Assembly (NCBI GenBank): GCA_003507445.1 | Contig: DNVR01000004.1 | Span: 28,243 to 92,242 of the forward strand | Length of the DNA: 64,000 nucleotides | Origin: Candidatus Moraniibacteriota bacterium | GTDB lineage: Bacteria; Patescibacteriota; Minisyncoccia; Moranbacterales; GWC2-37-73 | Direction of reading: 5' to 3' | Shown: positions 1 to 64,000 of the stretch, in pieces | Layout: the number at the start of each line of letters is the position of its first letter | How positions within the stretch are numbered: the first letter of the stretch is position 1 | Position numbers and translations under genes: made by a program | The notes under the pieces: model-generated | What the model saw: the letters and a program-made list of their open reading frames with translations, nothing else | Database searches by the model: none | Told to the model about the DNA's origin: nothing

Positions 1-24
1 ATAAAAGAATTTAAAACCGACAAA

Positions 25-1467
25 ATGTCTGTGCCGGCACTTTTTTTTATGAATCAAAATCTTTTGCCAGAAGAAGAAACATTCTCTCAAGTGGAAGACA
101 TTGCTTCAAATAAAGACACTTTTTTTAGAAGCACCGTCGCTATGCCAGATGTTTGTTCCAAACCAGGAAGAAAAAATGCTGCTGGCACAACAATCGCCAG
201 TGAAAAATATATTCTCCCTCAAGTTAACGACTCTGATCCCAATTGTGGAATGCGACTTGTCAAAACAAATCTCAGCGATGAAAACATTTCGCCGGAAGAA
301 ATTCACACACTATTTCAAAAATTGGTAGAGGTTGTTCCCACCAAAAAATTTGTCGGCACAAAAGTTCCTTTCAATGTCGTGGTGGACATCTGCCGCCAAG
401 GCACAAAGGCCATCATCAAACATCTTGGAATTACCACCAAAAATGAATTGGAAAACACCCAAAGTGGAGGAAATTTTTTTGAAAAAGAAATGACCCCGCA
501 AGATATTTTTGATGTCATCCCGAAACTATATTTAAACTTTGCAAAATATCGACTGGGTGTTCTTGGCGCAGCCGGCAATCACTTTCTTGACTTGATGAAA
601 GTTGGAGACATTGTTGATGCTGAGATGGCAGAGAAATTTGGAATTAAAAAGGGCCAATATCTTTTTATGATTCACACCGGAAGTGGCATTCTTGGTCAAT
701 ACACAATGTATACTCACACAGCCAAAAAAGCTGAACATCTTTCACAAGCCATTATGGTTGCGCTTGGTCGCCTTACATTCAGTTCTCGCAAAAAAAATGT
801 TTACAAAAAAATGCAGGAAAAAATAAAATTGCATATGACCAAGGATGATTCACTTTTGAAATATGATGCCAATGGAGAAGACGGCGAAATGTATATGAAC
901 GCCCGCGCTGCTGCAAGCAATTTCGGGACAGCCAACCGAGCCGTCATCACGCACAACATTTCGCAGGCTATCAAAAAAATATTGGGTCGCGACCCTGAAA
1001 TGGATTTAATTTATGACCTGCCGCACATTTCCATTACCAAAGAAGAGCACTTCGGAAAAGATGTGATGATTCATCGTTCCAACACTTCGCGCGCCTTTGG
1101 TCCTGCAAAAATGTCGCACCATCCGACTTACAAAGAAACAGGAGAACCAGCATTCATCCCATCTTCAATGAGTACTGATGCATACATCTGCGTCGGCACC
1201 GACAGAAACGACCAGAGTTTTTATTCTGCACCGCACGGAACTGGCAAAGGAAAAAACAACAATGAAAAAAGCATCTCGAACAAAGAAGAACTTTTTGCCA
1301 AAATGGAAGAAAAAGGTGTCCGACTTTACAACGCCCAGTCTTCAATCGTCATCAACCAAGACAGCGCCAGATATAAAAATATCGATGAAGTGATTAAAGG
1401 AGTTGAAGCCAATGGCGTCGCACACATTGTCGCCAAGATGCAACCAGTGGCAGTGATAATGTACTAA
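25..1467 (+). CDS. rtcB: RtcB-family RNA ligase (divergent)
   Basis: 480-aa ORF starting at ATG 25. Motifs occur in RtcB order: DSDPNCGMRL (D..CG metal site), AAGNHFLDL (GNHF), HTGSGILG (HSGSRG-like), THN, and PHGTGK near the C-terminus (HGAGR-like His site). Confidence 0.6.
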   Translation: MSVPALFFMNQNLLPEEETFSQVEDIASNKDTFFRSTVAMPDVCSKPGRKNAAGTTIASEKYILPQVNDSDPNCGMRLVKTNLSDENISPEEIHTLFQKLVEVVPTKKFVGTKVPFNVVVDICRQGTKAIIKHLGITTKNELENTQSGGNFFEKEMTPQDIFDVIPKLYLNFAKYRLGVLGAAGNHFLDLMKVGDIVDAEMAEKFGIKKGQYLFMIHTGSGILGQYTMYTHTAKKAEHLSQAIMVALGRLTFSSRKKNVYKKMQEKIKLHMTKDDSLLKYDANGEDGEMYMNARAAASNFGTANRAVITHNISQAIKKILGRDPEMDLIYDLPHISITKEEHFGKDVMIHRSNTSRAFGPAKMSHHPTYKETGEPAFIPSSMSTDAYICVGTDRNDQSFYSAPHGTGKGKNNNEKSISNKEELFAKMEEKGVRLYNAQSSIVINQDSARYKNIDEVIKGVEANGVAHIVAKMQPVAVIMY

Positions 1468-1559
1468 ATAGTAAAAAGTTATAAAGTTTATAAAGTTTAT
1501 AAAGTAAATACAAAAACACTTTATGAACCTTAAGAACTTTATGAACCTTATAAACTTTT
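1468..1559. repeat. AT-rich imperfect palindrome of TTTATAAAG / CTTTATGAAC units upstream of tmk
   Basis: The sequence is aagttataaagtttataaagtttataaagtaaatac ... actttatgaaccttaagaactttatgaaccttataaactttt. The same motif in gene-sense orientation lies upstream of wzm (60455-60503). Related arrays are at 24181-24236 and 61461-61579. Confidence 0.5.
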
Positions 1560-2153
1560 GTGAAAATAATTTCAATCTCAGGCTTGGATGGTTCGGGAAA
1601 ATCAACTCAAATAGAATTGCTGAAAAATTATCTTGAAAAACAAGGTAAAAAAGTTTTTTATTTTCACGCTGTCCAGTTTTCAATCGCCAATAAATATAAC
1701 CGACAACTCACAACAAACAACTCACAACAAACAAAGTCTGTGACCGAGGCTGGTTGGCTGCAAATCCAACTTCGCAAAGTTGCGCTGCGCATTGATTTGC
1801 TGCGTTTTGTTTTGCTACGTAACAAGCTACGTAACTCCGGCTACGACTACATTCTTTCCGACCGCTATTTCTACGACAATATAATTAATATTGCATATTT
1901 AGAATCCAAACTTTCAACTTTCAACTTTCAACTTTCAACTGAATTCATACCTGCTCCCGATTTCGCTTTTTACCTCAACACCGACCCGAACGAAATCATC
2001 AAGCGTGACCGCGTGCCAGATCAAGGAATGGAATATTTAAACAAGAAAAAAGCGCTTCTCGACCAAGCAGCAACTGTCTGGAATTTAAAAATAATTGATG
2101 GCAATAGAAACAAGGAAGAAATATTTAGCATTATAAAATCCCAGATAGCATAA
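1560..2153 (+). CDS. tmk: thymidylate kinase-like P-loop kinase with in-frame low-complexity inserts
   Basis: GTG start. P-loop ISGLDGSGKSTQ and LSDRYFYDNIINIAYL (DRY...AYQ-like) resemble dTMP kinase. The region between them carries tandem nucleotide repeats (caactcacaacaaa x2, ttgctgcg repeats, and (ctttcaa)x4 at 1911-1938). Confidence 0.5.
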   Translation: MKIISISGLDGSGKSTQIELLKNYLEKQGKKVFYFHAVQFSIANKYNRQLTTNNSQQTKSVTEAGWLQIQLRKVALRIDLLRFVLLRNKLRNSGYDYILSDRYFYDNIINIAYLESKLSTFNFQLSTEFIPAPDFAFYLNTDPNEIIKRDRVPDQGMEYLNKKKALLDQAATVWNLKIIDGNRNKEEIFSIIKSQIA

Positions 2154-2287
2154 ATAATTTCAAATTAAAAATTACAAATATCAAATAAATTTCAAATTTC
2201 TTAATGATAAAAATATTTTTTAATAAATTAAATATTTAGTCATTTATTTGAAATTTTAATTTTGACATTTGAAATTTTTCATCTTCG

Positions 2288-3817
2288 ATGACCTCAAAAA
2301 ATCTCGCCAAATCAACCCTCTGGCTGATTGCCAGTGAAATAATCTTCAACCTTTCTGGATACGTCATCCACTCTTTTGTGGGGCGCATTTTGGGACCAGC
2401 GGATTATGGTCGCTATGGATTGGTTGTGACAATGACCACGATGATTATAATTTTGATCGGCAACGGCATCCCAACCGCGATGGCAAAATATATCAGCGAG
2501 ATTTTTGAAACCAACCCGCGCCTCGTGCTTGTTATTAAGAGAAAGGCACTAATCTTGCAAACCATTCTTATTGGCTCAATCACTGTTGTCTTCTTTTTCT
2601 GCGCGCCACTAATTGCTTGGGCACTGGGTGATCCAACACTGACACCACTATTCCGCATCTCAACCCTTATAATCCCAGCTTTTGCTGCCGCATCCTTCTA
2701 TTTTTCCTTCTATACAGCCCTGCATAAGTTCAATGTCCAATCAATTCTTAAAACCCTGCGCTCTATCTTAAAGGTAGTGGCCATTGTGGGCCTAGCATAC
2801 GCTTTTGGAGTGCCAGGATCGATTGTGGGATATGCCCTAGCCGCATTAAGCGTCTTTATAATCGCCTTTTCTCTTGACCAGCTCAAATATACCAAAGAGA
2901 TTAAAAAGGCCGCCAAGATGCAAAATTTGAGCCTACAGACTGAATTTGAGACCAAAAAACTGCTTAACTACGCTTGGCAAGTCATATTGTTCTTTTTGGC
3001 TTATGAACTCCTCATCAGCATCGATTTATACCTCGTAAAAGGCATCCTGCATAATGATCATCTAACTGGAATTTATAACGCTGCCCTAACCGTTGGACGC
3101 ATCCCATATTACATTTTTTATGCGCTCACGATAATGCTTTTGCCAGTGGTTTCAAAAAGCACTTCTCAAAATGACAGCGTCAAAACCAATCAAATTATTC
3201 AACACTCCCTGCGTCTGATGTTAATCTTTTTGATTCCAGCTGTAATTTTGATGGCGCAATTTTCTGCTCCAATAATCAAACTTTTTTATTCCGCCAAATA
3301 TCTTGATGCAGCATATCCAATGTCGATCTTGGCATATGGCGTGGGATTTCTCACTATTTTTTATGTAATGAGCTTTGTGGCTAACGGCGCCGGCAAAACA
3401 AAGATTCCAATGTGGATTTCAATCTTCGGTGTCATTCTCAACACCATTCTTAATGTGATTTTGATCAAAAAATATGCCCTTGCTGGAAGCGCCATCGCAA
3501 CATCCATCACTTCTTTCGTGGTAATGCTCGCAATTTTATATTACATTCAAAAAGATTTCGGAACATTGATTAAAATTAAAAGCTTGCTCAAAATGATTTT
3601 TGCCGGAATTATTATGTACCTTGCTTCCCTGTTTTTCTCACAAGGCACATTTATTTTCTTGCTTTGGTCTGTCGCACTTCTCTCACTTTATCTTTTCATT
3701 TTAATTTTACTAAAAGAAATCACACTAACAGATTTTGAATATTTAAAAAGTATCATCTCCAAGAAAAAGAAAACCGAAATTCAAGAAGAACTTTCCGGCA
3801 ACGAACCAAGCGCATAG
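2288..3817 (+). CDS. MOP-superfamily polysaccharide flippase (Wzx / Polysacc_synt-like)
   Basis: 509 aa with about 12-14 predicted TM helices. The N-terminus WLIASEIIFNLSGYVIHSFVGRILGPADYGRYGLVVTM is typical of Wzx-type O-unit flippases. Confidence 0.6.
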   Translation: MTSKNLAKSTLWLIASEIIFNLSGYVIHSFVGRILGPADYGRYGLVVTMTTMIIILIGNGIPTAMAKYISEIFETNPRLVLVIKRKALILQTILIGSITVVFFFCAPLIAWALGDPTLTPLFRISTLIIPAFAAASFYFSFYTALHKFNVQSILKTLRSILKVVAIVGLAYAFGVPGSIVGYALAALSVFIIAFSLDQLKYTKEIKKAAKMQNLSLQTEFETKKLLNYAWQVILFFLAYELLISIDLYLVKGILHNDHLTGIYNAALTVGRIPYYIFYALTIMLLPVVSKSTSQNDSVKTNQIIQHSLRLMLIFLIPAVILMAQFSAPIIKLFYSAKYLDAAYPMSILAYGVGFLTIFYVMSFVANGAGKTKIPMWISIFGVILNTILNVILIKKYALAGSAIATSITSFVVMLAILYYIQKDFGTLIKIKSLLKMIFAGIIMYLASLFFSQGTFIFLLWSVALLSLYLFILILLKEITLTDFEYLKSIISKKKKTEIQEELSGNEPSA

Positions 3818-3862
3818 GCCATAAAACATATAACATATAGCATATAACAAAAAATGCATTCC

Positions 3863-3892
3863 AAAAAAGACTCGTGGGTGAGTCTTTTTTGT
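3863..3892. terminator. bidirectional rho-independent terminator
   Basis: An A-run is followed by stem AAAGACTC / GAGTCTTT (loop GTGGGT) and then TTTTTT. It lies between convergent genes 2288..3817(+) and 3910..4581(-). Confidence 0.6.
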
Positions 3893-3909
3893 TATCATCA
3901 AAATGCAAA

Positions 3910-4581
3910 TTAAAATCCGAAAGGTTTTGAGTCAGAAAGAAATGGTAACATTAGAACTGGATCATTTTTTGGAAAAACAGGAACCACTTCAGTCACTTCT
4001 GCTTTTATTTCTTCTTTAACATCAGGAGTAACAACAACCGAAGGCGGAACTATTTCTTTTGGCTCTTCGATAGGTGCAGAAATTGGTGCGGATTGTTCAA
4101 CTGGCTGAATCTTTTTCTCGACAACTGGCGGAGCAGCTTTTTTTGCAGCAATAACTTTCCTGTCTGAAACAACGGTAACTTTATTGCTAAAATCATTCAA
4201 AGTCACAATGATAGTTTCTCCAGGATGCGCAACTATTGGGCCACTGCTCAAAATCTTTTTTCCTCCCTTAGTAGTTTTGTTTTGTTCGTCTATTCCTCCC
4301 TTAAAAGCTTTTACCACATATGTAGCATCCTTTGGATCATCAAACATTCCAGTTTTTCCATTTTCCCATTCAACAACTTTCCCATCTTTATACAAAACAG
4401 CTTTATATCTGTCTTTTGAGCCATTTGCTATTATTGAATATCTGATAATTGTTCCACCGTGAGACAAAACCCACTGCTTGCTTTTGGCACCATCGCCCCA
4501 CCAAGAATCAGCCGTAGCATTTGGAATTGAAGAAAAAAAGAATGCGAACACGAAAGTTAATATTATATAGCTGTTTTTCAT
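3910..4581 (-). CDS. secreted hypothetical protein (signal peptide; Pro/Val/Glu-rich C-terminal linker)
   Basis: 223 aa. The N-terminal hydrophobic signal is MKNSYIILTFVFAFFFSSIPNATA. The C-terminus is low-complexity PPVVEKKIQPVEQSAPISAPIEEPKEIVPP. I recognised no catalytic motif. Confidence 0.5.
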   Translation of the reverse strand: MKNSYIILTFVFAFFFSSIPNATADSWWGDGAKSKQWVLSHGGTIIRYSIIANGSKDRYKAVLYKDGKVVEWENGKTGMFDDPKDATYVVKAFKGGIDEQNKTTKGGKKILSSGPIVAHPGETIIVTLNDFSNKVTVVSDRKVIAAKKAAPPVVEKKIQPVEQSAPISAPIEEPKEIVPPSVVVTPDVKEEIKAEVTEVVPVFPKNDPVLMLPFLSDSKPFGF

Positions 4582-4658
4582 AATAGTGTATTCATCCTAA
4601 TTACATAGAAATATACACTACAACTAACAAAAACTTTCAAAAAACAACTTGGGGGGGT

Positions 4659-6842
4659 TTATTTCTCTGTTTTGTTTTTGATTGATATCTCCTTGACCAA
4701 GGCGCCACCCTTTGCTTTTTCATTAAGCATAATTTCCTTGCCAGATGAATCAAAAAGTTCAAACTTAATTTTGTTTATTCCTGCTGCCAAAACAAACGAC
4801 ACATTTTCAGTTTTAAAATCAGCTGCGAGATTAATCTCTTTTCTTTTTCCATCCGGCAAAACAATTACCATTTTATAATTTTCTGGAGATTTGGCTTCAA
4901 TATCAAGTGACGCGCTAATTTGATCTTTTCCCATATTGAAAATTTCCAATTCAGCTCCACTGCCGAGCTTTCTTGCAAAATATTCTTCCCCCCTAGGTTC
5001 AGTAGCCAATGAAAGTTGTCCGTTGTCGGTGTTTAATTTAACATAATATCCCGAAGGTTGTTTGACTGAAACATTATACGCCACCAGATATTCGTCTTCA
5101 TACACACCATCAAGTTCAATATATTTTCTTATAAACTCATCGGTATTTTTGCGCATCTTGTCATCAGTATATTTTTTGCTGATTGTTATATATTTAACGT
5201 TGTAATAATTTAAGATGTCAGTAGCATTTGCAAAATTATCAGTTCGCAAAATATCTTCCGCCTCTTTTGTTTCCGGATTATTGCCCTTGGGCAGCGTATA
5301 CAACAATTGCTTTAGAATCGGAGTAGTTTGTTGAAAATCAAACTGTCCTTCATTTTTTCTTGCCAAAGGCATCCCATCCAGCGACTGTTTGTTGTGAGCA
5401 TTATTTGTAAGCATTTTATAACTGGCAAAGTCATAATCAGTGCTACCGGGAATTTCCAAAATTTTAAAGGAGCCTTGCTCACTGGCAAGACGATCATAAA
5501 AAGGAGAATGATCAAGTGACATTGTCTTAAGCGGTCCTACCCAAAACTCCAACATAACAACAAAAACGATCACACCGACAAAATTTTTCTTCCAAAAATT
5601 TTCTTTCATTTTTGGTTGCAAATATTTAATTGCAAAGGAAGTTACAATTGCCAAAGCCAACATTGCAAACATAAAAAGTCTGCCAGTCACGCGAATATTT
5701 TCATAAAAAGGCAAAAATTTATACACCAAATAATACGGCAAAGGAAAATCGAAATTGAAAAGTTTGAACCCAGGACCCCATGCAAAAATATACATTACCA
5801 AAAAAGTTATCAACCATAATTTTAAACCTTGCTCTTCTGCTTTTTCCAAAACCAGCTTATTCTTCCTGCGCAATTTTTGCCAAGCGAAAACAGCCAACAA
5901 AATTAACGTTGAAAGTCCAACAAAATATGAATCTCTCCAATCAGCAGAAATTTTCACGGTTTTTCTAAGCCATTCATTTATTTCAGGCCAAATTGAATGG
6001 AAAGCTGGTAGCAAAAGTGGCTCCCAAGCATTCATAGCATATTTTTTTGCCGCGCCCATCCCCGGATCCAAAAAATTATTTTCCGATGTTGCCACTTTGA
6101 GCAAGTCGCCAAAAACAAAGAAAACAACGAGGGCAAAGAAAAACAATGAGCTTCCCAAATATATCCATAATTTTTTATTTTTAAGCAATTCTTTGTCTTG
6201 CCAAATTCGCACGAATATCAAAGTCAAGAAAAACAGTAGCGAAAAAGCAAGCATTTGATGTTCCGAGATGGCCAACATAAAAAGAAAAAACAAAAACAAG
6301 AGATAATCTTTAAATTTAAATTTATCCAAAAATTTAAGCAGGAACAAAGCAGCAAATGGAATCCATTGCTGCTGCATTGAGCCAAGATGCACGGCCACTG
6401 TTTGATAATAATGAAAAGGAGCAAAAGCAAAAAGCACTCCAGCCACCAAGGAAGCACCTCTTCTTTTGGTAAAATAATATGCCAAAAGATATGCACCCAA
6501 CCCACTCAAAACATAGCTCAGAAAAAACATCGTATTATAAACCGCATACTTATTCAAAAACAAACTCAAAAAAGCATACGGAGAATACGTTCCAAGATCG
6601 CTCAAAAGCAATTTTCCTTGCGCAAAAAAATCCAAACCGACAAGAGCTTTTGAATGAAGTTCGATGTTAGAAAATGCCTGATATGCATCTCCATCGCCAT
6701 TGGGAACCTGAGAAGAAAAATGAATTCCCAGCGGAAAAGTAAACAAAAAAGTAAGCATCAAAAAAAACACAGTCGCAACAATAGTCGGATGTTGCTCCAT
6801 CAGATTTCTAATCCTGCTGAAATATTTTTCTAATTTAATCAT
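4659..6842 (-). CDS. large polytopic membrane protein, putative GT-C-fold glycosyltransferase (YfhO-like) with C-terminal extracytoplasmic domain
   Basis: 727 aa. The N-terminal 450 aa carry many TM helices and a conserved-looking first loop (PNGDGDAYQAF). The C-terminal 250 aa is a soluble beta-rich domain. This architecture is shared with neighbouring GT-C genes. Confidence 0.4.
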   Translation of the reverse strand: MIKLEKYFSRIRNLMEQHPTIVATVFFLMLTFLFTFPLGIHFSSQVPNGDGDAYQAFSNIELHSKALVGLDFFAQGKLLLSDLGTYSPYAFLSLFLNKYAVYNTMFFLSYVLSGLGAYLLAYYFTKRRGASLVAGVLFAFAPFHYYQTVAVHLGSMQQQWIPFAALFLLKFLDKFKFKDYLLFLFFLFMLAISEHQMLAFSLLFFLTLIFVRIWQDKELLKNKKLWIYLGSSLFFFALVVFFVFGDLLKVATSENNFLDPGMGAAKKYAMNAWEPLLLPAFHSIWPEINEWLRKTVKISADWRDSYFVGLSTLILLAVFAWQKLRRKNKLVLEKAEEQGLKLWLITFLVMYIFAWGPGFKLFNFDFPLPYYLVYKFLPFYENIRVTGRLFMFAMLALAIVTSFAIKYLQPKMKENFWKKNFVGVIVFVVMLEFWVGPLKTMSLDHSPFYDRLASEQGSFKILEIPGSTDYDFASYKMLTNNAHNKQSLDGMPLARKNEGQFDFQQTTPILKQLLYTLPKGNNPETKEAEDILRTDNFANATDILNYYNVKYITISKKYTDDKMRKNTDEFIRKYIELDGVYEDEYLVAYNVSVKQPSGYYVKLNTDNGQLSLATEPRGEEYFARKLGSGAELEIFNMGKDQISASLDIEAKSPENYKMVIVLPDGKRKEINLAADFKTENVSFVLAAGINKIKFELFDSSGKEIMLNEKAKGGALVKEISIKNKTEK

Positions 6843-6882
6843 TATTGTGAATTGTGAATTGTAAGTTATTAGTTGTCAGTTG

Positions 6883-8631
6883 TTAGTTATTAGTTTTCTT
6901 GAAAACATCCTTCCAATATAAACGCTGGTGTGTTTGTATTGAAATGTCATCTTCATCCTCCAAGATTGGCTCATTCTTTTTTTCAACAACAACCGCCTCT
7001 TCAGTCTTCTCTCTTTTCATTTTATAAATCGCAATGTCCCCAGCGTTTCCAGTTTTTTCAAAATCTCCCAAGATCATCAACTTATCCATTTCATATGTTT
7101 GCTTACTAATCGCAAAATAGCAACCTTTTTTTTCAAAATCTATTTTTTTGGCGAAACTATACGGTCGTTGTTTTCCGTTCAATTTAAAAGCCCATTCAAA
7201 AACATCTTGAAATTCCTGACTTTGCTTTGGTAAATAATAATAGATCGCTCCCCCTTGGCATTCCTTGGACATAATTTTCGCTGTTTTTTCAATCATACCC
7301 CAAGTCCACCAAGCGTCATCTTTTTTAACTTTCAAAATAACAGTGTTTTTAGCATTAAGTGCTCCGCGCTGAGCTCTAGCAAATTCATTAAGCCACAAAA
7401 GAGAGGCTGTCAAATTTCCTGCCAGCATCAAAAGCGCCAAAATAACCACGCTTATTTTTTTTGTTTTTTCAAAAGAACTCTTCCAACGCCACAATAATCC
7501 CAGATGCAAAAACGGCAAAAACATCAGCGGCAAGAAAAATCTTGGCTTGTCTATTTCATAGGCCAAGGGAAAATAAAGCAGAAAAAAAGTTGCCGTCCAA
7601 ACTAAAATAACAAACAGGAAATCTTTCTTTTGCTTTTCTTTTTCTTGGCGCAAAAGCAAAACATTAAGCACTGTTCCGCCAAATAATAATAGGGTGCCAA
7701 GATAATGCAAAATCTTCAAAGACCCCATATAACCAAAAGCTATTCTGAAATAATATTCTCCGAAATAATAAAATTCCCTGCCAATATTCTGCCAAGCAGT
7801 GTGGTCTGAAGTTTTACTGCCAATTGACTTGAAAAACAAATCGAGATTGTCCCCCTTACTCAAAACGTCGCTTACGATTACAGGTATATAAAAAAACAAA
7901 ACTGTCGCAAGAAAGACAACCAAATTTATCCAGCCAACTTTTTGCCAAAAATTTTTATACCTGAAAATCAAAAAAACTGCTGCAAAAATTCCCAGTGCCA
8001 CCATGCTGGTAAAATGCAATTGTGAAGCTATTGCAAAAGCAGTTCCCAATAGCAAAAACCATTGCCATTTTTTTCTTTCGCTATCAGAAAAAATACGCAG
8101 CCAAGCATACAAAAAGAGCAAGACAAAAAACGGGATTGAATTTGGATTCCAAGCAAAACGCGAATATTCAAAAGCCAAAAAACAAAAAGAAAACAATGTT
8201 GTTGAAATCAAACTAACTTTCTCAGAAAAATACAAACGCATCAAAAAGAAAAATAGTGGAATTGCCAGCAATGAAAAAAGCAGATTAGGCAAGGCCAAGA
8301 CTGCCGGCTCAATGGAACCAAAAATTGCCGCACTAGCCGATTGAAAATAATAAAAAAGCGGACCGAGCCTTAGCATTGTTCCACCCGCTCGCGGTCCAAG
8401 CAGTGGCAATTCTCCAAAACCATTTTCAAAAGATCTCGCTGACATCACCGCATCTCTGATTTGATCACCTTTAAGTAGCATTCCACCTGAAAAATCCCAA
8501 ACACGAAGTCCAATCGCAAAGAAAATTGCAACACAAAAAAACCAATACTTGTACTTATTTAAAAATGAAAATATTTTTTGCATATTAATTATTTTCTTCG
8601 GTTTCGGTTTCAATAATTTCCACCACTTCAT
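6883..8631 (-). CDS. GT-C fold glycosyltransferase, ArnT/PMT-like (GT39/GT83 family)
   Basis: 582 aa. The first extracytoplasmic loop GDQIRDA...LPLLGPRAGGT, the multi-TM core and the C-terminal soluble domain match polyprenyl-phosphate-sugar dependent transferases. A plausible alternative start is the internal ATG at 8583 (MQKIFSF), which would remove the 47-nt overlap with the upstream paralog. Confidence 0.65.
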   Translation of the reverse strand: MKWWKLLKPKPKKIINMQKIFSFLNKYKYWFFCVAIFFAIGLRVWDFSGGMLLKGDQIRDAVMSARSFENGFGELPLLGPRAGGTMLRLGPLFYYFQSASAAIFGSIEPAVLALPNLLFSLLAIPLFFFLMRLYFSEKVSLISTTLFSFCFLAFEYSRFAWNPNSIPFFVLLFLYAWLRIFSDSERKKWQWFLLLGTAFAIASQLHFTSMVALGIFAAVFLIFRYKNFWQKVGWINLVVFLATVLFFYIPVIVSDVLSKGDNLDLFFKSIGSKTSDHTAWQNIGREFYYFGEYYFRIAFGYMGSLKILHYLGTLLLFGGTVLNVLLLRQEKEKQKKDFLFVILVWTATFFLLYFPLAYEIDKPRFFLPLMFLPFLHLGLLWRWKSSFEKTKKISVVILALLMLAGNLTASLLWLNEFARAQRGALNAKNTVILKVKKDDAWWTWGMIEKTAKIMSKECQGGAIYYYLPKQSQEFQDVFEWAFKLNGKQRPYSFAKKIDFEKKGCYFAISKQTYEMDKLMILGDFEKTGNAGDIAIYKMKREKTEEAVVVEKKNEPILEDEDDISIQTHQRLYWKDVFKKTNN

Positions 8632-10414
8632 CCTTTTCTCCTAAGTCAAAAACATCTCTCCAAAAAACTCTGTCACTCTTGCTTTTGGTTTTATTTTGAA
8701 CCAAGAGCTCCTCTGTTTTTTTAATTTTCATATCAAGCATTTGAACCTCAAAAATAGTAATCTGTCCTATTTTTTCAACTTCCAAAACATTATATTTAAC
8801 ACCGAATTTCATTGAAAAATCATTATACCCCGATTCTGGATCAGTGCCAGTAGGAATGATTGCAAAAAATTGCGCTCCAACTACAGCCTCCTTACCAATA
8901 ACGCTGAATCGCAAATCTTCTCCACCCTTTTGACCCAAAAGAAATTTTATTGGAGAAACGTGCTCTGGTTTCACATAATAATAAATCTTTGCACCTTGCT
9001 TATGTCTTTCAAGCATAAAATCAACAGCTTTTTGCAATTGCCCTAATGTTACTCCGTCTTTAGTTTTCAAAATCAAAGTTCTCTTGATTTTGGTGTCCCC
9101 TTGCTGCGAAAGTTGTTGTTCTTTGAACCACGCCAATGTTCCCTTCATATTCCAAAAAACAATTACCACAGCAAACAGCAAGCTTAACAAAAGACCCTTT
9201 TTGCCGAATTTTTGTTGCAACAGTTTTAACAAAAAACCAAACAGCACAAATGGAACAGCAAATACAACAATAAAGAAACGCGGACGAATTTGAAATGAAA
9301 CAGGTATTGATAAAACAAAAAATACTGCCATCCAAGCAATAATAAGAAATAGAAAATCTTTTTTATTCTTATCCTTATCCTTCAAATTTAGCAATTCAAA
9401 AACAGCAAATCCCAGTCCAACTAGCATTAAAAATATTACCAACGTTGCTGGAATTACATTTTCTTCATCAAAACCGTCCCCACTGACGCACTGCGAAGTT
9501 GAAAGCAAACAATAATATTTAAAACTCTCGCTGACATTTTTATTAACCTTGCTCAAAAGAGGTTTCTTCTCAGGCTTGCTACCAAGCGCCTGCACAAAAT
9601 TTCTGGAATTTTCTCCGTCGCGGTATATGTCACTGATAATCATCGGCGCAGACACAAAAAGAAAAACGCTCAAAGCCAACCCTCCAAAAATTGCAAATGA
9701 CTTCAGTTTTGTTTTTGAAAAATATTTTTTCCAATTTTCTTTTTTCCAAACTTCCCAATACCAAAGAATCATCAAGCCGGAAATACCGAGCAAACTGAAG
9801 AATCCAAAAAAATGTAGCTGTGCGCCAACCCCAAGCGCAAATGACCAAAGTGCAATCCACCATAAACTTTTTTTGAAATCATCCTCTTTGAAAAATCGGA
9901 GCAGTCCGTAAAAAGCTAGGATAAAAAAGAACGGCAAGGGATTTGGATTCCAAGAAAAACGTGAGTATTGAATAACAAGAAACGAAAAAGCATACATTGC
10001 AGTGATTAAAAAGGAATTAAACCTGCTGAAATATAAACGCAAAAAAACAAAGAGTAGCGGGATCACAGCAATTGCAAAAAAAAGATCAGGATATGCATTT
10101 GACATAGGCAAATTTCCACCAGACAAAACTCCTGCAACATATTGCATATAATAATAAGCTGGACCCAAACGCAAATAACCATCAACCTCAGTTGCTCCTG
10201 CGCGTGGCCCCAAAAGTGGCAAATATCCTGCCCCATTTTCCAAGGCGCTACTAATCAAAAGAGCATCGCGCGATTGATCCATTTTGAAATAAAGCCAATC
10301 TTCGAATTTATACGTTCTAAGTGCAAATGACACAGACATTAGCAAAAACAAACCCAGCATTATCCAAAGAGTTTTCTTTTTAAGTTTTCTAAAATTAAAT
10401 TTATTTTTTATCAT
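8585..10414 (-). CDS. GT-C fold glycosyltransferase, ArnT/PMT-like (tandem paralog)
   Basis: 609 aa. It shares MDQSRDALL...LPLLGPRAGAT, YSRFSWNPNP and LHFF motifs with 6883..8631, and has the same TM core plus C-terminal domain architecture. Confidence 0.65.
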   Translation of the reverse strand: MIKNKFNFRKLKKKTLWIMLGLFLLMSVSFALRTYKFEDWLYFKMDQSRDALLISSALENGAGYLPLLGPRAGATEVDGYLRLGPAYYYMQYVAGVLSGGNLPMSNAYPDLFFAIAVIPLLFVFLRLYFSRFNSFLITAMYAFSFLVIQYSRFSWNPNPLPFFFILAFYGLLRFFKEDDFKKSLWWIALWSFALGVGAQLHFFGFFSLLGISGLMILWYWEVWKKENWKKYFSKTKLKSFAIFGGLALSVFLFVSAPMIISDIYRDGENSRNFVQALGSKPEKKPLLSKVNKNVSESFKYYCLLSTSQCVSGDGFDEENVIPATLVIFLMLVGLGFAVFELLNLKDKDKNKKDFLFLIIAWMAVFFVLSIPVSFQIRPRFFIVVFAVPFVLFGFLLKLLQQKFGKKGLLLSLLFAVVIVFWNMKGTLAWFKEQQLSQQGDTKIKRTLILKTKDGVTLGQLQKAVDFMLERHKQGAKIYYYVKPEHVSPIKFLLGQKGGEDLRFSVIGKEAVVGAQFFAIIPTGTDPESGYNDFSMKFGVKYNVLEVEKIGQITIFEVQMLDMKIKKTEELLVQNKTKSKSDRVFWRDVFDLGEKDEVVEIIETETEENN

Positions 10415-11193
10415 TTTTGTATATTTATAATCTTAAAATTTGGCACATCCTTTTCAAGCGTTAGAGATTTTATTATTTGATATTCAATACCATTTACTGT
10501 TTTTGAAAAATCAACAGTATGATAATGACCGGAAAAAACATACTTCACGTTTCCTGCTTCTTCAATGATTTTTTGAAATTCGTCGTACACAGGATGCCTT
10601 TTTTCCAAATCAGACTCACTATAAATAGGATGATGCATTGCTATTATGATATCCTTTTCAGTTTTAAGTGTTTCTTTTAGCCATAATGTTTGCTCCGAGG
10701 AAATTCCCCCAGTATTAGTAGGGTCTATTTCCGAACTATCTAAAACAATTATTCGCCAAGAACCTTTATCCACAAAATAATAATATTTGCCTTTCAAACC
10801 AAAATTTCGCATTACATTAGTTTTTTCTCTATCATGATTTCCCTTAACCCAAATAACCTCAACTTTATTTTCATTGGCAATTTTAACCAAGGTATCGGCA
10901 TATTGATTTTTCCCATTATTAGTATTGTCGCCAATCGCTAGTACGAAATCAACCTTTTCTTTTTTCATTTCAAGCAATGTTTTCAGGAAAAGCTTTTTGT
11001 ATTCCCGCGGAAAACCATAATCCACACCATCAATATTAAATCTGGTTTTTTCATTGCCAGCATGAATATCCGTAACCAGCCCTATCTTATAATCAGATTT
11101 TTCTGTTCTTTTATTGTTCAAAAAAACTATCAATGCTATCAAAAAAAAGCCCAGTAAAAGCCAAATTATTGTCCTTTTGAATTGTTTTGGCAT
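10411..11193 (-). CDS. membrane-anchored metallophosphoesterase (calcineurin-like)
   Basis: 260 aa with an N-terminal TM anchor. Motifs present are GLVTDIHAG, GDNTNNG, VKGNHD and GHYH. Confidence 0.7.
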   Translation of the reverse strand: MPKQFKRTIIWLLLGFFLIALIVFLNNKRTEKSDYKIGLVTDIHAGNEKTRFNIDGVDYGFPREYKKLFLKTLLEMKKEKVDFVLAIGDNTNNGKNQYADTLVKIANENKVEVIWVKGNHDREKTNVMRNFGLKGKYYYFVDKGSWRIIVLDSSEIDPTNTGGISSEQTLWLKETLKTEKDIIIAMHHPIYSESDLEKRHPVYDEFQKIIEEAGNVKYVFSGHYHTVDFSKTVNGIEYQIIKSLTLEKDVPNFKIINIQK

Positions 11194-11538
11194 TACATTT
11201 ACTATTAAACAAATATGATGTAATTATATCTCCTAATTAGCAAAAAAACAACCCTCGAAAGAGCTTTCAAAAAACAAAGTTTTGTGCTAGGCTTGGACTA
11301 GTTAAAATATATCATACGCAATATACGGTTTTAAAAAAATAGCTTTGAAATTTTTGTTTGCCTGTTTTCTTTTTGGCCAATTATTGCGACAGCAATTCTT
11401 TGAGTTGGCGGCCATAGTCTTGGGTCAAAAACGTGCTCAAAAAGGAAATAGGCAAACAAAAATTAAGGGCTGCATTTAAAGCCATACAATGAACACAACC
11501 CCTTAAAATATAATAAAAATACTTTCAATACTATTTAT

Positions 11539-13347
11539 ATGTACAAAAAAATATTCGTACCAGCTATCATTTTATTGGTCTTAGGAACAAATCTCTTTTT
11601 AGGACTAACCAGGCTTGAAAATTATTCAGCGGTAGATGAACCCTATTGGACTTATGGCAGAACTTCCAAGTTTTGGGAATCAGTCAAAGATGCAAATTGG
11701 AGCAAAACTGACGTCAACGATAAACCAGGAATCACAGTGGCAATCCTGTCTGGCTTTGGACTGTTAAAATATGACCCAATATTATACAAAAATCTTCGCG
11801 AAAAACCAAAGACAGACGAGCAACTAATGATCATAAACGACATTAATTTTTATTTCCGTCTGCCAATCTTTCTTTTTACTTTAGCAATGCTCCCACTCTT
11901 TTACTTTTTTCTAAAAAAACTTTTTGGCAAAACAATTGCACTGATCTCATTTGTTCTGATCGGTTTTTCTCCAGTTTTATTAGGCGTTTCCCTTATAATA
12001 AACCCCGATTCCCTGCTTTGGATTTTTATGCCACTTTCACTTTTGGCTTATTTTATTTTCCTGAAAGAAAAAAATCTGAATTATCTTTTAGTAAGTGGTG
12101 TTTTTCTGGGCTTTTCCCTGCTTACTAAATATGTTTCAAACCTTCTGATTATTTTTTATCTGCTATTGCCATTTTCTGAATATATTTTTTCCAATGAAAA
12201 TAAGGAACCGCTCAGGGCATATTTCAAACGTGCGATTATTGATTATCTGACTTTGATTTTCTTTGCAACTTTCATTTATTTTATTTTCTTTCCAGCTACT
12301 TGGATTAACTTAGAAAAATTATTAGAAGGAACTTTTCTTAGTAAAGCCTTTGAATCAACTTGGCCAATCTTTGCAGCTTTCTTTATTTTTCTTGGTCTAG
12401 ATTGGCTCGTATTAAAAAGCAAAGTTACCGGATGGATTCTGGAAAAAATATCACGTTTCAAGAACATATTATTTATTGGTCTTTCTGTTTTCTTTGTTTT
12501 GATTATTATTTTTACCCTTTTTGATACTTATCTTGGAATGCGTCCATTTGATTTTCCAACAATTGCCGCTTCACCAAAAAATTCACAGAGTAACCCATTG
12601 CTTGCAATGAAATCTGTTGGTAACATTGTGACCGATTTTTATGGATTGATTTTTAGCATTTCCCCACTAGCTCTTTTTGGTCTTCTTTTTGGAGTTGCTT
12701 CCATTGTTATAAAGAAGAAATTTTCTTATTCCCGAATTAACCTAACTGTTTTTTATTTAGCATCTCTTATTGTTTTTTATTATCTCGCCTCAACTGTCAA
12801 TCACGTTGTTGCCACTGTCCGTTATCAAATTGCTCTATATCCTTTGGCTTTTATTATCGCCGCTATCGGTATTTATAAATTTTTAGAATTTTTAAAATTA
12901 ACAGAGCCGAAACACAAAGCAATCGCCATTGGAGCAACTGCTGTTTTTTCATTAATTGGAATTTTTGCCAGTAACCCACATTTCCTAACCTACTCATCCT
13001 CACTGCTTCCTGATGCTTATATTGCCAATTACAAAGGAATGGGTGACGGGAGTTATGAAGCCGGACAATATTTAAATACCCTGCCCAATGCTCGTGAAAT
13101 AAATGTTTGGTCAGACAAAGGAGCTGTGTGCGCAGTTTTTGTCGGCAAATGCTACACGGGATACAACGCCAAAGAATTAAAGACTGTTGACTTCAAATAT
13201 TATGTTGTTTCGACTGACAGAGAATCTAAATTTTCAGCGCGTCTAGATTTCAGAAAAGCTTATGATTCTGAAAGTTTTGAGCACATTACTATTTTAGACA
13301 ACAGACCAAACAACTTCGTGAAAGTAGTAGCCGCAGACAAGTTATAA
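11539..13347 (+). CDS. GT-C fold glycosyltransferase (GT39/PMT-like)
   Basis: 602 aa. An early loop AVDEPYWTYG carries the DE motif. The protein is polytopic with a C-terminal soluble domain. Confidence 0.6.
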   Translation: MYKKIFVPAIILLVLGTNLFLGLTRLENYSAVDEPYWTYGRTSKFWESVKDANWSKTDVNDKPGITVAILSGFGLLKYDPILYKNLREKPKTDEQLMIINDINFYFRLPIFLFTLAMLPLFYFFLKKLFGKTIALISFVLIGFSPVLLGVSLIINPDSLLWIFMPLSLLAYFIFLKEKNLNYLLVSGVFLGFSLLTKYVSNLLIIFYLLLPFSEYIFSNENKEPLRAYFKRAIIDYLTLIFFATFIYFIFFPATWINLEKLLEGTFLSKAFESTWPIFAAFFIFLGLDWLVLKSKVTGWILEKISRFKNILFIGLSVFFVLIIIFTLFDTYLGMRPFDFPTIAASPKNSQSNPLLAMKSVGNIVTDFYGLIFSISPLALFGLLFGVASIVIKKKFSYSRINLTVFYLASLIVFYYLASTVNHVVATVRYQIALYPLAFIIAAIGIYKFLEFLKLTEPKHKAIAIGATAVFSLIGIFASNPHFLTYSSSLLPDAYIANYKGMGDGSYEAGQYLNTLPNAREINVWSDKGAVCAVFVGKCYTGYNAKELKTVDFKYYVVSTDRESKFSARLDFRKAYDSESFEHITILDNRPNNFVKVVAADKL

Positions 13348-13377
13348 AACAAGTTTCCGCACTTAATTACTTCCACT

Positions 13378-13496
13378 ATGTCATTCTGAGCGTAGAGAAT
13401 CTGACTGAAAGGAAGATGAACGAAGTCGAAGAATCTGGGCCCAGATCTTTCGACTTCATTTCGACCTATTGGTCTCAATTCCGCTCAAGATGACAT
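13378..13496. repeat. 119-nt nested palindromic element (MITE/REP-like)
   Basis: Outer inverted repeats atgtcattctgagcg / cgctcaagatgacat. The inner near-perfect 36-bp palindrome gaagtcgaagaatctGGGCCCagatctttcgacttc is GC-rich relative to its flanks. Confidence 0.5.
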
Positions 13497-13524
13497 TTAC
13501 TAAGTTAACTTAGTATAATAAATA

Positions 13525-13560
13525 AAAAATTACCTCGATTACATATCGAGGTAATTTTTA
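13525..13560. terminator. bidirectional rho-independent terminator
   Basis: Stem AATTACCTCGAT / ATCGAGGTAATT with loop TACAT, flanked by an A-run and a T-run. It lies between convergent genes 11539..13347(+) and 13571..14632(-). Confidence 0.6.
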
Positions 13561-13570
13561 TTATTTCTTT

Positions 13571-14632
13571 TTATTTTACCACCGTATAATAAGATTTTTT
13601 TGATTTCTTGTTAGTTTTAGTGTCCAAGGCGTACCAATTATATTTACCGGGAGACTTGCCAACAATTTTATTTTTTACAGAAAATTTCCCATTTTTATCA
13701 GTTACAGTCTTTTTTGCTAATTCATAGCTACCATCTGCTTTGGAAAAAAACAATTGTACCTCACTTTTCTTTGAGAAATTACTTCCGCTTTGTTTCAAGA
13801 CAACTCCATTTTTTGCCTTAGCTCTTGAAATCTTGACCGTTCTTGGGTCCCCAGAATTATATGAAATGGATTTTGCTTTGGTATAATTAACAGAATAATT
13901 GTCCAAATCAACAATGCCATACGATCTGTTTTCATTTTTTTTGTTCAGTGGCTGAAGTATTTTATATTTCACACCATTAAATTCTGTTTCATAATTTTCA
14001 TGAAAATGACCAAACAAAACCAGCTTAACATTCCCACTTGTGCTTACAATGTTTTCAAATTCCTTATACCTGTCGAGCAAAAGACGCCCCTCACTGCTTC
14101 TTGAGAAAATTGGAATGTGCATAGAAATCACAACATCATTCGAAGTCAAAAGAGCTTGCTTTAACCAATCAATTTGTTCCTGCGGCAAATCGCCATAAAA
14201 ATCATTATAGATGGAAGTATTATCCAGAACAATTATCCTTGTGTTTTCATAGTCTTTGTAAAAATAAGTGCTGCCAAATTTTTTCATTGCATCCTTTTTA
14301 TCATGATTTCCCTTGACCCAAATCATATTCATTTTATATTTTTTTGCGATCTTCTTCATCTCATCGACATATTTTTTTTCGCCAAGATTAAGCATATCCC
14401 CACTGACTATAACCGTATTGATTGACTTCTTTTTCATTTCACTCAAAACACTATTGAGTGATTCTGCATATTTTTTTGGTTCTTGAATGTTCCCAACCTT
14501 ACTGTCCTCATTTCTGACACTCGCACTTCCCGCGTGAATATCAGAAATCCAACCTACACTTTTTGCATAGCTAAATTGCGGAAACAAAAGAAAAACCAAG
14601 GATAATAACAGAAATAATTTTACTTTTTTCAT
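13571..14632 (-). CDS. secreted metallophosphoesterase with C-terminal beta-rich extension
   Basis: 353 aa with a signal peptide. Motifs GWISDIHAG, GDMLNLG, VKGNHD and GHFH are present. It is a paralog of 10411..11193. Confidence 0.7.
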   Translation of the reverse strand: MKKVKLFLLLSLVFLLFPQFSYAKSVGWISDIHAGSASVRNEDSKVGNIQEPKKYAESLNSVLSEMKKKSINTVIVSGDMLNLGEKKYVDEMKKIAKKYKMNMIWVKGNHDKKDAMKKFGSTYFYKDYENTRIIVLDNTSIYNDFYGDLPQEQIDWLKQALLTSNDVVISMHIPIFSRSSEGRLLLDRYKEFENIVSTSGNVKLVLFGHFHENYETEFNGVKYKILQPLNKKNENRSYGIVDLDNYSVNYTKAKSISYNSGDPRTVKISRAKAKNGVVLKQSGSNFSKKSEVQLFFSKADGSYELAKKTVTDKNGKFSVKNKIVGKSPGKYNWYALDTKTNKKSKKSYYTVVK

Positions 14633-14722
14633 TGATTATTAATTTAAAAAATAATGATTAATTAAGTTTTTTTATTATATCACCCTTTAACGCAAAAGCA
14701 TACTGTACCATTTAGTATTGCT

Positions 14723-15658
14723 TTAATTCTTTTTGCTTCTCAAATACGCTGGTAGCGCAGCAAAACTGACAATCATCTGCAAAACTCTACTAAGAAGTGC
14801 TACGGTAACAACTGCTGATGCAGAAACCCCGAAAAAACCAAAAAATGTTACATATCCCCACTCCTTAAGACCAATATTATTTATACTGATTGGCAAAGCA
14901 GAAATTATGCTTATAAGAAAAATGACTGAAAGATATTGCATTATTCCAACCGTTATTCCAAGTCCGGAAAAAAGAACCCAATTAACCAACGCCAACCCAA
15001 CAAAACTAAACAAAACAGAAATTCCAATCGCTTTGAGATACACATTGTCCTGTCTATAATGTACGAGTTCCTGAGCAAAATCTTGAATAATTTTTGGAAA
15101 TTTAACCGCAATTTTTTTCCAGAATGAAAATCTAGTCAACACCCCAAAAAGAATAATTCCATGCATTGCAATAAGCACACCAATAATTGCCAATCGAAGT
15201 TCCGGATATTTCGAAATCTCGCTCCATTGAAAAATCGCAACCACTCCCGTAAGCAACATTACCGCAAAAAGCCCCGTTATACGATCAAAAACCACGCTTG
15301 AGCTAACTGCAGAATATTTCTGAGTTTCTTTACCAACCTGATACGCACGATAAGTATCCCCTCCGATTGTGGAAGGCATAAAATTATTAATAAAAGCTCC
15401 CGTCAGATAAAGTTGGAAACTTTTTTTCAAACTAATGGAAATATCTTTGTGTGCAAGTAGCATCTTCCATTTCCAAGCTGAAATCATCATTCCCAAGAGA
15501 AGCACAGCGACATACAAAACAATATAGCCCAAAGAAATTTTTGAAGCATACACAAAAACTTCCTGCCACTCAATTTTAAAAACAAGCCAAATAACAAAGG
15601 CCGAGCTAACGATTAACTTCAAAACAAACTTTAATATTTTTTTATAATCAACTTTCAT
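14723..15658 (-). CDS. flippase-like domain membrane protein (UPF0104 / LPG-synthase TM family)
   Basis: 311 aa with about 8 TM helices and the motif FMPSTIGGDTYRAYQ. Such proteins commonly sit next to glycosyltransferases. Confidence 0.5.
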   Translation of the reverse strand: MKVDYKKILKFVLKLIVSSAFVIWLVFKIEWQEVFVYASKISLGYIVLYVAVLLLGMMISAWKWKMLLAHKDISISLKKSFQLYLTGAFINNFMPSTIGGDTYRAYQVGKETQKYSAVSSSVVFDRITGLFAVMLLTGVVAIFQWSEISKYPELRLAIIGVLIAMHGIILFGVLTRFSFWKKIAVKFPKIIQDFAQELVHYRQDNVYLKAIGISVLFSFVGLALVNWVLFSGLGITVGIMQYLSVIFLISIISALPISINNIGLKEWGYVTFFGFFGVSASAVVTVALLSRVLQMIVSFAALPAYLRSKKN

Positions 15659-16806
15659 TTATTTGATGTCTTTTTATAAAGTTCAACGTACTCGTCAGCC
15701 ACTTTTCCCCAACTCAAAGTTTGAGCTAGTTTTCGACTTTCTAAACTCATTGCTTTTTCCAATTCAGGATTTAAAATTAATTTTTCAATTTTTTCAGCCA
15801 AATCATTTGAATCCTTCATCCTAACAACCAACCCATTTACATTATTAGTAAGAAGTTCTTTGGTGCCACCTGTGTCAGTTGCAACCACAGGCAAGCCAAC
15901 AGCCAACGCTTCAAGCATCACATTACTCATTCCTTCATTAAGAGAAGGAAGCACAAAGATATTGGCTCGCTGATAATATGCAAGCACATTTTCATGAGCG
16001 ATTGCCCCTGCAAACTCAACTTTATCTTCAATACCAAGACTCCAAACCAAATCTTCGAGTGATTTTTTTTCATTACCATCACCCACGATTAATAATCTTA
16101 ATTGGTCATACCTTCCGGAAAGAGTTTCAAAAGCTTGAATCAAAAAACGAATACCTTTTCTCGGTGTAACACGTGAAACGCAAATAATTGTAAAGTGTTC
16201 AGGATTACGCATGCTTAAGTCAGCAACAAATTCCTCGATATCAACACCATTATAAATAACACCTATTTCTTTTTTTGTTTCAGATTTTAAAGCTAATTCT
16301 TTAAGTCCCTGACTATTAGCAACAACAAAAGTGGCGCCTTTCCATATTCTCAAAATAGTTGGCGTGATCCACCTATAAAGTCCAACAAAACGTTCGCTAT
16401 AGCCGGGAACATCGCTGCCACGAAGTGAAATAATGTATGGCAATTTAAATTCCCATTTTAAAAGCATTGAGATTGCTCCACATGGCACCGAAAAAAATGA
16501 ATGTGTAAGGTTATAATTATTTTTCTTGGCAAGTTTACGTGCAAACCAATAAGCATTCCATGTGTATAAAATTAAATCTTTTTTTGTTTGATAATGAATG
16601 TTGTCAGCATTCTTGCCGATCGGGAGTCGATGAATATTAATATTTTCTCCCATTTTTAAAAGATGATATTTTTCATCGACTGAAGCCGTCACAAAATCAA
16701 CCTGAACTTCCGGATTTTTAGCATATTCGCGCAACAAATAAAAAGAAGCATTTCCCGCTCCCCCACCCAACGGTGGAAATTCATAATTGAAAAAAAGTAT
16801 CTTCAT
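15655..16806 (-). CDS. GT4-family glycosyltransferase
   Basis: 383 aa. N-terminal FPPLGGGAGNASFYL and C-terminal EGMSNVMLEALAVGLPVVATDTGG (the E-x7-E region) are present. Confidence 0.75.
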   Translation of the reverse strand: MKILFFNYEFPPLGGGAGNASFYLLREYAKNPEVQVDFVTASVDEKYHLLKMGENINIHRLPIGKNADNIHYQTKKDLILYTWNAYWFARKLAKKNNYNLTHSFFSVPCGAISMLLKWEFKLPYIISLRGSDVPGYSERFVGLYRWITPTILRIWKGATFVVANSQGLKELALKSETKKEIGVIYNGVDIEEFVADLSMRNPEHFTIICVSRVTPRKGIRFLIQAFETLSGRYDQLRLLIVGDGNEKKSLEDLVWSLGIEDKVEFAGAIAHENVLAYYQRANIFVLPSLNEGMSNVMLEALAVGLPVVATDTGGTKELLTNNVNGLVVRMKDSNDLAEKIEKLILNPELEKAMSLESRKLAQTLSWGKVADEYVELYKKTSNK

Positions 16807-16813
16807 TTATCAT

Positions 16814-16900
16814 GTAGCATATAACATGTAACAGAAATACAAATGCAAGCGAACCTGCAAAAAATCTTTTGTTATATGCTATATGTTTTATGTTATATGA
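16814..16900. repeat. AT-rich inverted-repeat element (CATATAACATATAGCATATAACA family)
   Basis: 12-bp perfect arms tagcatataaca (16816-16827) and tgttatatgcta (16871-16882), separated by 43 nt. The same core motif occurs at 3825-3850 and 22720-22797. Confidence 0.5.
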
Positions 16901-16952
16901 GTTTATTCTACCACCTTTTCTCCGCTTTCTCAAGGCCAAAATGGCGCCCATA

Positions 16953-16981
16953 TTGACACGTTGCCCGTTTAGGTGTATAAT
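16953..16981 (+). promoter_or_regulatory. sigma70-type promoter, perfect consensus TTGACA-17-TATAAT
   Basis: TTGACA at 16953-16958, a 17-nt spacer, then TATAAT at 16976-16981. It lies 55 nt upstream of ATG 17036, which has a GGGGG Shine-Dalgarno at 17023-17028. Confidence 0.6.
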
Positions 16982-17035
16982 AGCTGAAATACCAAAAAGT
17001 GCCCACAGCACTTTAAAAATCTAGGGGGTAGAACA

Positions 17036-17392
17036 ATGCCACAGTCGCTTAGCAATGCAAGGATGACCAGAATTAATACAAGATCAGTTTTAATGTTGGT
17101 ATCTGCAGTTATTGGTAAATTTTTGGAAGACAATCCTGATTTTAATTTAGGAATCAGTCTCCATATTTTATCAAACAATCCCAATATAAAAGCCAGGGAC
17201 AACGACCACGCACAGCGACTTATGTTGGAAATGCTTCAAGTGGAGGCACTTTTGGATGAGAATGTTCAAAAGAAAGTAGAGAAATTTATACTTAAAACCT
17301 ACCCAAGAGTAAGAGAAATCACCATTCAAGCATCAGAAACACACATAAACGCTGTGTGCTTAATTACTGCAACTCCAAAATTACAGTATTGA
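17036..17392 (+). CDS. hypothetical protein (118 aa)
   Basis: Strong SD, a consensus promoter upstream, and visibly higher GC than its neighbours. No recognisable motif. Confidence 0.45.
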   Translation: MPQSLSNARMTRINTRSVLMLVSAVIGKFLEDNPDFNLGISLHILSNNPNIKARDNDHAQRLMLEMLQVEALLDENVQKKVEKFILKTYPRVREITIQASETHINAVCLITATPKLQY

Positions 17393-17405
17393 AAGGAGTA
17401 ACACC

Positions 17406-17693
17406 ATGTCTTTAAGGACAACAGATTTATTTTTTCAAAACGAGGATCTGTTCGATGCAGTCACGCTTCTCGGCCACATTGAAACCGAGCTAAAAAAAAC
17501 CTTCAACAAAAAAACATTGCGGGCCAAGATCGAACTCAGAACCTTTCCAAATGGCCCCGTAAAACTGTATGTAAAACGCGAACTTGAAAGGTTTGGCTGG
17601 GCCGCGGTTCACTTTTCAGTTGAAAACGACAAGGAGTTCGTGAACATGACCGCGGACTTCACAATCGAGGAGCAAAAACTCTATCTCTCATAA
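17406..17693 (+). CDS. hypothetical protein (95 aa)
   Basis: AAAGGAG SD at 17391-17397. It is translationally coupled to 17036..17392, has higher GC than its neighbours, and is followed by a strong terminator. Confidence 0.45.
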   Translation: MSLRTTDLFFQNEDLFDAVTLLGHIETELKKTFNKKTLRAKIELRTFPNGPVKLYVKRELERFGWAAVHFSVENDKEFVNMTADFTIEEQKLYLS

Positions 17694-17718
17694 AGACGGC
17701 TTCAACGTTCCAAAAAAA

Positions 17719-17754
17719 CAAAGACTTAGCAGAAACATGCTAAGTCTTTTTTAT
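17719..17754. terminator. bidirectional rho-independent terminator
   Basis: Stem AAGACTTAGCA / TGCTAAGTCTT with loop GAAACA, an A-run upstream and TTTTTT downstream. It lies between 17406..17693(+) and 17794..19119(-). Confidence 0.65.
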
Positions 17755-17793
17755 TTGCATTTTTCTAAGAAGCTAACGCCTAAAAAGCTAGCT

Positions 17794-19119
17794 TCAACGT
17801 CCTATCGATTTATAATCAAACCCCATCTCTTTCATTTTCTTGGGTTCATACAAGAGTCTGCCATCAAAAATCATTGGAGTTTTCAAAAGTTTTTTAATCT
17901 CATCAAAATCTGGTGTGCGGAATTCTTTCCATTCAGTAATAATAAGCATCGCATCAGCATCTTTAATCGCATCATATTTGTTTTCAAAATATGTAATGCT
18001 TGGATTTTCTCCAAAATATTCCTCACGCTGCGCCATTTTCATTGCTTCTGGATCATGTGCTTGAATTTTTGCTCCCCTTTTGATGAGTTCATTGATAATA
18101 GTAAGCGCTGAAGATTCGCGCATGTCATCAGTGCCGGCCTTAAAAGCCAATCCCCAAACACCAAAAACTTTTCCGATTAAATCTTCGCCCAAAGCATCAA
18201 CAACTATCTGTGACAAAACGAATTTCTGTTTGTCATTTGTTTTTAATGTTTGCATAAGCATCTCAGCATCATATCCAAAATCCTTGGCTGTTTTTACAAG
18301 CGCTTTTACATCTTTTGGAAAACAAGATCCACCAAACCCAGGACCAGCATACATAAACGGTTCGCCGATGCGCGGATCAGCGCCCATTGCCTTTCTAACG
18401 TGATCAAAATCAGCGCCAGCTTTTGAGCAGATGTTTGCTAATTCATTGTTCACAGAAATTTTGGCGGCCAAAAAACAATTTGAAGCATATTTTACAATCT
18501 CGGCTGTTTTTGGATCCATTGAAAAGAAACGTCCTTCACGTCTCATGAACGGTTCATATAGTTCGCGCATTGTTTCAATAACTTCTGCCGAGTCTGCTCC
18601 AATAACAATACGACTAGGCTCTAAGAAATCCTTGACCGCAGTTCCTTGCGCCAAAAATTCAGGATTACTAACAACAGAAAAAGGAATTTCAACCCCTCTT
18701 TTTTTAAGCTCTTGGGAAATATTTTTAGAAACTTTTTCAGCAGTTCCAACCGGCACAGTTGATTTGTCCACAATAATGAGCTCGTGATCCATCATTTGTC
18801 CAATTGAAGTTGCCACGCCAAGCACGTGAGAAAGGTCGGCGCTGCCATCTTCATTAGGAGGCGTTCCTACGGCGATAAAAAGAATGTCACATTTTTTAAG
18901 AGTGTCTTGCAGATCAGTCGTGAATGAAAGGGTTTTATTTTTCAAATTTCGCTCCACTAACTCATCCAAACCTTTCTCGTGAAGTGGAACTTTGCCAGAA
19001 GAAAACTGATCAACTTTTTTTTGATCATTGTCCACGCAAATCACCGTGTTTCCCATCTCTGCAAAACAAGCTCCCGTCACACTCCCAACATATCCCGTCC
19101 CAATAACTCCAATTTTCAT
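17794..19119 (-). CDS. ugd: UDP-glucose 6-dehydrogenase family nucleotide-sugar dehydrogenase
   Basis: 441 aa. N-terminal Rossmann motif MKIGVIGTGYVGSV, and GFGGSCFPKDV carrying the catalytic Cys, are present. Confidence 0.85.
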   Translation of the reverse strand: MKIGVIGTGYVGSVTGACFAEMGNTVICVDNDQKKVDQFSSGKVPLHEKGLDELVERNLKNKTLSFTTDLQDTLKKCDILFIAVGTPPNEDGSADLSHVLGVATSIGQMMDHELIIVDKSTVPVGTAEKVSKNISQELKKRGVEIPFSVVSNPEFLAQGTAVKDFLEPSRIVIGADSAEVIETMRELYEPFMRREGRFFSMDPKTAEIVKYASNCFLAAKISVNNELANICSKAGADFDHVRKAMGADPRIGEPFMYAGPGFGGSCFPKDVKALVKTAKDFGYDAEMLMQTLKTNDKQKFVLSQIVVDALGEDLIGKVFGVWGLAFKAGTDDMRESSALTIINELIKRGAKIQAHDPEAMKMAQREEYFGENPSITYFENKYDAIKDADAMLIITEWKEFRTPDFDEIKKLLKTPMIFDGRLLYEPKKMKEMGFDYKSIGR

Positions 19120-19159
19120 AATTTAAAATATTATACTAATTATATAAATTGCATACTCG

Positions 19160-19480
19160 CATTTTGCATTCCGCATTCCCTTTGCACCATATGAAGTACG
19201 TAGGCAAAAAACGAGTGATGAGCCATTCAAAGTCTCTTTCCTTATTCCTCCTCTCCTTAGATAAGGAGAGGATTGAGGTGAGGTTTGAGCAAAGCCTCGC
19301 TCCACCTCTCTGTCCCGATTCCGTATCGGGACATCTCTCCTGTCCAGGAGAGAATGATATGGAGGAAAACTTTTCTTTGAAGAACGAAGTTTTTGCCACA
19401 GTATCTTCATCAGGTGCGAGTTTTCTTTGCTCCACGTTTCTTTTGCGGAAAAAGAAATGTGGAAATGAGTTTGAATCCGT
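19160..19480. ncRNA. candidate structured noncoding element (unassigned)
   Basis: A 380-nt gap between the GT2 stop (19507) and the ugd start (19119). It is GC-richer than its flanks and packed with perfect hairpins: CCTCTCCTTA/TAAGGAGAGG, GTCCCGAT/ATCGGGAC, CTCTCCTG/CAGGAGAG and CACGTTTCTT/AAGAAATGTG. The overlapping ORFs are low-complexity with no SD. Confidence 0.2.
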
Positions 19481-19506
19481 TGATATTGCTAATGAATTCA
19501 AAGAAA

Positions 19507-20448
19507 TTAGCTTTGACTAATTTCTTTGATATTGTAATTCATCCTCTTTTGTCCTTTGTAATAATTCTTGAGCATAATATCGGCCAAAAGTCCGAACACA
19601 AAAAGTTGGATTCCGACAAGCACTAAGAAAATTCCCACCAATGGCCAGATTTTTTCTGAAAGTGATGCACCAAAGAAAATTTTCTCAACTACCATCCACA
19701 AAAGAACCACCGTTCCTACAAATGAAACAACGATTCCCGTTCCACCAAAAAGATGCAGCGGCCTGTTGGAATATTTGCGCCAAAACCAAATTGAAATCAT
19801 ATCCACAAAGCCCTTCATCCCACGCTTCCAGTTATATTTGGTCACGCCGTGCACGCGAGGATAATGATTTACCTTCACTTCGCCAATCTTATATCCCTGA
19901 AGCTCCAACAATGCTGGCATAAAACGATGCATTTCTCCAAAAAGATCCACATCTTCAAAACAATTTCTTTTGTATGCCTTCAAAGAGCAACCACTATCGT
20001 GAATTGTATCTTGAATTAAAATTTTTCGCAGCAAGTTAGCAGTACGCGAAAATATTTTTTTGCTTAAAGAATCTTTTCTCTTAAAACGCCAACCAGAAAC
20101 AACATCAAATCCTTCTTTCATTTTTTCCAAGAGAAGCCCGATGTCAGCAGGATCATTTTGCAAATCTCCATCCATTGTGATCACAACTTCTCCTTGTGCC
20201 TGTTTTATTCCAGCATCAAAAGCTGCGGTTTGTCCAAAATTTTTACGAAACTTGATTAAAGTAAGAGGAGTCAAGCCTTGGGCATTTTTAATTGTCTCAT
20301 CCTTAGAACCATCATCAATAAAAATAATTTCAAATGGCTTCCCCAGCTTTTCACAGGCATCCAAAATACGCTTGTGTAATTCTCTCACATTTCCTTCTTC
20401 ATTATAAAGTGGCACGACAACTGAGATAAACGGTTTTTGACCTTCCAT
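19507..20448 (-). CDS. GT2 polyprenyl-phosphate glycosyltransferase (DPM1/ArnC/GtrB-like) with C-terminal TM helices
   Basis: 313 aa. N-terminal GT-A signature ISVVVPLYNEEGN, IFIDDGSKD and TMDGDLQ (DXD) are present. Two C-terminal TM helices are typical of ArnC/GtrB-type lipid-phosphate sugar synthases. Confidence 0.75.
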   Translation of the reverse strand: MEGQKPFISVVVPLYNEEGNVRELHKRILDACEKLGKPFEIIFIDDGSKDETIKNAQGLTPLTLIKFRKNFGQTAAFDAGIKQAQGEVVITMDGDLQNDPADIGLLLEKMKEGFDVVSGWRFKRKDSLSKKIFSRTANLLRKILIQDTIHDSGCSLKAYKRNCFEDVDLFGEMHRFMPALLELQGYKIGEVKVNHYPRVHGVTKYNWKRGMKGFVDMISIWFWRKYSNRPLHLFGGTGIVVSFVGTVVLLWMVVEKIFFGASLSEKIWPLVGIFLVLVGIQLFVFGLLADIMLKNYYKGQKRMNYNIKEISQS

Positions 20449-20596
20449 AATTGTTTGATTTATTCAATATTTACCTATCCAGTATAACGTATTTTAGTTT
20501 TATGAGCAATATCCGCAGTTGTTGCTTTTCTTGAAAAAGGGTATAATAACAATGTTGAAATTTCTTTCAGCATTAAACATTAAAAAAATAAAAACA

Positions 20597-21022
20597 ATGA
20601 AGAAAAAACTCGTGGCAATTGCCCTTATGGTTGCATTTGCTTTCCCAGTGACGTTTGTTAGTGCAAACGAAACGACAACAACAACCGAAACAACCACGCA
20701 AGCAAAAAAACAACAACGACTCGCAGCAAACAAAGCTCGTCAGGCAGAAAGATTGGCAGCAATCAAAGCCAAACAAGAAGCAAAAAGATTAGCGCAAATT
20801 GCAAAAAAAGCCGCTCTTTTGAAAAAGCAGGAAGAAAAAAGATTAGCACAGCAAATCAAAAAAGCTGAGCGATTGAAAAAACAAGAAGCAAAAAGACTAG
20901 CAAAGGAAGCTAAAATTGCAGAAAGACAAAAAATCAAAGCAGAAAAACTTGCAGCAAAGGAAGCTAAAAAAGCAGCAAGATTAGCAGCGAAAGCATTGAG
21001 ATTATCTCAAAAAGTACAATAG
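20597..21022 (+). CDS. secreted Lys/Ala-rich repeat (coiled-coil) protein
   Basis: Signal peptide MKKKLVAIALMVAFAFPVTFVSA, followed by repeats of the K(K/Q)QE(A/E)KRLA type. The track start 20519 is probably upstream of the true start; I chose ATG 20597. Confidence 0.5.
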   Translation: MKKKLVAIALMVAFAFPVTFVSANETTTTTETTTQAKKQQRLAANKARQAERLAAIKAKQEAKRLAQIAKKAALLKKQEEKRLAQQIKKAERLKKQEAKRLAKEAKIAERQKIKAEKLAAKEAKKAARLAAKALRLSQKVQ

Positions 21023-21052
21023 TAACAACGCAAAAAATAACATAGCAAAAAC

Positions 21053-21092
21053 TTCAAAAAACTGCTACACTTACTCTGTAGCAGTTTTTATA
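21053..21092 (+). terminator. rho-independent terminator
   Basis: Stem ACTGCTACA / TGTAGCAGT with loop CTTACTC, followed by a T-run, downstream of the 21022 stop. Confidence 0.6.
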
Positions 21093-21101
21093 ATCCGTGT
21101 T

Positions 21102-21175
21102 GTGTCATTCCCTTGAAAAAGGGAATCTAGGTCCGCATTTAAACCTGGATTCCCGCCTCCGCGGGAATGACAAAG
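21102..21175. repeat. GC-rich nested-hairpin element (gtcattccc...gggaatgac family)
   Basis: tgtcattcccttgaaaaagggaat ... attcccgcctccgcgggaatgaca. The outer termini pair and two internal hairpins are present. Related copies are at 24138-24178, 32893-32985 and 62792-62882. Confidence 0.55.
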
Positions 21176-21180
21176 TGGAA

Positions 21181-22677
21181 ATGATTAAATTGATTCAGTA
21201 TAAAAAAATGATATCAAAAACAAAAATAATCACACTAATAATTTTTTTCTCATTCCTGATAACGCCACTAACCGAGGTGCGCGCTTCTCTTTCTGATGAC
21301 GCCAATGCTTATGAAAAATATCCGCTATACAGCAAATATGAAAAAAAACAAAAATACGACAAATACAAAAAATTCCTGAAAGCCAAAGAGCAATCAGGTC
21401 TCGACACTGAAGCCAAAAGAGTTCAAGCCAAGGATGGCTATGCCAAATATAAACTTTATTTAAAAGACAAAGCAAAAAACAGAGCCTACGCAGTCTATCT
21501 TTCCCAATATAATGCCTACAAAAAATATAAAAAATATTCTGATTACAAGAAATATAAAAAATACAAGAAATACAACAAGAAAGAATACGACAAATACAAA
21601 AAATACGGTTCCCAAAGTTATAAGGACGGATACAATCGATACAAAGTTTTTATGGCTGACATTGATAATGTTACTACCAACCGAGGCCCAGAAATTAAAG
21701 TAGGGCTTTGGAGTTCAAATACGACCGATCTTGCTGCCAATCCGTTCAAAATAACAGCCAACAAAGCTTTCCGCGTAACAAATTGCGCAGGAACCGTTGT
21801 TGCTCCTTCAATTGCAATCGGACAAAATGTCAGAGTTTCATATGCAGGAGATGGAATCTTAAATGCATACAATTCAGATCCTTTGATTTTGGCCAACGCT
21901 AATGTTGGGGATAAAATTTGTTTTGATGCAGTTGACGGAAACAATTTGGATATGATTTTTGATGTTAACAGACCGCTTCTTTATGATGGCGATTCAGGAT
22001 CAGGATATGATCAATATAGAGGCAAGATTAAAATTCAGCACAGTCTTGATCCTAATCTTCCAAATGATGGAAATGCAAATTGCAGTTTGTATCAAGATGC
22101 AACTTTCCCAGCTTGGGATCCGGAAAATGCTTGCCGACGAGTTTGGGTAATCAACGAATTGCCACTGGAATTGTATTTATGGGGTTATGGAGAAATGAGC
22201 ACCGGTGGAATTGAGCATTTGGCAAAAACAATGATGGTCGCCGCTCGCTCATATGCTCGTTGGTGGGTTGAATATGCCACCAAGTGGGATATGGCTGGTT
22301 TCGATTTGATTGCCAGCCCTGTTAATCAAATTTACAACGGATATGACTATGAACTGACACATTCATTCATTCCAGATGCAGCGCAAAAAACCAATGGAAT
22401 TATAATGAAATATGGCAGCGACATTGTTTTGGGTGCATATTGCAGCAACACCGACGGTCGAACCAAAAGCGCGCTAGAAGCTTGGGGACTTTCAAATCAT
22501 CCATATTTGCAATCAGTAGCAGATCCATATGGCGCAATTTCCAACCCTAGCGCTGGCAATCATATGGTTGGACTTTCAGCCAACGGAGCAAGAGTTCTTG
22601 CCAGCGATCATTCTTGGCAATGGACCCGCATCCTCAGCTACTACTATTCCGGTATAAACATCGTCAAAGAATACTAA
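21181..22677 (+). CDS. SpoIID/LytB-domain protein with Lys/Tyr-rich N-terminal low-complexity region
   Basis: Signal peptide, then KY-rich repeats (YKKYKKYSDYKKYKKYKKYNKKEYDKYKKY). The C-terminal domain carries LELYLWGYGEMSTGGIEHLAKTMMVAARSYA and GNHMVGLSANGARVLAS...ILSYYYSG, matching SpoIID signatures. The track start 21097 translates the upstream repeat element; I chose ATG 21181, with 21208 as an alternative. Confidence 0.7.
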   Translation: MIKLIQYKKMISKTKIITLIIFFSFLITPLTEVRASLSDDANAYEKYPLYSKYEKKQKYDKYKKFLKAKEQSGLDTEAKRVQAKDGYAKYKLYLKDKAKNRAYAVYLSQYNAYKKYKKYSDYKKYKKYKKYNKKEYDKYKKYGSQSYKDGYNRYKVFMADIDNVTTNRGPEIKVGLWSSNTTDLAANPFKITANKAFRVTNCAGTVVAPSIAIGQNVRVSYAGDGILNAYNSDPLILANANVGDKICFDAVDGNNLDMIFDVNRPLLYDGDSGSGYDQYRGKIKIQHSLDPNLPNDGNANCSLYQDATFPAWDPENACRRVWVINELPLELYLWGYGEMSTGGIEHLAKTMMVAARSYARWWVEYATKWDMAGFDLIASPVNQIYNGYDYELTHSFIPDAAQKTNGIIMKYGSDIVLGAYCSNTDGRTKSALEAWGLSNHPYLQSVADPYGAISNPSAGNHMVGLSANGARVLASDHSWQWTRILSYYYSGINIVKEY

Positions 22678-22719
22678 TTTCATATAATTCGCAACATACA
22701 ACCAACAACTCACAACATA

Positions 22720-22797
22720 CAACATATAACATATAGCATATAACATACAAAAAAACGAGATTGTTTTTAGTTGGTATTTCTGTTATATGCTATATGC
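22720..22797. repeat. AT-rich inverted-repeat element (same family as 16814-16900)
   Basis: 16-bp perfect arms catatagcatataaca (22730-22745) and tgttatatgctatatg (22781-22796), with a 35-nt spacer. It is preceded by an acaacatacaac-type simple repeat. Confidence 0.5.
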
Positions 22798-22800
22798 TCC

Positions 22801-23403
22801 ATGAAAATTATGTCTCTTCCCCCTAAAGCCCCTCTTATCATCTTCGGTCTGGCTATTGTCATTCTTTCTGTTTTGGCGTTTCCTGTTTTGAAATCTCGCT
22901 ATTTTTCTGCTGAGCAAAAAAATGAGGCCAATGAAATTATCTCAGAAGAAACAACGACTCCTGAATCTCTTGACGAAACAAGCGAAGCTGAATTTGAAGA
23001 TGATGAAACAATTGATCTTGAAGAAGAAGACGAAACTGACGATATTTCAGATGATCTTGAAGACGAAGATATTGACGAAGAAGACTTGGATGACACACTC
23101 ATCATTGAAGATAACAGTTTTTTGGAAATTTTATCCTCCGATTGCAAAAATGGTTGCAAGGATTTTGAAGAAGCCGAAGACATTCAATATTGCAAACAAT
23201 ATTGTGGTCTTGTCAGCACGCCGAAAACATCCGACGGCTGCAACAAATTTGAAGACTTGGAAAGAGACTATTGTTTCAAAGAAGAAGCGATTGAAAAAAG
23301 AGACGGTAAAATCTGCAACGAAATCCAGGATGATGGCATCAAAAAATCCTGCTTCAATCGCATTACCGAAGACATCCTAGACGCACCACAATCAGCAGAG
23401 TAA
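22801..23403 (+). CDS. membrane-anchored acidic protein with Cys-rich C-terminal domain (hypothetical)
   Basis: One TM helix (LIIFGLAIVILSVLAF), a D/E-rich linker, and a C-terminus with 8 Cys. The start was moved to ATG 22801 because 22771-22800 is the repeat arm. Confidence 0.45.
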   Translation: MKIMSLPPKAPLIIFGLAIVILSVLAFPVLKSRYFSAEQKNEANEIISEETTTPESLDETSEAEFEDDETIDLEEEDETDDISDDLEDEDIDEEDLDDTLIIEDNSFLEILSSDCKNGCKDFEEAEDIQYCKQYCGLVSTPKTSDGCNKFEDLERDYCFKEEAIEKRDGKICNEIQDDGIKKSCFNRITEDILDAPQSAE

Positions 23404-23451
23404 GGCATACAAAATCTTGCTTTTCTTTTATCTGTAAGTTAAAGTTAATCA

Positions 23452-24135
23452 ATGGAAACAATTTCAAAAAAAATTTTCGTCCTTATCCCCGCTTTCAATG
23501 AAGAAACGGTTATTCGCGAAGTGATAACTGAAATCAGAAAGGCTGGATATGAAAATATTATTGTTGTTGACGATGGCAGCGCAGACAACACGCAAATTGC
23601 AGCCCAAAAAGAAATTGGCGTGATTTCACTGCGCCATTCCATCAATCGAGGCAAAGGAGCTGCAGTCAAAACAGGCATCGAGGCTGCCAAAATGCTTGGG
23701 GCTGACATTGTGGTTACTATTGACGGCGACGGACAACATAATCCTGATGATATTGCAAAAATGCTAGAGCTCATTGAGCAAGGAAACGATGTGGTGCTCG
23801 GATCGCGACTCAAAAATCCAAAAGGAATGCCTCTTTGGAAAATCGCTGCCAATCATTTCGGTAATTTTTGCACTTGGGCTATTTATGGACTCTGGGTCAC
23901 AGATAGTCAATCCGGTTTTCGCGCTTATTCCAAAAAAGCACTTGAATTAATAGATACCAAAACTGATCGCTACGAATATGACAGCGAAGTCATTAGAGAA
24001 ATTTATAGAAACAAGCTAAAGTTTATTGAAACACCTATTGAGGTTCGATACACAGAATATTCAATGAATAAAGTTCATAAAATGAATCTGAAAAACGGAT
24101 TCAAAACCTTGATCAAGATGATGATATCCGGATAA
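23452..24135 (+). CDS. GT2 glycosyltransferase, DPM1-like (soluble form)
   Basis: 227 aa with IFVLIPAFNEE, VVDDGSAD and TIDGDGQH (DXD). It has no C-terminal TM helices. Confidence 0.75.
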   Translation: METISKKIFVLIPAFNEETVIREVITEIRKAGYENIIVVDDGSADNTQIAAQKEIGVISLRHSINRGKGAAVKTGIEAAKMLGADIVVTIDGDGQHNPDDIAKMLELIEQGNDVVLGSRLKNPKGMPLWKIAANHFGNFCTWAIYGLWVTDSQSGFRAYSKKALELIDTKTDRYEYDSEVIREIYRNKLKFIETPIEVRYTEYSMNKVHKMNLKNGFKTLIKMMISG

Positions 24136-24137
24136 AT

Positions 24138-24178
24138 CCCCCACTTGTCATTCCCGCGGAGGCGGGAATCCAGACCTG
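24138..24178. repeat. truncated copy of GC-rich element (reverse orientation of 21102-21175 right half)
   Basis: tgtcattcccgcggaggcgggaatccag is identical to the reverse complement of 21147-21174. Confidence 0.5.
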
Positions 24179-24236
24179 TATTAAATTTAATAAACTTTAT
24201 AACTTTACAACTTTAAACTTTATAACTTCTACCTAT

Positions 24237-24593
24237 ATGGAACTAGTTTTTTTCTTCAGAATTGCAATGACCGCTGTGGCTTGCGGCTTTTTGTTTAACG
24301 CTTGGTTAAAATTTATCCGCCGCGAAAATTCTCAGACCATTTTCAAGCTTTTTGCCAACAATTTAATTTGGATCGGAATTATTGTTTTTTCACTTTTTCC
24401 ACAAGCAACTCATAACATCTCTCAAAAACTCGGTTTCGGGGAGAGCCTCAACACATTTATATTTATCGGTTTTGTTGTTGTTTTTATGATTATTTTTAAA
24501 ATAATCACAATGATTGAACGCATTGAAAAAAACATCTCAGAAATGGTTCGGAACGAAAGTTTAAACCCAATCAAAAACAATCAACCAAAATGA
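24237..24593 (+). CDS. DUF2304-like small membrane protein
   Basis: 118 aa with 3-4 TM helices, located immediately downstream of a DPM1-like GT2. This is the characteristic context for DUF2304. Confidence 0.5.
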   Translation: MELVFFFRIAMTAVACGFLFNAWLKFIRRENSQTIFKLFANNLIWIGIIVFSLFPQATHNISQKLGFGESLNTFIFIGFVVVFMIIFKIITMIERIEKNISEMVRNESLNPIKNNQPK

Positions 24594-25645
24594 CTAGCGA
24601 AAACAACCAGCGAATTGCGGTTTTGATTTTGGGATATAATGATGAAAACAATCTTATTGAAGCTATTGATTCATCCCTAAATCAAACTTACGAAAATTTC
24701 AATGTTATATACATCGACAACGCATCCACCGATGCGTCTTTGTCTATTGTGAAAAAAAATTATCCCAATCTTGAAACAATTGCGTACGAAAAAAATCTGG
24801 GCTATGCCGGCGCTTATGCGAAAGTTTTAAAAGAAACGTTTAAAAAAAATTATGACGCCGCCGTGCTCCTTAACTCAGATGTTATTGTGGACAAAAATTG
24901 GCTCAAGGAGCTTGTCGCCTCGGCCTATGTCAGCGAAGAAATTGCCATCGCTCAACCAAAAATATTTTTGGCCGGCGAAAACAAAGACTTGGCCAACACT
25001 TTTGGAAATAAGATAAATTATCTCGGTTTTGGTTTTTGCGGACACTACAAAAAAACAGACAGCGATGAATTTAACAACGACCAAGAAATTGTTTCTGCCA
25101 GCGGTGCCAGTTTGCTTGTCAAAAAAGAAGCGTATGAAAAAATCGGGGGCTTGGATGAAAAATTCTTTGCATATCTTGAAGATCAAGATCTTTCTTGGCG
25201 CGCGCAAATGTTGGGATATAAAATTATGCTTTCTGCCAAATCAAAAATGTGGCACAAATATGTCTTTGCCAAAAACGCCCGCAATAATTGGAAATTTTTC
25301 ACTTTAGAGCGAAATCGACTCTATTTTCTGTTCAAAAATTATTCCGCCAAAACTCTGTTTTTGCTTGCCCCAATGTTTTTCGTGATGGAAATCGGGATTT
25401 TGGCTGATTCCCTCTCCAAGGGCTATTTCTTTGATAAAATTCGGTCCTACAAGGCTTTTTTATCCAATTTTGGTCAAATATACCGGTCTCGCCAAATCGT
25501 TCAGCAATGCCGCCAATTGCCCGACAGTGAGCTTTTCAAGAAGCTTAATCCAACAGTAGAATTTGAAGAAATAAACTCCCCCGCCCTTCGTCTAGCAAAC
25601 ATATTATTAAAAACATATTACAATTTAATCAAACCATTTATTTAA
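24590..25645 (+). CDS. GT2 glycosyltransferase (rhamnosyl/galactofuranosyl-transferase-like)
   Basis: 351 aa with IAVLILGYNDENN, YIDNASTD and LEDQDL (DXD-like). A 4-nt ATGA overlap with the upstream gene indicates translational coupling. Confidence 0.7.
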   Translation: MTSENNQRIAVLILGYNDENNLIEAIDSSLNQTYENFNVIYIDNASTDASLSIVKKNYPNLETIAYEKNLGYAGAYAKVLKETFKKNYDAAVLLNSDVIVDKNWLKELVASAYVSEEIAIAQPKIFLAGENKDLANTFGNKINYLGFGFCGHYKKTDSDEFNNDQEIVSASGASLLVKKEAYEKIGGLDEKFFAYLEDQDLSWRAQMLGYKIMLSAKSKMWHKYVFAKNARNNWKFFTLERNRLYFLFKNYSAKTLFLLAPMFFVMEIGILADSLSKGYFFDKIRSYKAFLSNFGQIYRSRQIVQQCRQLPDSELFKKLNPTVEFEEINSPALRLANILLKTYYNLIKPFI

Positions 25646-25712
25646 TAAATTATTCATTAAATCATTAGGATTTGATTAAAAATTTAAAATTTAAAATTTA
25701 AAATTACCTATT

Positions 25713-26090
25713 ATGTTCTACGTCATCCTCTACACCATCTTATTTTCACTTGTCACGGTCATTTCAATTTTACTGACCGGTTCACGCTCTTTCATCAGCG
25801 GTTCCAATTTAACTCCAATGGCAATTATCAAAATGCTTTTTGATTGGCATTTTCTTTTGGGAGCCACTTTCGCTTTTGCAGCAAGATTATTTTTTATTAT
25901 GATCAACAACAGCCTACTCAAAATTCCAGACCTTGCAGGCAGTTCAACCACAGTCACAACCTTCATCACATCAATTGCAATGGTTTTTGTTATAATCGCC
26001 AATTATTACTTTTTAGGCGAAAAAATAAACACTACCCAAGGCGTGGGAGTGTTTGTAATTTTGTTTGGAATTTTTCTAATAACTCGCTAA
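25713..26090 (+). CDS. small 4-TM SMR/EamA-like membrane protein (ArnE/GtrA-type flippase candidate)
   Basis: 125 aa with four hydrophobic segments. Its size and context match lipid-linked sugar flippase subunits. Confidence 0.45.
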   Translation: MFYVILYTILFSLVTVISILLTGSRSFISGSNLTPMAIIKMLFDWHFLLGATFAFAARLFFIMINNSLLKIPDLAGSSTTVTTFITSIAMVFVIIANYYFLGEKINTTQGVGVFVILFGIFLITR

Positions 26091-27415
26091 TATCGAATTA
26101 TAAAATTTTTACTCCAGTCAAGAAACAAAATAATCATACTTATAATTGGAAACACACTGTAAACCAACAGGTGTTTTTTTATTTCAATTCCACTGTCCAA
26201 TCTTATTTTGTTTATCAAAATAACCAAAAATACCGAGCAAACAAAAAGCACTCTGTTGGCTGAAGCATACATCGTTGGAGACACCCACATTAAAAGCATA
26301 GTAGAAATTCCTGCTGAAAAAATCAAAGCATTCATAATCTTTTTTTCATCGATTTTTATCAGAGAATAAATCAGCACTATCAAATACAAGCTCCAAAAAA
26401 CATACAGTGCAGGATTGTCTATGGTTTTACTTTTGCCAAAATCAAAAAGCAAATCATCAAAATTTTTCAAACCCTTAATCAAAACCAACCCGATTGGAAA
26501 AGCAACTAGCAATTCTAGAACATAATTTCTTTTCCCAAATTTTTTGAAATAAGCGTAGCAAGTTGAAATTCCAAGCAAAGCAAGCAAATACCATTGCTGC
26601 GAAAATAATTTTGTGAAAAGCCAAACCACATTTCTTTCCAAACGCGTCATCATTGATATTTCATTAAAATCAGGATACCATCTTCCAATTTCAGCGTGAT
26701 AACGAATTGAATTTCCCGGTGCCAAAAAAACTACCAAAAGCAATGCGACCACAAGAGACAGAAAGATGTAGACTTCCTTGGGAACATTTACTTTTTTTAT
26801 TTTTGCCCAAACAATAAACAAAACGGAGAATGCCAACAAAATCAAACCTATTTGCTCATTTGCTAAAACTGCAAAAACAACAGCTCCGCCATATATATAG
26901 TGCATATACAATCTTTTTTCTCTTTCTTGTCTAAAGAATATATCTGCCAAAGGAATCAAAGCAAAAAGTCCGGTAGCCGCAGGCCACAAATAATTAGGTG
27001 CTCCGTGAAAAGCAAAAGTTGAACTCGTAAGGACGCGATGACCAATAAGACCAAGCGTCGCAAGCACAAACAAAAAATCAACAATGCCAACCTTCTTTTT
27101 AAAAATCCTATTTATCGAATATGCAAGCAAAAAAATCATCAGGACATTCAAAAATTTCCAGATGTTAAGATTCATCTTAACCAAAAAATATATCGCCGAT
27201 TCTGCCCCAATCCTGCTACTCCAAGTATTATATCTTTCAATAATAAATCCGGTATAACTCATGCTCTGAGCTTTTTCAAGAAAAATTGTATCATCAGAAT
27301 TAGGAACTAAAATTATCGGTTTTTGAAAAAGAAAAATAGCAATGCCTAAGAAAACCAAAACCAAAAAATTAACGGTTACTATTTTTTTAAACATTCCAAA
27401 ATTTAATTTCGACAT
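26087..27415 (-). CDS. polytopic membrane protein, unknown (Wzy/EpsG-like polymerase or GT-C candidate)
   Basis: 442 aa with at least 10 TM helices and no soluble domain. I recognised no specific motif. Confidence 0.35.
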   Translation of the reverse strand: MSKLNFGMFKKIVTVNFLVLVFLGIAIFLFQKPIILVPNSDDTIFLEKAQSMSYTGFIIERYNTWSSRIGAESAIYFLVKMNLNIWKFLNVLMIFLLAYSINRIFKKKVGIVDFLFVLATLGLIGHRVLTSSTFAFHGAPNYLWPAATGLFALIPLADIFFRQEREKRLYMHYIYGGAVVFAVLANEQIGLILLAFSVLFIVWAKIKKVNVPKEVYIFLSLVVALLLVVFLAPGNSIRYHAEIGRWYPDFNEISMMTRLERNVVWLFTKLFSQQWYLLALLGISTCYAYFKKFGKRNYVLELLVAFPIGLVLIKGLKNFDDLLFDFGKSKTIDNPALYVFWSLYLIVLIYSLIKIDEKKIMNALIFSAGISTMLLMWVSPTMYASANRVLFVCSVFLVILINKIRLDSGIEIKKHLLVYSVFPIISMIILFLDWSKNFIIRY

Positions 27416-27443
27416 GATTATTTCAAATTAATTAAATAAAACA

Positions 27444-29759
27444 CTAGTTAATAATTGTTGATGAATATTCATAGATTGGTTGAGCGTCAAAACTTCCGTT
27501 TGAAAATTTTCCAACACCGACAGTTTTTGCAGTTTTTTCATCACCGGCATTTAATTGAACACAAAAATTTTTATCCTTTGCATCGAGAGCTTTTTCGAAA
27601 TATGCTTTTGCCGTTCTTTTTTCTCCTTTTTTATTAACAATATCTTCTTTTTTAATAATAACCGATGCTACTTTTTCTGTTGATTTTTCCAAACAATCCC
27701 CTTTAAACATTTCCAGTAAAACATCACTACTAACATCTTTTTTTGCATTCACCTGCAACTTTAAAGAAATTCCTGCCAAGAAATCATCTTTTGAATAAAA
27801 TGAAAAACTCACAGGCAAAACAATTCTTTCTGTCTTTTCTTTGCTTTCTTCTTTTTCATATTCATAAACAGGATTTGCTTCTTTTTTTAATTTAAGCAAA
27901 TAATTATCCCCCACCGTTTCTAATTTTTCATAATCATCGATAGTAAACATATTGCAATCAGTGCATTGAGCACTTTCATTAGCATTGAAATATATTAAGG
28001 TATGATTTTGATCCTGCTTAAGCCAAATAGGATAATCATCAACGCTGCTATAAGAAAAGTTAAGTTCAGAATATTTTCCCGAATGCTTAGTGACAAGAGA
28101 ATCAGTTCGAGGCCAAATACCACTATAAGCAAAAGCCCACAAAACATTTTTGTTTGGTCCCATTATAAAAATTTTTCCATCTTGCAAAAGATTGCTATGT
28201 TTATTTTTTATCACATCGAGCAATTTCATTTGCTCAGCCGATAGTTCCGGTGCTTTTTCATTATTTAAAATTATCTGAACATTTTTTTCCATTAACGGAA
28301 AAAAGTTAAAACCGACTTCGAAAATTTTACCAATACCAAACGCTAACAAAAACAAAAATGCAATCACGGTCAACTGTTTTTTAAAAATCCTAAAAACACT
28401 CCAATCTTTTTTGATAATTTTCCCTAAAAACATTTTTAAAAAATTATATTTTTCTTCAAAAAACATCAGTGCCAAAACCCAGACTGACGGCACAACTAAA
28501 TATAAAACTTTCATTGCTGTGTAATGCGAAACAAGCACACCGTTTTTATATAAAACTGCCAGTATCAAAGCAAATATTGCTACGCCACCAAAAAATGCGG
28601 TAACAAATTTTTTATCATCAGAATTTTTATTCCAATCACGCAACAATGAAAAAAATTGCCAAACTGCAAAAGGTGCTATCAAAAGAGCATCTGACAAAAG
28701 CTGACCCTGAAATGCGACTCCTCCATCGGAACTTGAGTATTGAAACATATTAAACTTGAACAAAATCAAAATATAACCAGCACAAAAAATAAATCCAACT
28801 ACCAAGGGCGATACTGCTTTCAAAAATTTTTGCAAAAAATTATTAGCTTCCAAGTTCGACAATAAAAATCTAATCCCCACGAAAGCCAAAGCTACAGGCA
28901 GCCAATAAAAATAAGTTGTAATCATTGCTCCAAAAATAATCGCGGGCACAAAAAAAGATTCTTTCTTTTGCAAATACGCTTCATAGGTATCAGCAAACGC
29001 CACCAAAAACAAAAGTCCCAACAATTGCGTTGAATGCGAAGTGGCAACCAAGTTAAAAAAAGAACCCAACAATATTATTATGCCCAAAGCTGCTAAAGTA
29101 ACCTTTTCTTTTATTATCTTTCTGGTATAAATCATCAGAATAAAATAACCCGACAATATCGCATAACAAAAAGCATTAAAAACCTGCAGAGTCATTGCTG
29201 AATTTTTAGGATCAAGCAATGTTTCCAAAAAAGCAAATGCAGCCGTAGCCCCAGGAAAATATGTTTCATTATGTTTTGGTGCAATCGTTGCATCGCCCGA
29301 AGCTTCTTCGACCAAATTTTTTCCAAAAACAACCATTCTGCCATTTTTGGCGGTGTCACTCATATACAAAAAATGCGTCCCACTGTCAGGCGTAGAATAT
29401 CGCGGAACATTCAAATCCCAATGAAAATATGAGCTTGCGAAAAGAAACGATATAAAAACAATGACAATCGAAAATGCATATGCACTTTTGTTTTTCCAAT
29501 AAGCCAACTTGGCTTTTTCAACAATATTTTCTTTTCGAAAAAAGGCTGCCAACAAAAATATTGCTGCAAACAAAGCAATCCAATGCCAACGTCCAATCGA
29601 AAAATCAAACAGCCAATTCAAATTGAACATTCCAATCACTGCAATTGCAAAAACCAAAACGGACATTTTGAAAATTAGCAGTGCATCACGCTCACGCAAA
29701 ATCGCAAAAGCTGCCAAAAAAGCAACAAAAAACAGCAGCAGAGAAATAATTACATTCAT
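27444..29759 (-). CDS. large polytopic membrane protein with C-terminal extracytoplasmic domain (GT-C candidate)
   Basis: 771 aa. The first 470 aa are multi-TM and the C-terminal 300 aa are soluble. This architecture parallels 4659..6842 and 39148..41148. Confidence 0.4.
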   Translation of the reverse strand: MNVIISLLLFFVAFLAAFAILRERDALLIFKMSVLVFAIAVIGMFNLNWLFDFSIGRWHWIALFAAIFLLAAFFRKENIVEKAKLAYWKNKSAYAFSIVIVFISFLFASSYFHWDLNVPRYSTPDSGTHFLYMSDTAKNGRMVVFGKNLVEEASGDATIAPKHNETYFPGATAAFAFLETLLDPKNSAMTLQVFNAFCYAILSGYFILMIYTRKIIKEKVTLAALGIIILLGSFFNLVATSHSTQLLGLLFLVAFADTYEAYLQKKESFFVPAIIFGAMITTYFYWLPVALAFVGIRFLLSNLEANNFLQKFLKAVSPLVVGFIFCAGYILILFKFNMFQYSSSDGGVAFQGQLLSDALLIAPFAVWQFFSLLRDWNKNSDDKKFVTAFFGGVAIFALILAVLYKNGVLVSHYTAMKVLYLVVPSVWVLALMFFEEKYNFLKMFLGKIIKKDWSVFRIFKKQLTVIAFLFLLAFGIGKIFEVGFNFFPLMEKNVQIILNNEKAPELSAEQMKLLDVIKNKHSNLLQDGKIFIMGPNKNVLWAFAYSGIWPRTDSLVTKHSGKYSELNFSYSSVDDYPIWLKQDQNHTLIYFNANESAQCTDCNMFTIDDYEKLETVGDNYLLKLKKEANPVYEYEKEESKEKTERIVLPVSFSFYSKDDFLAGISLKLQVNAKKDVSSDVLLEMFKGDCLEKSTEKVASVIIKKEDIVNKKGEKRTAKAYFEKALDAKDKNFCVQLNAGDEKTAKTVGVGKFSNGSFDAQPIYEYSSTIIN

Positions 29760-29779
29760 AATGATTTATTAATACCCTT

Positions 29780-31198
29780 TTATTTTTGACTGTTAATATA
29801 TTGTTCGTAAACAGGGTTGCCAGGATGTTTTACTTTGTCATATTGATTAAGATATATCGCTTTGAACACAAAAAAGAAAATAACAACCACAAAAGTCACA
29901 AACAACAAATTGAGATTTTTCTTGACCCATTGAAATTTGAAACTAAATTTGGCCTTATAAAACGTAAAGATTAAAAGAGGCACAATTGCCAAGAAATATC
30001 TTCCTTGCACACCGGAAACTTTTTCTGCTCCGATCTTACTCCATCCCAAGTAAAGAGCCAGATAAATGAGCGTGAAATTCATCAAAAATACCGTCAGCAT
30101 AATTGCTCGTTGACGAAAAGACAATCCAACTTCTTCATCGGTATTTTTAATAAAAATAAGACCGCCAAAAAAAGTCAGCACATACAGCCAACTTTCAAAT
30201 GACGCTCCATTTCCAACCTTGAAAATCATTCCTTCCAGATGAGGAACAAACCCGCTTGCGCCATAATATGAGTCAAACACTGCATACAAAAAATGAAACG
30301 GTGCAAAAATAACAAACTTCATTTGCTCGGCAGGATTTGTCCAATCGGGCGGTGCAATATCCTTAAAAATAGAACGAATAACCAAAAGAAAAGCCGCATT
30401 GATTGCAACGAAGCCCAAGGTGGTCAGCCAATAATTTCTTTTATTTTTGAATTTACTCATTGGCAAAATGAAAATCAAAAAGGACAAAGCAAAATATCCC
30501 AATTTAACATTCAATCCGAAAAGAGACAGAGCCAAAAGCAAAACAAGATTTTTTTTGGTCAAAAAATTTTCCCTTTCCATCGCCAATTTCAAAATATATG
30601 CCAAAAATACTGCCGCAAAAGCAATTGCAACACCATCATAGCTCAGCGACGCAAACTGACGAATTGTCATTGGCAAAAGTCCCACAATCAAGAAAATTAT
30701 TTTTCCAAACGGAACAATCTTAATCGCCCAATAAAACAAAGCTATCGATAAAAGCAATGTTAGGACACGCGCCAAATAAAACGAAGCCAGCGCCGAAAGC
30801 CCAGCTCCCTGTCCCAATTTCAAACCTGCTGCTTGAGAAATATATCCAAACGGAGTTGATGGACAATTAGCTCCACCAATGACACCTTTTTCAGCATTAT
30901 CACTTTCAAACAATTTTTCTTTCAGCTTTGCCACTACAATCTTTTTTTCTTTAATACCATCGTATTTAATTGGCTTAATCTGATCAGGCAAAACTGTTGC
31001 AGTCAAGGGAATTTCGTCTTTTCCAGTGCAATACAAATATCCCTCCGCGATTGACCAAGCTTTCCAATAATGTGCGTGTTCATCTGGCACCCCAGCAAAA
31101 GGTGGATTAACAAAGGCCATCAACAAGCCAAAAGACAACGCCAAAGACAAATACAAGTTTTCCTTTTTCGCCAAAAAGTTTCGTAATTTCAATTTCAT
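29780..31198 (-). CDS. DUF2142-like GT-C membrane protein
   Basis: 472 aa. An N-terminal loop AGVPDEHAHYWKAW carries the DE motif. The protein is polytopic. Confidence 0.45.
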   Translation of the reverse strand: MKLKLRNFLAKKENLYLSLALSFGLLMAFVNPPFAGVPDEHAHYWKAWSIAEGYLYCTGKDEIPLTATVLPDQIKPIKYDGIKEKKIVVAKLKEKLFESDNAEKGVIGGANCPSTPFGYISQAAGLKLGQGAGLSALASFYLARVLTLLLSIALFYWAIKIVPFGKIIFLIVGLLPMTIRQFASLSYDGVAIAFAAVFLAYILKLAMERENFLTKKNLVLLLALSLFGLNVKLGYFALSFLIFILPMSKFKNKRNYWLTTLGFVAINAAFLLVIRSIFKDIAPPDWTNPAEQMKFVIFAPFHFLYAVFDSYYGASGFVPHLEGMIFKVGNGASFESWLYVLTFFGGLIFIKNTDEEVGLSFRQRAIMLTVFLMNFTLIYLALYLGWSKIGAEKVSGVQGRYFLAIVPLLIFTFYKAKFSFKFQWVKKNLNLLFVTFVVVIFFFVFKAIYLNQYDKVKHPGNPVYEQYINSQK

Positions 31199-31330
31199 TT
31201 TGTTGTTTAAATGATATTATTTTTTAATAATATCACATTAAAACCCCTTTTACTAGCCAACAAAACAACTAAAATATGGCTGCATAAAACTATCACTAGA
31301 CATCTAAAATATGGGTGCTATACTTTTTAT

Positions 31331-31522
31331 ATGAGAATAACTAAATGTGACATTTGCAAAAAAACAATCAAACGAGGAACTGAACGCCTCGATTTAAGTT
31401 ATAGCAATATTAAGACTTTTGCTTCTTTTGAACTTTGCACTATTTGCAGTGTTCCGATAATAAAATTTTTGCAGGATAAAAAGCTAATCAAAATTGAAGA
31501 AAACAAAAAAGATGAAAAATAA
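31331..31522 (+). CDS. small zinc-ribbon protein (CxxC...CxxC), hypothetical
   Basis: 63 aa, MRITKCDICKK...ELCTICSV. I chose the internal ATG of track ORF 31211..31522. Confidence 0.35.
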   Translation: MRITKCDICKKTIKRGTERLDLSYSNIKTFASFELCTICSVPIIKFLQDKKLIKIEENKKDEK

Positions 31523-31907
31523 CAATCAACTTAATAAAGAAATTACACTTAGCGCTATAGCTGAACTTATTGAAGCTAGTGCAAAGAAAACCTCTGCGGC
31601 ATTGGAAGCTAAGATTGAAGCTAGTGCAAAGAAAACCATAGAAACACTAGAAGCAAAAATTGAACAGTCTGCTGAAAATTTAGCAACGATGACCCAAAAT
31701 CAATTTCTGGAAATAGATGCACGATTTGATAGTGTAGACAAAAGATTTGATAGTGTAGACAAAAGATTAGATAACGTTGAAATAAGATTAGCAGGTGTTG
31801 AAATGAAAGTTGACCGTATTGAAGGTGAAATTATCAAGAAAGTTGACACGGTTAAATATAACACAACCAAATATCGCGTAAAAAAACTGGAAGAAAAATT
31901 CGCATAA
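31512..31907 (+). CDS. coiled-coil protein with RFDSVDKR repeats (hypothetical)
   Basis: The track start 31494 is TTG; the first ATG is at 31512. Heptad-rich sequence includes tandem RFDSVDKRFDSVDKRLDNVEIRLAGVE. It is a paralog of 32223..32645. Confidence 0.5.
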   Translation: MKNNNQLNKEITLSAIAELIEASAKKTSAALEAKIEASAKKTIETLEAKIEQSAENLATMTQNQFLEIDARFDSVDKRFDSVDKRLDNVEIRLAGVEMKVDRIEGEIIKKVDTVKYNTTKYRVKKLEEKFA

Positions 31908-31934
31908 AAAACATCCATACACAACGAAACTAAC

Positions 31935-31962
31935 AAAAAACTGGCATAGTACCAGTTTTTTG
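31935..31962 (+). terminator. weak rho-independent terminator
   Basis: AAAAAACTGG catagta CCAGTTTTTT, a 5-bp stem flanked by A6/T6. Confidence 0.4.
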
Positions 31963-32070
31963 ATGCTCAAATTCCCTTCCACATCCACTGGTGAGTATTA
32001 ACCAGTCAATACTCACCCCATATCTAATATATTAGCCTTATTTAAGCCATATATAGACGCTTTTTGGTAT

Positions 32071-32166
32071 ACTCAAATTCCCGTCCCCATCCATATATTA
32101 ATTAAAGGATGTGATAATGTTTTAACTCAAAAGAGACATTCCTGCCGAGAACGGTCCTCGGCAAGT
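32071..32166. repeat. composite repeat copy A (AT palindrome catccatatattaattaaaggatg + GC hairpin ccgagaacggtcctcgg)
   Basis: It shares both modules, and the linker ttttaactcaaaagRgacattcct, with copies at 32691-32856 and 33204-33293. Confidence 0.5.
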
Positions 32167-32173
32167 TTACCCA

Positions 32174-32207
32174 TCAAAAAAATCAGAACTTAGTTCTGAT
32201 TTTTTCC
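32174..32207. terminator. bidirectional rho-independent terminator
   Basis: AAAAAA ATCAGAAC tta GTTCTGAT TTTTT, located 15 nt beyond the stop of the minus-strand gene 32223..32645. Confidence 0.6.
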
Positions 32208-32222
32208 TTCCATGTATTGATT

Positions 32223-32645
32223 TTATTGAGTTGCGAAAGTTGCTTTTTCCAATTTAAATATCCGCTTTTCATGTTTATCTATAACCTCTTTCTCAGCTTT
32301 ATTATCAAGTTTTTCTTTTATTTCCTTAACATCACTCTGTGTATCTTTTATGTCGATTTTCATTTCAACGATATTTGCTTTAACATAATCCATATCTTCA
32401 ATCAAAAAATTAACATTCTCTTCAACACCACCAAGTCTAATATCAAATCTTTCAAATTTTTCTTTCAAATCAGAAACTTCCGATTTAACTTCATTCAATC
32501 CTCTTTTTACATCATCCAACCCCTCGCCAAAAACCTTAAAATCTCCTCGAATTTCTTCAAGAATTGCAACGACTTGATCCTTTGGCATTGAATCTTTTTT
32601 TGTTTCTTGTTTTTTTCCCATAAATTTATTATAACATCGAGCCAA
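32223..32645 (-). CDS. coiled-coil protein (paralog of 31512..31907), hypothetical
   Basis: The track start 32645 is TTG. ATG at 32621 (MGKKQETKK) is favoured because a TTGACG-16-TATAAT promoter ends 6 nt upstream, giving a leaderless mRNA. It shares the RFD..RL.GVE motif with its paralog. Confidence 0.5.
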   Translation of the reverse strand: MARCYNKFMGKKQETKKDSMPKDQVVAILEEIRGDFKVFGEGLDDVKRGLNEVKSEVSDLKEKFERFDIRLGGVEENVNFLIEDMDYVKANIVEMKIDIKDTQSDVKEIKEKLDNKAEKEVIDKHEKRIFKLEKATFATQ

Positions 32646-32655
32646 CTTTCGTCAA
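32628..32655 (-). promoter_or_regulatory. sigma70-like promoter (TTGACG-16-TATAAT), leaderless start
   Basis: Minus-strand reading is ttgacg aaagttggctcgatgt tataat aaattt ATG. Confidence 0.45.
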
Positions 32656-32690
32656 ATACTTCCACCTACGCTCTACCTACAATAAAACCA

Positions 32691-32856
32691 CGTCCATATA
32701 TTAATTAATTGATGTGAGGTATTTTTAATTAACCATTCCTGCCGAGTACGGTCCTTGGTGAGAATCCACATATGCGGCGCCACTAGCTGACGACCGCACA
32801 GAAGTGGCGCCAAATAGATTATGTGTGCCTAGACTGCCGAGGACCGTCCTCGGTGG
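32691..32856. repeat. composite repeat copy B (AT palindrome + two GC hairpins + extra GGCGCCACT...AGTGGCGCC hairpin)
   Basis: cgtccatatattaattaattgatgtg; ccattcctgccgagtacggtccttgg; gactgccgaggaccgtcctcgg. Confidence 0.5.
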
Positions 32857-32892
32857 ATTAATCTTATCGAATTAACTGAAATAGCAGTACAT

Positions 32893-32985
32893 TGTCATCC
32901 TCAGCTTGCCGTGCCCGCCTATGGAGGGACTGGGGATCCAGAGTGATGCCTGGCCATGGATTCCCTTTTTCAAGGGAATGACAAA
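32893..32985. repeat. GC-rich nested-hairpin element (gtcat...gggaatgac family)
   Basis: tgtcatcctcagcttgccgtgcccgcctatggagggactggggatccagagtgatgcctggccatggattccctttttcaagggaatgacaaa. It is about 90% identical to 62792-62882, and its 3' hairpin equals the reverse complement of 21104-21126. Confidence 0.55.
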
Positions 32986-33203
32986 CTACTATAGATTCAG
33001 TTATTTTGGTATTATTAAAATCATTTAGTGTCAACTTCGCTGTACATCATTATTGTATTCAGTGTCAAGTATAATTTACACTGATTTTTATTTGCAGTAT
33101 ATTACCCTGTCTTAGCTCTTTTTTCATCTTTTTTATTGTTTTCCATTTTTATTATTTATGATGATATTATATCACTTCTTTATTTTATTAACAAGATAAA
33201 CAA

Positions 33204-33293
33204 AACACATCCATATATTAATTAATGGATGTGTTTTGTTTTAATTCATTTTAACTCAAAAGGGACATTCCTACCGAGGACCGTCCTCGGTGG
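33204..33293. repeat. composite repeat copy C (11-bp-arm palindrome aacacatccat...atggatgtgtt + GC hairpin ccgaggaccgtcctcgg)
   Basis: The hairpin ends 4 nt before the stop of minus-strand gene 33295..34449. Confidence 0.5.
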
Positions 33294-33294
33294 T

Positions 33295-34449
33295 TTACTC
33301 CTTATTAATAACTTTTTCCAAAAGATTGATTGAATGATTCCAAGTCCAATTTTTTACTGTCTTATAGCCACCTTCAATTAATTTATTCTTCAATTCCCTA
33401 TCATTTATCAACTGCTGGATGGCTTTTTTTGCACCCTCCACATCCCCCTGTTCAACAACGAGTGCATTTTCACCGTCAACAATATATTCGTCATAGCCAG
33501 TCACTTTTCCAACCACCACAGCACAGCCACAAGCCATTGCTTCCATAGGTGGACCAAAAAATCCTTCAATTCTACTCATCTTAAGAAAAATATCGCAAGA
33601 TGAATAAATTTCATTCATTTTATCAAATGGTACGTTTTCAAAAAACTTATCGTATTTCCAATTACTTTTAGGTTTTCCATTGTTACTCACAATCCAAAGT
33701 TCGCAGTCCAAATCCTTTACTGCATTATATGCATCTTCCATACCCTTGTATGGAACATCTATTGAGCCTTCAAGTAAAATTCTAGGCTTTTCTGTTTTAA
33801 CTATTAATGGCTTTGTTTTATAAAACAAATTTTCATCCAATCCATTGGGAACATAATAAGATTCTTTACCACAATCATTTTTTAACCATTTCTGAATCCA
33901 AAGTGCTTCAGTCATATACTCCAAGGGAAGTGAATATGTTTTCTTTATAATACTGCAAAGATCTTCATTATCTGAAAAAAATCTGCTCTCATCTGATTGC
34001 ACAAAATATATTTTTCTTCTTGTTTGAGCCATATCAACAGTAAATGCAGTGCTATATGCAGTTGCAATCAAAATATCAATCTCGCCACTTTTTAATATTT
34101 CTTTTGTTTTATTAAATGGCAAAATTTCAATTTCTTGATCAGGAAACCAACTTGCATCATTTTTATTTGTGAGAGAAAGAATTTTTACATCATATCCCCT
34201 CTTTTTTAATCTATTTGCGTGTTGAAAAATTACCGCAATACCTCCAGAAATTTTTACACCAGGAACAAGATAATAAATTTTCTGCTCTTTACCAGTTTTA
34301 TTTTTAACAGTATTAATAATGGATTTTCTGTTCTCATTAAATTTTTTCCATCTAGAATATTCTCCATCAAAAAAGAAACGGGTTTTAATTGTTTTGCTAT
34401 TTATATATAAATAGCACTTTTTAAAAAATAATATTGAAAATGAATCCAT
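33295..34449 (-). CDS. GT4-family glycosyltransferase
   Basis: 384 aa. The C-terminal domain IEGFFGPPMEAMACGCAVVVG is the GT4 E-x7-E region. Confidence 0.65.
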   Translation of the reverse strand: MDSFSILFFKKCYLYINSKTIKTRFFFDGEYSRWKKFNENRKSIINTVKNKTGKEQKIYYLVPGVKISGGIAVIFQHANRLKKRGYDVKILSLTNKNDASWFPDQEIEILPFNKTKEILKSGEIDILIATAYSTAFTVDMAQTRRKIYFVQSDESRFFSDNEDLCSIIKKTYSLPLEYMTEALWIQKWLKNDCGKESYYVPNGLDENLFYKTKPLIVKTEKPRILLEGSIDVPYKGMEDAYNAVKDLDCELWIVSNNGKPKSNWKYDKFFENVPFDKMNEIYSSCDIFLKMSRIEGFFGPPMEAMACGCAVVVGKVTGYDEYIVDGENALVVEQGDVEGAKKAIQQLINDRELKNKLIEGGYKTVKNWTWNHSINLLEKVINKE

Positions 34450-34634
34450 ACGCTACATATTAGCAAATTGAATAATTAGCACCCTATTAAAAGTATAAAT
34501 TGTATTAAAGATAAACACAACACATGTTAATGCTAGCAATATTGCCAGCAATTGCTTTTTTAATCAAAATATTTTATTATTATATATGTTTCAAACAAAC
34601 TAAGCTACTTTTTTATATATAATATCACTACAAT

Positions 34635-35558
34635 ATGACTGTTATTATTCACGGATCCAATTCAACAAAGAACGCGAAAAAAGCTGCGAAAAAAAATAGT
34701 TTACCAATATTTAAAGCAAAAATGATTTCATTTTCAAATTCAGAATTTAAAATAACCATTGATGGAAAAGTAAAGAACAAAAAATGTATAATAATCCAGT
34801 CTCTTTGCAATCCTACTAATGATAGCATTATTGAGCTTTTTTTTATTATTAATGCGTTAAAAAAAGAAGGTGCCACCTTAGTTAATCTGATAATTCCTTA
34901 TTTTGGATATGCTCGTCAACACAAACAATATCTAAGAGGAGAATGTGTATCATTTGAGGTTTTAGCTACCTGTTTTTTAAGCTTAGGTGTAAAAAAAATA
35001 ACAACCTTTGATGTTCACGATAACAATTCAATTAAAAATTTTTCATTGCCAATAAAAAATATCTCACTACTTCCCTATTTATCAAAAAAAATAAAACCAT
35101 TACTTTTTAAAAAATTCCCCAATTTTAACATTGTAGTTGCCTCACCAGACAAAGGAGGCTTAGCACGAGCCACTCTTTTCAATAAGGCACTAACAAAAAA
35201 TAATACCAGAGTTGTATTTGTAGAAAAAAAACGAAATTACAAAAAAGCTCATGACTCAAGGGCTGTGCTTATCAATGGTGAAGTTTTAAATAAAAATGTA
35301 CTTTTAGTTGATGATATATCTACTAGTGGTGGGACAATAATAAATGCAGCTAACATATGCTTACAAAACGGAGCAAAAAGCGTTTCTGCATTAATAATAC
35401 ATGCCGATTTAGCCATTGGCACAGCTAAAAAACTTCAAGAATCAACGCTTAAGTATATTTTTATTTCAGATACAATCGAAAAACCAATCGAGAATTTAAA
35501 AGGATTTAACAAGTTTACCACAATCCCTATTGGTAATTTTTTTGAGCATATGTTATAA
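34635..35558 (+). CDS. prs: ribose-phosphate pyrophosphokinase (PRPP synthetase), divergent cluster-embedded paralog
   Basis: 307 aa with IIPYFGYARQHKQ (PYfgYARQDR), FDVHDNN (DLHA), VVASPDKGGLARA and LLVDDISTSGGT (PRPP-binding loop), all in canonical order. Confidence 0.75.
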   Translation: MTVIIHGSNSTKNAKKAAKKNSLPIFKAKMISFSNSEFKITIDGKVKNKKCIIIQSLCNPTNDSIIELFFIINALKKEGATLVNLIIPYFGYARQHKQYLRGECVSFEVLATCFLSLGVKKITTFDVHDNNSIKNFSLPIKNISLLPYLSKKIKPLLFKKFPNFNIVVASPDKGGLARATLFNKALTKNNTRVVFVEKKRNYKKAHDSRAVLINGEVLNKNVLLVDDISTSGGTIINAANICLQNGAKSVSALIIHADLAIGTAKKLQESTLKYIFISDTIEKPIENLKGFNKFTTIPIGNFFEHML

Positions 35559-35579
35559 TCTATCAGTATTAATGCAATA

Positions 35580-36467
35580 ATGTGCTCAATCACTATGAAG
35601 AAATTACAATCTTACCTATCACTTATGAGACCAAAACAATGGGTAAAGAATTTATTAATATTTTTACCACTTTTTTTTGGTTTAAAACTTGGGAATATTG
35701 AATATCTCAGCGAAACAACAATCGCATTTGTACTTTTTTCAATGGTGGCCAGTAGCATCTATATTTTTAATGATATTAAAGACGTTGAAGAAGATAGGAG
35801 GCATTATGCAAAGAAAAAAAGGCCAATCGCTTCCTGTCTAATTAGTATACCTCAGGCATATGTCACAATGGCTATATTACTGATAGTGGGATGTTTTTTT
35901 GCGTTACTGGTTGATATTAGAATAGCCCAGTTTATGATTGCATATTTCATATTAAATATATTATATACGATCAAATTAAAAAGAATATCAATTATAGACA
36001 CATTTGTGATTGCTATTGGTTTTGTTATAAGGCTCTATATAGGATCAATTACAGCCCATGTAACATTATCTATGTGGATAGTACTTATGACATTTCTGCT
36101 TGCAATTTTCCTGGCCTTATCAAAAAGAAAAGATGACATTATTATCTTTGAAAATACCGGCAAAGAAACTAGAAAAAATATCCACGGCTATACTGTTGAA
36201 TTTCTAAATCTTTCAATGGTTATAATGGCTTCGATTGTTATGGTTTCATATATAATGTACACAACATCAGCAAGCACCATATTGATGAGACATGGTGATA
36301 AATTATATTTAACTGCCATATTCGTATTATTAGGGATAATGCGCTACATGCAAATAAATATAGTGACCGACGAAAGCAAAACTCCCACGGAAATTCTATA
36401 CGCAGATAAAACTATCCAATTTTCCATAATTGGCTGGATTATGGCTTTATTTTTTATAATGTATTAA
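35580..36467 (+). CDS. UbiA-superfamily polyprenyl-phosphate 5-phosphoribosyltransferase-like (DPPR synthase-like)
   Basis: 295 aa with about 8 TM helices. N-terminal RPKQWVKN and the Asp-rich motif NDIKDVEEDRRHYAKKKRPIASC match the NDxxDxxxDR...K.RP(I/L)A signature of the decaprenyl-phosphate phosphoribosyltransferase (Rv3806c/UbiA) clade. It lies directly after prs. Confidence 0.65.
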   Translation: MCSITMKKLQSYLSLMRPKQWVKNLLIFLPLFFGLKLGNIEYLSETTIAFVLFSMVASSIYIFNDIKDVEEDRRHYAKKKRPIASCLISIPQAYVTMAILLIVGCFFALLVDIRIAQFMIAYFILNILYTIKLKRISIIDTFVIAIGFVIRLYIGSITAHVTLSMWIVLMTFLLAIFLALSKRKDDIIIFENTGKETRKNIHGYTVEFLNLSMVIMASIVMVSYIMYTTSASTILMRHGDKLYLTAIFVLLGIMRYMQINIVTDESKTPTEILYADKTIQFSIIGWIMALFFIMY

Positions 36468-36469
36468 AG

Positions 36470-36919
36470 ATGTTAGCAACAAATAAACAAATACTAGAAA
36501 TATCCAATTCAATTATTATATTAGATATTGACGGAACAATTGTTTCTGATAGCGAATATCACATTGAAGAAGATATACTAGAATTAATAAGCGATTTAAA
36601 AAAAGAAAATACACTTTACCTGTGCTCGAATTCCAAAGATAGCAAAAGAAATACAAAAATAGCGGAAATACTTAATGTCCCACTCATCAATTCACCTCAC
36701 AAAAAACCCAACAAGGCTATTATAGACTACATTAACAACGAAGAAAAAAAGAATATCATTGTCATCGGAGATAAATTCTTAACTGATGGAATTTTTAGTA
36801 AAAACATAAACGCTAAATTCATAAAGGTCAGGAGAATTTCTAATCAAAAAGAAAGATTCATAATAAAGCTGATAAATATAATTGATGATATTGCCTACGC
36901 TATATGGAAAATGATGTAA
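36470..36919 (+). CDS. HAD-superfamily phosphatase (small, DxDxT)
   Basis: 149 aa with ILDIDGTIV (motif I) and VIGDKFLTDG (motif IV-like). Its position suggests dephosphorylation of the 5-phosphoribosyl-polyprenyl phosphate. Confidence 0.5.
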   Translation: MLATNKQILEISNSIIILDIDGTIVSDSEYHIEEDILELISDLKKENTLYLCSNSKDSKRNTKIAEILNVPLINSPHKKPNKAIIDYINNEEKKNIIVIGDKFLTDGIFSKNINAKFIKVRRISNQKERFIIKLINIIDDIAYAIWKMM

Positions 36920-38061
36920 AAAAAATATTAATAGCGCTTTATTACTACCATCCATATGTTAGTGGGGTTTCTGTTTATGCAAAAAGACTAGCTGAGGGTC
37001 TTGCGGCTAATGGATTCGATGTAACTATACTAACAACTCAGTTTAAAAAAAGATTACCAGCTCAAGAAACAATAAACGGTGTAAATATTGTTCGATGTCC
37101 AGTTTTATTTAAATTAGGAAAAGGAGTTATATCTCCATTTTTTTTACTTAAAATAATCTCGTTTTCAAAAAATTATAACATAGTAAACATGCATCTGCCA
37201 TTAGCAGAATCTGGTATTGCATCATTATTTATTCCTAAACAAAAAATGATTACAACATACCATTGTGATATTAATTTAGGTAAAAAAATTATTTCCAAAT
37301 TTATTGAAAAACTTTCTTTTATTTCGATGCATATAGCATTGAAAAGATCACGAGCTATTATTACACAAAATATCGATTATTTTTTACACTCCAAAATGGC
37401 TACTTACACAGAAAAAGCAGTAGAAATAATACCTCCTATTTTCACAGAAGAATACACTAGGGATGATAATATTGAATTCTTAAAAAATAAGTTTGATTTA
37501 AAAAATGAATTTATTATTGGCTTTGTTGGCAGAATAGTTTATGAAAAAGGAATAAAATACCTCCTTGAGTCAATTGAGTATTTAATACCACATATATCAA
37601 AATTCAAGATTGTACTCGCAGGAGATTATAAAAATGTTGCAGGAGGAAGTGTTAAAAATGAACTTGATAGTTTCATAAAAAAATATCCTAACAAAGTTAT
37701 TTTTACTGGATTTCTTTCGGATGAGGAGATGATTCCATTCTATTCATTAATTAATGTCTTAGTTCTCCCAAGTATCGATCCCCTTGAAGCCTTTGGTATG
37801 GTGCAAGTTGAAGCAATGTCATGTGGAACGCCCGTTATCGCAAGTAATCTCCCTGGCGTTAATTCTATCATAAAAAAAACAGGTTTCGGATTTATTAGCG
37901 AACCCGGTAACCCTAAAGATATTGCAGAAAAAATTATAAAAGTATATAAAAAAGAATACACATCAATTGGGTTCAAAAAAGAAGAATGGGATGCAAAAAA
38001 TGTAATAAAAAAATATTCTACAATTTTTATTCAAGGTACCCTAAAAGAAAAAAATAAATAA
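36904..38061 (+). CDS. GT4-family glycosyltransferase
   Basis: 385 aa with PSIDPLEAFGMVQVEAMSCGTPVIASNLPG (E-x7-E). A 16-nt overlap with the upstream gene. Confidence 0.7.
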   Translation: MENDVKKILIALYYYHPYVSGVSVYAKRLAEGLAANGFDVTILTTQFKKRLPAQETINGVNIVRCPVLFKLGKGVISPFFLLKIISFSKNYNIVNMHLPLAESGIASLFIPKQKMITTYHCDINLGKKIISKFIEKLSFISMHIALKRSRAIITQNIDYFLHSKMATYTEKAVEIIPPIFTEEYTRDDNIEFLKNKFDLKNEFIIGFVGRIVYEKGIKYLLESIEYLIPHISKFKIVLAGDYKNVAGGSVKNELDSFIKKYPNKVIFTGFLSDEEMIPFYSLINVLVLPSIDPLEAFGMVQVEAMSCGTPVIASNLPGVNSIIKKTGFGFISEPGNPKDIAEKIIKVYKKEYTSIGFKKEEWDAKNVIKKYSTIFIQGTLKEKNK

Positions 38062-38086
38062 TCTATTTATAGTTATTAATAAAAAA

Positions 38087-38779
38087 ATGAATAACAAAAA
38101 ATACGACAGCGATTACTTCAAAAAAAATAGCCAGAGCGATGACCGACTTGCTCTTTATTTTTTTTCAGACATTTTAAAAAAATATTTTAAAAGTGGTAAA
38201 ATTCTTGAATATGGTTGTGGGACAGGATTTTTTATTAAAAAATTTACAGCTAAAAAATACGAAAAAAGTGCTTTTGATATCTCAGAATATGCCATGAATC
38301 AAACAAGAGAAAATAATTCTGATGTTTTAATATTAAAAGATCCATGGAAACAGACACTGGATAATTCATTAGATTGTATTGCTTCTTTACATGTTTTAGA
38401 ACATATTAGCAATCCAAGTGAAACTCTCAGTAATTTCAATACTAAATTAAAAAGCGGTGGCATACTTTTTTTTATTGTTCCAAATACAAGCTCTATGGGC
38501 AGGAAATTAAAAAGAAAAATATGGTTTGGATATAGGGATGAAACACATATTTCTCTTTTAAATCCAACTGAGTGGCGAAGAAAAACAACTGAAGCTAATT
38601 TTGAAATTATAAAAATTGGAACGGATGGACTTTGGGATATTCCTTATTTCAAAACAATACCAATATTTATTCAAAAGCTCATATTTTATCCTACGGCAGC
38701 AATACAGATATGGACAAAGAGTATTTTTCTGCCCCTGTTTTTAGGTGAAAATTTAATAATTATTGCTAAAAAATTATGA
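38087..38779 (+). CDS. class I SAM-dependent methyltransferase
   Basis: 230 aa. ILEYGCGTGFF is the GxGxG SAM motif I. Confidence 0.65.
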   Translation: MNNKKYDSDYFKKNSQSDDRLALYFFSDILKKYFKSGKILEYGCGTGFFIKKFTAKKYEKSAFDISEYAMNQTRENNSDVLILKDPWKQTLDNSLDCIASLHVLEHISNPSETLSNFNTKLKSGGILFFIVPNTSSMGRKLKRKIWFGYRDETHISLLNPTEWRRKTTEANFEIIKIGTDGLWDIPYFKTIPIFIQKLIFYPTAAIQIWTKSIFLPLFLGENLIIIAKKL

Positions 38780-39135
38780 ACACATTTCTGCTCTTTGCAA
38801 CTGGTATAATCCTTGGTTCTTTTGGCGGTGTTTTATTGAAAGCTGGATCAAAAAATATCCTCTTTTCTGGAACTATAACAAAAGAATTACTCCTAAGCTT
38901 ATTACTTAATTGGAAAATATTTCTTGGTCTTATTTGCTACTTTATACCAGCAATTATATGGATATTTCTCCTAAGAAAATATCCACTGAGTTTTGTACAA
39001 CCAATCCTGGCATTAACCTACGTTATAACACCAATTCTCGCAATTTTAATACTTAAAGAAGGAATACCACCAGCAAGATGGCTTGGAATAATTATAATTA
39101 TTATTGGTGTTTTTATTATATCAAAAACACAATAA
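38776..39135 (+). CDS. SMR/EamA-like 4-TM small membrane protein (ArnE/ArnF-like lipid-linked sugar flippase candidate)
   Basis: 119 aa with four TM helices. Motifs GGVLLKAGSK and FVQPILALTYVITPILAILILKE resemble ArnE/ArnF. A 4-nt ATGA overlap with the methyltransferase gene. Confidence 0.55.
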   Translation: MNTFLLFATGIILGSFGGVLLKAGSKNILFSGTITKELLLSLLLNWKIFLGLICYFIPAIIWIFLLRKYPLSFVQPILALTYVITPILAILILKEGIPPARWLGIIIIIIGVFIISKTQ

Positions 39136-39147
39136 AATGATCGACTA

Positions 39148-41148
39148 TTAACGATGTTTAAATAAAATCATTGAGTATTTACTATTAATAGAGTTTTCAC
39201 TTTCAAATACAATCTCATATTCTCCGCTCATATTTTCCAATAAAAATTTAGAATAAACAGAGTTCTTATAAACGAGTATGTTTTTTGGAGACATACTTTT
39301 TACTTTGTTTATCCACTCTCGCTGCTCTTCTATTGATAATGTACTAAGTTGAGCTGGACCACCTGGCCATCTATCATTTTTTGTTCCCGGAAGAAATTCC
39401 ACTACATTACTATATTTCCTATTCCATAATAATCCATGATAAGTGTTAACATTCCATACTAAAACATCATTTTTACCACTATTATCACGAATAAATTTAA
39501 TAATGTCTGGCATGGGATAACTATCATATCCCATTGTATTTTTTTCAAGTGCAAGAGATGACCTTGTCTTCCAAGATATCCCAGCACTGTCCAACGACCC
39601 TATCCATCCCAAACTTTTTTTCATATAAGAAAAAGGCACTAGCAACGTCATCATACATACCAACATGATAAAAAATCTAATTTTTTTTATATTTGAACCG
39701 ACTACAAATTGTTGAAAAAACGCCACGGCTATAATTATAGCAAGAGCAAACATTGGAATACCATATCGTGGCAAGAAGAAACCTGGGATGAGAAAGGAAG
39801 CAAAAAAAGCTACCGACAATATTTTAAACCATTTTTTTTTAGTAAAAAAAACATACACTGAATAAAAAAATGCAAAGAAAACAGCTACCACAATAAACAC
39901 CAGCCCTGTAGAACCAAATGAATCAGCATTTAAAGGATTAAGTATGTCAATCCAGGAAGCATAATATCTTTGAAAATATCCCATTTTAGAAACGACTCCC
40001 ATGGTACTATTTCCACCAATTCCAAAATCTCCTGAATCAACAATTCCATTAAAAAAATTAACATTAAATATCTTCAACCCTAGTGGATATATAGGATTAT
40101 CATATAAAAACCAATTTTTTATATACTGCAAATTAGCTAAAAATACGATTAGAAGGAAAAGAAAACCTTTTTTTGTATATATAATTGTTATTATTTTCCT
40201 TAAAAAATTATTGCGATTATTAACATAAATAAGCTTTGCAAAAAATAAAACGCCTAGATATAAAAACACCGTAATGGGAATTTTTATTATTGATGCCAAA
40301 GCTATTGCCAAAGCTACAAATATTAAATTTCTCTGAATATTTTCTTTTTTAAGAGGGGTTAAAAAAGCAATCATAGCTATAATTGAAGCAGCATAGTCAA
40401 TGTCAATATATCCTGTAGTTGAAAGTAAAAAAAAGATAGGCATTGAAATAAATATGCCAATTGCATACAAAGACCAAGCCTGAGAGATACCACTTCTCCT
40501 TGCTAATACGTATATTGCAGTTAATAACTGTAGACCAAATATAAACTGAACTCCATTAAATAACAGGTCTGAATTTGTAAGCTGCAATGTCCAATACCAT
40601 ATTATTTCCGCACCTTTTGGATAAAGATAAGTCCAAGGTAAATCACTATCAATTTTACCCAAAACACCATCTTGATATGGTTGGACTGCCATAGGAATAT
40701 GATACGAAAGAACATCAGAACCACCATTTGGATTTAAAAAAATTGCAAATAAAAAATAGCATACTAACACAAGCGCCATAAGCAACACAAAAATCCTTGT
40801 TACTAAATCCATTTTTTTAAATATTATAACGACTGCTTTACTGACTTCAAAAAAGGATTCTCTCCATGCAACCACCTTATTTTTTATTGGTGAAGCAAAA
40901 ACAAAAAGACTAACCGCAACGACATGAAAAAGCCATAGATAATGTAATGGTTTTATAATTGGAAATTGAGACAAAATAAATACTTCTGATATTATAAAAA
41001 GAAAACTAAACAAAAATGCTGCTAAAAATCTTTCCGATAATAAAAATTCCCTATTTTTTCCCATAACAACAACGACATTCCAAAAAACAACAAACGCGGA
41101 TGCAAGTGTCAAGAAAAATAAAACGATATTTATAAATTCTATGGTCAT
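39148..41148 (-). CDS. large GT-C-fold polytopic membrane glycosyltransferase candidate with C-terminal soluble domain
   Basis: 666 aa. The first 500 aa are multi-TM and the C-terminal 160 aa are soluble. It converges on the prs-ubiA-HAD-GT4-MTase-SMR operon. Confidence 0.45.
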   Translation of the reverse strand: MTIEFINIVLFFLTLASAFVVFWNVVVVMGKNREFLLSERFLAAFLFSFLFIISEVFILSQFPIIKPLHYLWLFHVVAVSLFVFASPIKNKVVAWRESFFEVSKAVVIIFKKMDLVTRIFVLLMALVLVCYFLFAIFLNPNGGSDVLSYHIPMAVQPYQDGVLGKIDSDLPWTYLYPKGAEIIWYWTLQLTNSDLLFNGVQFIFGLQLLTAIYVLARRSGISQAWSLYAIGIFISMPIFFLLSTTGYIDIDYAASIIAMIAFLTPLKKENIQRNLIFVALAIALASIIKIPITVFLYLGVLFFAKLIYVNNRNNFLRKIITIIYTKKGFLFLLIVFLANLQYIKNWFLYDNPIYPLGLKIFNVNFFNGIVDSGDFGIGGNSTMGVVSKMGYFQRYYASWIDILNPLNADSFGSTGLVFIVVAVFFAFFYSVYVFFTKKKWFKILSVAFFASFLIPGFFLPRYGIPMFALAIIIAVAFFQQFVVGSNIKKIRFFIMLVCMMTLLVPFSYMKKSLGWIGSLDSAGISWKTRSSLALEKNTMGYDSYPMPDIIKFIRDNSGKNDVLVWNVNTYHGLLWNRKYSNVVEFLPGTKNDRWPGGPAQLSTLSIEEQREWINKVKSMSPKNILVYKNSVYSKFLLENMSGEYEIVFESENSINSKYSMILFKHR

Positions 41149-41169
41149 TTTATTATTAATTATAATTTA

Positions 41170-42579
41170 TTATTTTTTCAATGATGGAAATATTTTAATA
41201 AAACGACTTCTTAATTCATCTTGATTTGCATTTGATTCTAGCAATATTTTCAAGTCAGCGACCACCTCATTTATATCCATCGGACATTCTTCATGATTTT
41301 TTAGTTGAAAAACATTATCAATTTCAGTTTTAACTAAGTTTCCCATTTCTTTTTCTGTAAATAGCTCCTCGATCATTTTTTCACCATCCTTAAGACCTAT
41401 AATATTAATTTCAACATCCTCATCTGGAATTAAATTCTTTGTTCTGATTAAACAAAGTGCTGCTTCATATATATTAATTAATTCTCCCATATCAAGGATG
41501 TAAATTTCACCATGATTATCACGTGCAATACTAGTTACAACAAGTTGTGCAGCTTCACGAATTGACATAAAAAAACGTCGTACATCTTTATGAGTCACTG
41601 TTATTAATCGATTCTCTCTAATCTGGCGTTCAAACAAAGGCAATACTGAGCCATTTGAATTAATGACATTTCCAAAGCGTACAATATTAAATTTTGTCTT
41701 TGAATCTCCAATACATTTAATGTAATATTCTGCTAACTTCTTTGTTGATCCCATAATGCTGGTTGGATTAACAACTTTGTCAGTTGAAATAAAAATAAAA
41801 TTCTTTATCTCATTTTCAATTGCAGCATCAACCACATTTTTTGTGCCTATCACATTGTTCATTATGGCTTCATCAATATTATCCTCCATCAAATATACAT
41901 GTTTATACGCTGCTGCATGAAAAATAAAATCTGGCTGTTCTTCTTTGATAATGCTACTCATTTTCTCACGATTTAAAATACTGCCAATCACGAGTCTATA
42001 TTTCTCTTTCGGAATATTTTTTTCTTTTAAATTTTGATCGATATTAAAAATAAGATATTCCGAATTATCATAAACAACAACTTTTTTGACACCAAGGTCA
42101 ATAAGTTGTCGAACAATTTCACTTCCAATTGAACCAGCTCCTCCAGTTATAAAAACTATTTTATTATTATAAAATTCTTTAAGCTTTTCAACATTTTGTT
42201 TCAAAAATGGCCTTCCAAGAAAATCTTCTAGAGCGAAATCTTTCACGTCAGCATACTTAACATCATTTTGCCCTATGACATGTTGTGAGCGTGGAACCAA
42301 TCTAATTTTAGTCCTGTTCTTAAGACTATTTAAGAGAATTTTCCTCATCAATTCTCCATCAGCTGAAGGAATTGCAATAATTATCTCATCAATTTTGTAG
42401 ATTTTACTTATTTTTGATAATTCCTCTATTTTTCCAATAACATTCAAACCAATCTCCACTAACTCTTGATCATCAACAAAGCCAATAATCTTAGCATCAT
42501 TAACATTTTTTTCTATATCTTCTTTTAACAACTTGCCGGCTATCCCAGCACCCACAATAAGAATATTTCTATAGTCCAT
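41170..42579 (-). CDS. UDP-N-acetylhexosamine 4,6-dehydratase, CapD/PglF/WbpM-like (soluble form)
   Basis: 469 aa. An N-terminal Rossmann-like linker domain (ILIVGAGIAG) is followed by the SDR catalytic domain IVFITGGAGSIGSEI with HAAAYKHV (YxxxK). Confidence 0.75.
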   Translation of the reverse strand: MDYRNILIVGAGIAGKLLKEDIEKNVNDAKIIGFVDDQELVEIGLNVIGKIEELSKISKIYKIDEIIIAIPSADGELMRKILLNSLKNRTKIRLVPRSQHVIGQNDVKYADVKDFALEDFLGRPFLKQNVEKLKEFYNNKIVFITGGAGSIGSEIVRQLIDLGVKKVVVYDNSEYLIFNIDQNLKEKNIPKEKYRLVIGSILNREKMSSIIKEEQPDFIFHAAAYKHVYLMEDNIDEAIMNNVIGTKNVVDAAIENEIKNFIFISTDKVVNPTSIMGSTKKLAEYYIKCIGDSKTKFNIVRFGNVINSNGSVLPLFERQIRENRLITVTHKDVRRFFMSIREAAQLVVTSIARDNHGEIYILDMGELINIYEAALCLIRTKNLIPDEDVEINIIGLKDGEKMIEELFTEKEMGNLVKTEIDNVFQLKNHEECPMDINEVVADLKILLESNANQDELRSRFIKIFPSLKK

Positions 42580-42584
42580 ATAAG

Positions 42585-43433
42585 TTATATATTTAAATAT
42601 TTTTTAATTACATCCGAATTTTTTTCATAAAAAAATGCAGTCTTTTTTAAGCCCTCTTCCATAGAAATCAGTTTAACTTTTTCAAGCAAAACATTATTTC
42701 CCAATGGGCATAGATTATTTTCCGTATTTTTCTTATCAATAATTTCAATCTCTTTTATAAAAACTTTTTTCTTACAAATTTCAAGCAAATCACCAATTGA
42801 AATAAGTTTTCCAGTTGCCAAATCTGTTTTACCATAAAAATCATTTTCAATAACCGAGCGCACAAACTTTGCCATATCTTCTGCGTATATAAAATCTCTT
42901 TTAGCACTCATATCATTTATTTCAATTGGTATATTATTTTGGTAATTAAACAAAATATTTGCAATTAGACTTCCTTGTTTATATGGAATCTGAAATTTTC
43001 CATAAATGTTAAATAATCTTAAAATCGTTAGATTGATATTATTTTTTTCACAATAATCCTCATAAAACTTTTCTAATATAATTTTTCTTTTAGCATACGG
43101 TGATTCTGAATTTGCATAAATGACCGCGGAAGAAAATAGGATGAGATGACTGTTTTTTAAAAATCCAATATTTTCAATTAGTTTTAATTCTTCTTTCTCA
43201 AATTCATCATCTAAAACTTGATTATCGATGAGATGAACATAGGCATCAAATTTTTTAAGATTTTTATCTTTATATGCATTTCCCTCAATAAAAACATCTT
43301 TTCTACCTGAACCGAAGACGGATTCTTCTATGCCTAAAGAATAGCAAGAAAAAACATCAGATAATTCAGCTGCGATATTTCTACCAATGAAACCCTCCCC
43401 ACCCAGGATTAAAATTTTCTTTTTATTATTCAT
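42585..43433 (-). CDS. NAD(P)-dependent epimerase/reductase, SDR family (short)
   Basis: 282 aa with ILILGGEGFIGRNI (Rossmann) and SPYAKRK (YxxxK). Confidence 0.55.
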   Translation of the reverse strand: MNNKKKILILGGEGFIGRNIAAELSDVFSCYSLGIEESVFGSGRKDVFIEGNAYKDKNLKKFDAYVHLIDNQVLDDEFEKEELKLIENIGFLKNSHLILFSSAVIYANSESPYAKRKIILEKFYEDYCEKNNINLTILRLFNIYGKFQIPYKQGSLIANILFNYQNNIPIEINDMSAKRDFIYAEDMAKFVRSVIENDFYGKTDLATGKLISIGDLLEICKKKVFIKEIEIIDKKNTENNLCPLGNNVLLEKVKLISMEEGLKKTAFFYEKNSDVIKKYLNI

Positions 43434-46400
43434 TTATATTTTCATACAAATTTTTATATTTATCAGCAAGAATTTCAATAGAGAAGTTTTCCTCCACTGA
43501 TTTTCTGGCATTTTTAGAAATTTTCTCTAAAATTTCCTTTTGTGATAAAACATACTCAATTTTTTCAACAAGTTCACTTGGGGAATTAGGTTGCATTAAA
43601 AATCCAGTCTCTGCATCTTTTATTGCATCACTAACACCACCAACATCAGAAGCAATAACACAAACACCCATAGCCATAGCCTCCACATTTGAAAGAGGAA
43701 AACCTTCAGCTTTAGATGGTAACACAAAAATATCGGCGGTGCTCAAATAACAAGGTATATCAGCTTGATAACCCAAATAACTTAGGTTTTTGTCTCCAAA
43801 TTCATTAATTGTTTTTTCAATTTCCATTCGCATTGGGCCATCTCCAATGACAAAGAATTTTATATTAACACCATTGTCCAAGACTTTCTTTGCAGCTTCA
43901 ACAAAAATATCTGGATTTTTTTCTGGCGAAAGCCTGCCCATAAAATATACAGCTATGTCATCCTTATTGATGTTTAGTTTTTCACGCTCAGCTAATCGAT
44001 CATACAAAACTGGATTGAATTTCCCATTACAATCAATGCCATTATAAATAACTATTTTTTCCTTACTACTTATTGCTGATTGTTCATCATAAGCCTTCAA
44101 GACTTTCGTATTATCAGTTGTATATATATCAATAAAATCAGCATATTTAATTGAATTATTAAAGTGATCAGCAACAACGTTAAATACCGTACTTATAACT
44201 TTCAATCTTGGAAATCTCTTTCTCAGATCTGGAAGCATTTCATAAAAACTGCTGTTATGAACAATATGGAGCACATCGATTTTCCTGCTTTCAATATAAT
44301 TAGCAACAAAGTTAAAATATTCTTCTTCTCTTAGAAATAAATTTGGCAAATGATAAATATTATTAGTAACTTCTTTGAATTTATATTCCCATTCATTTTC
44401 ACTTTTAAGTCCAGTTATGATTGAGATATTGAAATCATTTTTTATTTTTGAACAATAGTTATATACAAGAGTTTCAGCCCCACCAAAAGTAAGCCAGGGC
44501 ATCAAAATAAGAACGTTTTTCTTTTCTTTTTTCCCTTGAAGATACTCCTTTGAATTTTTAAGATTAACAAACTGACTATTATCCTCGAAAATATTTCTCT
44601 GCATAATCCAATTTTCCTTAAGCTCTTTAATCCTCTTTAAGTATCTAGGATGTAATTTTTTTATTTTTTCAATATTTTCATCTCTTTTTTTCTTATCATC
44701 AATATAGCGAGATTCTACAGCTCTACGATAATTGAATACTGGCTCAGGGAAAAGTCTTGCTTTCGATCCATTTTCCACAAGATTAATCCAAAACTCCCAA
44801 TCTTCAAAACCAATACCGCGCTTGTACCCACCACTCTTCTCCCATACACTTTTCCTGAATACAGAGGCAGTTGTTATGATATTTGAAGAATACAAAAGCT
44901 GTGGATCAAATTCTGGCTCTTCGAAAATTCTTTCTTCAATGCCAAAAAAATTCATGTGTGAATATACAATATCAATATCAGGATTAGATTCCAACACAAC
45001 AAGCATTTTTTCCAAATAAGTAGGAGCGATAATATCATCAGAATCTAAGCATAGGATGTATTTTCCTTTTGCCTTAATGATTCCATTGTTTCTGCCCGCA
45101 GCCACACCCTGATTTTCCTGCGTAATCTTAATAATTTTTGGATGATTTATTTTTTCAAATACAATATTACTCTCAGCATCGGTTGAACCATCATTAACAA
45201 TGATGTATTCAAAGTTTTGAAACGTTTGGCCAAGCACACTCTCCACTGTTTCACCAAGGGTTTTTCCATGATTAAAAAATGGTGTAACAACTGAAATAAG
45301 TATCCCTTCCCATTTTTCATTTTTTACTTTTTTAGCCAAAACGCGATATCTTCTTGGTAAATATGGTCTAATAACTGAACGAATTTCCTCGCTTAAATAT
45401 TTTTTTGCTAAACAAACAATGCGTCCCTCTATTTTATTTCTTAATGATCTAAAACTATACACCACATTCCTTAGTATATATCTCAATTTAATTGCTGGTG
45501 TTACAACTCTTGAATGATACAGGTCATGAAGCTCATCTGACTGTTTCTGTATAATGAGTTCATTTTTTTGAATAACAATATCTTTTTTAACAATATCTTT
45601 TTTAAATTCATTATTGTCAATTAAACATTCGCTCAAAATTTCCGACATATTATTTGGAAATTTTAACAATATTTCATTTATCATCCCTGATTTTTCTTTT
45701 TTGTCTATTTCAATAATAACATTTAACAGATAATTCACGTGATAAGAAATTATCTGCCTATATTCCAAGTTTTTTCCAAAAAGTTTCAACAACTCAAAAT
45801 ACATAGCAATGAAAGAAACACCGTGTTTTTTAAACAACCCCTCTTTATTGCCATGAGAATCCCACCATATTCCGCCAGAATGTCTTCTATAAGCAGACAT
45901 AGTCTTATCTATAAATCCAATTTTTCCAAATTTTGCATGATAGAGATGTAAGTACCAGTCACCAGGAACAATATTGATTTTTGGTAAATCTTTATAATTC
46001 TGCCTTCGATACATCACCGACATCGTTGGTATAAAATTATTTTTTAACAAAGACAATGTTGTTAATTCTGGAAGATCAACGGCTCTTGGGTATATAGATT
46101 TCGCACCTTCTTTATTTTCAAAAAAAATCTTTACCGAATGAAAGCACACGGCATAATCCAGATTTTTATCCAAAAAATCAACTTGCAATTGCAATTTATT
46201 TTCATCAATAAAAAAATCATCCCCATCGCAAATTACTATGTATTTCCCATTAGCACAACGGAGCGTATCAAAAAAGTTTTCCGTTGTTCCAATATTTTTT
46301 TCTCTAAATATTGGCTTAATTACATTTGGATATTTTTTTTCAAATTCTTTTATAATTTCTCTTGTTTTATCAGTAGAACAATCTTCACCAATAATTATTT

Positions 46401-46509
46401 CGAAATCAAAATTTGCTTTTTGCATTATAAAACTTTCCAGTGTTTGCTGGATAAATTTTTCATGATTATACGCCACACAAACTATGGAAACTATTGGCTT
46501 ATTACTCAT
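43426..46509 (-). CDS. tri-domain GT2-GT2-GT4 fusion glycosyltransferase
   Basis: 1027 aa. Domain 1 has IVSIVCVAYNHEKF...IIGEDCSTD...CDGDD. Domain 2 has ISVVTPFFNHGKT...IIVNDGSTD...LDSDD. Domain 3 has NVLILMPWLTFGGAE ... KAEGFPLSNVEAMAMGVCVIASDVGG (GT4). Confidence 0.7.
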   Translation of the reverse strand: MSNKPIVSIVCVAYNHEKFIQQTLESFIMQKANFDFEIIIGEDCSTDKTREIIKEFEKKYPNVIKPIFREKNIGTTENFFDTLRCANGKYIVICDGDDFFIDENKLQLQVDFLDKNLDYAVCFHSVKIFFENKEGAKSIYPRAVDLPELTTLSLLKNNFIPTMSVMYRRQNYKDLPKINIVPGDWYLHLYHAKFGKIGFIDKTMSAYRRHSGGIWWDSHGNKEGLFKKHGVSFIAMYFELLKLFGKNLEYRQIISYHVNYLLNVIIEIDKKEKSGMINEILLKFPNNMSEILSECLIDNNEFKKDIVKKDIVIQKNELIIQKQSDELHDLYHSRVVTPAIKLRYILRNVVYSFRSLRNKIEGRIVCLAKKYLSEEIRSVIRPYLPRRYRVLAKKVKNEKWEGILISVVTPFFNHGKTLGETVESVLGQTFQNFEYIIVNDGSTDAESNIVFEKINHPKIIKITQENQGVAAGRNNGIIKAKGKYILCLDSDDIIAPTYLEKMLVVLESNPDIDIVYSHMNFFGIEERIFEEPEFDPQLLYSSNIITTASVFRKSVWEKSGGYKRGIGFEDWEFWINLVENGSKARLFPEPVFNYRRAVESRYIDDKKKRDENIEKIKKLHPRYLKRIKELKENWIMQRNIFEDNSQFVNLKNSKEYLQGKKEKKNVLILMPWLTFGGAETLVYNYCSKIKNDFNISIITGLKSENEWEYKFKEVTNNIYHLPNLFLREEEYFNFVANYIESRKIDVLHIVHNSSFYEMLPDLRKRFPRLKVISTVFNVVADHFNNSIKYADFIDIYTTDNTKVLKAYDEQSAISSKEKIVIYNGIDCNGKFNPVLYDRLAEREKLNINKDDIAVYFMGRLSPEKNPDIFVEAAKKVLDNGVNIKFFVIGDGPMRMEIEKTINEFGDKNLSYLGYQADIPCYLSTADIFVLPSKAEGFPLSNVEAMAMGVCVIASDVGGVSDAIKDAETGFLMQPNSPSELVEKIEYVLSQKEILEKISKNARKSVEENFSIEILADKYKNLYENINE

Positions 46510-46519
46510 ATTTTTTTAA

Positions 46520-47779
46520 TTATAAACATTCCATGCCATCTAGATCAAACACGGGAATTTTTAAATTTTTAAAGACAATATTTCTTTCAGAAAATGAATC
46601 ATCTATAAATATTGACTCGGGTTTAATAAACCCAAATTTATGTTCATCATTTTCAATATGAATAATTTCAGCAAATAACTCTTTGGATATCTTACAATAT
46701 TCTAAGCTTTTATATATATCTCCCGAGTGTTTTGTTATTAGAAATACTGATTTATTTTTATTTAAACATCTATATATAAAAGCAATAACACTTACATTAA
46801 CATTTCCATTTTTTAATACCAATGTATCATCAAAATCAATATACACATTTTTATAAGATATATCCATCTTATATTTAGCACTTAAAGACCTATCAATCTC
46901 AATATTAAAATCATTTAACAATATAGAAACATTAACATCCATGAGATCATACAAGCTTAATAATGGTAGATTTACACCTCGCACCCTGGACAGAGACATT
47001 GTCCCAGCAACACGTGGAGAAATTTCCAGCAATACCAATTTACCATCTGCACGCTCTTTGAGTTGAAAAAACCAAACACCCCTAAACACCAACGTACTAT
47101 TTATCTTATTTGCTATTTCTAAAAATATCTCATTATTCTCTAATCGAGAATTTACACTAATACCATTTGATACGCGAACCCTCTCCCTACCTTGAGCAAA
47201 AAGTAAAACGCCTTCTTTGTTTGTAAAGCAATCAATGGTATATTCTTTGCCTGGTAAATATTCCAACAGCATTAGTGATGCATCTCTCCTTATTGAAAAC
47301 CTAACTTCTTCAATATTATTAGCTTTAAAAGTGCCCTTTGACCCCTGTCCGATATTGGGTTTCAAAAATATTGGGAATTTTAAATTATCTTCAATATTGA
47401 AAACGATGGGCGTGTCTATTATATTTTTAAATAATTCGTATGTATCTTTTTTTGATCTACAAATTTTACATGTCTTAAATGGAGAAGTTACTACAATTGC
47501 ACCTATTCTTTCTTGATTTTGTGAAAGATTCAAAACAACACTATCATGAGCAGGAAAAATAAAGTCAATTTTATACTTTTTTACAACTTCACAAATAGCA
47601 TCGATAAAATTATCATCCTCTACAAATGGAATTTTTGATATATAATTTTCATAAACAAAAAGACCATGGTCATCCACTGAGGATGCACCATACAAATTAA
47701 AGTCTTTTGAAAATTCCAACGACCTTCCTATTTCTAGCCCAATTTCACTTCCACATGGGAAAACTAATACATTTTTCAT
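46520..47779 (-). CDS. ATP-grasp domain protein with C-terminal HAD-like domain
   Basis: 419 aa with FPIFLKPNIGQGSKGTFKA (ATP-grasp central domain) and LLEISPRVAGT. The C-terminal VYIDFDDTLVLKNG is DxDxT. Confidence 0.55.
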   Translation of the reverse strand: MKNVLVFPCGSEIGLEIGRSLEFSKDFNLYGASSVDDHGLFVYENYISKIPFVEDDNFIDAICEVVKKYKIDFIFPAHDSVVLNLSQNQERIGAIVVTSPFKTCKICRSKKDTYELFKNIIDTPIVFNIEDNLKFPIFLKPNIGQGSKGTFKANNIEEVRFSIRRDASLMLLEYLPGKEYTIDCFTNKEGVLLFAQGRERVRVSNGISVNSRLENNEIFLEIANKINSTLVFRGVWFFQLKERADGKLVLLEISPRVAGTMSLSRVRGVNLPLLSLYDLMDVNVSILLNDFNIEIDRSLSAKYKMDISYKNVYIDFDDTLVLKNGNVNVSVIAFIYRCLNKNKSVFLITKHSGDIYKSLEYCKISKELFAEIIHIENDEHKFGFIKPESIFIDDSFSERNIVFKNLKIPVFDLDGMECL

Positions 47780-47788
47780 TAATTTGTT

Positions 47789-49327
47789 TTATTTTTTAAA
47801 TAAATCGCCAAGATTATTTACAACAATAGCAGGAAATGCATCTTGAGATATTTTTTCTAAATCTATCCTATTGGTTTCTCCTGATAAAACACAAACAAAA
47901 TCTATCCCAGCATTATCAGCAAGCCTTTTATCAGTATGCAGCCTGTCACCTACAATTGCCAACTTTTCTTTACCGTATTTTTTTATTTGTTTTTCAATTA
48001 ACGAAACCGATGGCTTCCCTAATATCATTTGAGGATAAAATCCGTTTGTTTTTTCTATAAGTGCCATTATTGAACCAATATCTGGAATTGGACCATTTTC
48101 ACTTGGGCAAAAGGAGTCTGAGTGAGTAGCAATATAATCTACTCCTTTTTTATTTAACAAAATAACCGCTTTTTTCAATTTATCATAAGTAATTTCATCA
48201 TCATAAGTTAAAATAACTGCTTGATTTCTATTTAAATCATATTCGATTGATACCCCAGGTAATTCTTTTTTAATGAATGATTTTACTTGTTTATTTGCAA
48301 TTAAATATAAAGATGTATACCGCATTGTCTTAATATAATCAATCAACGAAAAAAGTGGTGTGGTAATCTGATTTTCACTAACAGAAATACCAAACTTAGA
48401 TAATTTTTTAATGTAATCATTAGGAACTTTTGAAGTATTATTAGTTAAATAATAGAAATCAAAAATGTTGTCATTCTCTCTTACAAAATTTACAGCACCT
48501 TCTATCGAAGTATTTCCTATACAAAGAGTGCCATCTATATCGCAAATAAAAGCTTTTTTAGCTCCATAATTAAATCTGGAAAAAATTTTATCCGCTACTG
48601 ATAAATCATCTAGATTATCAATTTCAACCCAATTATATTTCCTTACATCAAAAGGCAGAACATTAACAATTCTAAATAAAACAGGGAATGAAACTTCTGT
48701 CCACTGATTTAAGTCCTTCTTGATCTCAATAAATTCACCAATTATTTTTAACAATAACTTTGCAGATTGGTAGCTATATTTATATAAATCTACTGAAACA
48801 CCTGCCGACTTAGAAGGTGAAATATTTTTAGAAATATCTACTATGTTTCCAGATTCAGAAAGTTCAATTTTCATTGATTCCTCTATATATACTCCCCTTT
48901 TTATAGCAATTGCATTATCTAGACCACAGTTTACGAATTCGTATATTAATTTTTCATCATAAACACAATCAGCGTTATTTATAAATAATGTATCGAATTT
49001 AGATTTACCTTCATTTATATATTTTAACGCAATGTATAGAGAATACATATTATTAGTAGTTCTATAATTACTATTTTCCAAAATCTTAACTTTTGGATAT
49101 TTAAAATTAATATATTCATTTATCTTATCAGAAAAATATCCTGCAACAATTACAATATCTTCTTCTCTTAGCCCAGCTTTTAGGTATCCATCTATTTGAT
49201 ATTCTATTATTGATTTTCCACCCACGCACACTAAAGACTTTGGCTTAATATCCGTAATTGGTGCAAGCCTACTTCCAATACCCGCAGCAAGAATTATCAC
49301 TTTTTTATAATCTTTCATCTTTGACAT
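47789..49327 (-). CDS. bifunctional sugar/alcohol-phosphate nucleotidyltransferase (LicC/GCD1-like) + HAD-IIA phosphatase
   Basis: 512 aa. The N-terminus VIILAAGIGSRLAPIT is a nucleotidyltransferase G-loop. The C-terminal half carries FICDIDGTLC ... GKPS ... VGDRLHTDKRLADNAG, which are HAD-IIA motifs. Confidence 0.65.
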   Translation of the reverse strand: MSKMKDYKKVIILAAGIGSRLAPITDIKPKSLVCVGGKSIIEYQIDGYLKAGLREEDIVIVAGYFSDKINEYINFKYPKVKILENSNYRTTNNMYSLYIALKYINEGKSKFDTLFINNADCVYDEKLIYEFVNCGLDNAIAIKRGVYIEESMKIELSESGNIVDISKNISPSKSAGVSVDLYKYSYQSAKLLLKIIGEFIEIKKDLNQWTEVSFPVLFRIVNVLPFDVRKYNWVEIDNLDDLSVADKIFSRFNYGAKKAFICDIDGTLCIGNTSIEGAVNFVRENDNIFDFYYLTNNTSKVPNDYIKKLSKFGISVSENQITTPLFSLIDYIKTMRYTSLYLIANKQVKSFIKKELPGVSIEYDLNRNQAVILTYDDEITYDKLKKAVILLNKKGVDYIATHSDSFCPSENGPIPDIGSIMALIEKTNGFYPQMILGKPSVSLIEKQIKKYGKEKLAIVGDRLHTDKRLADNAGIDFVCVLSGETNRIDLEKISQDAFPAIVVNNLGDLFKK

Positions 49328-50589
49328 ATATTTGTATGATATCTTATTAACTCCACAACTCTCTCACTATTATCGCCATCAATATGCTCATAAAATAGCT
49401 GCCTAGCGAGCTTATATTGAACTGTGTTTATTTGAATATTTTTTTTAAGCTCATCTTCAACTGAATTCAAAATATCCTCAAATTTCGATAAAATTGGACC
49501 AGGAAACACCGTGCCCATATCATAAAGTAACCCGCGTTGCTTTTCTTCGTAATGTTTTTTATCGTATGCAAAGCTAAAAACTGGTTTATTTACATACAAG
49601 GCATCCAAAAAAAGCGAAGAATAGTCCGTAATAAAAATATCAGAAAATCTAACAACTAAACCAGCTTCATCAATAACTGATTGTCCTAAATCAAAAATAT
49701 ACTCGTTATCAATAAATTTTTCAATATTACACAATTCGGAACTATTTCTATAATAATGAAGACGTACTCCCAAAACAGCATTGTTTCTTTTTAAAAAATT
49801 TACCATTTTTTTTATCTCATCGTCTGAAAATTGATAGTAGACAGATCCAGAGACTGCAACCTCTTTATACGTTGGAGCATAAATGATTAATTTTTTATCG
49901 CCTTTTATTTGTAAAATTTTATCACTTTGAGTTTTGTAATTTTGAGAAAGGAGCTCCAACGCCTTAACTAAATAGTCGTTTCTAGGAAGTCCTGTTATCC
50001 AAATATTCTGGGGCTTAATCGGATAAAAACAAGCACCCATAGCATAGCTGTCGATTGAAGAAGACGCGATCAATCCAGTATAAAAACTTCTCTCTTTTTT
50101 TATTTCTGATACATTTTCCCCAATTTCAGAAGGAGAAAGATGCTGAATTTTTTTCAATGGTATACCATGCCAAAGGTTAACAATGATTCTTTTCTTAAGA
50201 TTCATTTTTATCACGTTATGATTCCATCTTTCTGAAAAATTCATAAACACAGTATGGTCGCACAAAACAACACCTGACTGCAAAAGAAGCATCAAACCTT
50301 TAGCAGAAAACATATTAACTATTTCAGTGTTTTCATAGTTATCAATATTTAAATCTATTTCATCTGAAATAGTAAAGATAATTTTTTTAATACTAATATT
50401 ATTCTTAACAAATTCAAAAACACCCCTCGTGTTCCCCATGAATTTACCTCTTTCTATGAGATGACAAGGAAAGGCCCAGTAATTATTTTTTTTAGGCCAA
50501 AAATAATCAAGTATTCTAAATACTAAGAGTAAAAAGGGGATTTTAATTTCATTTTTTATTATCATGCTATATCCAGATTTAACAAACAT
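49315..50589 (-). CDS. CDP-glycerol/polyol-phosphate transferase, TagF/TagB family
   Basis: 424 aa with NLWHGIPLKKI and LIIYAPTYKE (YAPTFR motif), characteristic of teichoic-acid-type glycerophosphotransferases. Confidence 0.65.
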   Translation of the reverse strand: MFVKSGYSMIIKNEIKIPFLLLVFRILDYFWPKKNNYWAFPCHLIERGKFMGNTRGVFEFVKNNISIKKIIFTISDEIDLNIDNYENTEIVNMFSAKGLMLLLQSGVVLCDHTVFMNFSERWNHNVIKMNLKKRIIVNLWHGIPLKKIQHLSPSEIGENVSEIKKERSFYTGLIASSSIDSYAMGACFYPIKPQNIWITGLPRNDYLVKALELLSQNYKTQSDKILQIKGDKKLIIYAPTYKEVAVSGSVYYQFSDDEIKKMVNFLKRNNAVLGVRLHYYRNSSELCNIEKFIDNEYIFDLGQSVIDEAGLVVRFSDIFITDYSSLFLDALYVNKPVFSFAYDKKHYEEKQRGLLYDMGTVFPGPILSKFEDILNSVEDELKKNIQINTVQYKLARQLFYEHIDGDNSERVVELIRYHTNICQR

Positions 50590-51683
50590 TCATTTATTGT
50601 CGCACATATTATTTCAATATTTTTCATCTCCAGTCCATAATACAGCGGTAAACATAAAATCCTTAACGAGATATCCTCTGAAACTGGACAATGTTGTTGA
50701 TTCTTGAGATATGTAAGAGTGTTTAAAGATGGATAAAAATATCGCCTAGGATAGATATTTTTATCATTTAATTTTTTCATTAAATGCAATGTTTCAACTT
50801 CATCTTTCAAAACGATAGGATAATAGGAATAATTATATTCCACCTCACATGGAATCATCATTTTGTTAACCACGTCGGATAATAAGTAATCGTAAGTCTC
50901 GGCGATTTCTTTTCTTGATTTTATTATTTTTTCAACATATTTCAAATTGCACAATCCCATTGCCGCTTGAAATTCCGATGCTTTTGCGTTTATTCCCAAA
51001 CAAATGTATTTGTCGTCATGATGCCCAAATCTTCTTGTAAGCTCAATTTTTTCACTAATTTTTTTTTCTTTTGCTATAATACAGCCACCCTCAATCGTGT
51101 GAAACAATTTTGTTGCATGAAAACTACACGTTGAAATATCTCCATAACTCAACAATGATTTACCTTTATAATTAACACCAAAAGCATGTGCACCATCATA
51201 AATAACCTTCAAATTATACCTCTTCGCAATTGATTCAATTTTTTCAATATCACAAGGGATTCCAAAAACATGAACTGCCAGAATTGCTTTGGTATTTTTC
51301 GTTATCGCTTTTTCTATTTTTTCAGCATCAATGCAAAAATTATCAGAATTAATGTCAACGAAAACTGGAGTACATCTCTCCCATAATATCGCTGAAGTTG
51401 TGGCAACATATGAAAATGGCGTAGTAATGATCTCTCCCTCAACTATATCTAGAGCATTTAGCGCCAATTGAATAGCAATTGTTCCATTTGAAACAATATG
51501 CATATCCTTTACCTTTAAATATTTTTTCACCTTTTCTTCAAGCTCATTCAGTAGCATTCCTTGATTAGTTAGGTGGCAAGAATCCCAAATACTATCTAAA
51601 TATTTCTGATATTTAGACATTGGGGGAAGAAAAGATTTGGTTACATAAATATTTTTCATTTTATTACAATATTTTTCATCCAT
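50562..51683 (-). CDS. DegT/DnrJ/EryC1-family PLP-dependent sugar aminotransferase
   Basis: 373 aa with SNGTIAIQLAL and SFHATKLFHTIEGG, which carries the PLP Lys. It follows the ABC ATPase gene directly. An alternative start is 51659. Confidence 0.8.
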   Translation of the reverse strand: MDEKYCNKMKNIYVTKSFLPPMSKYQKYLDSIWDSCHLTNQGMLLNELEEKVKKYLKVKDMHIVSNGTIAIQLALNALDIVEGEIITTPFSYVATTSAILWERCTPVFVDINSDNFCIDAEKIEKAITKNTKAILAVHVFGIPCDIEKIESIAKRYNLKVIYDGAHAFGVNYKGKSLLSYGDISTCSFHATKLFHTIEGGCIIAKEKKISEKIELTRRFGHHDDKYICLGINAKASEFQAAMGLCNLKYVEKIIKSRKEIAETYDYLLSDVVNKMMIPCEVEYNYSYYPIVLKDEVETLHLMKKLNDKNIYPRRYFYPSLNTLTYLKNQQHCPVSEDISLRILCLPLYYGLEMKNIEIICATINECLLNLDIA

Positions 51684-52919
51684 TTAACTGTTCCATGAGT
51701 GTTTAATATCACAAAAACCTCTGTAGCTATTTTTTATTCCACTTGAATATATCTTTAATACCTTGTAACTCAATTTAAGATCATAAGGGTTTATTTCAAT
51801 ATCCTTCCAGCATCCAACATTGATAATGTATTCCCCTTTCAAAATTGGCAAATCATTAAAGTGTAGCACGATACTATTTTTAGTTTTATCTACATCTATA
51901 TTATCCATTTGTGTATTATACCCAAAAATTTGACCTCCAGATACCGCATGTAAACCTATTCCAAAATTAAGCTCTTTAATTTCACCATGAATCTCAAAGT
52001 CAATTTTAATATCCAATTCATCACCAGTTTCGAAAACACTTTTATCTTTACCATTTTTATCTAAAAATTCCACTCCCGTAATTTCAACAATTTTATTAGA
52101 ATTAGATTTATCAACTTTACCAAAAACAACAACTTTCTTTTCTTTTTCTGCTTGTTCATCGCTAATTCTTTTTTCTTCATCTGACATATTTTCATAAACA
52201 TATTCATTAGCCACATCAATAGCTTTCCCTATTTTCAATATTTTTCCGTTTCGAAGAAGCATCGCTCGATCGCAATATTTTTCAACAACCAGGGTATCAT
52301 GTGTCACCAAGATCACAGTTTTGCCTTGATTTTTGTATTTTGTAAATTCTCTAATACATTTTGACTGGAAATTATTATCGCCCACTGCCAGCACTTCATC
52401 CATCAGCAGAATCTCGCGGTTGGCGTGAATGGAAACGGAAAAAGCCAGGCGGACTTGCATACCGGAGGAATAATTTTTGAGTTTTTGATCAATAAAACGT
52501 TCCAGTTCAGAAAATTTCACAATTGAATCAAATTTCTTGTCAATTTCTTTTTTGGTCAGACCCAAAACCGTGGCATTAAGATACACATTGTCGCGACCAC
52601 TTAGTTCTGGATTAAAACCAATTCCCAATTCCAAAAACGGCGAAATCCGCCCATCAATTTCCACACTCCCCTTGTCAGTCTGATAAATCCCAGCCAGAAT
52701 TTTCAATAGCGTGCTTTTCCCACTCCCATTTCGCCCAATAATCCCAAAAAATTCCCCCTTCTTCACCTCAAAGCTAACGTCATCCAACGCCTTAAATTCC
52801 TCATAGCCCTTATTGCGGCTAAATGCGCTCACGGCTGCGCCACGCAAAGAAGACACCTTCTCATGAGGAATTTTGAAGGTCTTTGAGACGTTTTTGACGC
52901 TGATTGCTATATCATTCAT
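51684..52919 (-). CDS. wzt: ABC transporter ATP-binding protein, Wzt/TagH-like with C-terminal extra domain
   Basis: 411 aa with Walker A GRNGSGKST, signature YSSGMQVRLAF and Walker B LLMDEVLAVGD. A beta-rich C-terminal domain of about 150 aa resembles the Wzt carbohydrate-binding domain. Confidence 0.8.
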   Translation of the reverse strand: MNDIAISVKNVSKTFKIPHEKVSSLRGAAVSAFSRNKGYEEFKALDDVSFEVKKGEFFGIIGRNGSGKSTLLKILAGIYQTDKGSVEIDGRISPFLELGIGFNPELSGRDNVYLNATVLGLTKKEIDKKFDSIVKFSELERFIDQKLKNYSSGMQVRLAFSVSIHANREILLMDEVLAVGDNNFQSKCIREFTKYKNQGKTVILVTHDTLVVEKYCDRAMLLRNGKILKIGKAIDVANEYVYENMSDEEKRISDEQAEKEKKVVVFGKVDKSNSNKIVEITGVEFLDKNGKDKSVFETGDELDIKIDFEIHGEIKELNFGIGLHAVSGGQIFGYNTQMDNIDVDKTKNSIVLHFNDLPILKGEYIINVGCWKDIEINPYDLKLSYKVLKIYSSGIKNSYRGFCDIKHSWNS

Positions 52920-52987
52920 TGAAGTTGTTCGGTTAATGAGTTAACGCGTTAACGAGTTTGCTAGACTCATCTTACGAGTTAAAGGGT

Positions 52988-53377
52988 TTATTTTTTGATA
53001 AATTCTTTGTTTTGCTTTTTCTCAACTAAATATGCTATAAATTTTCCAATCTGAGCTGACAATATTTCCAACTCTTTATTTGTTTTTTCGAATTCAAACT
53101 CAGTAATATATTTTATTGCAAATGCTATGTGAAGTTGATTTCTAACCTCTCCTGCAGAACCTTTCGCGATTCTTAAAAAACGCGCGAACTCATTATTGTT
53201 GTTTTTCTCAAATCCTTCTACTATGTTAGAACTAACGGAAACAATAGCTCTCCTTATTTGATCGCGCAATCCAAAATCTCTAGCAAAATCTTTTTCTGAC
53301 GTATAATCGTAAATTACTTTTGTTATTCTTAAACTATCCTTCCAAATATTCAATTCTTCAAATTTTTGTATTTTCAT
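52988..53377 (-). CDS. four-helix-bundle protein (TIGR02436 / Avd-like, so-called 23S rRNA intervening-sequence protein)
   Basis: 129 aa. KIQKFEELNIWKDSLRITKVIY ... ARFLRIAKGSAGEV is typical of this family. It is flanked by 11-bp perfect inverted repeats gttaacgagtt (52948-52958) and aactcgttaac (53378-53388), plus GTTAACGCGTTAAC palindromes. Confidence 0.7.
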   Translation of the reverse strand: MKIQKFEELNIWKDSLRITKVIYDYTSEKDFARDFGLRDQIRRAIVSVSSNIVEGFEKNNNNEFARFLRIAKGSAGEVRNQLHIAFAIKYITEFEFEKTNKELEILSAQIGKFIAYLVEKKQNKEFIKK

Positions 53378-53544
53378 AACTCGTTAACCCGTCAACACGT
53401 TAACTAAATAATAAATAAACTTTGGACTTCCTTAGTCATTGGAAATTTAGATTTAGGATTTTATGGTTATTCTTGACGCTAATGGCAATATTATCTTCCA
53501 TCTAAATATTGTAGCTTATTTTTTAATTCCATTCCAGCTTTTTC

Positions 53545-54585
53545 CTATTTTTCAATATTTTTAAATTTATAGTAAGTCGCTTTTCCATTTCCCTGTTTTT
53601 CAATAATATTCAAAGCTATCAGCTTTCTAAAATCAAGATTTCTTGTTGGCTTTGCCCTATCAATCAATTTTGCATAGTCACGATCACTGATAAAGCCATG
53701 TTTTTCAATATATGCGATAATTTTTTTATGATAAGACTTCAACTCATTTTCTGGAGATGCAGTTTCTTGGTTCAGTTGCTTTTCAACCCTAAGCAGCTCA
53801 TCAATGATTCCATCCGTAAAATATTCAAGCCAAGAAGTGAAGTCTATGTCATTTTTAATGTCATAATAGTTGCCAAGTAAACCAACTTCTTGAAAATATT
53901 TGCTCACATTTTGATTGTAATAATTTTCAAAACTGAAAAGATTGAACGTGTTGAGACCCATCTTGGCAAGCAACACCTTTGTTGCCAAGCGGGCAGTTCG
54001 TCCATTTCCATCAATGAAGGGATGAATGATGACAAATTGTTTATGAAAAATACCCGCCAAAATCAATGGATCGATTTTATTTTCATTTTTAATCACATAT
54101 TCAAAAATTTCATTCATCAATTTTGGCACTTCCAAATGTTCAGGCGGAAGATAGACCGTTTGACGAGTTTTTGGATTGTTGACAAAAACTGGCTCCTGCC
54201 TCAATTTCCCTGACCTATTTTTTTCAATCAAATCCTGAGTGACAGTTTTTTGAATTTTCAAAATCAAAGACAAGTCGAAAATCTGCTTTTCATCGGCAAT
54301 CAATTCATTCAATTCAATCAATGCCTTATTGTAGTTCAAAACTTCTTTTTCACTGTCGCGAATATGTTCGGGCTTATTTTTCAAAATCCTCTTTACGTCA
54401 GTGAGCGGCAATGGATTACCCTCAATACTCGTGGAAGAAAAAGCTGATATTTCTCTTGCTCTTTTTTCCAGTTCAGCCAGAATTACGCCAGAAAAACTCC
54501 GACTGTTCAGGCCAGTGACTATTTCCGTTATTCTTTTAATATTGGCCAATAACTGACCAGAAATGATATATTTTGGATGAAACAT
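53545..54585 (-). CDS. Fic/DOC-family protein (AMPylator-type, class II with N-terminal inhibitory motif)
   Basis: The core motif HPFIDGNGRTARL (HPFx[DE]GNGR) is present. The N-terminal STSIEGN matches the (S/T)xxxE(G/N) inhibitory helix, and a C-terminal winged-helix-like domain follows. The track start 54591 is TTG; the first ATG is at 54585. Confidence 0.85.
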   Translation of the reverse strand: MFHPKYIISGQLLANIKRITEIVTGLNSRSFSGVILAELEKRAREISAFSSTSIEGNPLPLTDVKRILKNKPEHIRDSEKEVLNYNKALIELNELIADEKQIFDLSLILKIQKTVTQDLIEKNRSGKLRQEPVFVNNPKTRQTVYLPPEHLEVPKLMNEIFEYVIKNENKIDPLILAGIFHKQFVIIHPFIDGNGRTARLATKVLLAKMGLNTFNLFSFENYYNQNVSKYFQEVGLLGNYYDIKNDIDFTSWLEYFTDGIIDELLRVEKQLNQETASPENELKSYHKKIIAYIEKHGFISDRDYAKLIDRAKPTRNLDFRKLIALNIIEKQGNGKATYYKFKNIEK

Positions 54586-54599
54586 TAGCAATTTTTAAA

Positions 54600-54790
54600 T
54601 CATGTTATATAGACTTATTATAGACGATTGATAGACGATTGTCAACCCCACATATCCCCGCCAGAATTTTCAAAAGGGTTGATTTTCCACTCCCTTTTCG
54701 CCCAATAATCCCCTGCCTACCAAACAAGCAGACAAAAAATTCCCCTTCTTTATACTGTTAAATCCTCGCCATAGCTTGTTCTGGAAATTT
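54600..54790 (-). pseudogene. relic fragment of a second wzt-like ABC ATPase gene (Walker A region only)
   Basis: The minus strand encodes GIIGRKGSGKSTLLKILAGI, about 85% nt-identical to wzt 52690-52760. A 21-nt insertion and a frameshift follow, with a stop shortly after. The fic promoter is embedded in it. Confidence 0.5.
54617..54645 (-). promoter_or_regulatory. sigma70 promoter, perfect consensus TTGACA-17-TATAAT driving fic
   Basis: Minus strand reads ttgaca atcgtctatcaatcgtc tataat. The -35 is at 54640-54645 and the -10 at 54617-54622, about 31 nt upstream of ATG 54585. Confidence 0.55.
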
Positions 54791-54828
54791 TGCTTGATTT
54801 TGTTTGATATGGCATCATATTAACCTTA

Positions 54829-55422
54829 TCATATAACAAAAAACAGCACTTTGCAATCCGAGGCAAAGAAAAAAGGAAGAACGAAAATTCGTTCTCCCTT
54901 GTATTTACTCTCCAAAAATACCCTGCTTACTACCTTCGCGGCACCTCCTCGATGATGATTTTTTTTATGTTTTTTTTGTATTTCTTCGTTGGCATCATCA
55001 CGAACAGAAATGGCTTCAAGAATTCGAGATCTGCCAGAAGAACTCATGCTCCACAAAGAAATTCGAAGTGCATTCAGTTCAACTTTTTTACCGTCCTTGA
55101 AAATCTCCTTGAGTAGTAGTATGAACTCCTCCAGTGATTCTTTCAATATCTCCATATCGATTTTTGGATCTGATATGGAAATTTTCTCAACAAGTAGTTG
55201 AAGCAGCTCTTTGAGATTTTGAATCTTTGGCGAATCCTGTACCCTATTGATCTTATTTTGATCTGTCAGGGATGAAGGAAATGCATCGGGGTTGAATTTG
55301 TACGAATTAACATCGCCTGTTTGCGGTGCAAACCCTTTTTCTCCCGGCACTAAACCCTGAGCACTACGAAGCGTTAAATCCTCTCTTGTTGACAAGTGAA
55401 CGTTCTGATTTGGCACTGACAT
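54829..55422 (-). CDS. hypothetical protein (GC-richer than window average)
   Basis: 197 aa with no recognisable domain. It is about 40% GC by eye versus about 31% for its surroundings. Confidence 0.35.
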   Translation of the reverse strand: MSVPNQNVHLSTREDLTLRSAQGLVPGEKGFAPQTGDVNSYKFNPDAFPSSLTDQNKINRVQDSPKIQNLKELLQLLVEKISISDPKIDMEILKESLEEFILLLKEIFKDGKKVELNALRISLWSMSSSGRSRILEAISVRDDANEEIQKKHKKNHHRGGAAKVVSRVFLESKYKGERIFVLPFFFASDCKVLFFVI

Positions 55423-55590
55423 TGCTTTTCTCCTTTTTTCAGTTTATTTTTCTGCAATTCTGCAGAGTTCTTGGCAGATTTCTTGTTGTTAAAACTACCA
55501 ACTTACCATCCCTTTTTATACAGCATTTTCAAGAACCTGTCAATAGCAAAAAAGGCAGGTTGAATAATTCAAACAAAAACAATTCTTGTC

Positions 55591-55989
55591 TTATTTGTTT
55601 TTCTTCAATTTTCGGGAAGTCAAAATTATTTGAACAAGGCTAATGATGACGAAGAGTGCTGAAGAGAAAAATGCTACGGTTCCCTTTTCAATTGGGAAAA
55701 TGAAATTATGCGAATATGAAGGTGATATCAAAATTACCAGCATTGAAAGCGGAACCCAGATGCGAGCAAAACGCCACCAGGATTGGAAAATTTTATCCTG
55801 CATTGGGTATGTGATGAGAGAGAAGATAAAAAGAGTAATTGTTGGGAAAAAAACAAATGCCACTGAATCGTCATGCGATCTGCTGCAGATTAAATTTATC
55901 AAACAAAGACCTTTCACTGAAATAGTTATCGCAACACTAAAAATTATTGCCCCGCAAACACTAAGAAATAATACTCTTTTTTTTGTCAT
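55591..55989 (-). CDS. small membrane protein (3-4 TM), hypothetical
   Basis: 132 aa and hydrophobic, located immediately downstream of the giant secreted protein gene. Confidence 0.4.
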   Translation of the reverse strand: MTKKRVLFLSVCGAIIFSVAITISVKGLCLINLICSRSHDDSVAFVFFPTITLFIFSLITYPMQDKIFQSWWRFARIWVPLSMLVILISPSYSHNFIFPIEKGTVAFFSSALFVIISLVQIILTSRKLKKNK

Positions 55990-56014
55990 ATATTTATATC
56001 AATATTTATTAAAG

Positions 56015-59000
56015 TTAATAATTTATTTTAATAATACCTTTTTCTGTTAGTATACTCGGAATTATCATTCCTGTCATTTTTTTCCAAACTGGACGACGGT
56101 CGGCATTGTCATCCCTATCATCATCACCAATTTCATTTGGTTTTTCCATAAACCAAGTTTGATTTTTGTTTGGAAAATAATGAGATTCCAATGACATTGA
56201 CTCGGTGCTCAAATGTGAAGCAAAGAGCAAAAACTTTTTTCTTCTCCAATCTTGCAACCACTTGTATTGCAAATTTCCATTAGAAATTTCTGTCTTGTTT
56301 CCATCGTATGAAATTGAAGAAAGTGACAAATCAATTCTCCTGCTTTTGTCCTTTTTCTTTTCCCAAACAATTTCAGTCTTGTGCCCTGCCTCATCTGTCA
56401 AAGTTGCAGTGTCAATGATTTTCTTTTCTTTTTTCTTTTGAAGCCATCCCCAATTCCAAAATTTGTTTTTCTTGCTACTTTGCTTATTATCAATAAAAAC
56501 AATCTGCTCTTTTATTTCAACTGAAACATTTTGAGAAAGATTGTCGCTTCCAATAACATCAAGTTCTTGAGTTTTTGCATTGAAAATAAGTTTGGCTTCG
56601 GGTGCAGTTTTATCTATCTTAACTGCAACTTTTTGAGCTTCTTCAGTATTTCCTTGTTTATCAGTAGAAAAATATTGAATTTCAAAAACACCTTCTGCAG
56701 TTAAAGTGATAGAATCCGAATATACCTTCCAAGTTTTGCCATCATCCAATGAAAATTCCGTTTTTTCAAGACCACTACCTTCATCATTGTCTTTTGCAGA
56801 CAGTGAAATTTTGACATCACTTATATACCAATCATTGTTTCCATGTGTGCCTTCAATGGAACTTGTAGTAACAGGAGGAGATTGATCAAGAGTCACAATC
56901 TCTCCAATTTTCGGTTTCAAATCAAAATCAATAGTACCATTTCCATCTTCATCAATTTCAAGATTTGAAGCGCTTTGCAGATCATCTGCAACATTAAAGG
57001 TTACTTTTGTTTCAGGAGTTACTGGCATATCTTTAAATGTCACTTTACCCAGACTCTCATCACCCCTAAATTCTTCAACCGCAAATGTGAAAGTTCCCGT
57101 GTCATAACCTTTCATTTTTATTTTGCTTGAAATATTTTCGTTTGTGAAAATATATTTTACATCCCCAAATTGTTTGAAATATGTTCCGGGGATTTGCTCT
57201 TTAATTTCTCCATCAGGATTTATGCCAGTGCAATTTTCTTCATTATCATTATCACACAATTCGAATGATAGCGGCGAATGGAGAGAATATTGAAGACGTT
57301 TCTCATCTGACGCTGATGGAACTTCTGACGAAAAATATTCATAATCAGAAATTGGCTTGGCTTTGTTACCAATATTATCTGCGATAAAAGAATTGAGTTC
57401 TGGAATTTCAAGAATATTGGCATGTTCAGCATTTCTTAATAAAAAAATATTATAAGAATCGAGATCAAACCAATATTTCTCCACACCACTCATCCACAAT
57501 GCACTTGGCGTGACCACTGTTCCATCGCCATCAATTGTAAATTTGAAATCAGGATCCAAAACATCAGCCCCGCTGAAACAAGAGCCAGCATCACAATATC
57601 GTGTTTTCTCGACACTATAATCAATGCCACTAAGCGTAGCTGGCACGCCCCAACCTGCAATCTGAATAACCTTCACTCCTTCAGGAACATTCCAAGAATC
57701 CAAACTATTATGCGTATTTTTCGAATTTTCCAACAAATTAACATTTGATCTGGCAGGAATATCAACATCAGAATTTACTGCAAGAACTTTACGAAAATCA
57801 TCTCTTAAAAAGTCCATCAACCCTTCATTGGAATTAATTTCGCCACTATAATTATCTTTCAAATCAGAAAGCAAACCGGTATTAAATTTAACGACTGGCG
57901 TTTGAACTTTTGAAAAATATTCATTTGAAGGCAACAGATTGTACGCCCCTGGCATATTTTCTCCCAAACTTCTTGCTGTTTTGGTGCTTAATACTGGAAA
58001 CAAATTTTGTTTCTCCCCGTGAAGAAGAGCGGCAATTGCTGCTGGCGTGCCGACCTGAGGCACTGCCACGAAAATTATTTTGTCCACAAGATTTTTTGCT
58101 TCCTCACTTCCCAGTTTTTGCATCAGGGCTTTTGCAACCAATCCCCCATTTGAATGCGCCACAATGGTCACTTTTCCTGTTTTGGATGATGACGCCAAGC
58201 GTCTGAGTTCAGAAATTGTATACGGGGAATCAGTTTCCTTATTATATGAAATATTATCGCCATCTTTTTTACCGCTTGTCAAAACATCATTAAGCGAAAG
58301 TCGCCAATCATACGGAGCAGCAATCCAATCATTAATCATCTTGTCTTTGTTTTTCAAATCATTCATTTTTGCAATAAAAGATTTGTAATAATTTATTTGT
58401 CCCACAGGAAGAATATTAGTTTCGTCCAATACATCGCGTGTGTAGATGTCATATTCGTCAGTACTTTCTCCTTCCTTGTTCAAAAAAAGTTTTTCGACAT
58501 CAGCATTGCGATTTGGCTCCCACAATTGATTCTCACAATTTACCAGCAAACAACTTGGATCATCTTTGGCATAAAGTCGGCTCGCCTTAAGACCCGGCAA
58601 AAACAAAACGTTGGATGCATAATCAACGCCGAATTTGGATGGGCTAAATCCATTCAAAACATAATCCCCTTTAATAATTTCTCCACCTATATCATAATTA
58701 GGTTTTTGTCTTGGTCCAACGGAATTGCCATACCAATTATTTTCCAATTTGGCTATATTTTTATTATGAATATATTCTTTCGTATTTATATCATATCTAC
58801 TTGATGAAGAAATCAAAGCAGTATTTTGAAGATTACCCTCAAAATTGGAGCTCACAATTTCAATCAAATCTCCACGATTATTCTCGTAATAATAATTACC
58901 AACAACCACGTCAGCATATTTGTTATTCAAAAAATCGGAATTTTCTATCCGCACTTTTCCACTTCCAAACTCCACTGCAGGATTTTCTCTTATTATTCGT

Positions 59001-59563
59001 GGTGCTTCCTGTGCTTTGGCAGTTTGAACAAAAGATTTAAAAATATTGAAAGATGTTACACTGGAACAAATTTCAATATCCTCATAATCATACGACCCCA
59101 TATTCTCAATTTTCACATAATTAAAAATTGAGGATTCATTACCTTCATAAAATGACTCGTCGTAAAAACCCACCACTCCACGTGGAGCTGAGGTACAAAA
59201 TTCATAATACATTTTTTCATTTTCAGAATATTGGGAATAATCAGGATTAGCTTTCGTAAATATAATCGGCTCATCTTTGGTTCCTTGAGCCACAATTCTT
59301 CCATACAAGACTTCCAAATCCAAAATCTCCACGCGTGTACCTTTTTCAATCGTAACAGTAGCGCCATCAACAATCACAACTGGTTTCCATATATCATTAT
59401 ATGTAACAGTTCCTCGCCAAGTCACATCTTCATTAATAACAATATAGTTGTCATAATCATCCCAAATATTATCCTCCGAAATTGGAAAATTAGCACTAGC
59501 ACATCTTGGGAAAAAAGCTGAAACAACCAGCACAACAAAAACATACTGTAATATTTTTATCAT
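56015..59563 (-). CDS. giant secreted protein with alpha/beta-hydrolase (lipase/LCAT/PGAP1-like GxSxG) domain and beta-rich flanking domains
   Basis: 1182 aa with a signal peptide MIKILQYVFVVLVVSAFFPRCASA. The central VTIVAHSNGGLVAKAL is a nucleophile elbow (AHSxGG). Long beta-rich N-terminal and C-terminal regions flank it. Confidence 0.6.
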   Translation of the reverse strand: MIKILQYVFVVLVVSAFFPRCASANFPISEDNIWDDYDNYIVINEDVTWRGTVTYNDIWKPVVIVDGATVTIEKGTRVEILDLEVLYGRIVAQGTKDEPIIFTKANPDYSQYSENEKMYYEFCTSAPRGVVGFYDESFYEGNESSIFNYVKIENMGSYDYEDIEICSSVTSFNIFKSFVQTAKAQEAPRIIRENPAVEFGSGKVRIENSDFLNNKYADVVVGNYYYENNRGDLIEIVSSNFEGNLQNTALISSSSRYDINTKEYIHNKNIAKLENNWYGNSVGPRQKPNYDIGGEIIKGDYVLNGFSPSKFGVDYASNVLFLPGLKASRLYAKDDPSCLLVNCENQLWEPNRNADVEKLFLNKEGESTDEYDIYTRDVLDETNILPVGQINYYKSFIAKMNDLKNKDKMINDWIAAPYDWRLSLNDVLTSGKKDGDNISYNKETDSPYTISELRRLASSSKTGKVTIVAHSNGGLVAKALMQKLGSEEAKNLVDKIIFVAVPQVGTPAAIAALLHGEKQNLFPVLSTKTARSLGENMPGAYNLLPSNEYFSKVQTPVVKFNTGLLSDLKDNYSGEINSNEGLMDFLRDDFRKVLAVNSDVDIPARSNVNLLENSKNTHNSLDSWNVPEGVKVIQIAGWGVPATLSGIDYSVEKTRYCDAGSCFSGADVLDPDFKFTIDGDGTVVTPSALWMSGVEKYWFDLDSYNIFLLRNAEHANILEIPELNSFIADNIGNKAKPISDYEYFSSEVPSASDEKRLQYSLHSPLSFELCDNDNEENCTGINPDGEIKEQIPGTYFKQFGDVKYIFTNENISSKIKMKGYDTGTFTFAVEEFRGDESLGKVTFKDMPVTPETKVTFNVADDLQSASNLEIDEDGNGTIDFDLKPKIGEIVTLDQSPPVTTSSIEGTHGNNDWYISDVKISLSAKDNDEGSGLEKTEFSLDDGKTWKVYSDSITLTAEGVFEIQYFSTDKQGNTEEAQKVAVKIDKTAPEAKLIFNAKTQELDVIGSDNLSQNVSVEIKEQIVFIDNKQSSKKNKFWNWGWLQKKKEKKIIDTATLTDEAGHKTEIVWEKKKDKSRRIDLSLSSISYDGNKTEISNGNLQYKWLQDWRRKKFLLFASHLSTESMSLESHYFPNKNQTWFMEKPNEIGDDDRDDNADRRPVWKKMTGMIIPSILTEKGIIKINY

Positions 59564-59608
59564 ATTTGTTTATTTAAATATATTATTATTAATTTTATTG
59601 ATATTATA

Positions 59609-59652
59609 CCAACAAACAAAAAGTTCGTAAAGTTATAAACCTTACGAACTTT
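59609..59652 (-). terminator. rho-independent terminator for wzm
   Basis: Plus strand reads aagttcgtaaag ttataaac cttacgaactt (12/11-bp stem). On the minus strand it is followed by TTTTTGTTTGTT, 25 nt after the wzm stop. Confidence 0.6.
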
Positions 59653-59675
59653 TTAACTTTCGACTTTTGACTGTT

Positions 59676-60452
59676 TTAGATTTCTTCCGCAACCTTGGGA
59701 ATAAATTTTCGATATGAAAATATGCTTAGGGCGAAAGCGCCAAAAACGATGGCGATGAACACGGTGTATTGCGAAAGGCTGGCGAAATGATTGTTGATGA
59801 GTGATTCCTTGGTAAAGTGAATAATAAATGCCAAGGGATTAAGTAGAATAAATTTATGATATGCTGCCGGCAAAGTTACTAAGGGATAAATAATCGGCGA
59901 CGCGTACAAAATTATCATCAATAAAACTTCCCAAATCATCGCCAGGTCGCGAAATTTAACATACAGCGGTGCAGTGATGAGTGAAAAAGAAAGAACGATA
60001 ATATATATGAAAACAGAAAACATTAAAAACAAAAGAACTGCTGGAATGCTCGGCATGAAACCTTTAAGCGCAAAGAAAAAAACAATCACAACAAGGTTCA
60101 TCAAAAATATCAAAGTTGCATTAATTGTAGAAGCAATAATAATCGTCCAACGTGGCACATAAATTTTGGTCACAAGTTGAGCTTTTGATAAAAGTGAACT
60201 CATTCCTGCTGTCGTTCCTTCAGAGAAAAAATAAAACATCATAAGCGCAACCAACAACTGCAACGAATATGTGCTCATTCCGGTTCCACGAGGATTAAAC
60301 ATTGAAGAAAAAACAAAATTCATCACCGCAAAAGTAAGCAATGGCTTGAGCAGCGCCCACAAATATCCCAAAACACTTCCGTGATAACGAAGTTTAAAAT
60401 CAGTTTTCGCTAAAGCCCAAATCAGCTCCTTATAATTTTCGTGTTGTTTCAT
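59676..60452 (-). CDS. wzm: ABC-2 type polysaccharide/teichoic-acid export permease (Wzm/TagG-like)
   Basis: 258 aa with 6 TM helices. The N-terminus ELIWALAKTDFKLRYHGSVLGYLWALLKPLL is the canonical ABC-2 permease start. Confidence 0.8.
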   Translation of the reverse strand: MKQHENYKELIWALAKTDFKLRYHGSVLGYLWALLKPLLTFAVMNFVFSSMFNPRGTGMSTYSLQLLVALMMFYFFSEGTTAGMSSLLSKAQLVTKIYVPRWTIIIASTINATLIFLMNLVVIVFFFALKGFMPSIPAVLLFLMFSVFIYIIVLSFSLITAPLYVKFRDLAMIWEVLLMIILYASPIIYPLVTLPAAYHKFILLNPLAFIIHFTKESLINNHFASLSQYTVFIAIVFGAFALSIFSYRKFIPKVAEEI

Positions 60453-60503
60453 ATGATGTATGTATTTTACTTTATAAACTTTATGAACTTGTAACTTTAT
60501 AAC

Positions 60504-61460
60504 TTAATAAAGATTTTTGTTTTCTTGATACCAAGCGATAAATCGCTCCATCCCTTCTTCAATTTTTACTTTTGGATCATAGCCGAGAAGTTTTCGGGAT
60601 TTTGTGAGGTCAGCGTTGGTAATTAAAACATCTCCTGGTTGCATTGGATATTCCTTAATGTTAGCCTTTTTGCCAAGAATTTTTTCTACTGTGGAGATAA
60701 AATAACTAAGATCAACGGTGTTAGAATTTCCAAGGTTAAAAATTTCATATCCAAAAATCTTATCGACTGCAGCCACTACCCCATCAACCAAATCATCAAT
60801 AAAAGTATAATCTCTTCGAGTTGAACCATCCCCAAAACGCTTAACCTCAAAGCCTTCGTCAATCAATTTTGTGGCTAAAAATGGAAACATATCAGGCCGT
60901 CCACCGGGCCCGTAGACCGTAAAGGGACGTACGACATTTACGTTGAGGTCATATAAATGGTGGTATGTGTACCCTAGAAGCTCTGTGGCCTTCTTGGTGG
61001 CTGCATAGGGTGAAATGGGACAATCTACCACCTCATTTTCGGAAAATGGCACTTTTGAAGAGTTTCCATACACCGAAGACGAACTGAATAACACAAAATT
61101 TTCAATCTTAAATTCCTTAGCTAAATGCAAAAGATTAAGCGTGCCTTTCACATTTGTGTCTTCATATATGAAAGGATTTTCAATGCTTGGACGCACTCCA
61201 GCTCTGGCTGCTGCATGCACGACTCGCTGGATATTTTCTTTTTCAAAAACAGATTTTAAAAATTCATAGTCCGTGATACTTCCACGATATAATGAATAAT
61301 TTGGATTATCTGCAAATTGAGCAACATTAAGCTCTTTTATTTTTGGAGAATAATAATCATTAAATTCATCGACGCAGACAACAGAGTCTCCGCGCTCTAA
61401 TAATTTTTTTGTAACATTGCTGCCAATAAAGCCAGCGCCACCAGTAACTAGAATTCGCAT
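60504..61460 (-). CDS. UDP-glucuronate 4-epimerase-like NAD-dependent epimerase (extended SDR)
   Basis: 318 aa with MRILVTGGAGFIGSN and SPYAATKKATE (YxxxK). Overall it resembles Cap1J/WbpP/GalE-type epimerases, and ugd is in the same window. Confidence 0.7.
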   Translation of the reverse strand: MRILVTGGAGFIGSNVTKKLLERGDSVVCVDEFNDYYSPKIKELNVAQFADNPNYSLYRGSITDYEFLKSVFEKENIQRVVHAAARAGVRPSIENPFIYEDTNVKGTLNLLHLAKEFKIENFVLFSSSSVYGNSSKVPFSENEVVDCPISPYAATKKATELLGYTYHHLYDLNVNVVRPFTVYGPGGRPDMFPFLATKLIDEGFEVKRFGDGSTRRDYTFIDDLVDGVVAAVDKIFGYEIFNLGNSNTVDLSYFISTVEKILGKKANIKEYPMQPGDVLITNADLTKSRKLLGYDPKVKIEEGMERFIAWYQENKNLY

Positions 61461-61579
61461 ACTGCAATTTTAAATTTTAAATTTGAAATTTTAAATCAAT
61501 TTTTAAATTCTAAATAAATAATTTTTAAACATTTTTTATTCAGATTTCATTTCAAATTTTAAATTTAGCCTTTAAAATT

Positions 61580-62776
61580 TTAATCCTTCTTTTGTAACTT
61601 GGATCTTAAATAATCATAATATTCCTCACTATGACTATTTTTTGTTGTGTAATCACACAAGGCTTTTTCGCGGGCTTTTTCCCCCATTGATTTTCGCAGC
61701 TCTGAATTTTCAATTAACGTGGAAAGTTTTTCTATCCACTCTTCTTTGTGATCAGCTAGAAAACCATTCTCTCCATCATTAATTGCTCCAGAAAAAGTTT
61801 GGTTACGTAAGGCAACCACTGGAACTTCCAAGAGTCCCGCTTCAGAGAATTTCAATTCTGATTTTCCAACACTAAATTCATCTTTCTCTAGAGGCGCCAA
61901 AATAATATCGCAATAAAAAATATTTTCAAAATGTTTTTTTCGAGGAACAAAGGTGCAACGAATAATTCTTCTGGCAAATTTTGCAAATTTTTCTTCCAAT
62001 TCCAGGGGTCCAGCTAAAAATATTTCAACTTGTGGATATTTTTCCAAAATTTCAACCAAAGCATCGGAAATCGTGGCAAAATCTTTATTATGTCCAATAG
62101 TGCCGCTAAAATATCCAATACGAATTTTACTTCTTTGGTTTTTTTCCTGTCTGTTATTTTGCAAAAGATGATCTGCGATATCTAGCCACTGATTGGAAAG
62201 CTTATTAGTTGTAACAAAAACTTTTTTTCCATATTCTTCCAGCTTTGAAGCTATAAATTTTGTGCTAGTTGTACAAACCTTCACATACGAGTCCATCAAA
62301 ATTTCTTCTCCAATGCCTTTTTTATATTGTTTCTTTTCAAAAAAAGACATGTTTTTATAATGATCAGTTTGATGTACATATTTTATATCAAAAACCATAT
62401 CATCGGTATCAAAAATAATTTCCTTCTGCTGCTTTTTTATATTTTTGATTAATTTAGCAATTGCCGATGTATGCAGCGTACGGCTAAAAATAAAAATTTT
62501 AAATTTTTTGTAAAAACTTGGAAGAAACGGATTGTCCTGCATAGTGACAGATACATTAAAACCGTGCGTTCGGAGCTCCTCGGCTTGATTGTGCGCACGA
62601 TAAAGAGCGCTATCACCCACCCCAGCAGTAATAAAAAGAATATCACCAGATTTAACACTGAGAATATTTTTTATATATGCCTGAAGAAAATCCAAAATTC
62701 TTTTTCCACCTCTCAATATTCCATCCCGCTGAATTGTTTTAAAAGCTTTTCCAGCTTTAATAAGTAATAATTTCAT
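61580..62776 (-). CDS. GT4-family glycosyltransferase
   Basis: 398 aa. The C-terminal EKDEFSVGKSELKFSEAGLLEVPVVA resembles the GT4 E-x7-E region. Confidence 0.6.
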   Translation of the reverse strand: MKLLLIKAGKAFKTIQRDGILRGGKRILDFLQAYIKNILSVKSGDILFITAGVGDSALYRAHNQAEELRTHGFNVSVTMQDNPFLPSFYKKFKIFIFSRTLHTSAIAKLIKNIKKQQKEIIFDTDDMVFDIKYVHQTDHYKNMSFFEKKQYKKGIGEEILMDSYVKVCTTSTKFIASKLEEYGKKVFVTTNKLSNQWLDIADHLLQNNRQEKNQRSKIRIGYFSGTIGHNKDFATISDALVEILEKYPQVEIFLAGPLELEEKFAKFARRIIRCTFVPRKKHFENIFYCDIILAPLEKDEFSVGKSELKFSEAGLLEVPVVALRNQTFSGAINDGENGFLADHKEEWIEKLSTLIENSELRKSMGEKAREKALCDYTTKNSHSEEYYDYLRSKLQKKD

Positions 62777-62791
62777 ATAACTTTGTATTTT

Positions 62792-62882
62792 ATCATCCTC
62801 AGCTTGCCGTGCCCGCCTCTGGAGGGACTGAGGATCCAGAGTGGTGCCTAGCCCTGGATTCCCGTTTTCACGGGAATGACAT
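62792..62882. repeat. GC-rich nested-hairpin element (near-identical to 32893-32985)
   Basis: atcatcctcagcttgccgtgcccgcctctggagggactgaggatccagagtggtgcctagccctggattcccgttttcacgggaatgacat, located between two GT4 genes. Confidence 0.55.
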
Positions 62883-62915
62883 GCTATGCATATTCTGTTA
62901 ATTTAGCTTAACAAA

Positions 62916-64000
62916 CTATTTCATTAAATCGTTTTTCAAATATATTTCTTCGATTTTTTGTGCTGAAATATCCCAGCTGAATTTTTTTATCTGTTCTCTA
63001 TTTAATTGTCCTTTGAATGCAATCTTTTGTGACTCGCTTGCAAGTGAGAGAATGCTGTCGGCTAAATTTTGAGAAGAAATTTCTTTTGAATATTCTCCGC
63101 CTTCACCCAAGTATGCTCGATTATTTGGACGATCAAAACAAACCACACCAAGACCTGCTGCCATATATTGCAAAATTTTTCCACTAGCTTGAAGCGTCAT
63201 TGAGTCTTTTGGATCTACGCCAATATCACTAGCCATTAACACCTTTGGCAAATCAAAATAGTTGAGCGGGCTTATTATACGCACATCTTCTGATAATCTA
63301 TTTACTTTCACAAATTTTGTCACATCCTCAACTGGAAATCCCGCAATTACAAAATATACATTGCCATTTTTTTCAAGCACTTTTGGAATCGCATCCATCA
63401 AATATTCAATGCCTTTGTTGAAAATCAGTGCTCCGGTATACGTTATGATTGTTTTTTCAGCTGGTAATTCAAATTCGCGCTTAAGCTGCTCTTTATTTGA
63501 AAAATTTTCGTAGCAAGCAAGATTGACGCCATCTAAAACAGTTGCCACGCTGTGATCTGCACGAATTTTTGAAATATCTTTAGTGTTTTCCTCGCTGCTT
63601 GAAAATGCAGCGTCTCCCAAATTATCAATCCATTTTTCAATTTCAAAAAATATTTTTTTGAGAATTCCACCTTTCAGATAACTATGCGATGCCATTTCTT
63701 TGGTAAGACTTCCGTGAAAATCTGCGACCAATTTCATTTTTCTCCAAAAAAGAGCTTTTTTCACAATCCAACCAATCAAAACTCCTTCGTGCAAATGCCC
63801 GTGAATAACATCCGGCTTTTGAGTGCGCGCCAAATAAAAGGCTTTTCGAATAAGCATAATATCAAGAAAAATCTTTTGCCAATCAGGTCCTGCTTCCAAT
63901 TTTTTATACCAAAAAAGAAGCCTCCTGATGCGACGAACGTCAATGTTGGTTTCGACATCCGAATGAATATCCCTTCCAATATGATACGTTGCTATCGTAA
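62916..64000 (-). CDS. GT4-family glycosyltransferase (5' end beyond window)
   Basis: The frame stays open upstream of the track start (63899) to the window edge (…TIATYHIGRDIHSDVETN…). DVIHGHLHEG and ASGKILQYMAAGLGVVCFD are present. The gene is partial. Confidence 0.6.
   Translation of the reverse strand, partial: TIATYHIGRDIHSDVETNIDVRRIRRLLFWYKKLEAGPDWQKIFLDIMLIRKAFYLARTQKPDVIHGHLHEGVLIGWIVKKALFWRKMKLVADFHGSLTKEMASHSYLKGGILKKIFFEIEKWIDNLGDAAFSSSEENTKDISKIRADHSVATVLDGVNLACYENFSNKEQLKREFELPAEKTIITYTGALIFNKGIEYLMDAIPKVLEKNGNVYFVIAGFPVEDVTKFVKVNRLSEDVRIISPLNYFDLPKVLMASDIGVDPKDSMTLQASGKILQYMAAGLGVVCFDRPNNRAYLGEGGEYSKEISSQNLADSILSLASESQKIAFKGQLNREQIKKFSWDISAQKIEEIYLKNDLMK

Follow-up and report, generated by a model that had tools for sequence, protein, structure and literature searches.

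The ERIC/IRU elements are imperfect palindromes of about 130–200 nt that lie only between genes, in either orientation, and number in the tens of copies per genome. Longer variants have arisen by insertion at fixed internal sites and shorter ones by internal deletion. We know of no transposase for these elements. REP units measure 20–40 nt and are present in hundreds of copies, and the BIMEs have been connected with enzymes whose substrate is hairpin DNA. Here, we analyze a 64,000-nt stretch of DNA from a Candidatus Moraniibacteriota bacterium (contig DNVR01000004.1; hereafter the window) and focus on the spacer between a family-2 glycosyltransferase gene (GT2) and ugd. We show that a dispersed palindromic repeat of about 190–200 nt with an attached heptamer array, termed H, occurs in many copies per genome in this Moranbacteria lineage, and that in this spacer H harbors a second element of about 150 nt, termed C, which consists of a closing stem and four GC-rich hairpins. 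We consider it likely that the spacer is a nested mosaic of these two non-coding intergenic palindromic repeats at an insertion hot spot, in the manner of ERIC, BIME and NIME.

The GT2–ugd spacer comprises 387 nt (19120–19506), and both flanking genes lie on the minus strand (Table 1). An earlier note, made from the sequence of the window alone, had described it as a GC-rich, hairpin-dense, non-coding gap. Its coordinates and flanking genes were correct: Pfam confirms both genes, and the N, central and C domains of UDPG_MGDP_dh are all matched in the ugd protein. Exact copies of the GT2 protein are encoded by 15 metagenome or MAG contigs from groundwater. The spacer sequence is identical across six independent assemblies, which contradicts the idea of an assembly artefact; a seventh assembly, GCA_003510165.1, has Ns inside the spacer element. 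The description as GC-rich holds for a 110-nt core (19246–19355, 52.7% GC) but only in a relative sense for the whole gap (39.5%, versus 33.9% for the window), and, next to the gene spacing of 0–100 nt given for the rest of the locus, other spacers of more than 200 nt are present within the 64-kb window.

The hairpins of the spacer go beyond chance. The minimum free energy of the spacer has a z-score of -6.15 on the minus strand and -7.77 on the plus strand, and none of 100 dinucleotide shuffles is as stable. Moreover, seven perfect hairpins with a stem of at least 8 bp and a GC content of at least 45% are found in the window, and three of these seven cluster inside 105 nt of the spacer. All four stem-loops that had been described as perfect are present, as is the GAGGTG/CACCTC pair, although one of the four, P1, has arms (CACGTTTCTT/AAGAAATGTG) that include one G–T wobble. 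The AT-rich hairpin at the GT2 stop codon and the long-range stem P2 had not been noticed earlier. In the direction of transcription, the spacer contains H with C nested inside it, then the heptamer array, and then the TATAAT region of ugd, a description that is well supported.

Table 1. Features of the GT2–ugd spacer and its flanks (positions in the window).
Feature	Position	Strand	Evidence or remarks
GT2, family-2 glycosyltransferase, 313 aa, upstream gene	19507..20448	-	Pfam PF00535, E 1e-31
Perfect hairpin of 13 bp, AT-rich, across the stop codon of GT2	19498-19529		inverted-repeat list; outside repeat H
H, left half: P1 and 5′ arm of P2	19383..19470	-	nhmmer profile, alignments, exact 23-mer GATGAAGATACTGTGGCAAAAAC
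Hairpin P1 of H	19431-19463	-	14-nt arms, 93% complementary
Long-range imperfect stem P2	19184-19212 with 19389-19417	-	
Nested element C (closing stem and hairpins D, C, B, A), in place of the central hairpin of H	about 19225..19382	-	
Hairpin A	19334-19353	-	9 bp
Hairpin B	19311-19333	-	9 bp
Hairpin C, GAGGTG/CACCTC pair	19275-19308	-	
Hairpin D	19249-19272	-	11-bp arms
H, right half: 3′ arm of P2 (19184-19212)	19183..19224	-	nhmmer profile
Heptamer array, GGGAATG CGGAATG CAAAATG ...	19151..19182	-	TRF; right flanks of other copies
AT-rich ugd-proximal segment with two TATAAT boxes, separate from the repeats	19120..19150	-	read from sequence
ugd, UDP-glucose 6-dehydrogenase, 441 aa, downstream gene	17794..19119	-	Pfam PF03721, PF00984, PF03720

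The repeat nature of the spacer is invisible from the window alone, since blastn of the spacer against the rest of the window gives chance matches only. A search for the two stem arms recovered full copies of H downstream of ugd in L006 and L010 (loci are given L numbers), and a half copy elsewhere in L010; the right arm is also conserved upstream of ugd in both loci and in copies at other sites. The exact left-arm 23-mer (Table 1) gave 49 matches in 46 metagenome stretches, a set picked by this 23-mer and hence one in which conservation of that arm is given by construction. Up to four matches fall on single contigs of 173 kb and 221 kb, which corresponds to about one copy per 45–60 kb. In total, we collected about 47 non-identical copies of H with unrelated flanks. 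A profile built with nhmmer from 24 canonical copies detects one copy only in the window, split by an insert: model positions 6–136 align to 19473..19345 (E 3e-27) and positions 166–211 to 19223..19178 (E 1e-12). Canonical copies have their right end 134–135 nt away from the 23-mer, compared to 228 nt in the window. In the 7-kb ugd loci of more distant species, the profile found no copy.

All copies of H are intergenic, and often only a few nucleotides separate the start of a copy from a stop codon. Based on crude ORF calls for 32 contexts, 13 copies are tandem-sense, 10 tandem-antisense, 9 convergent and none divergent; at the scored sites, H adjoins the 3′ end of at least one gene, in either orientation. 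Such placement speaks against a regulatory RNA that acts from one strand and is in keeping with elements of the REP, ERIC or MITE type. Like a MITE, H is short and non-coding, with many dispersed copies in unrelated flanks and no consistent ORF. The genes beside its copies are frequently glycosyltransferases.

Within H, as read in the orientation of GT2 and ugd, P1 is a small hairpin of the form TTTCCA..TTTCTTTTT/AAAAAGAAA..TGGAGG, and P2 pairs GCACC-ATGAAG-TAC-GT-GGC-AAAAAC with its own imperfect complement. The central domain, which measures 58, 65, 69, 70 or 71 nt in different copies, contains an AAATTT/AAATTT stem and an apical hairpin with the loop CTGCTG. Following the right end of nearly every copy (at least 40 copies) is an array of 2 to >8 heptamers of the form RRATRCN; in the spacer, TRF reports a repeat of period 7 with consensus CGCATTC at 19158–19179. 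When pairs are counted in 22 copies against a structure that we specified, 95.2% of cells are paired, and 12 pairs (34 cells) are changed on both sides. None of 500 shuffles reaches the observed values, and slid controls are 41–51% paired. Covariation lies in the central domain, while P2 is almost invariant. For example, the central stem AAATTT/AAATTT becomes GAATTT/AAATTC or GGATTT/AAATCC, and in the central hairpin CGTC/GACG becomes CGCT/AGCG or CGCC/GGCG, and GCGCC/GGCGC becomes GTGCC/GGCAC. The AAAATTT word beside this hairpin was entertained as a target duplication and dropped, as it belongs to the covarying stem. G–U intermediates are rare; once two fixed T–G positions are set aside, the counts are 4 for G–T and 12 for A–C. 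With so few G–U pairs and no strand bias, the data cannot separate an RNA structure from a palindrome that acts at the DNA level. The conserved CTGCTG loop, the covariation and the near-invariance of P2 suggest some sequence- and structure-specific function beyond pure selfishness, either as a site for a protein or nuclease or as RNA.

These properties raise the possibility that H, with or without C, is a structured RNA that serves the host, either a multi-copy sRNA or, more plausibly, a stem-loop in 3′ UTRs and intercistronic regions. Such a stem-loop would stabilize the upstream message, direct processing of the RNase III type or provide insulation, and at the present locus it would uncouple ugd from GT2. 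Strong structure, covariation of the central hairpin around a conserved loop, and the placement of copies just past stop codons, with no divergent context among 32, are all in line with this idea. Furthermore, the copy downstream of ugd in L010 sits between the ugd stop codon and a canonical terminator hairpin and is, by virtue of that position, probably transcribed, and some spacer cassettes of relatives (see below) are bounded by long stems like those of rRNA intervening sequences. However, sense and antisense copies are nearly equal in number in tandem contexts (13 versus 10), and the wobble counts given above show no strand asymmetry. Many copies have lost one arm or have the central hairpin replaced, as in the window and in L010, L092, L106 and L107, and H is without a promoter/terminator signature and without an Rfam family. 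On balance, we regard a host-serving RNA as unlikely, and favor a mosaic of intergenic repeats.

Element C is known from two loci only and is absent from canonical copies of H. Its second copy (L127:3474-3610, the same as L094:4604-4740) was found by blastn against all fetched loci, with 74% identity over 147 nt (E 1e-19). That copy is free-standing, in a 314-nt spacer outside any copy of H, and the orientation of C relative to the flanking genes is opposite at the two loci. Both copies fold alike, into a five-way architecture in which a closing stem encloses four adjacent hairpins. Compensatory changes are seen in hairpin A (G–C in the window, T–A in L127) and in hairpin D (T–A in the window, C–G in L127); hairpin B has 9 bp in the window and 5 bp in L127. 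We also considered C as a diverged member of the GTCATTC/NTS-like hairpin family described below and dropped this possibility, since the second copy of C does not begin with ‘TCATTC’ as the first does.

Insertion of C into H is one case of a more general turnover of modules. Inserts are seen in the H copies of L006, L118, L092, L105, L106, L107, L119 and L134, at two fixed internal positions, one after CCTGGAGG and the other in the central loop. These include GC palindromes (L006, L118), a 37-nt hairpin (L092, L107), a module of about 55 nt (L105, L119, L134) and a three-hairpin unit beginning GTCATTCC (L106, L107). Such modules also distinguish orthologous copies of H between related strains (L131 versus L118, L102 versus L134). 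New modules may land preferentially in the loops of existing hairpins.

To place the spacer in an evolutionary context, a ugd-based scan with one genome per species yielded 19 Moranbacteria loci (Parcubacteria/CPR), whose ugd is 75–94% identical. Synteny of GT2 followed by ugd is found in 17 of the 19, with spacers of 11, 13, 13, 13, 23, 50, 51, 51, 58, 114, 130, 203, 220, 316, 453, 529 and 922 nt. The spacer is only 11–58 nt long in 9 of these 17 species, and hence a short spacer is widespread and probably ancestral. Longer spacers hold mutually unrelated inserts: that of L011 contains a PDDEXK_3 gene and that of L020 a 23S_rRNA_IVP gene (Pfam), each cassette being enclosed by inverted repeats of 30–31 nt, which are 87% complementary and span the interval between the stop codon of GT2 and the ATG of ugd, and those of L015, L018 and L012 contain further palindromic inserts. 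Given the short spacers of nine species and the unrelated inserts of others, the GT2–ugd spacer is an insertion hot spot in this clade.

Part of the spacer sequence of the window is shared only by contig L006 and by L010, the closest named species. In the GT2–ugd spacer of L010, just the right half of H is present, and the left half has been taken by the GTCATTCC unit. L006 encodes the same GT2 protein and keeps both outer parts of the spacer, with a different and shorter center; like the 21.6-kb contig L108, it has the canonical center of H at this site. Identity between L006 and the window is 99.5% for GT2 versus 88.5% for ugd. L006 could be a recombinant, or else a contig that the assembly fused wrongly at the repeat; the order of canonical H, ugd and H is also seen, independently, in L108.

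These comparisons bear directly on the interpretations that the earlier note had suggested, namely an sRNA, a leader or riboswitch that controls ugd in cis, or a decayed element. The spacer does lie upstream of ugd and is highly structured, as a leader would be. Yet the structured part is missing from the orthologous spacer of most relatives, and the same sequence recurs, in both orientations, at dozens of loci that have nothing to do with ugd. Short orthologous spacers had been named as evidence that would speak against a conserved leader, and short spacers, or longer ones with unrelated contents, are largely what we observe. Covariation is indeed present, but among paralogous copies of the repeat rather than among orthologous ugd leaders. 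The recommended Rfam search, run on the whole window at gathering thresholds, returned no hits; at E<=10 the best match to the spacer is ar14, at 24.6 bits versus a threshold of 58.8, and a canonical copy of H and the second copy of C gave chance-level matches only. Finally, the structured part comes before the conserved TATAAT boxes. A leader or riboswitch of ugd is thus very improbable, and neither this option nor an sRNA is borne out. The third suggestion was close and should be sharpened: the spacer is an intact composite of two nested repeat elements rather than a decayed one.

The segment 19120–19150 is a probable, putative ugd promoter with a short leader, as judged from its sequence. 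TATAAT boxes are located at 19139–19144 and 19130–19135 on the minus strand, and TAATTAGYATAATATTTTAAA, directly upstream of the ugd ATG, is kept in L006, L010 and L011. In this respect the earlier note, which had assigned ugd its own TATAAT boxes past the structured region, is upheld. A promoter/terminator scan of the spacer found nothing above shuffles on the minus strand; the simple sigma-70 search missed the TATAAT segment because there is no match to a -35 element. The same scan found no intrinsic terminator, in the form of a GC-rich hairpin plus U tract, on the transcribed minus strand of the spacer, and the AT-rich hairpin at the GT2 stop codon is terminator-like on the plus strand only. 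As no terminator intervenes, the composite is probably co-transcribed with GT2, in which case the GT2 message would carry a large, stable stem-loop at its 3′ end. For ugd, expression would start from its own TATAAT promoter immediately downstream of the composite. Any effect on ugd, be it insulation, protection of 3′ ends or RNase III-type processing, may be a by-product of this arrangement, with no dedicated switch that responds to a ligand or signal.

A further reading would make the gap the remains of a protein-coding gene, or a small gene in its own right. ORFs of 95, 121 and 123 aa span the gap; the 123-aa ORF has been called as a gene in some assemblies, and one ORF is called in L001 and L004. 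But none of the three has a Pfam match at E<=1, and they are broken or shortened in L003, L005 and L006, the last of which carries the same GT2 protein but does not conserve these ORFs. Length differences among copies of H are not multiples of 3, as the sizes of the central domains illustrate, and palindromic repeats explain the entire sequence. We regard a gene or gene remnant as extremely improbable.

If the spacer is a repeat mosaic, H and C may have spread as selfish or semi-domesticated DNA elements that accumulate in permissive spacers. The route could be non-autonomous transposition, or hairpin-targeted insertion combined with recombination between copies. Several signs of transposition were sought among the copies of H. 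The longest word shared by the two flanks averages 6.2 nt, compared to 5.9 nt in mismatched controls, so no target-site duplication is evident, although the right boundary is fuzzy and a short duplication is possible. No clear terminal inverted repeats of H were found, the right end being a variable heptamer array. In many copies, CATTTCCACATTTC at the left end looks like an inverted form of GGGAATGCGGAATGC, the heptamers on the right, but the heptamers vary (AATACTA in L115) without a matching change at the left end. Clustering of 356 ORFs near copies of H uncovered no recurrent transposase-like ORF, only paralogues of glycosyltransferase type. Downstream of ugd, no clean empty site was recovered, as the window and L010, L006 and L011 are too diverged for a junction to be defined. 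Transposition is therefore a putative route. The 23-mer of H and hairpin D of C had no hits in viral contigs, and searches of phage and plasmid collections with blastn in distant mode gave no match.

Another line of comparison involves the Neisseria Transformation Sequence (NTS). The GTCATTCC hairpin resembles the 28-nt NTS consensus, CGTCATTCCCGCGMAVGCGGGAATCYRG. Three NTS-like hairpins lie in the window, two with 2 mismatches (21145–21172 and 24146–24173) and one with 3 (62854–62881), where none is expected by chance. The last of these is the only window match to the SRM pattern, published as a description of the sites targeted by Ssn, a group of GIY-YIG nucleases that act on single-stranded DNA (PMC11893778). 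An identical NTS-like 28-mer occurs in the GT2–ugd gap of L010, and members of the GTCATTC hairpin family are nested in the H copies of L106 and L107. One interpretation is that the hairpins, as single-stranded DNA, are recognized by a nuclease or recombinase with site specificity, either an enzyme like Ssn/GIY-YIG or one of the Y1/HUH kind. Recombination or transformation would then be modulated around surface-glycan genes, as with NTS/dRS3 in Neisseria, and a NIME-like mosaic would be kept for that purpose. The position of the repeats among glycosyltransferase genes and the jump in identity across the gap in L006 are in keeping with this idea, and compensatory changes with few G–U pairs and no strand bias fit a palindrome that is recognized as DNA.

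Other observations are less favorable to such sites. No match to the NTS consensus with up to 3 mismatches is present in 19120–19506. No GIY-YIG (Ssn) gene was seen in the window or beside the NTS-like copies in the fetched loci, which a crude six-frame motif scan and Pfam analysis of 12 ORFs covered and which represent a small part of the genomes. H and C have no demonstrated motif in common with NTS beyond a weak resemblance of their ends, and the function of NTS outside Neisseria is unknown (PMC11893778). We therefore view recognition as single-stranded DNA sites as quite unlikely to be the main explanation, and retain the mosaic of intergenic repeats as the preferred one. A broader proposal, which we likewise hold to be rather improbable, is that H and its nested modules form part of a hairpin-DNA system in CPR bacteria, in which CTGCTG hairpins and NTS-like units are recognized as single-stranded DNA by a small, site-specific nuclease or recombinase, and the IVP and PDDEXK_3 cassettes are gene-carrying members. 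The enzyme would drive both the insertion of modules into loops and local recombination in surface-glycan loci. If true, the Ssn/NTS paradigm would reach as far as the ultra-small genomes of CPR bacteria, and the diversity of their glycan loci would have a mechanism.

In practical terms, the analysis removes a false lead, that of the spacer as a ugd riboswitch or sRNA, and adds two repeat families of Moranbacteria, H and C, that had not been described before; these bacteria belong to the CPR and have very small genomes. We found no MITE-, REP-, NIME-like or IVS-protein repeats described in the literature for Moranbacteria, CPR or Parcubacteria. The repeats explain spurious ‘hypothetical protein’ calls, and probably also assembly gaps and chimeras at this locus, such as the Ns in GCA_003510165.1 and the identity jump in L006. 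Should the hairpins prove to be protein recognition sites, control of recombination in CPR glycan loci becomes testable.

Finally, how does the composite compare with its closest analogues, ERIC/IRU, BIME/NIME and the Correia-type MITEs, to all of which H and C are unrelated in sequence? ERIC/IRU elements are similar to H in size, intergenic location, occurrence in both orientations and variants with internal insertions, and H also has a short variant (L010:7134-7241). The differences are that ERIC/IRU belongs to a different phylum, and that H is joined by an array of heptamers and has, at its apex, a covarying hairpin whose loop is conserved. The REP/BIME elements of E. coli and its relatives likewise combine hairpin modules into mosaics, in spacers that adjoin the 3′ ends of genes, and in both cases protection of the upstream mRNA or termination is a possible by-product. 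In contrast, H forms one unit that measures about 190 nt, its modules are mutually unrelated in sequence, and no gene of RAYT type was seen. Correia elements and other MITEs share with H a short, palindromic and non-coding sequence in multiple copies, the existence of nested and variant forms, and differences between strains in whether a copy is present, while no clear terminal inverted repeats, target-site duplication or related insertion sequence were found for H. Intervening sequences of rRNA (23S_rRNA_IVP/PDDEXK_3) are represented at this very site in L020 and L011, by spacer genes within 30-nt inverted repeats with heptamer-like words. H is similarly bracketed by heptamer-like words; the element in the window differs in having no ORF, in occupying an mRNA rather than an rRNA spacer, and in sharing no sequence with these cassettes. 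With respect to the Neisseria NIME (dRS3/NTS; targets of Ssn, PMC11893778), the spacer of the window has no NTS-like unit, no Ssn gene was found in the sequence searched, and H and C are without dRS3-type flanks. Yet both systems are intergenic mosaics in which repeats of several types cluster around genes for variable surface structures, and the window and the GT2–ugd gap of the sister species hold hairpins within 2–3 mismatches of the 28-nt NTS.

Short tandem arrays, each a word of 7-9 nt in three to eight copies, are found in many intergenic spacers of the window (see table). The word is not constant, each spacer having a different one, and in some spacers two arrays are opposed in inverted orientation. 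Similar tandem arrays occupy the short spacers between the glycosyltransferase gene GT2 and ugd in the comparison loci L026, L019, L018 and L015. Separately, tandem repeats of 54, 45 and 21 nt occur at window 20771-20902 and 31569-31791; these fall within lysine-rich, coiled-coil-like ORFs (20519-21022 and 31494-31907), for which no convincing Pfam family was found. No long ORF is present in window 31199-33294.

Two orthologous GT2-ugd spacers contain a gene, encoding PDDEXK_3 in L011 and the four-helix-bundle protein 23S_rRNA_IVP in L020. Both genes are bracketed by inverted repeats of 30-31 nt, which are built from heptamer-like words and span the whole spacer, with the stop codon of GT2 at one end and the ATG of ugd at the other. 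These inserts are cassettes within an operon spacer, akin to the intervening sequences (IVS) of rRNA. L006, a 3.9-kb contig, matches window 17794-20448 at 99.5% identity in GT2 but at just 88.5% in ugd, so that the level of identity changes abruptly over the gap occupied by the repeat; this reflects either recombination at the repeat or chimeric assembly. In the public MAG GCA_003510165.1 (contig DOKX01000001.1, L002:~6040), the repeat's left arm (GATACTGTNNTGTGGC) is interrupted by an inserted 'TGTNN', which is probably a scaffolding artefact due to the palindromic repeat.

The window also contains hairpins of the form GTCATTCCC..GGGAATCCAG, surrounded by glycosyltransferase genes. They differ at 2-3 positions from the Neisseria Transformation Sequence (NTS)/dRS3 consensus, where the chance expectation is 0, and their stems covary between copies. 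The fetched loci, 0.9 Mb of sequence, contain ~30 such units, the more distant species L013 included. Window ~32900-32985 and ~62800-62882 have a repeat in common, 85 nt long or more (ctcagcttgccgtgcccgcc..ggagggactg.ggatccagagtg...), with the NTS-like hairpin at its end; as a whole it is a three-hairpin unit of greater length. Units of this kind also occupy the GT2-ugd gap in L010 and lie nested inside the L106 and L107 copies of H, the dispersed palindromic repeat of the window's own GT2-ugd gap.

Repeat-associated features in the window and comparison loci
Feature	Position	Context
7-9-nt-word arrays	1475-1558, 2156-2277, 3820-3854, 6844-6895, 16811-16899, 19151-19182	window spacers
7-9-nt-word arrays	22692-22750, 24182-24228, 25675-25705, 60469-60510, 61466-61538	further window spacers
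NTS-like hairpins	21103-21172 (two units, mutually inverted), 24146-24173, 32956-32985, 62854-62881; also 13380	window
PDDEXK_3 gene	L011:2472-3000	orthologous GT2-ugd spacer
23S_rRNA_IVP gene	L020:2548-3000	orthologous GT2-ugd spacer
112-aa ORF	L130:776-1114 = L106:3380-3718	between two NTS-like hairpins, inverted to each other

The Neisseria consensus is the target of the ssDNA nuclease Ssn (PMC11893778). No GIY-YIG gene was seen near the NTS-like units, and the protein of the 112-aa ORF has neither a Pfam match nor a GIY-YIG signature. In this last respect it differs from the products of ssnA genes, which do carry GIY-YIG; like this ORF, ssnA genes are described as lying between inverted NTS-like hairpins.

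What the first reader, a model, noticed from the sequence alone, without database searches (positions are those of the whole stretch)
21102..62882. Family of ~75-95-nt GC-rich nested-hairpin intergenic elements with gtcat(t)cc...gggaatgac termini (4 copies)
Copies at 21102-21175, 24138-24178 (truncated, opposite orientation), 32893-32985 and 62792-62882 are islands of about 60% GC in intergenic DNA that is about 30% GC. They share the terminal inverted repeat and internal hairpins attcccgcctccgcgggaat and gtcattcccttgaaaaagggaat. Copies 3 and 4 are about 90% identical. Three copies sit directly next to glycosyltransferase gene starts or stops. One was translated as a spurious N-terminal extension in the ORF track (21097). 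They may be REP/MITE-like selfish elements, transcript stabilisers or insulators, or a small ribozyme/RNA family. The 13378-13496 element, with atgtcattctgagcg termini and a 36-bp GGGCCC-centred palindrome, may be a distant relative.
Basis: seen in the sequence. Interest (0 to 1): 0.55.

Follow-up and report, generated by a model that had tools for sequence, protein, structure and literature searches.

The report
Ssn-type DNA hairpin repeats in Moranbacteria
The GC-rich intergenic hairpin elements are real. They are gene-less inverted pairs of the dRS3/NTS hairpin repeat that small GIY-YIG "Ssn" single-strand DNA nucleases recognise, found here as lineage-specific insertions in a candidate-phyla (Moranbacteria) genome, so they are a new member of a recently described family and not a new kind of element.

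Summary
ATTCCC-N8-GGGAAT occurs 5 times in the window against 0.01 expected, always as GTC-ATTCCC..GGGAAT-C. The modules form three inverted doublets with the GTC ends outward, plus one singlet.

The core equals the Neisseria dRS3 pattern. Two arms are 2 mismatches from the 28-nt NTS that the SsnA GIY-YIG ssDNA nuclease binds and cuts (Chenal 2025). Both positions critical for SsnA, the 5' GTC and the 3' C, are kept in all five canonical modules.

The same 24-mers and the same doublet layout occur in many phyla. In other genomes the same arms bracket ~100-aa GIY-YIG genes, so the window copies look like gene-less, MITE-like derivatives.

They are insertions. 690 kb of related Moranbacteria-like loci hold no dRS3 match. 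A close relative (L308) has an empty site at copy 1. The whole ~105-nt copy-1 unit recurs in an unrelated gene context (L165).

No ssn gene, transposase or known RNA family lies in the window or in the 16 kb beside it. Whether this genome encodes an Ssn is unresolved. The 13378-13496 element is a decayed doublet of a second Ssn-linked hairpin type.

Verdict: real, a new member of a known kind, of moderate interest.

The parts
21094..21198 (+). Copy 1, complete inserted unit: 10-nt head TCCGTGTTGT, hairpin doublet and tail AAAGTGGAAATGATTAAATTGATTCAG. It lies between an intrinsic terminator (21057-21089) and the probable true start codon, ATG 21208.
   Evidence: Absent from the orthologous site in L308, whose flanks are 89-91% identical. 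The same unit, head and tail included, occurs in L165 in an unrelated gene context.
21103..21130 (+). Arm 1L: TGTCATTCCCTTGAAAAAGGGAATCTAG, a hairpin module with 5' GTC and 3' C.
   Evidence: The identical 24-mer occurs in many phyla.
21145..21172 (-). Arm 1R: TGTCATTCCCGCGGAGGCGGGAATCCAG, 2 mismatches from the 28-nt NTS consensus.
   Evidence: (I10). NTS consensus from PMC11893778.
21089..21093 (.). TATAA directly left of the copy-1 unit. It is repeated at 21199-21203 directly to the right, so it is a candidate target-site duplication.
   Evidence: L165 has ATAA on both sides. Inconclusive, because the target is AT-rich and the right-hand TATAA may belong to the element.
24146..24173 (+). Copy 2: a single hairpin module identical to arm 1R, starting 10 nt after the GT2 stop codon (24135).
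   Evidence: Absent from the same intergenic spacer in seven relatives.
32887..32988 (+). Copy 3, a doublet of the second subfamily.
   Evidence: (D3).
32894..32941 (+). Arm 3L: long-loop variant GTCATCCTCAG-[25 nt]-CTGGGGATCCAG, with one stem mismatch.
   Evidence: Long-loop variants also occur in other candidate-phyla loci (L202, L187, L165).
32956..32983 (-). Arm 3R: TGTCATTCCCTTGAAAAAGGGAATCCAT.
62785..62886 (+). Copy 4, a doublet 92% identical to copy 3 over 89 nt. It lies between two co-directional glycosyltransferase genes on the minus strand, where relatives carry a DUF4012 gene or other DNA.
62792..62839 (+). Arm 4L: long-loop variant whose 5' GTC has mutated to ATC.
62854..62881 (-). 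Arm 4R: TGTCATTCCCGTGAAAACGGGAATCCAG. It is the only module that matches the published degenerate SRM pattern exactly.
   Evidence: (1 match against 0.03 expected).
13378..13496 (+). Decayed doublet of a second Ssn-linked hairpin type. Left arm: GTCATTCTGAGCGTAGAGAATC. Right arm, reverse-complemented: GTCATCTTGAGCGGAATTGA. The arms flank a 36-nt imperfect palindrome at 13422-13457.

Best explanation
The elements are copies of the pan-bacterial 'Ssn-related motif' hairpin repeat, the same family as Neisseria dRS3/NTS.

Each module is 5'-GTC-[ATTCCC + 2 bp]-loop-[2 bp + GGGAAT]-C(Y)AG-3'. On single-stranded DNA it folds into a hairpin. In Neisseria and Wolbachia the sequence-specific stem and the oriented flanks are bound by small single-domain GIY-YIG nucleases (Ssn), which cut the strand a few nucleotides 5' of the hairpin.

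In the window the modules are arranged as inverted pairs with the GTC (cleavage) ends outward and a short variable spacer. This is the layout that brackets ssn genes in other genomes, with the gene missing. I therefore read them as non-autonomous, MITE-like derivatives of hairpin-ssn-hairpin cassettes, or as empty landing sites for such cassettes, that entered intergenic DNA of this Moranbacteria lineage.

Shown: family identity, the doublet architecture and its generality, lineage-specific presence, one empty site, and recurrence of a whole unit in another genome.

Inferred: that an Ssn-type nuclease encoded elsewhere in this genome, or supplied in the past, recognises them; that nicking of the extruded hairpins during replication or DNA uptake drives their spread or recombination; and any effect on neighbouring genes.
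For: - Core motif: it equals the published dRS3 pattern ATTCCC(N8)GGGAAT. It occurs 5 times against 0.01 expected.
- Match to NTS: arms 1R and 2 differ from the 28-nt NTS CGTCATTCCCGCGMAVGCGGGAATCYRG at 2 positions, one in the loop and one at the first base. Arm 4R matches the published degenerate SRM pattern.
- Critical positions: the C after the palindrome (binding) and the 3 nt before it (cleavage) matter most for SsnA. Both are conserved in all 5 canonical modules.
- Stem covariation: among 205 instances, the two stem-extension pairs are Watson-Crick in 96-97% with alternative pair types, and the inner four positions are unpaired.
- Doublet layout: 64 of 126 seed hairpins have an inverted partner within 120 nt downstream (median spacer 26.5 nt). 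Only 7 of 123 show the opposite arrangement.
- Link to ssn genes: the same arms bracket ~100-aa PF01541 GIY-YIG ORFs in L122, L053, L244 and L008, and the second hairpin type does so in L419.
- Insertion: there are 0 dRS3 matches in 690 kb of related loci against 5 in the window. L308 has an empty site at copy 1. The hairpin is absent from the copy-2 spacer in 7 relatives and from the copy-4 site in 4 relatives.
- Recurrence: the 105-nt copy-1 unit is 87-89% identical in L165, whose flanking genes are unrelated. L198, another Moraniibacteriota genome, carries a doublet combining the 4R-type arm with an arm identical to 1R.
Against: - No Ssn-like ORF lies in the window (best E = 16 with an HMM built from 120 homologues) or in the 7.7 kb and 8.8 kb beside it. 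The cognate nuclease is therefore undemonstrated for this genome.
- Strict membership criteria are only partly met. The paper allowed 1 mismatch to NTS and the best arms have 2. Only 1 of 5 modules matches the hand-made SRM pattern.
- GIY-YIG nucleases cut but are not known to rejoin DNA, so a transposition mechanism is speculative. The published role of SsnA is restriction of transforming ssDNA, not mobility.
- The copy-1 unit extends 10 nt and ~27 nt beyond the hairpins. This is not explained by a cut a few nt 5' of each hairpin.
- Arm 4L has lost GTC and arm 3L has a stem mismatch, so some arms may be decaying.
Confidence: 0.75

Rival explanations
1. Inert relics. The hairpin doublets arrived by horizontal transfer or a past invasion, this genome has no Ssn partner, and the copies are now neutral, slowly decaying intergenic DNA with no current activity.
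For: - No ssn gene in about 80 kb.
- Arm 4L has lost GTC and arm 3L has a stem mismatch.
- The 13378-13496 element is clearly decayed.
- The closest relatives lack these hairpins altogether.
Against: - Two arms 3 kb apart are 29/29 identical, and copies 3 and 4 are 92% identical. This suggests recent duplication or constraint.
- All five canonical modules keep GTC, an intact 8-bp stem and the 3' C.
- Only about 80 kb of a genome I assume to be roughly 1 Mb (my estimate, not measured) was inspected for ssn.
Confidence: 0.25
2. RNA-level element. The copies are transcribed with neighbouring genes and act as structured RNA: mRNA 3'-end stabilisers like REP in E. coli, or small RNAs like Francisella FtrB.
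For: - The copies lie between co-directional genes. Copies 2 and 4 are probably co-transcribed with them.
- The 115-nt sRNA FtrB, verified by Northern blot, contains a hairpin of this type (probe sequence). It gives the only Rfam similarity: 27.9 bits, E = 0.12.
- The stem covariation cannot tell DNA hairpins from RNA hairpins.
Against: - No Rfam family reaches gathering score.
- Spacers and loops are not conserved.
- The doublets are symmetric, so the oriented GTC...C module is presented on both strands whatever the direction of transcription.
- There is no T-tract for termination.
- SsnA does not bind the RNA form.
- Deletion of FtrB gave no phenotype.
- Closely related genomes do without the elements at the same sites.
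Confidence: 0.1
3. REP/REPIN elements mobilised by a RAYT (IS200/IS605-like Y1 tyrosine transposase).
For: The inverted-doublet architecture with a short spacer is the REPIN layout, and the elements are intergenic and multi-copy.
Against: - The modules start with GTC-AT, not the GTAG/GTGG head of RAYT-associated REPs (from my knowledge of Nunvar 2010 and Ton-Hoang 2012, cited).
- Where a gene lies between such arms it is a GIY-YIG gene, not a Y1 transposase.
- No transposase domain was found in more than 30 window ORFs.
Confidence: 0.04
4. Attachment or target sites for an IS110/Piv-type recombinase or a filamentous phage, as the dRS3 subtype ATTCCCRCCTRCGCGGRAAK is for Nf1/MDA phage in Neisseria.
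For: Arm 1R/2, ATTCCCGCCTCCGCGGGAAT, is one mismatch from that subtype.
Against: - No recombinase, prophage or IS lies in or beside the window.
- This reading explains how hairpins are used as targets but not how they arise or why they come as oriented doublets.
- It is compatible with the main explanation and is not really an alternative to it.
Confidence: 0.05
5. Chance palindromes in GC-poor DNA.
For: None.
Against: - 5 matches against 0.01 expected, with 0 of 100 shuffles reaching 5.
- Identical 24- to 29-mers within the window and in other phyla.
Confidence: 0.01

Closest known systems
NTS / Ssn-related motifs (SRM) and the Ssn GIY-YIG ssDNA nuclease family (Chenal et al., Nat Commun 2025, PMC11893778)
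   Same: - The same core, GTCATTCCC-N8-GGGAATC(Y)AG, with a hairpin stem and the oriented flanks that determine SsnA binding and cleavage.
- Multi-copy and intergenic.
- In other genomes the same arms flank ~100-aa single-domain GIY-YIG genes.
   Different: - The host is a Patescibacteria (Moranbacteria) MAG, a group the paper does not name.
- No ssn gene lies in the 80 kb inspected.
- The best arms have 2 mismatches to NTS, and some arms have AT-rich or 25-nt loops.
- The copies occur as isolated gene-less doublets with extra head and tail sequence and with evidence of insertion. The paper does not describe doublets, MITE-like forms or empty sites.
Neisseria dRS3 repeats and NIME arrays
   Same: An exact match to the 20-bp pattern ATTCCC(N8)GGGAAT. 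One arm is 1 mismatch from the Nf1-target subtype.
   Different: - Neisseria has about 700 copies, organised in arrays interleaved with RS elements (for example L025, 23 matches in 13.5 kb).
- Here there are 5 modules in 64 kb, as isolated doublets.
- The genome is 34% GC from an unrelated phylum.
REP/REPIN-RAYT systems and IS200/IS605 'peel and paste' elements
   Same: ssDNA hairpins recognised by a small nuclease, inverted doublets as the replicating unit, and a single gene flanked by the repeats it recognises.
   Different: The associated enzyme class is GIY-YIG, not HUH/Y1. The conserved head is GTC, not GTAG. No covalent-intermediate chemistry that would allow strand transfer is known.
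Francisella sRNA FtrB (Rfam RF02748)
   Same: FtrB contains GTCATTCCCGCGTAGGCGGGAATCTC, a hairpin of the same type. Copy 2 gives a weak match.
   Different: The score of 27.9 bits is far below the gathering score of 66. The similarity is confined to the hairpin, so this is not a homologous RNA gene.
Classical bacterial MITEs (Correia/NEMIS, RPE, ERIC)
   Same: Short (75-105 nt) intergenic elements with terminal inverted repeats, possible short AT-rich target duplication, insertion next to gene starts and stops, and occasional in-frame extension of ORFs.
   Different: The termini are self-folding hairpins shared across phyla, not the ends of a DDE-transposase IS. The only gene-bearing counterpart seen is a nuclease-only cassette.

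Membership tests
dRS3 (Neisseria 20-bp repeat) | Sequence pattern ATTCCC(N8)GGGAAT | tested here: met
   5 exact matches against 0.01 expected. Pattern definition from PMC3898611.
dRS3 (Neisseria 20-bp repeat) | Organisation in NIME arrays with RS elements, hundreds of copies per genome | tested here: not met
   Isolated doublets and one singlet, 5 modules in 64 kb, and none in the adjacent 16 kb.
NTS (Neisseria Transformation Sequence) | Match to CGTCATTCCCGCGMAVGCGGGAATCYRG with at most 1 mismatch (the paper's search criterion) | tested here: not met
   Mismatches are 2 (arms 1R and 2), 3 (4R), 5 (1L) and 6 (3R).
Ssn-related motif (SRM) | Match to the degenerate pattern HGTCWYN(0-2)YYVSBRHN(0-5)WNVSBRGN(0-2)RNCYNB | tested here: inconclusive
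   Only 62854-62881 matches (1 match against 0.03 expected). I traced 1R and 2 by hand and they fail at a G in the loop, a region the paper shows to be dispensable; I did not trace why 1L and 3R fail.
Ssn-related motif (SRM) | Hairpin with conserved, oriented flanks: 3 nt 5' of the palindrome (GTC) and a C immediately 3' | tested here: met
   All five canonical modules have GTC + stem + loop + stem' + C. ssDNA folding. Stem covariation.
Ssn-related motif (SRM) | An ssn (cd10448-type GIY-YIG, ~95-105 aa) gene in the same genome, often flanked by the motif | tested here: inconclusive
   None in the window or in the 16 kb of flanks. The rest of GCA_003510165.1 could not be read with the scans left. 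The association was confirmed in other genomes.
Ssn-related motif (SRM) | Binding and cleavage by the cognate Ssn as ssDNA only | not testable with these tools
   Needs a biochemical assay.
REP/REPIN-RAYT | Conserved GTAG/GT[AG]G head 5' of the palindrome | tested here: not met
   The head is (T)GTC-AT in all modules. The definition of this feature comes from my knowledge of Nunvar 2010 and Ton-Hoang 2012.
REP/REPIN-RAYT | A Y1 transposase (RAYT) gene flanked by the repeats | tested here: not met
   No transposase domain in the window ORFs scanned. Genes bracketed by these arms elsewhere are GIY-YIG genes.
MITE (generic) | Terminal inverted repeats, presence/absence polymorphism and target-site duplication | tested here: inconclusive
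   Terminal inverted repeats are present. The empty site in L308 and the recurrence in L165 are shown. TATAA on both sides of copy 1 is only a candidate duplication.
Rfam RF02748 FtrB | Covariance-model score at or above the gathering score of 66 bits | tested here: not met
   27.9 bits, E = 0.12.

The most novel reading that the evidence does not exclude
Hairpin doublets of this kind are true mobile elements whose spread depends on single-domain GIY-YIG Ssn nucleases. Either they are mobilised in trans as MITEs, or they serve as empty landing sites into which ssn genes home by nick-stimulated repair. That would define a pan-bacterial class of ssDNA-hairpin mobile DNA, reaching the candidate phyla, that uses neither HUH nor DDE chemistry. 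It would also explain why an identical 24-28-nt sequence is shared by genomes from 29% to 71% GC.
Probability: 0.2. Interest if true: 0.75.

Novelty: new member of a known kind. Interest (0 to 1): 0.4.

Why it matters
The finding places the dRS3/NTS hairpin, long treated as a Neisseria peculiarity and linked to Ssn nucleases only in 2025, in an ultra-small groundwater Patescibacteria genome.

It adds three things the published description does not cover:
- The canonical unit across phyla is an inverted doublet with the cleavage ends outward.
- Such doublets behave as insertions. There is an empty site in a relative, and an identical unit sits in an unrelated genome.
- The doublets can sit where they create false start codons or replace 5' leader sequences, which matters for annotating MAGs.

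If Ssn nucleases do drive this mobility, the elements would be a tractable case for asking how a nuclease-only protein spreads its own recognition sites. Patescibacteria are thought to depend on DNA uptake (background knowledge, not tested here). An Ssn-hairpin system that restricts incoming ssDNA, as in Neisseria, would therefore be biologically relevant there.

Tried and rejected
- **Rfam.** Gathering threshold on the whole window gave nothing. E-value mode on the copies gave only a sub-threshold FtrB hit on copy 2 and noise.
- **First regexes for GIY-YIG ORFs** were too strict and found nothing useful. I replaced them with phmmer and an HMM. The phmmer seed was an Ssn-like sequence written from memory. 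It served only as a probe, and all hits were re-validated (PF01541).
- **NCBIfam** has no model for these small GIY-YIG proteins.
- **Finding ssn in the same MAG failed.**
  - The family is too large: 8000 candidates were scored, and the top 120 are all sphingomonads and cyanobacteria.
  - Contig walking is limited to proteins encoded in the window. Two look-ups failed on start-codon choice. Two succeeded but added only 16 kb with nothing in it.
- **The GIY-YIG ORF in related locus L277** (11702-11961) is a UPF0213-like subfamily without flanking hairpins, so I did not count it as Ssn.
- **A precise empty site for copy 4** could not be obtained, because relatives carry a different gene (DUF4012) at that position.
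- **Copy 3** was not covered by any related locus.
- **Terminator function** was rejected: there is no T-run after the hairpins.
- **Association with glycosyltransferases** was rejected as uninformative, because nearly every gene in the window is a glycan-biosynthesis gene.

Full report
**1. The observation**

All four copies are present at the stated coordinates.
- The shared core ATTCCC-N8-GGGAAT occurs five times in the window, at 21107, 21149, 24150, 32960 and 62858. The mean in 100 dinucleotide-preserving shuffles is 0.01.
- A repeat search finds 21145-21173 and 24145-24173 to be 29/29 perfect reverse complements. Copies 3 and 4 (32887-32988 and 62785-62886) are 88% identical over 102 nt and 92% over 89 nt.
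- GC of the copies is 0.50-0.66, against 0.27-0.38 in the 150-nt flanks and 0.34 for the window.
- As single-stranded DNA, copies 1, 2 and 4 fold much better than shuffles (z = -4.8, -3.4, -2.75). Copy 3 as a whole does not (z = -0.5), although its right arm is a perfect hairpin.

**2. Anatomy**

Every canonical module reads (T)GTC-ATTCCCnn-loop-nnGGGAAT-C(Y)AG.
- Copies 1, 3 and 4 are inverted pairs of such modules, with the GTC ends outward and a 14-nt spacer. Copy 2 is a single module identical to the right arm of copy 1.
- The left arms of copies 3 and 4 are long-loop variants: GTCATCCTCAG-[25 nt]-CTGRGGATCCAG. Arm 4L has ATC in place of GTC, and arm 3L has one stem mismatch.

**3. Host and context**

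Window proteins are identical to HBI33671/33692/33721, annotated 'MAG TPA: Candidatus Moranbacteria bacterium'.
- The assembly is GCA_003510165.1, and the sequence is also found on Rifle groundwater metagenome contigs.
- The lineage is Patescibacteria group > Parcubacteria group > Candidatus Moraniibacteriota.
- Pfam scans of more than 30 ORFs show that the window is almost entirely cell-envelope glycan biosynthesis: GT1/GT2/GT4, PMT, UDP-glucose dehydrogenase, epimerases, flippase and an ABC transporter. There is no transposase, recombinase or nuclease.
- Adjacency to glycosyltransferase genes is therefore expected by chance.

**4. What the motif is**

The pattern ATTCCC(N8)GGGAAT is the published definition of the Neisseria dRS3 repeat. 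Arm 1R/2, ATTCCCGCCTCCGCGGGAAT, is one mismatch from the Nf1-phage target subtype (PMC3898611).

A full-text search for the sequence led to Chenal et al. 2025 (PMC11893778). That paper reports the following.
- About half of dRS3 copies are really a 28-nt oriented element, NTS: CGTCATTCCCGCGMAVGCGGGAATCYRG.
- SsnA, a 94-aa single-domain GIY-YIG protein, binds NTS as ssDNA only, not as dsDNA or RNA. It cuts a few nucleotides 5' of the element.
- The C immediately 3' of the palindrome is most critical for binding. The 3 nt 5' of the palindrome are most critical for cleavage. The loop is dispensable.
- NTS-like 'Ssn-related motifs' (SRM) flank ssn homologues across bacteria.

In the window:
- Arms 1R and 2 differ from NTS at 2 positions, 4R at 3, 1L at 5 and 3R at 6.
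- Only 4R matches the paper's hand-built degenerate SRM pattern (1 match against 0.03 expected). I traced 1R and 2 by hand: they fail at a single G in the loop. I did not trace why 1L and 3R fail.
- All five modules keep both critical flanks.

**5. Breadth**

It gave 205 instances at locus GC from 0.32 to above 0.7, with CAG or TAG following in most of the listed instances.
Hits include Dehalococcoidia, Desulfobacterota, Nitrospirota, Ignavibacteria, Bacteroidota, Cyanobacteria, Vibrio, Neisseria, Spirochaetota, Verrucomicrobiota and seven Patescibacteria lineages.
- In the unbiased viral set, loop positions 1-8 and 2-7 are Watson-Crick in 96-97% of instances, with alternative pair types (G-C/A-T and C-G/T-A). 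Positions 3-6 and 4-5 are unpaired. The hairpin is therefore under selection.

**6. The doublet is the canonical unit**

- Of 126 seed hairpins across phyla, 64 have an inverted partner within 120 nt downstream (median spacer 26.5 nt). Only 7 of 123 have the opposite, GTC-facing arrangement.
- In L122, L053, L244 and L008 the same two arms, in the same orientation, tightly bracket a ~100-aa ORF. In L122 the layout is hairpin 7786-7812(+), ORF 7823-8134, hairpin 8138-8164(-).
- These ORFs are PF01541 'GIY-YIG nuclease family protein'. More than 8000 homologues exist, and sphingomonads, a group the paper lists as SRM-rich, are prominent among the top hits.
- The window doublets therefore have the architecture of hairpin-ssn-hairpin cassettes without the gene. 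The paper does not mention doublets, MITE-like forms or intergenic insertion.

**7. Evidence for insertion**

Using the GT2 protein (23452-24135) I fetched 68 related metagenome loci (636 kb, 60-88% amino-acid identity). Using the GT at 61580-62776 I fetched four more. Together they hold no dRS3 match, against 5 in the window, and only a few hairpins of other stem types.

- **Copy 1.** L308 is 89-91% identical on both sides. It reads ...GCAGTTTTTATA|TGTAAAAAAAATAAAAG|ATGATATC..., where the window has about 105 extra nucleotides (21094-21198).
- **Copy 2.** Seven relatives have 6-35 nt, or an unrelated 100 nt, between the GT2 stop and the DUF2304 start.
- **Copy 4.** Relatives carry a DUF4012 gene or other DNA between the two GT genes, and no hairpin.
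- **Recurrence in L165.** L165 (a Kiruna MAG) has no protein similarity to the window's neighbouring genes. It carries the whole copy-1 unit, including the 10-nt head and the tail ending GATTCAGTATAA, at 87-89% identity.
- **Recurrence in L198.** L198 (another Moraniibacteriota MAG) has a doublet that combines a 4R-type arm with an arm identical to 1R.
- **Possible target duplication.** TATAA flanks the copy-1 unit on both sides (21089-93 and 21199-203), and ATAA flanks the L165 unit. This is only a candidate target duplication.
- **Annotation consequence.** The L308 orthologue starts at the ATG equivalent to 21208. The ORF starts at 21097 and 21181 therefore lie in the inserted element and are spurious.

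**8. What is missing**

- An HMM built from 120 Ssn-like proteins finds nothing in the window (best E = 16). It also finds nothing in the 7.7 kb to the left and 8.8 kb to the right that could be fetched.
- I could not read the rest of the MAG.
- Whether this genome encodes an Ssn is therefore the main open point.

**9. The 13378-13496 element**

- Its termini are decayed versions of GTCATTCTGAGCG(N)AGCGAAGAATC. This second hairpin type occurs in 118 viral-collection loci.
- In L419 that type brackets an Ssn-like GIY-YIG ORF, and it also occurs there as doublets.
- The centre is a 36-nt imperfect palindrome at 13422-13457.

**10. RNA alternatives**

- No Rfam family reaches its gathering score.
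- In E-value mode, copy 2 gives 27.9 bits against RF02748, Francisella FtrB (gathering score 66, E = 0.12). The FtrB Northern probe contains GTCATTCCCGCGTAGGCGGGAATCTC in reverse complement (PMC3091763). FtrB is therefore an sRNA transcribed across a hairpin of this family, which explains the weak hit. Its deletion had no phenotype.
- Copies 3 and 4 have no hits.
- There is no T-tract after the hairpins.
- A secondary RNA-level effect, such as 3'-end stabilisation, cannot be excluded. It is not needed to explain the data.

**11. Mechanism, with shown and inferred steps marked**

*Shown:* family identity, hairpin selection, doublet architecture, linkage of the arms to GIY-YIG genes elsewhere, and lineage-specific insertion.

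*Inferred:*
- When the DNA is single-stranded (lagging-strand template, or DNA taken up or transferred), each arm extrudes and is bound by an Ssn nuclease that nicks just outside the doublet on each strand.
- Nick-stimulated repair or recombination then copies or moves the unit, or copies an ssn gene into a doublet.
- Alternatively, as in Neisseria, the pair acts to restrict incoming ssDNA that carries the motif.
- GIY-YIG enzymes are not known to rejoin DNA, so true transposition is the weakest step.

**12. Verdict**

The feature is real and far beyond chance. The new points are its presence in Patescibacteria, the gene-less doublet form with head and tail, and direct evidence of insertion. 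I rate it a new member of a known kind, with interest 0.4.

Noticed in passing
window 32082-32170, 32685-32760 (+32834-32855), 33202-33295: Three copies of a different composite repeat. It consists of a 28-nt palindrome, CACATCCAT-ATATTAATTA-ATGGATGTG, followed about 15 nt later by TTTTAACTCAAAAGRGACATTCCTRCCGAGGACCGTCCTCGG. The copies flank the small coiled-coil ORF 32223-32645(-) and lie next to hairpin copy 3. There is no Rfam match apart from noise.
   Followed up: partly
window 1475-1511, 24186-24232, 59629-59656; L437 9940-9970; L439 2945-3000; L246 ~10760: AT-rich tandem 7-9-mers (AAAGTTATA / AACTTTATA) lie just upstream of several genes, and are conserved in position in related Moranbacteria loci. 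They may be a promoter-proximal repeat.
   Followed up: no
window 3820-3855, 16804-16899, 22716-22803: Another small intergenic repeat family, CATATAACATATAGCATATAACA, occurs in direct and inverted orientation (D7, D14, I6, I7, I14).
   Followed up: no
window 62777-62915 versus L437 8489-9934 and L439 1514-2944: Relatives carry a DUF4012 gene between the GT4 and GT genes. In the window lineage that gene is missing, and hairpin copy 4 occupies the 140-nt gap. The element may be associated with a deletion or rearrangement.
   Followed up: partly
window 21097-21207: The ORF 21097..22677 (GTG start), and also the ATG at 21181, run through the inserted element. Comparison with L308 puts the real start at ATG 21208.
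   Followed up: yes
L241, L129, L200, L213, L205, L150, L185 (Desulfobacterota and other loci): Hairpin doublets lie nested inside a larger inverted repeat...CGTAAAAAGTC ... GACTTTTTACG.... This suggests a composite palindromic element built around the doublet in those lineages.
   Followed up: no
L438 2209-2264 and 20433-20460; L309 20152-20179; L313 12207-12234; L277 9698-9725: Related Moranbacteria-like genomes carry hairpins of other stem types at other sites: GTCATTCCGGACYYGATCCGGAATC, GTCATCCTGAACTTGATTCAGGATC and GTCATCCCGGGCTTGACCCGGGATCCAG. Different lineages seem to have been colonised by different specificity classes.
   Followed up: partly
L277 11702-11961: A small UPF0213-like GIY-YIG ORF lies in a related locus. 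It has no flanking hairpins and belongs to a different subfamily from the Ssn-like proteins.
   Followed up: partly

Follow-up and report, generated by a model that had tools for sequence, protein, structure and literature searches.

Repetitive extragenic palindromes (REPs) have been described downstream of genes and between convergent genes (PMC3733652, PMC2817692), typically in more than 100 copies per genome (PMC2817692). In the REP/REPIN–RAYT systems (Nunvar et al. 2010, PMC2817692; Bertels and Rainey 2011, PMC3116915; Di Nocera et al. 2013, PMC3733652), these extragenic palindromes of about 20–35 nt go together with an IS200-superfamily Y1/HUH transposase gene that is flanked by its own palindrome, the sequence of which changes with the transposase clade. 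Apart from the copy number, these traits find a likeness in the locus described here and in its relatives.

The locus is an ORF-poor, repeat-dense and structured island in a 64-kb window (the whole stretch of DNA analyzed), lying between a DUF2142 gene (29780–31198, − strand; Pfam, E 5.7e-45) and a GT4 glycosyltransferase gene (33295–34449, − strand; Pfam). We consider it probable that small accessory gene cassettes meet in this island and are held together there by short palindromic modules, with its GC hairpins being REPs.

Results

Both flanking genes had been named in an earlier sequence-only reading, and the Pfam assignments agree with it; the composites, hairpins, terminators, and genes that it described were likewise recovered at the coordinates it gave. 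Its ORF-free stretches stood in part: 315 nt and 649 nt indeed lack a complete ORF of at least 60 aa, but a 66-aa antisense ORF (31788–31988) reaches 81 nt into this ORF-free sequence. The window yielded no tRNA gene and, among the 51 larger ORFs scanned with Pfam, no recombinase gene. The two gene units of the island share one build, consisting of a predicted promoter, one or more putatively leaderless genes, a predicted bidirectional terminator, and a REP.

The left edge of the first conserved cassette is a promoter of the form TAGACA-16-TATACT (31297–31324, + strand). Since the ATG of the zinc-ribbon gene at 31331 comes 6 nt after the −10 box, the mRNA of this operon is predicted to be leaderless, and the same ATCACTAGACA...TGCTATACT...ATG layout is found in loci L111, L118, and L120. 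The zinc-ribbon gene (31331–31522, + strand; from the ORF list and conservation) encodes 63 aa with two CxxC motifs. What had been noted as a tiny ORF is a genuine conserved gene: L111 and L114 encode the same protein (63/63 residues), L118 encodes one of 47% identity, and the four Cys are invariant among them. Coiled-coil gene 1 (cc1; 31512–31907, + strand, 131 aa, start ATG at 31512) contains tandem repeats of 45 nt and 21 nt and has its own Moranbacteria family at 60–70% identity, while its more distant matches carry DUF7310. The ORF tool lists the start of cc1 as a TTG at 31494. The gene is followed by an intrinsic terminator reading on both strands (31934–31962; A-tract/stem/U-tract, −12.5 kcal/mol, z −4.3). 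In a different gene context, L116 (3775–4542) matches the window at 89–97% per segment, with homology beginning at 31286 and ending at 32161, in REP A.

On the opposite strand, coiled-coil gene 2 (cc2; 32223–32621, − strand, 132 aa; from the ORF list and its family) belongs to a family of 22 genome loci, those with names being mostly Moranbacteria/Parcubacteria. The leaderless promoter proposed for it, TTGACG-16-(TG)TATAAT (32628–32655, − strand), holds up: it stands 6 nt from the ATG at 32621, its layout is kept across the family, and it is conserved in L004, L006, L010, L011, L012, and L014. The second of the two terminators that had been predicted, also present as such, is the intrinsic terminator that serves cc2, at 32176–32206 (both strands; A-tract/stem/U-tract, −13.9 kcal/mol, z −4.7). 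Homology blocks of cc2 extend from the −35 box to the REP, where the homology to L004 stops. Matching or degenerate REP-like hairpins lie within about 140 nt of the cc2 stop codon in L004/9, L006/13, L007, L010, L011, L014, and the window. In L007 and L006/L013, the neighbor of cc2 is a RayT-like gene or pseudogene. The paralogy of cc1 and cc2 that had been claimed is weak (BLASTP E 0.003 over 39 aa; hhalign probability 64%), although each family pairs with the zinc-ribbon gene and two other genomes likewise have the two genes converging on each other. Sequence comparison thus delimits two putative cassettes, zinc ribbon plus cc1, and cc2, each homologous in several genomes from promoter to REP while the neighboring genes differ.

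At the sequence level, the GC hairpin is a REP; its apex, AGGAC(C/G)GTCCT, is invariant, and its outer stem covaries. A covariance model, R1, was built from 22 foreign REPs only. REP A (32133–32173, − strand; core 32145–32161) scored 25.8 bits (E 1.1e-5) and forms the 3' edge common to the zinc-ribbon–cc1 and cc2 homology blocks. REP C (33262–33302, − strand; core 33274–33290), with its core 4 nt past the GT4 stop codon, scored 31.5 bits (E 1.4e-7). Between them, REP B (32742–32758) pairs with REP B' (32837–32853) in a REPIN-like doublet (32742–32853, both strands; −60.2 kcal/mol, z −6.8); the R1 scores are 15.8 bits for REP B (− strand) and 29.7 bits for REP B' (+ strand). The doublet encloses a GC-rich 78-nt spacer that bears its own hairpin and has no match in the sequence data compared. 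Within the 64 kb, R1 found these four island hairpins and no others (E 1.4e-7 to 0.022), with the next match at E 0.37, and in 230 kb of related loci it matched only the 3' ends of cc1/cc2 cassettes. In the stem alignment, 88.6% of cells were paired, and 24 cells were changed on both sides vs. 8.9 in shuffles, none of 500 shuffles being as high. The covariation score was 0.32 vs. 0.12 and collapsed once the partner was slid; on one strand, G-U exceeded A-C by 12 to 3. The island REPs sit downstream of genes or between convergent genes. The class is low-copy here, with four copies that are all local, and occurs about once per 8–16 kb in the closest relatives. No clear GTAG/CGTC tag was seen; some copies just have G(C/T)AG where the hairpin begins at its foot. 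There are also zinc-ribbon–cc1 cassettes without any REP, in L117 and L124.

The link to transposases comes from loci of related Moranbacteria. In L007, a 215-aa Y1_Tnp protein (Pfam 26 bits, cut-off 23) with HUH and Tyr motifs is encoded by a gene that has CTCGAGGACCGTCCTTGAG at both ends. Among its six closest JGI relatives (53–62% identity), AGGAC(C/G)GTCCT palindromes adjoin the gene in five, on both sides in three; in the remaining one, L034, the transposase gene is flanked by another palindrome. Upstream and downstream flanks have a 12-mer or longer in common in 57 of the 76 RayT-like loci for which both were available, and these common sequences are mostly palindromes that differ between clades. 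The REPs flanking RayT genes are often direct, as judged by the central base. IMG names these proteins "REP element-mobilizing transposase RayT". The NCBIfam RAYT model reaches only 25.6 bits vs. a cut-off of 80. By tblastn, the window holds no RayT gene.

Three + strand copies of a composite element of about 90 nt (A, ~32082–32171; B, 32685–32768; C, 33195–33300; motif search) each present an AT palindrome, a linker, and a GC hairpin in that order. All three had been noticed previously, to which the hairpin B' adds a fourth GC hairpin. For each composite motif, 0 chance matches are expected, and none occurs in the 64 kb outside the island. The 16-mer TCCATATATTAATTAA is the same in all three copies. 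Palindrome A (32087–32112) and its conserved linker TTTTAACTCAAAAGAGACATTCCT span 32087–32144 (+ strand), and palindrome B, with degenerate arms, and a shortened linker span 32690–32741 (+ strand), both from repeat/motif analysis. Palindrome C (33198–33272 with its linker at 33249–33272; both strands) has arms of 22 nt at 91% and an A-tract/stem/U-tract build (−22.3 kcal/mol, z −6.9), and probably acts as the terminator of the GT4 gene. The AT palindrome is found only beside the zinc-ribbon–cc1 cassette and is missing in L120 and L124, whose cassettes are otherwise identical. It appears to be a separate insertion/deletion module of about 55 nt that was co-duplicated with the REP. Its stem does not covary among copies. 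Candidate roles for it are operator, recombination core, or terminator. The REP model leaves both this palindrome and the linker unexplained.

Apart from the REP parts, the ORF-free DNA reads as a mosaic of promoter and intergenic fragments known from other CPR genomes, to which a REPIN of another family is added. For three of its noncoding segments, the match to noncoding DNA in other CPR genomes scores far higher than shuffled sequence does. A pair of 32-nt direct repeats, TTTTKGRTRYWCTCAAATTCCCKTCCMCATCCA (31956–31987 and 32062–32093, + strand; repeat search D8), which accounts for the direct repeat ctcaaattcccKtccMcatcca of the sequence-only reading, surrounds a 74-nt insert that carries the 10-bp GGTGAGTATT/AATACTCACC hairpin also reported there. 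The insert is homologous to L117 4198–4312 (score 83 vs. a shuffle maximum of 28), and L111 has one copy of the repeat with the insert absent. The single "gtcat...gggaatgac" element of that reading proved to be a doublet of a second palindromic family, ATTCCC...GGGAAT (32894–32982, + strand; repeat search), nested in a 41-nt inverted repeat at 32858–33018 and with relatives at ~62792–62881 (92% identical), 21104–21180, and 24148–24172. A further fragment (33010–33094, − strand) is homologous to the promoter/operator of AAA_14/DUF4143 genes in L004/L009 (score 78 vs. a shuffle maximum of 29); no gene follows it, and tblastn finds no cargo pseudogene. Finally, a promoter scan and an inverted repeat revealed a promoter-like TTGTTA-17-TATAAT (33194–33166) followed by a 14-codon remnant (together 33110–33194, − strand). 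The promoter is homologous to that of the L117 DUF3800 gene (score 72 vs. a shuffle maximum of 42), and the start region of the remnant copies the zinc-ribbon-end/cc1-start junction (35 nt, 86%).

Discussion

The REPs and the AT palindrome seem to mark the junctions of self-contained cassettes. Each REP would act as a single-strand DNA hairpin for a RayT-type enzyme that works in trans and has its gene elsewhere, and cassettes may be cut, copied, or recombined at REPs and at the other shared modules, namely the AT palindrome, promoter fragments, and the T-run/CTCAAATTCCC tail. Such events at shared modules would explain the direct repeats and the promoter debris without genes. The hairpins probably double as transcription stops or insulators where convergent and tandem units are crowded together. 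The comparisons revealed neither transposition nor recombination in progress, nor any empty-site/filled-site pair with exact junctions. The GC hairpins had previously been suggested to be terminator/attenuator or sRNA modules. They lack a U-tract and an Rfam match, and the REP family of which they are members is the one found at the flanks of RayT-like Y1 genes; they are neither ordinary terminators nor attenuators or sRNA modules. The sequence-only reading named its own undoing as motifs absent from relatives and stems without covariation; because the motifs do occur in relatives and the GC stem covaries, it survives on this point.

The AT palindrome could instead be the core site of a tyrosine-recombinase (lox/dif/att-like) system, with two inverted arms of 8–10 bp, an asymmetric 10-bp spacer, and the direct repeats as attL/attR-type scars, the whole being an integron- or IMEX-like cassette array without an integrase and served in trans. 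Its arms, ACATCCAT/ATGGATGT, do enclose a non-palindromic spacer, ATATTAATTA, whose orientation never changes between copies; two genomes have the 16-mer identical throughout their copies, and a third genome has a half copy in which the 15-mer CATCCATATATTAAT occurs with at most one mismatch. In L111, a 1.2-kb one-gene segment is flanked by ~50-nt direct repeats that contain the palindrome, as the 32-nt repeats flank the 74-nt segment in the window; the cargo between copies differs by genome (cc2, a wHTH-PRTase-like gene, DUF3800), and the AT module is either there in full or missing altogether (L111 vs. L120). We nevertheless regard this as unlikely, given that only about six copies of the palindrome are known, that Pfam finds no recombinase among the 51 larger ORFs of the window and the annotations of the related loci compared list none either, that the R''/R' core site of integrons is absent, and that an empty site or circular intermediate was never seen. 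The palindrome is also not known to resemble the dif consensus. An operator for a dimeric regulator, as which the sequence-only reading took the palindrome and which would control the adjacent small genes, would suit its palindromic form and conserved sequence, the adjoining zinc-ribbon gene, the position of copies B and C (~45–50 nt and ~14 nt upstream of − strand −35 boxes, respectively), and that of the second L111 copy (~130 nt ahead of the point where a wHTH gene starts). However, the palindrome–promoter distance varies, no promoter adjoins copy A or the first of the L111 copies, the cc2 promoter in L004, L006, L010, L011, and L012 and the zinc-ribbon–cc1 genes in L120 and L124 do without the palindrome, and the island encodes no recognizable DNA-binding regulator, all of which makes this role decidedly improbable.

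It is also quite unlikely that the repeats are functionless debris, left where one REP-plus-palindrome segment was tripled by local duplication and deletion in a decaying region. Copy B is degenerate, the gene-less promoter fragments and the 14-codon remnant are signs of decay, and the composites all lie within 1.2 kb in one orientation. The composite is moreover no closer to that of L111 (93%) than the adjoining genes are (89–97%). Yet L111 has the same composite at the same place and another one 1.2 kb from it, the REP family is matched by its own transposase and covaries in its stem, and the sequences between the copies are mutually unrelated, which speaks against simple tandem duplication. 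Structured small RNAs or cis-regulatory RNA elements as the products of the ORF-free stretches we consider very improbable. The fold z-scores of 32680–33020 are very negative (−6.9 on the + strand, −5.05 on the − strand), GC content is locally 52–57% vs. ~30% in the genome, and the G-U bias would fit a functional RNA. This stability, however, is owed to palindromic DNA repeats, which can fold on either strand; the hairpin of the 78-nt spacer has no second example, and promoter and terminator do not consistently surround the composite across genomes. The Rfam search proposed earlier matched no family at gathering score in the window; in the island, a threshold as loose as E 10 gave only chance-level matches.

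The reading of the island as cassettes joined at REPs can be set against several known systems. Integron attC arrays, IMEX, and pdif modules likewise part short one-gene units of varying content and orientation by directly repeated palindromic sites. The island differs from them in having no integrase, no RYYYAAC/GTTRRRY cores, and no recognizable dif-like XerD arm, and its element consists of two separate hairpins where attC is one long imperfect hairpin. With IS200/IS605-family elements and those of their derivatives that have lost the transposase (PATEs), where they carry passenger genes, it shares one-strand hairpins at the ends of a short gene-bearing unit, the recurrence of the same unit in differing genomic contexts, and, in some genomes (L007), an adjacent Y1 transposase gene. 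Unlike these, the zinc-ribbon–cc1 and cc2 blocks share the hairpin at the 3' edge only, their left edge being a promoter, and neither a target-site signature nor a cleavage tetranucleotide was identified in the island. Enterobacterial BIMEs resemble the composite in joining REPs and other conserved non-REP motifs into a repeated intergenic unit of about 100 nt; in the island, REP orientation does not alternate regularly, the partner motif is an AT-rich palindrome without a known binding protein, and there are just a handful of copies.

The closest likeness is to REP/REPIN–RAYT, extending to the island doublet, which forms a REPIN-like hairpin of about 110 nt. Here the copies are few and clustered at cassette ends, where classical REPs number in the hundreds genome-wide, and flanking REPs are often direct where the classical description is inverted. 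The host also differs, being a CPR lineage, the Moranbacteria, for which our literature search found no description of a REP/RAYT system. As REP-type hairpins that appear to mark cassette junctions, the GC hairpins would thus represent an element of a kind already known, in a host group that is new for it, and not a new RNA or regulator system.

Setting of the island

The window comes from the ANAN16-1 groundwater metagenome, where it lies on a scaffold of 251,926 bp. It is AT-rich (~30% GC), and a glycan and envelope biosynthesis cluster runs nearly unbroken across it, with Pfam matches to GT2, GT4, PMT-type GT-C and DUF2142 families, epimerases, a flippase, and ABC/Wzt components. A Fic/DOC-domain gene (53545-54591) also sits within the glycan/ABC-transporter part of this cluster. 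Among the 51 larger ORFs of the window, Pfam matched no recombinase, integrase, or transposase family. Homologues of the genes in the island between the DUF2142 and GT4 genes (31200-33300) come from Candidatus Moranbacteria and Parcubacteria MAGs.

What the sequence-only reading observed in this island was confirmed, and its interpretation is partly supported. The composite element (an AT palindrome, a conserved linker, and a GC hairpin) is present three times on the + strand, as copies A (32082-32171), B (32685-32768), and C (33195-33300), with a fourth GC hairpin, B', at 32837-32853. Its motifs are confined to the island, with a chance expectation of 0 for each and none in the remaining 62 kb of the window. 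The two terminators reported earlier (31934-31962 and 32176-32206) are both A-tract/stem/U-tract hairpins with the make-up of intrinsic terminators (z -4.3 and -4.7), and the TTGACG-16-TATAAT promoter lies 6 nt ahead of the ATG of the - strand coiled-coil gene, cc2 (32223-32621). The tiny zinc-ribbon ORF, ZnR (31331-31522, +), is a real gene, its four Cys being invariant across genomes. Two stretches had been described as free of ORFs, and this holds except that a 66-aa antisense ORF intrudes 81 nt into the first.

A REP-like hairpin family with a covarying stem

The GC hairpins, which we call REPs, share an AGGAC(C/G)GTCCT apex. A covariance model (R1) built from 22 REPs of other genomes, with window sequences excluded, matched the window exactly four times, at the island hairpins (31.5, 29.7, 25.8, and 15.8 bits; E 1.4e-7 to 0.022); the next-best match in the window had an E of 0.37. 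By this measure, the window hairpins belong to the same sequence and structure family as the palindromes that flank RAYT genes. Across the foreign REPs, the apex hardly varies (8 of its 11 columns show no change at all), and all four pairs of the outer stem covary. Paired cells make up 88.6% of the alignment, double-change cells number 24 against 8.9 in shuffles (0 of 500 shuffles reached the observed value), and the covariation score is 0.32 versus 0.12, a signal that vanishes once the partner is slid. Compensatory change therefore maintains the stem-loop, as in REP/RAYT systems. When window copies are included, the non-Watson-Crick cells comprise 12 G-U and 3 A-C, and the G-U excess amounts to a mild strand bias corresponding to the window - strand. 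This G-T wobble bias predicts that RayT-like activity would fall on the strand reading ...CCGAGGACCGTCCTCGGCAG....

All four REP copies in the 64 kb are inside the island. Density elsewhere ranges from one per 8-16 kb (loci L004, L111, and L120 from related genomes) to four per 3-5 kb (L007 and L011). B and B' form a doublet (32742-32853) whose members are 95 nt apart, have opposite strand preferences under R1, and pair into a 112-nt hairpin (-60.2 kcal/mol, z -6.8) enclosing a unique GC-rich spacer. The REP hairpins lack a U-tract and so do not have the form of intrinsic terminators. The only tag-like feature seen was a G(C/T)AG at the foot of the hairpin, which all four copies of the window and several further ones have.

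A RayT-like transposase in related genomes

In L007, the gene upstream of cc2 encodes a 215-aa protein that passes the Pfam threshold for Y1_Tnp (IS200-like) and carries HUH and Tyr motifs. The gene has CTCGAGGACCGTCCTTGAG at both ends, and two further copies of the sequence are nearby. Relatives of the protein number at least 2971, all with PF01797 and many from Moranbacteria; those with a name are annotated as “transposase” or “REP element-mobilizing transposase RayT.” We used the family profile to collect 80 RayT-like loci from JGI metagenomes, 76 of which had both flanks available. AGGAC(C/G)GTCCT palindromes stand beside the gene in five of the six closest loci (L031-L033, L035, and L036; 53-62% identity for the six), and on both sides in three; the sixth and the more distant loci have other palindromes. 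In 57 of these 76, a sequence of 12 nt or longer recurs in the upstream and downstream flanks, and most of these shared sequences are hairpins whose stems measure 7-12 bp. Judged by the central base, the flanking REPs appear to be direct in L007, L033, and L036, and a mix of direct and inverted over the 57 loci. No RayT homologue was found in the 64-kb window. The REP family and this large RayT-like family are tied together in candidate-phyla-radiation (CPR) genomes.

Cassettes end at a promoter and a REP

ZnR and the + strand coiled-coil gene, cc1 (31512-31907), form a conserved operon. They recur in L111-L116, loci from a different Moranbacteria genome and partly from the same site. Two window segments, 31286-31987 and 32061-32161, have their counterpart in L116 3775-4542, with 89-97% identity in each segment, and the L116 genes on either side of ZnR-cc1 are unrelated to those of the window. 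The homology begins at ATCACTAGACA, the promoter, and stops with the final base of the REP. The ZnR-cc1 mRNA is leaderless too, with the ATG 6 nt past TATACT. In a third context, L120, the left edge coincides and the right edge again has a REP. A first impression that the composite is conserved beyond its neighbors (91% versus 81%) was rejected, as identity per segment is 89-97% everywhere, indels aside.

For cc2, pairwise BLAST over eight loci gave homology from about the -35 box to just beyond the terminator, reaching as far as the REP between L004 and the window. A REP-like hairpin, matching or degenerate, lies within about 140 nt of the cc2 stop in L004/9, L006/13, L007, L010, L011, L014, and the window, and a second is often found upstream of the cc2 promoter. 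Across 230 kb of related loci, R1 matched only at the 3' ends of cc1 or cc2 cassettes. Given these edges at promoter and REP, both units share one build: promoter, leaderless gene(s), bidirectional terminator, and REP. The REP travels with the ZnR-cc1 and cc2 cassettes. Just outside the left edge of the ZnR cassette there is also a 24-nt partial duplicate of its promoter region (window 31260-31318; ACAAAACAACTAAAATATGGCTGC versus ACTAGACATCTAAAATATGGGTGC), which may be a trace of the cassette's arrival.

The AT palindrome as a separable module

The AT palindrome consists of arms ACATCCAT/ATGGATGT around the spacer ATATTAATTA, and all full copies share the 16-mer TCCATATATTAATTAA without a mismatch. 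Outside the window, we found two copies in L111-L116, a half copy in L117/L122, and none in ~600 kb of other CPR loci examined. The strict pattern CATTCCTRCCGAGNACSGTCCTYGG had no matches in genome_contigs or metagenome_contigs; this pattern is too strict, as the L116 copy has CCAAGG rather than CCGAG. In L120, the tail (GATGCTCAAATTTCC...) is joined straight to the REP without the ~55 nt of palindrome and linker, and L124 has neither palindrome and linker nor REP. Consequently, the palindrome and linker are a separable insertion/deletion module. In L111, two ~50-nt direct repeats, each comprising a T-run, a CTCAAATTCCC tail, and the palindrome, bracket a 1.2-kb segment holding one - strand gene with a weak wHTH and PRTase-like domain.

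To the sequence-only reading, the palindrome looked like an operator. Its distance to - strand promoters is variable: copies C and B lie ~14 to 50 nt upstream of the -35, a copy in L111 precedes a start codon by ~130 nt, and no promoter accompanies two of the copies. Copy C has arms of 22 nt together with an A-tract and a U-tract (-22.3 kcal/mol, z -6.9) and looks like the terminator of the GT4 gene: 33198-33241 has the features of an intrinsic terminator, and copies A and B are not terminator-like. Candidate roles for the palindrome are a recombination core, an operator, or a structural element. In another Moranbacteria-like MAG, L014 6615-6640 reads ACTTCCAT-ATATCCATTT-ATGGAAGT (ACTTCCAT-N10-ATGGAAGT) after a terminator, with the arm and spacer geometry of the AT palindrome and an A-T to T-A arm change that is compensatory. 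Its homology to the AT palindrome is uncertain, and it hints at compensatory change in the arms.

Mosaic noncoding DNA and a second repeat family

The stretch between the cc1 terminator and copy A is longer in the window than in L111 by a 106-nt duplication/insertion, in which a 74-nt segment with a GGTGAGTATT/AATACTCACC hairpin stands between two 32-nt direct repeats. This segment is homologous to DNA upstream of a DUF3800 gene in L117 (score 83 versus a shuffle maximum of 28), and one hairpin base pair shows compensatory change. Further along, 33136-33186 matches the L117 DUF3800 promoter and 33010-33094 matches sequence around the promoter of an AAA_14/DUF4143 gene in L004/L009. In the window, neither of the two has its own gene behind it; the DUF3800-promoter fragment is followed by a 14-codon remnant copying the junction between the end of ZnR and the start of cc1. 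In 32646-33294, tblastn with AAA_14, zeta toxin, DUF3800, and wHTH-PRTase cargo from related loci detected no pseudogene remnants. A likeness of “catccactg ... aatttaagccat” to the region upstream of cc2 in L004 was dropped, being unreported by BLAST and at an estimated chance level.

The structured DNA had been proposed to include RNA modules. Rfam 15 gave no matches in the window at the gathering score, and for 31850-33350 at E up to 10 it returned only sub-threshold, chance miRNA-like hairpin matches; a tRNA/tmRNA search found none. Since its parts match REPs and foreign promoters, the 650-nt ORF-free stretch is made up of REPs and orphaned promoter fragments and is not an RNA gene.

A second palindromic family, GTCATTCCC-N8-GGGAATCC, occurs as singlets and REPIN-like doublets at 21104-21180 (-), 24148-24172 (+), 32894-32982 (+, a doublet), and 62792-62880 (+), and at L117 4529-4620. 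Its two long variants share 92% identity, and a G-C pair in the 3' hairpin of one is replaced, in compensatory fashion, by T-A in the other. The core ATTCCCGCGGAGGCGGGAATC is one base off the Neisseria REP ATTCCCGCGCAGGCGGGAATC (bioRxiv 10.1101/2021.07.10.451892).

The coiled-coil genes

That cc1 and cc2 are paralogous finds weak backing in direct alignment, which covers only 39-52 residues (E 0.003; hhalign probability 64%), and each has a family of its own. However, a zinc-ribbon gene precedes a cc1-type gene in some genomes and a cc2-type gene in others, and L010 and L014 also have the convergent cc2/cc1-like pair, so a distant common origin is plausible. Profile searches assigned cc2 no specific fold or function, with PDB returning generic trimeric coiled coils only and Pfam/NCBIfam matches staying below cut-offs. 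Tandem repeats of 45 nt and 21 nt occur in cc1 (31569-31658 and 31714-31755), and cc2 homologues (alignment A2) contain 7-residue RLGSVEx repeats and other short units in variable number. Variation by whole repeat units in both families suggests length-variable rods.

Distant members of the cc2 family have other neighbors. In seven Moranbacteria/Parcubacteria loci (L017, L018, L020, L021, L025, L026, and L028), such a gene immediately precedes the 16S rRNA promoter and leader, at a distance of ~300-1050 nt ahead of the start of the 16S; the leader has a boxA-like GAACTTTAACAA, and in L017 a zinc-ribbon homologue precedes the gene. The likeness of the composite to this leader is a 12-mer (p ~0.02 per comparison) and was rejected. 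Compared with L021 and L017, the leaders in L020 (6420-6455) and L025 (6366-6410) have extra GC-rich hairpin insertions, and small palindromic insertions therefore invade rRNA leaders too. In L006 (8683-11958) and L013, a diversity-generating-retroelement-like set, comprising RVT_1 (393 aa), bAvd (142 aa), and a Fib_succ_major protein, adjoins a cc2 homologue and a frameshifted RayT-like gene. A 121-aa 23S_rRNA_IVP/Avd-like gene lies two genes upstream of ZnR-cc1 in L111, L117, and L122.

A model for the island and its implications

The analysis shows a hairpin family with a covarying stem, cognate transposases for it in related genomes, the edges of the cassettes, and the homologies that make up the mosaic. 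The island is best regarded as holding a palindrome family of REP/RayT type that marks the junctions of cassettes in a CPR lineage. In this model, a RayT-like enzyme acting in trans would use the REPs as single-strand DNA hairpins, and the REPs and the other shared modules would be points where cassettes were copied or recombined. The hairpins may also insulate transcription between closely packed units. A stronger proposal is that Moranbacteria-group CPR exchange small self-contained cassettes at a dedicated hotspot, through the REP (on which a RayT-like single-strand DNA transposase would act in trans) and the AT palindrome (as a lox/att-like recombination core), in an integrase-less, integron-like system. 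The exchanged unit would then be promoter, leaderless gene(s), bidirectional terminator, and REP, and the ZnR/coiled-coil pair might be resident accessory proteins of the system. We regard this proposal as improbable.

Descriptions of REP/RAYT systems come mostly from Proteobacteria, with a few other phyla also represented, and CPR genomes are very small and generally considered poor in repeats. A covarying REP family together with a RayT-like family in CPR genomes thus adds a new host group. Our literature search returned no paper linking REP/RAYT to Patescibacteria, Parcubacteria, or Moranbacteria, though such a paper may still exist. REPs exactly at the edges of small accessory cassettes found in different contexts provide a testable mobility model, and with it a handle on accessory-gene shuffling inside the surface-glycan clusters of reduced genomes. 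For annotation, a structured GC-rich island in an AT-rich CPR genome should not be mistaken for a noncoding RNA gene, and short ORFs predicted across such islands are spurious.

Comparison with known systems

Integrons and Xer/dif-dependent elements resemble the island in having an array of directly repeated palindromic sites, but the defining features of an integron are absent here, and those of a dif site probably are too. An integron has an IntI integrase nearby and attC sites that form one imperfect hairpin with R''/R' cores; Pfam found no integrase among the 51 larger ORFs, and the composite has two distinct hairpins and lacks GTTRRRY cores. A dif/Xer site is 28 bp, laid out 11-6-11, and is judged by its XerD arm especially. 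Set by hand against the Firmicute and proteobacterial dif consensus, which may differ from that of the host, the AT palindrome matches at ~6/11, 3/6, and 3/11 positions and is probably not a dif site. Passenger-carrying derivatives of IS200/IS605 resemble the cassette idea, but here the hairpin is only at the 3' edge. BIMEs are likewise mosaic but need regularly spaced, alternating REPs with conserved linker motifs, whereas copies A, B, and C share one orientation and are spaced 603 and 517 nt apart with unrelated content.

The REP/REPIN-RAYT system is the closest known to the island. Against full membership are the window without RayT and the low, clustered copy number within the 64 kb, where classical REPs typically have >100 dispersed copies per genome (PMC2817692). 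The flanking REPs also frequently appear direct, where classical ones are inverted, and there is no clear GTAG/CGTC tag (PMC3733652). The B/B' doublet, a single instance, fits the REPIN, in which two REPs ~100 nt apart lie in one long hairpin (PMC3337134). In the related genomes, the arrangement is the same as that described for REP/RAYT by Nunvar et al. (PMC2817692), including the co-variation of transposase and palindrome.
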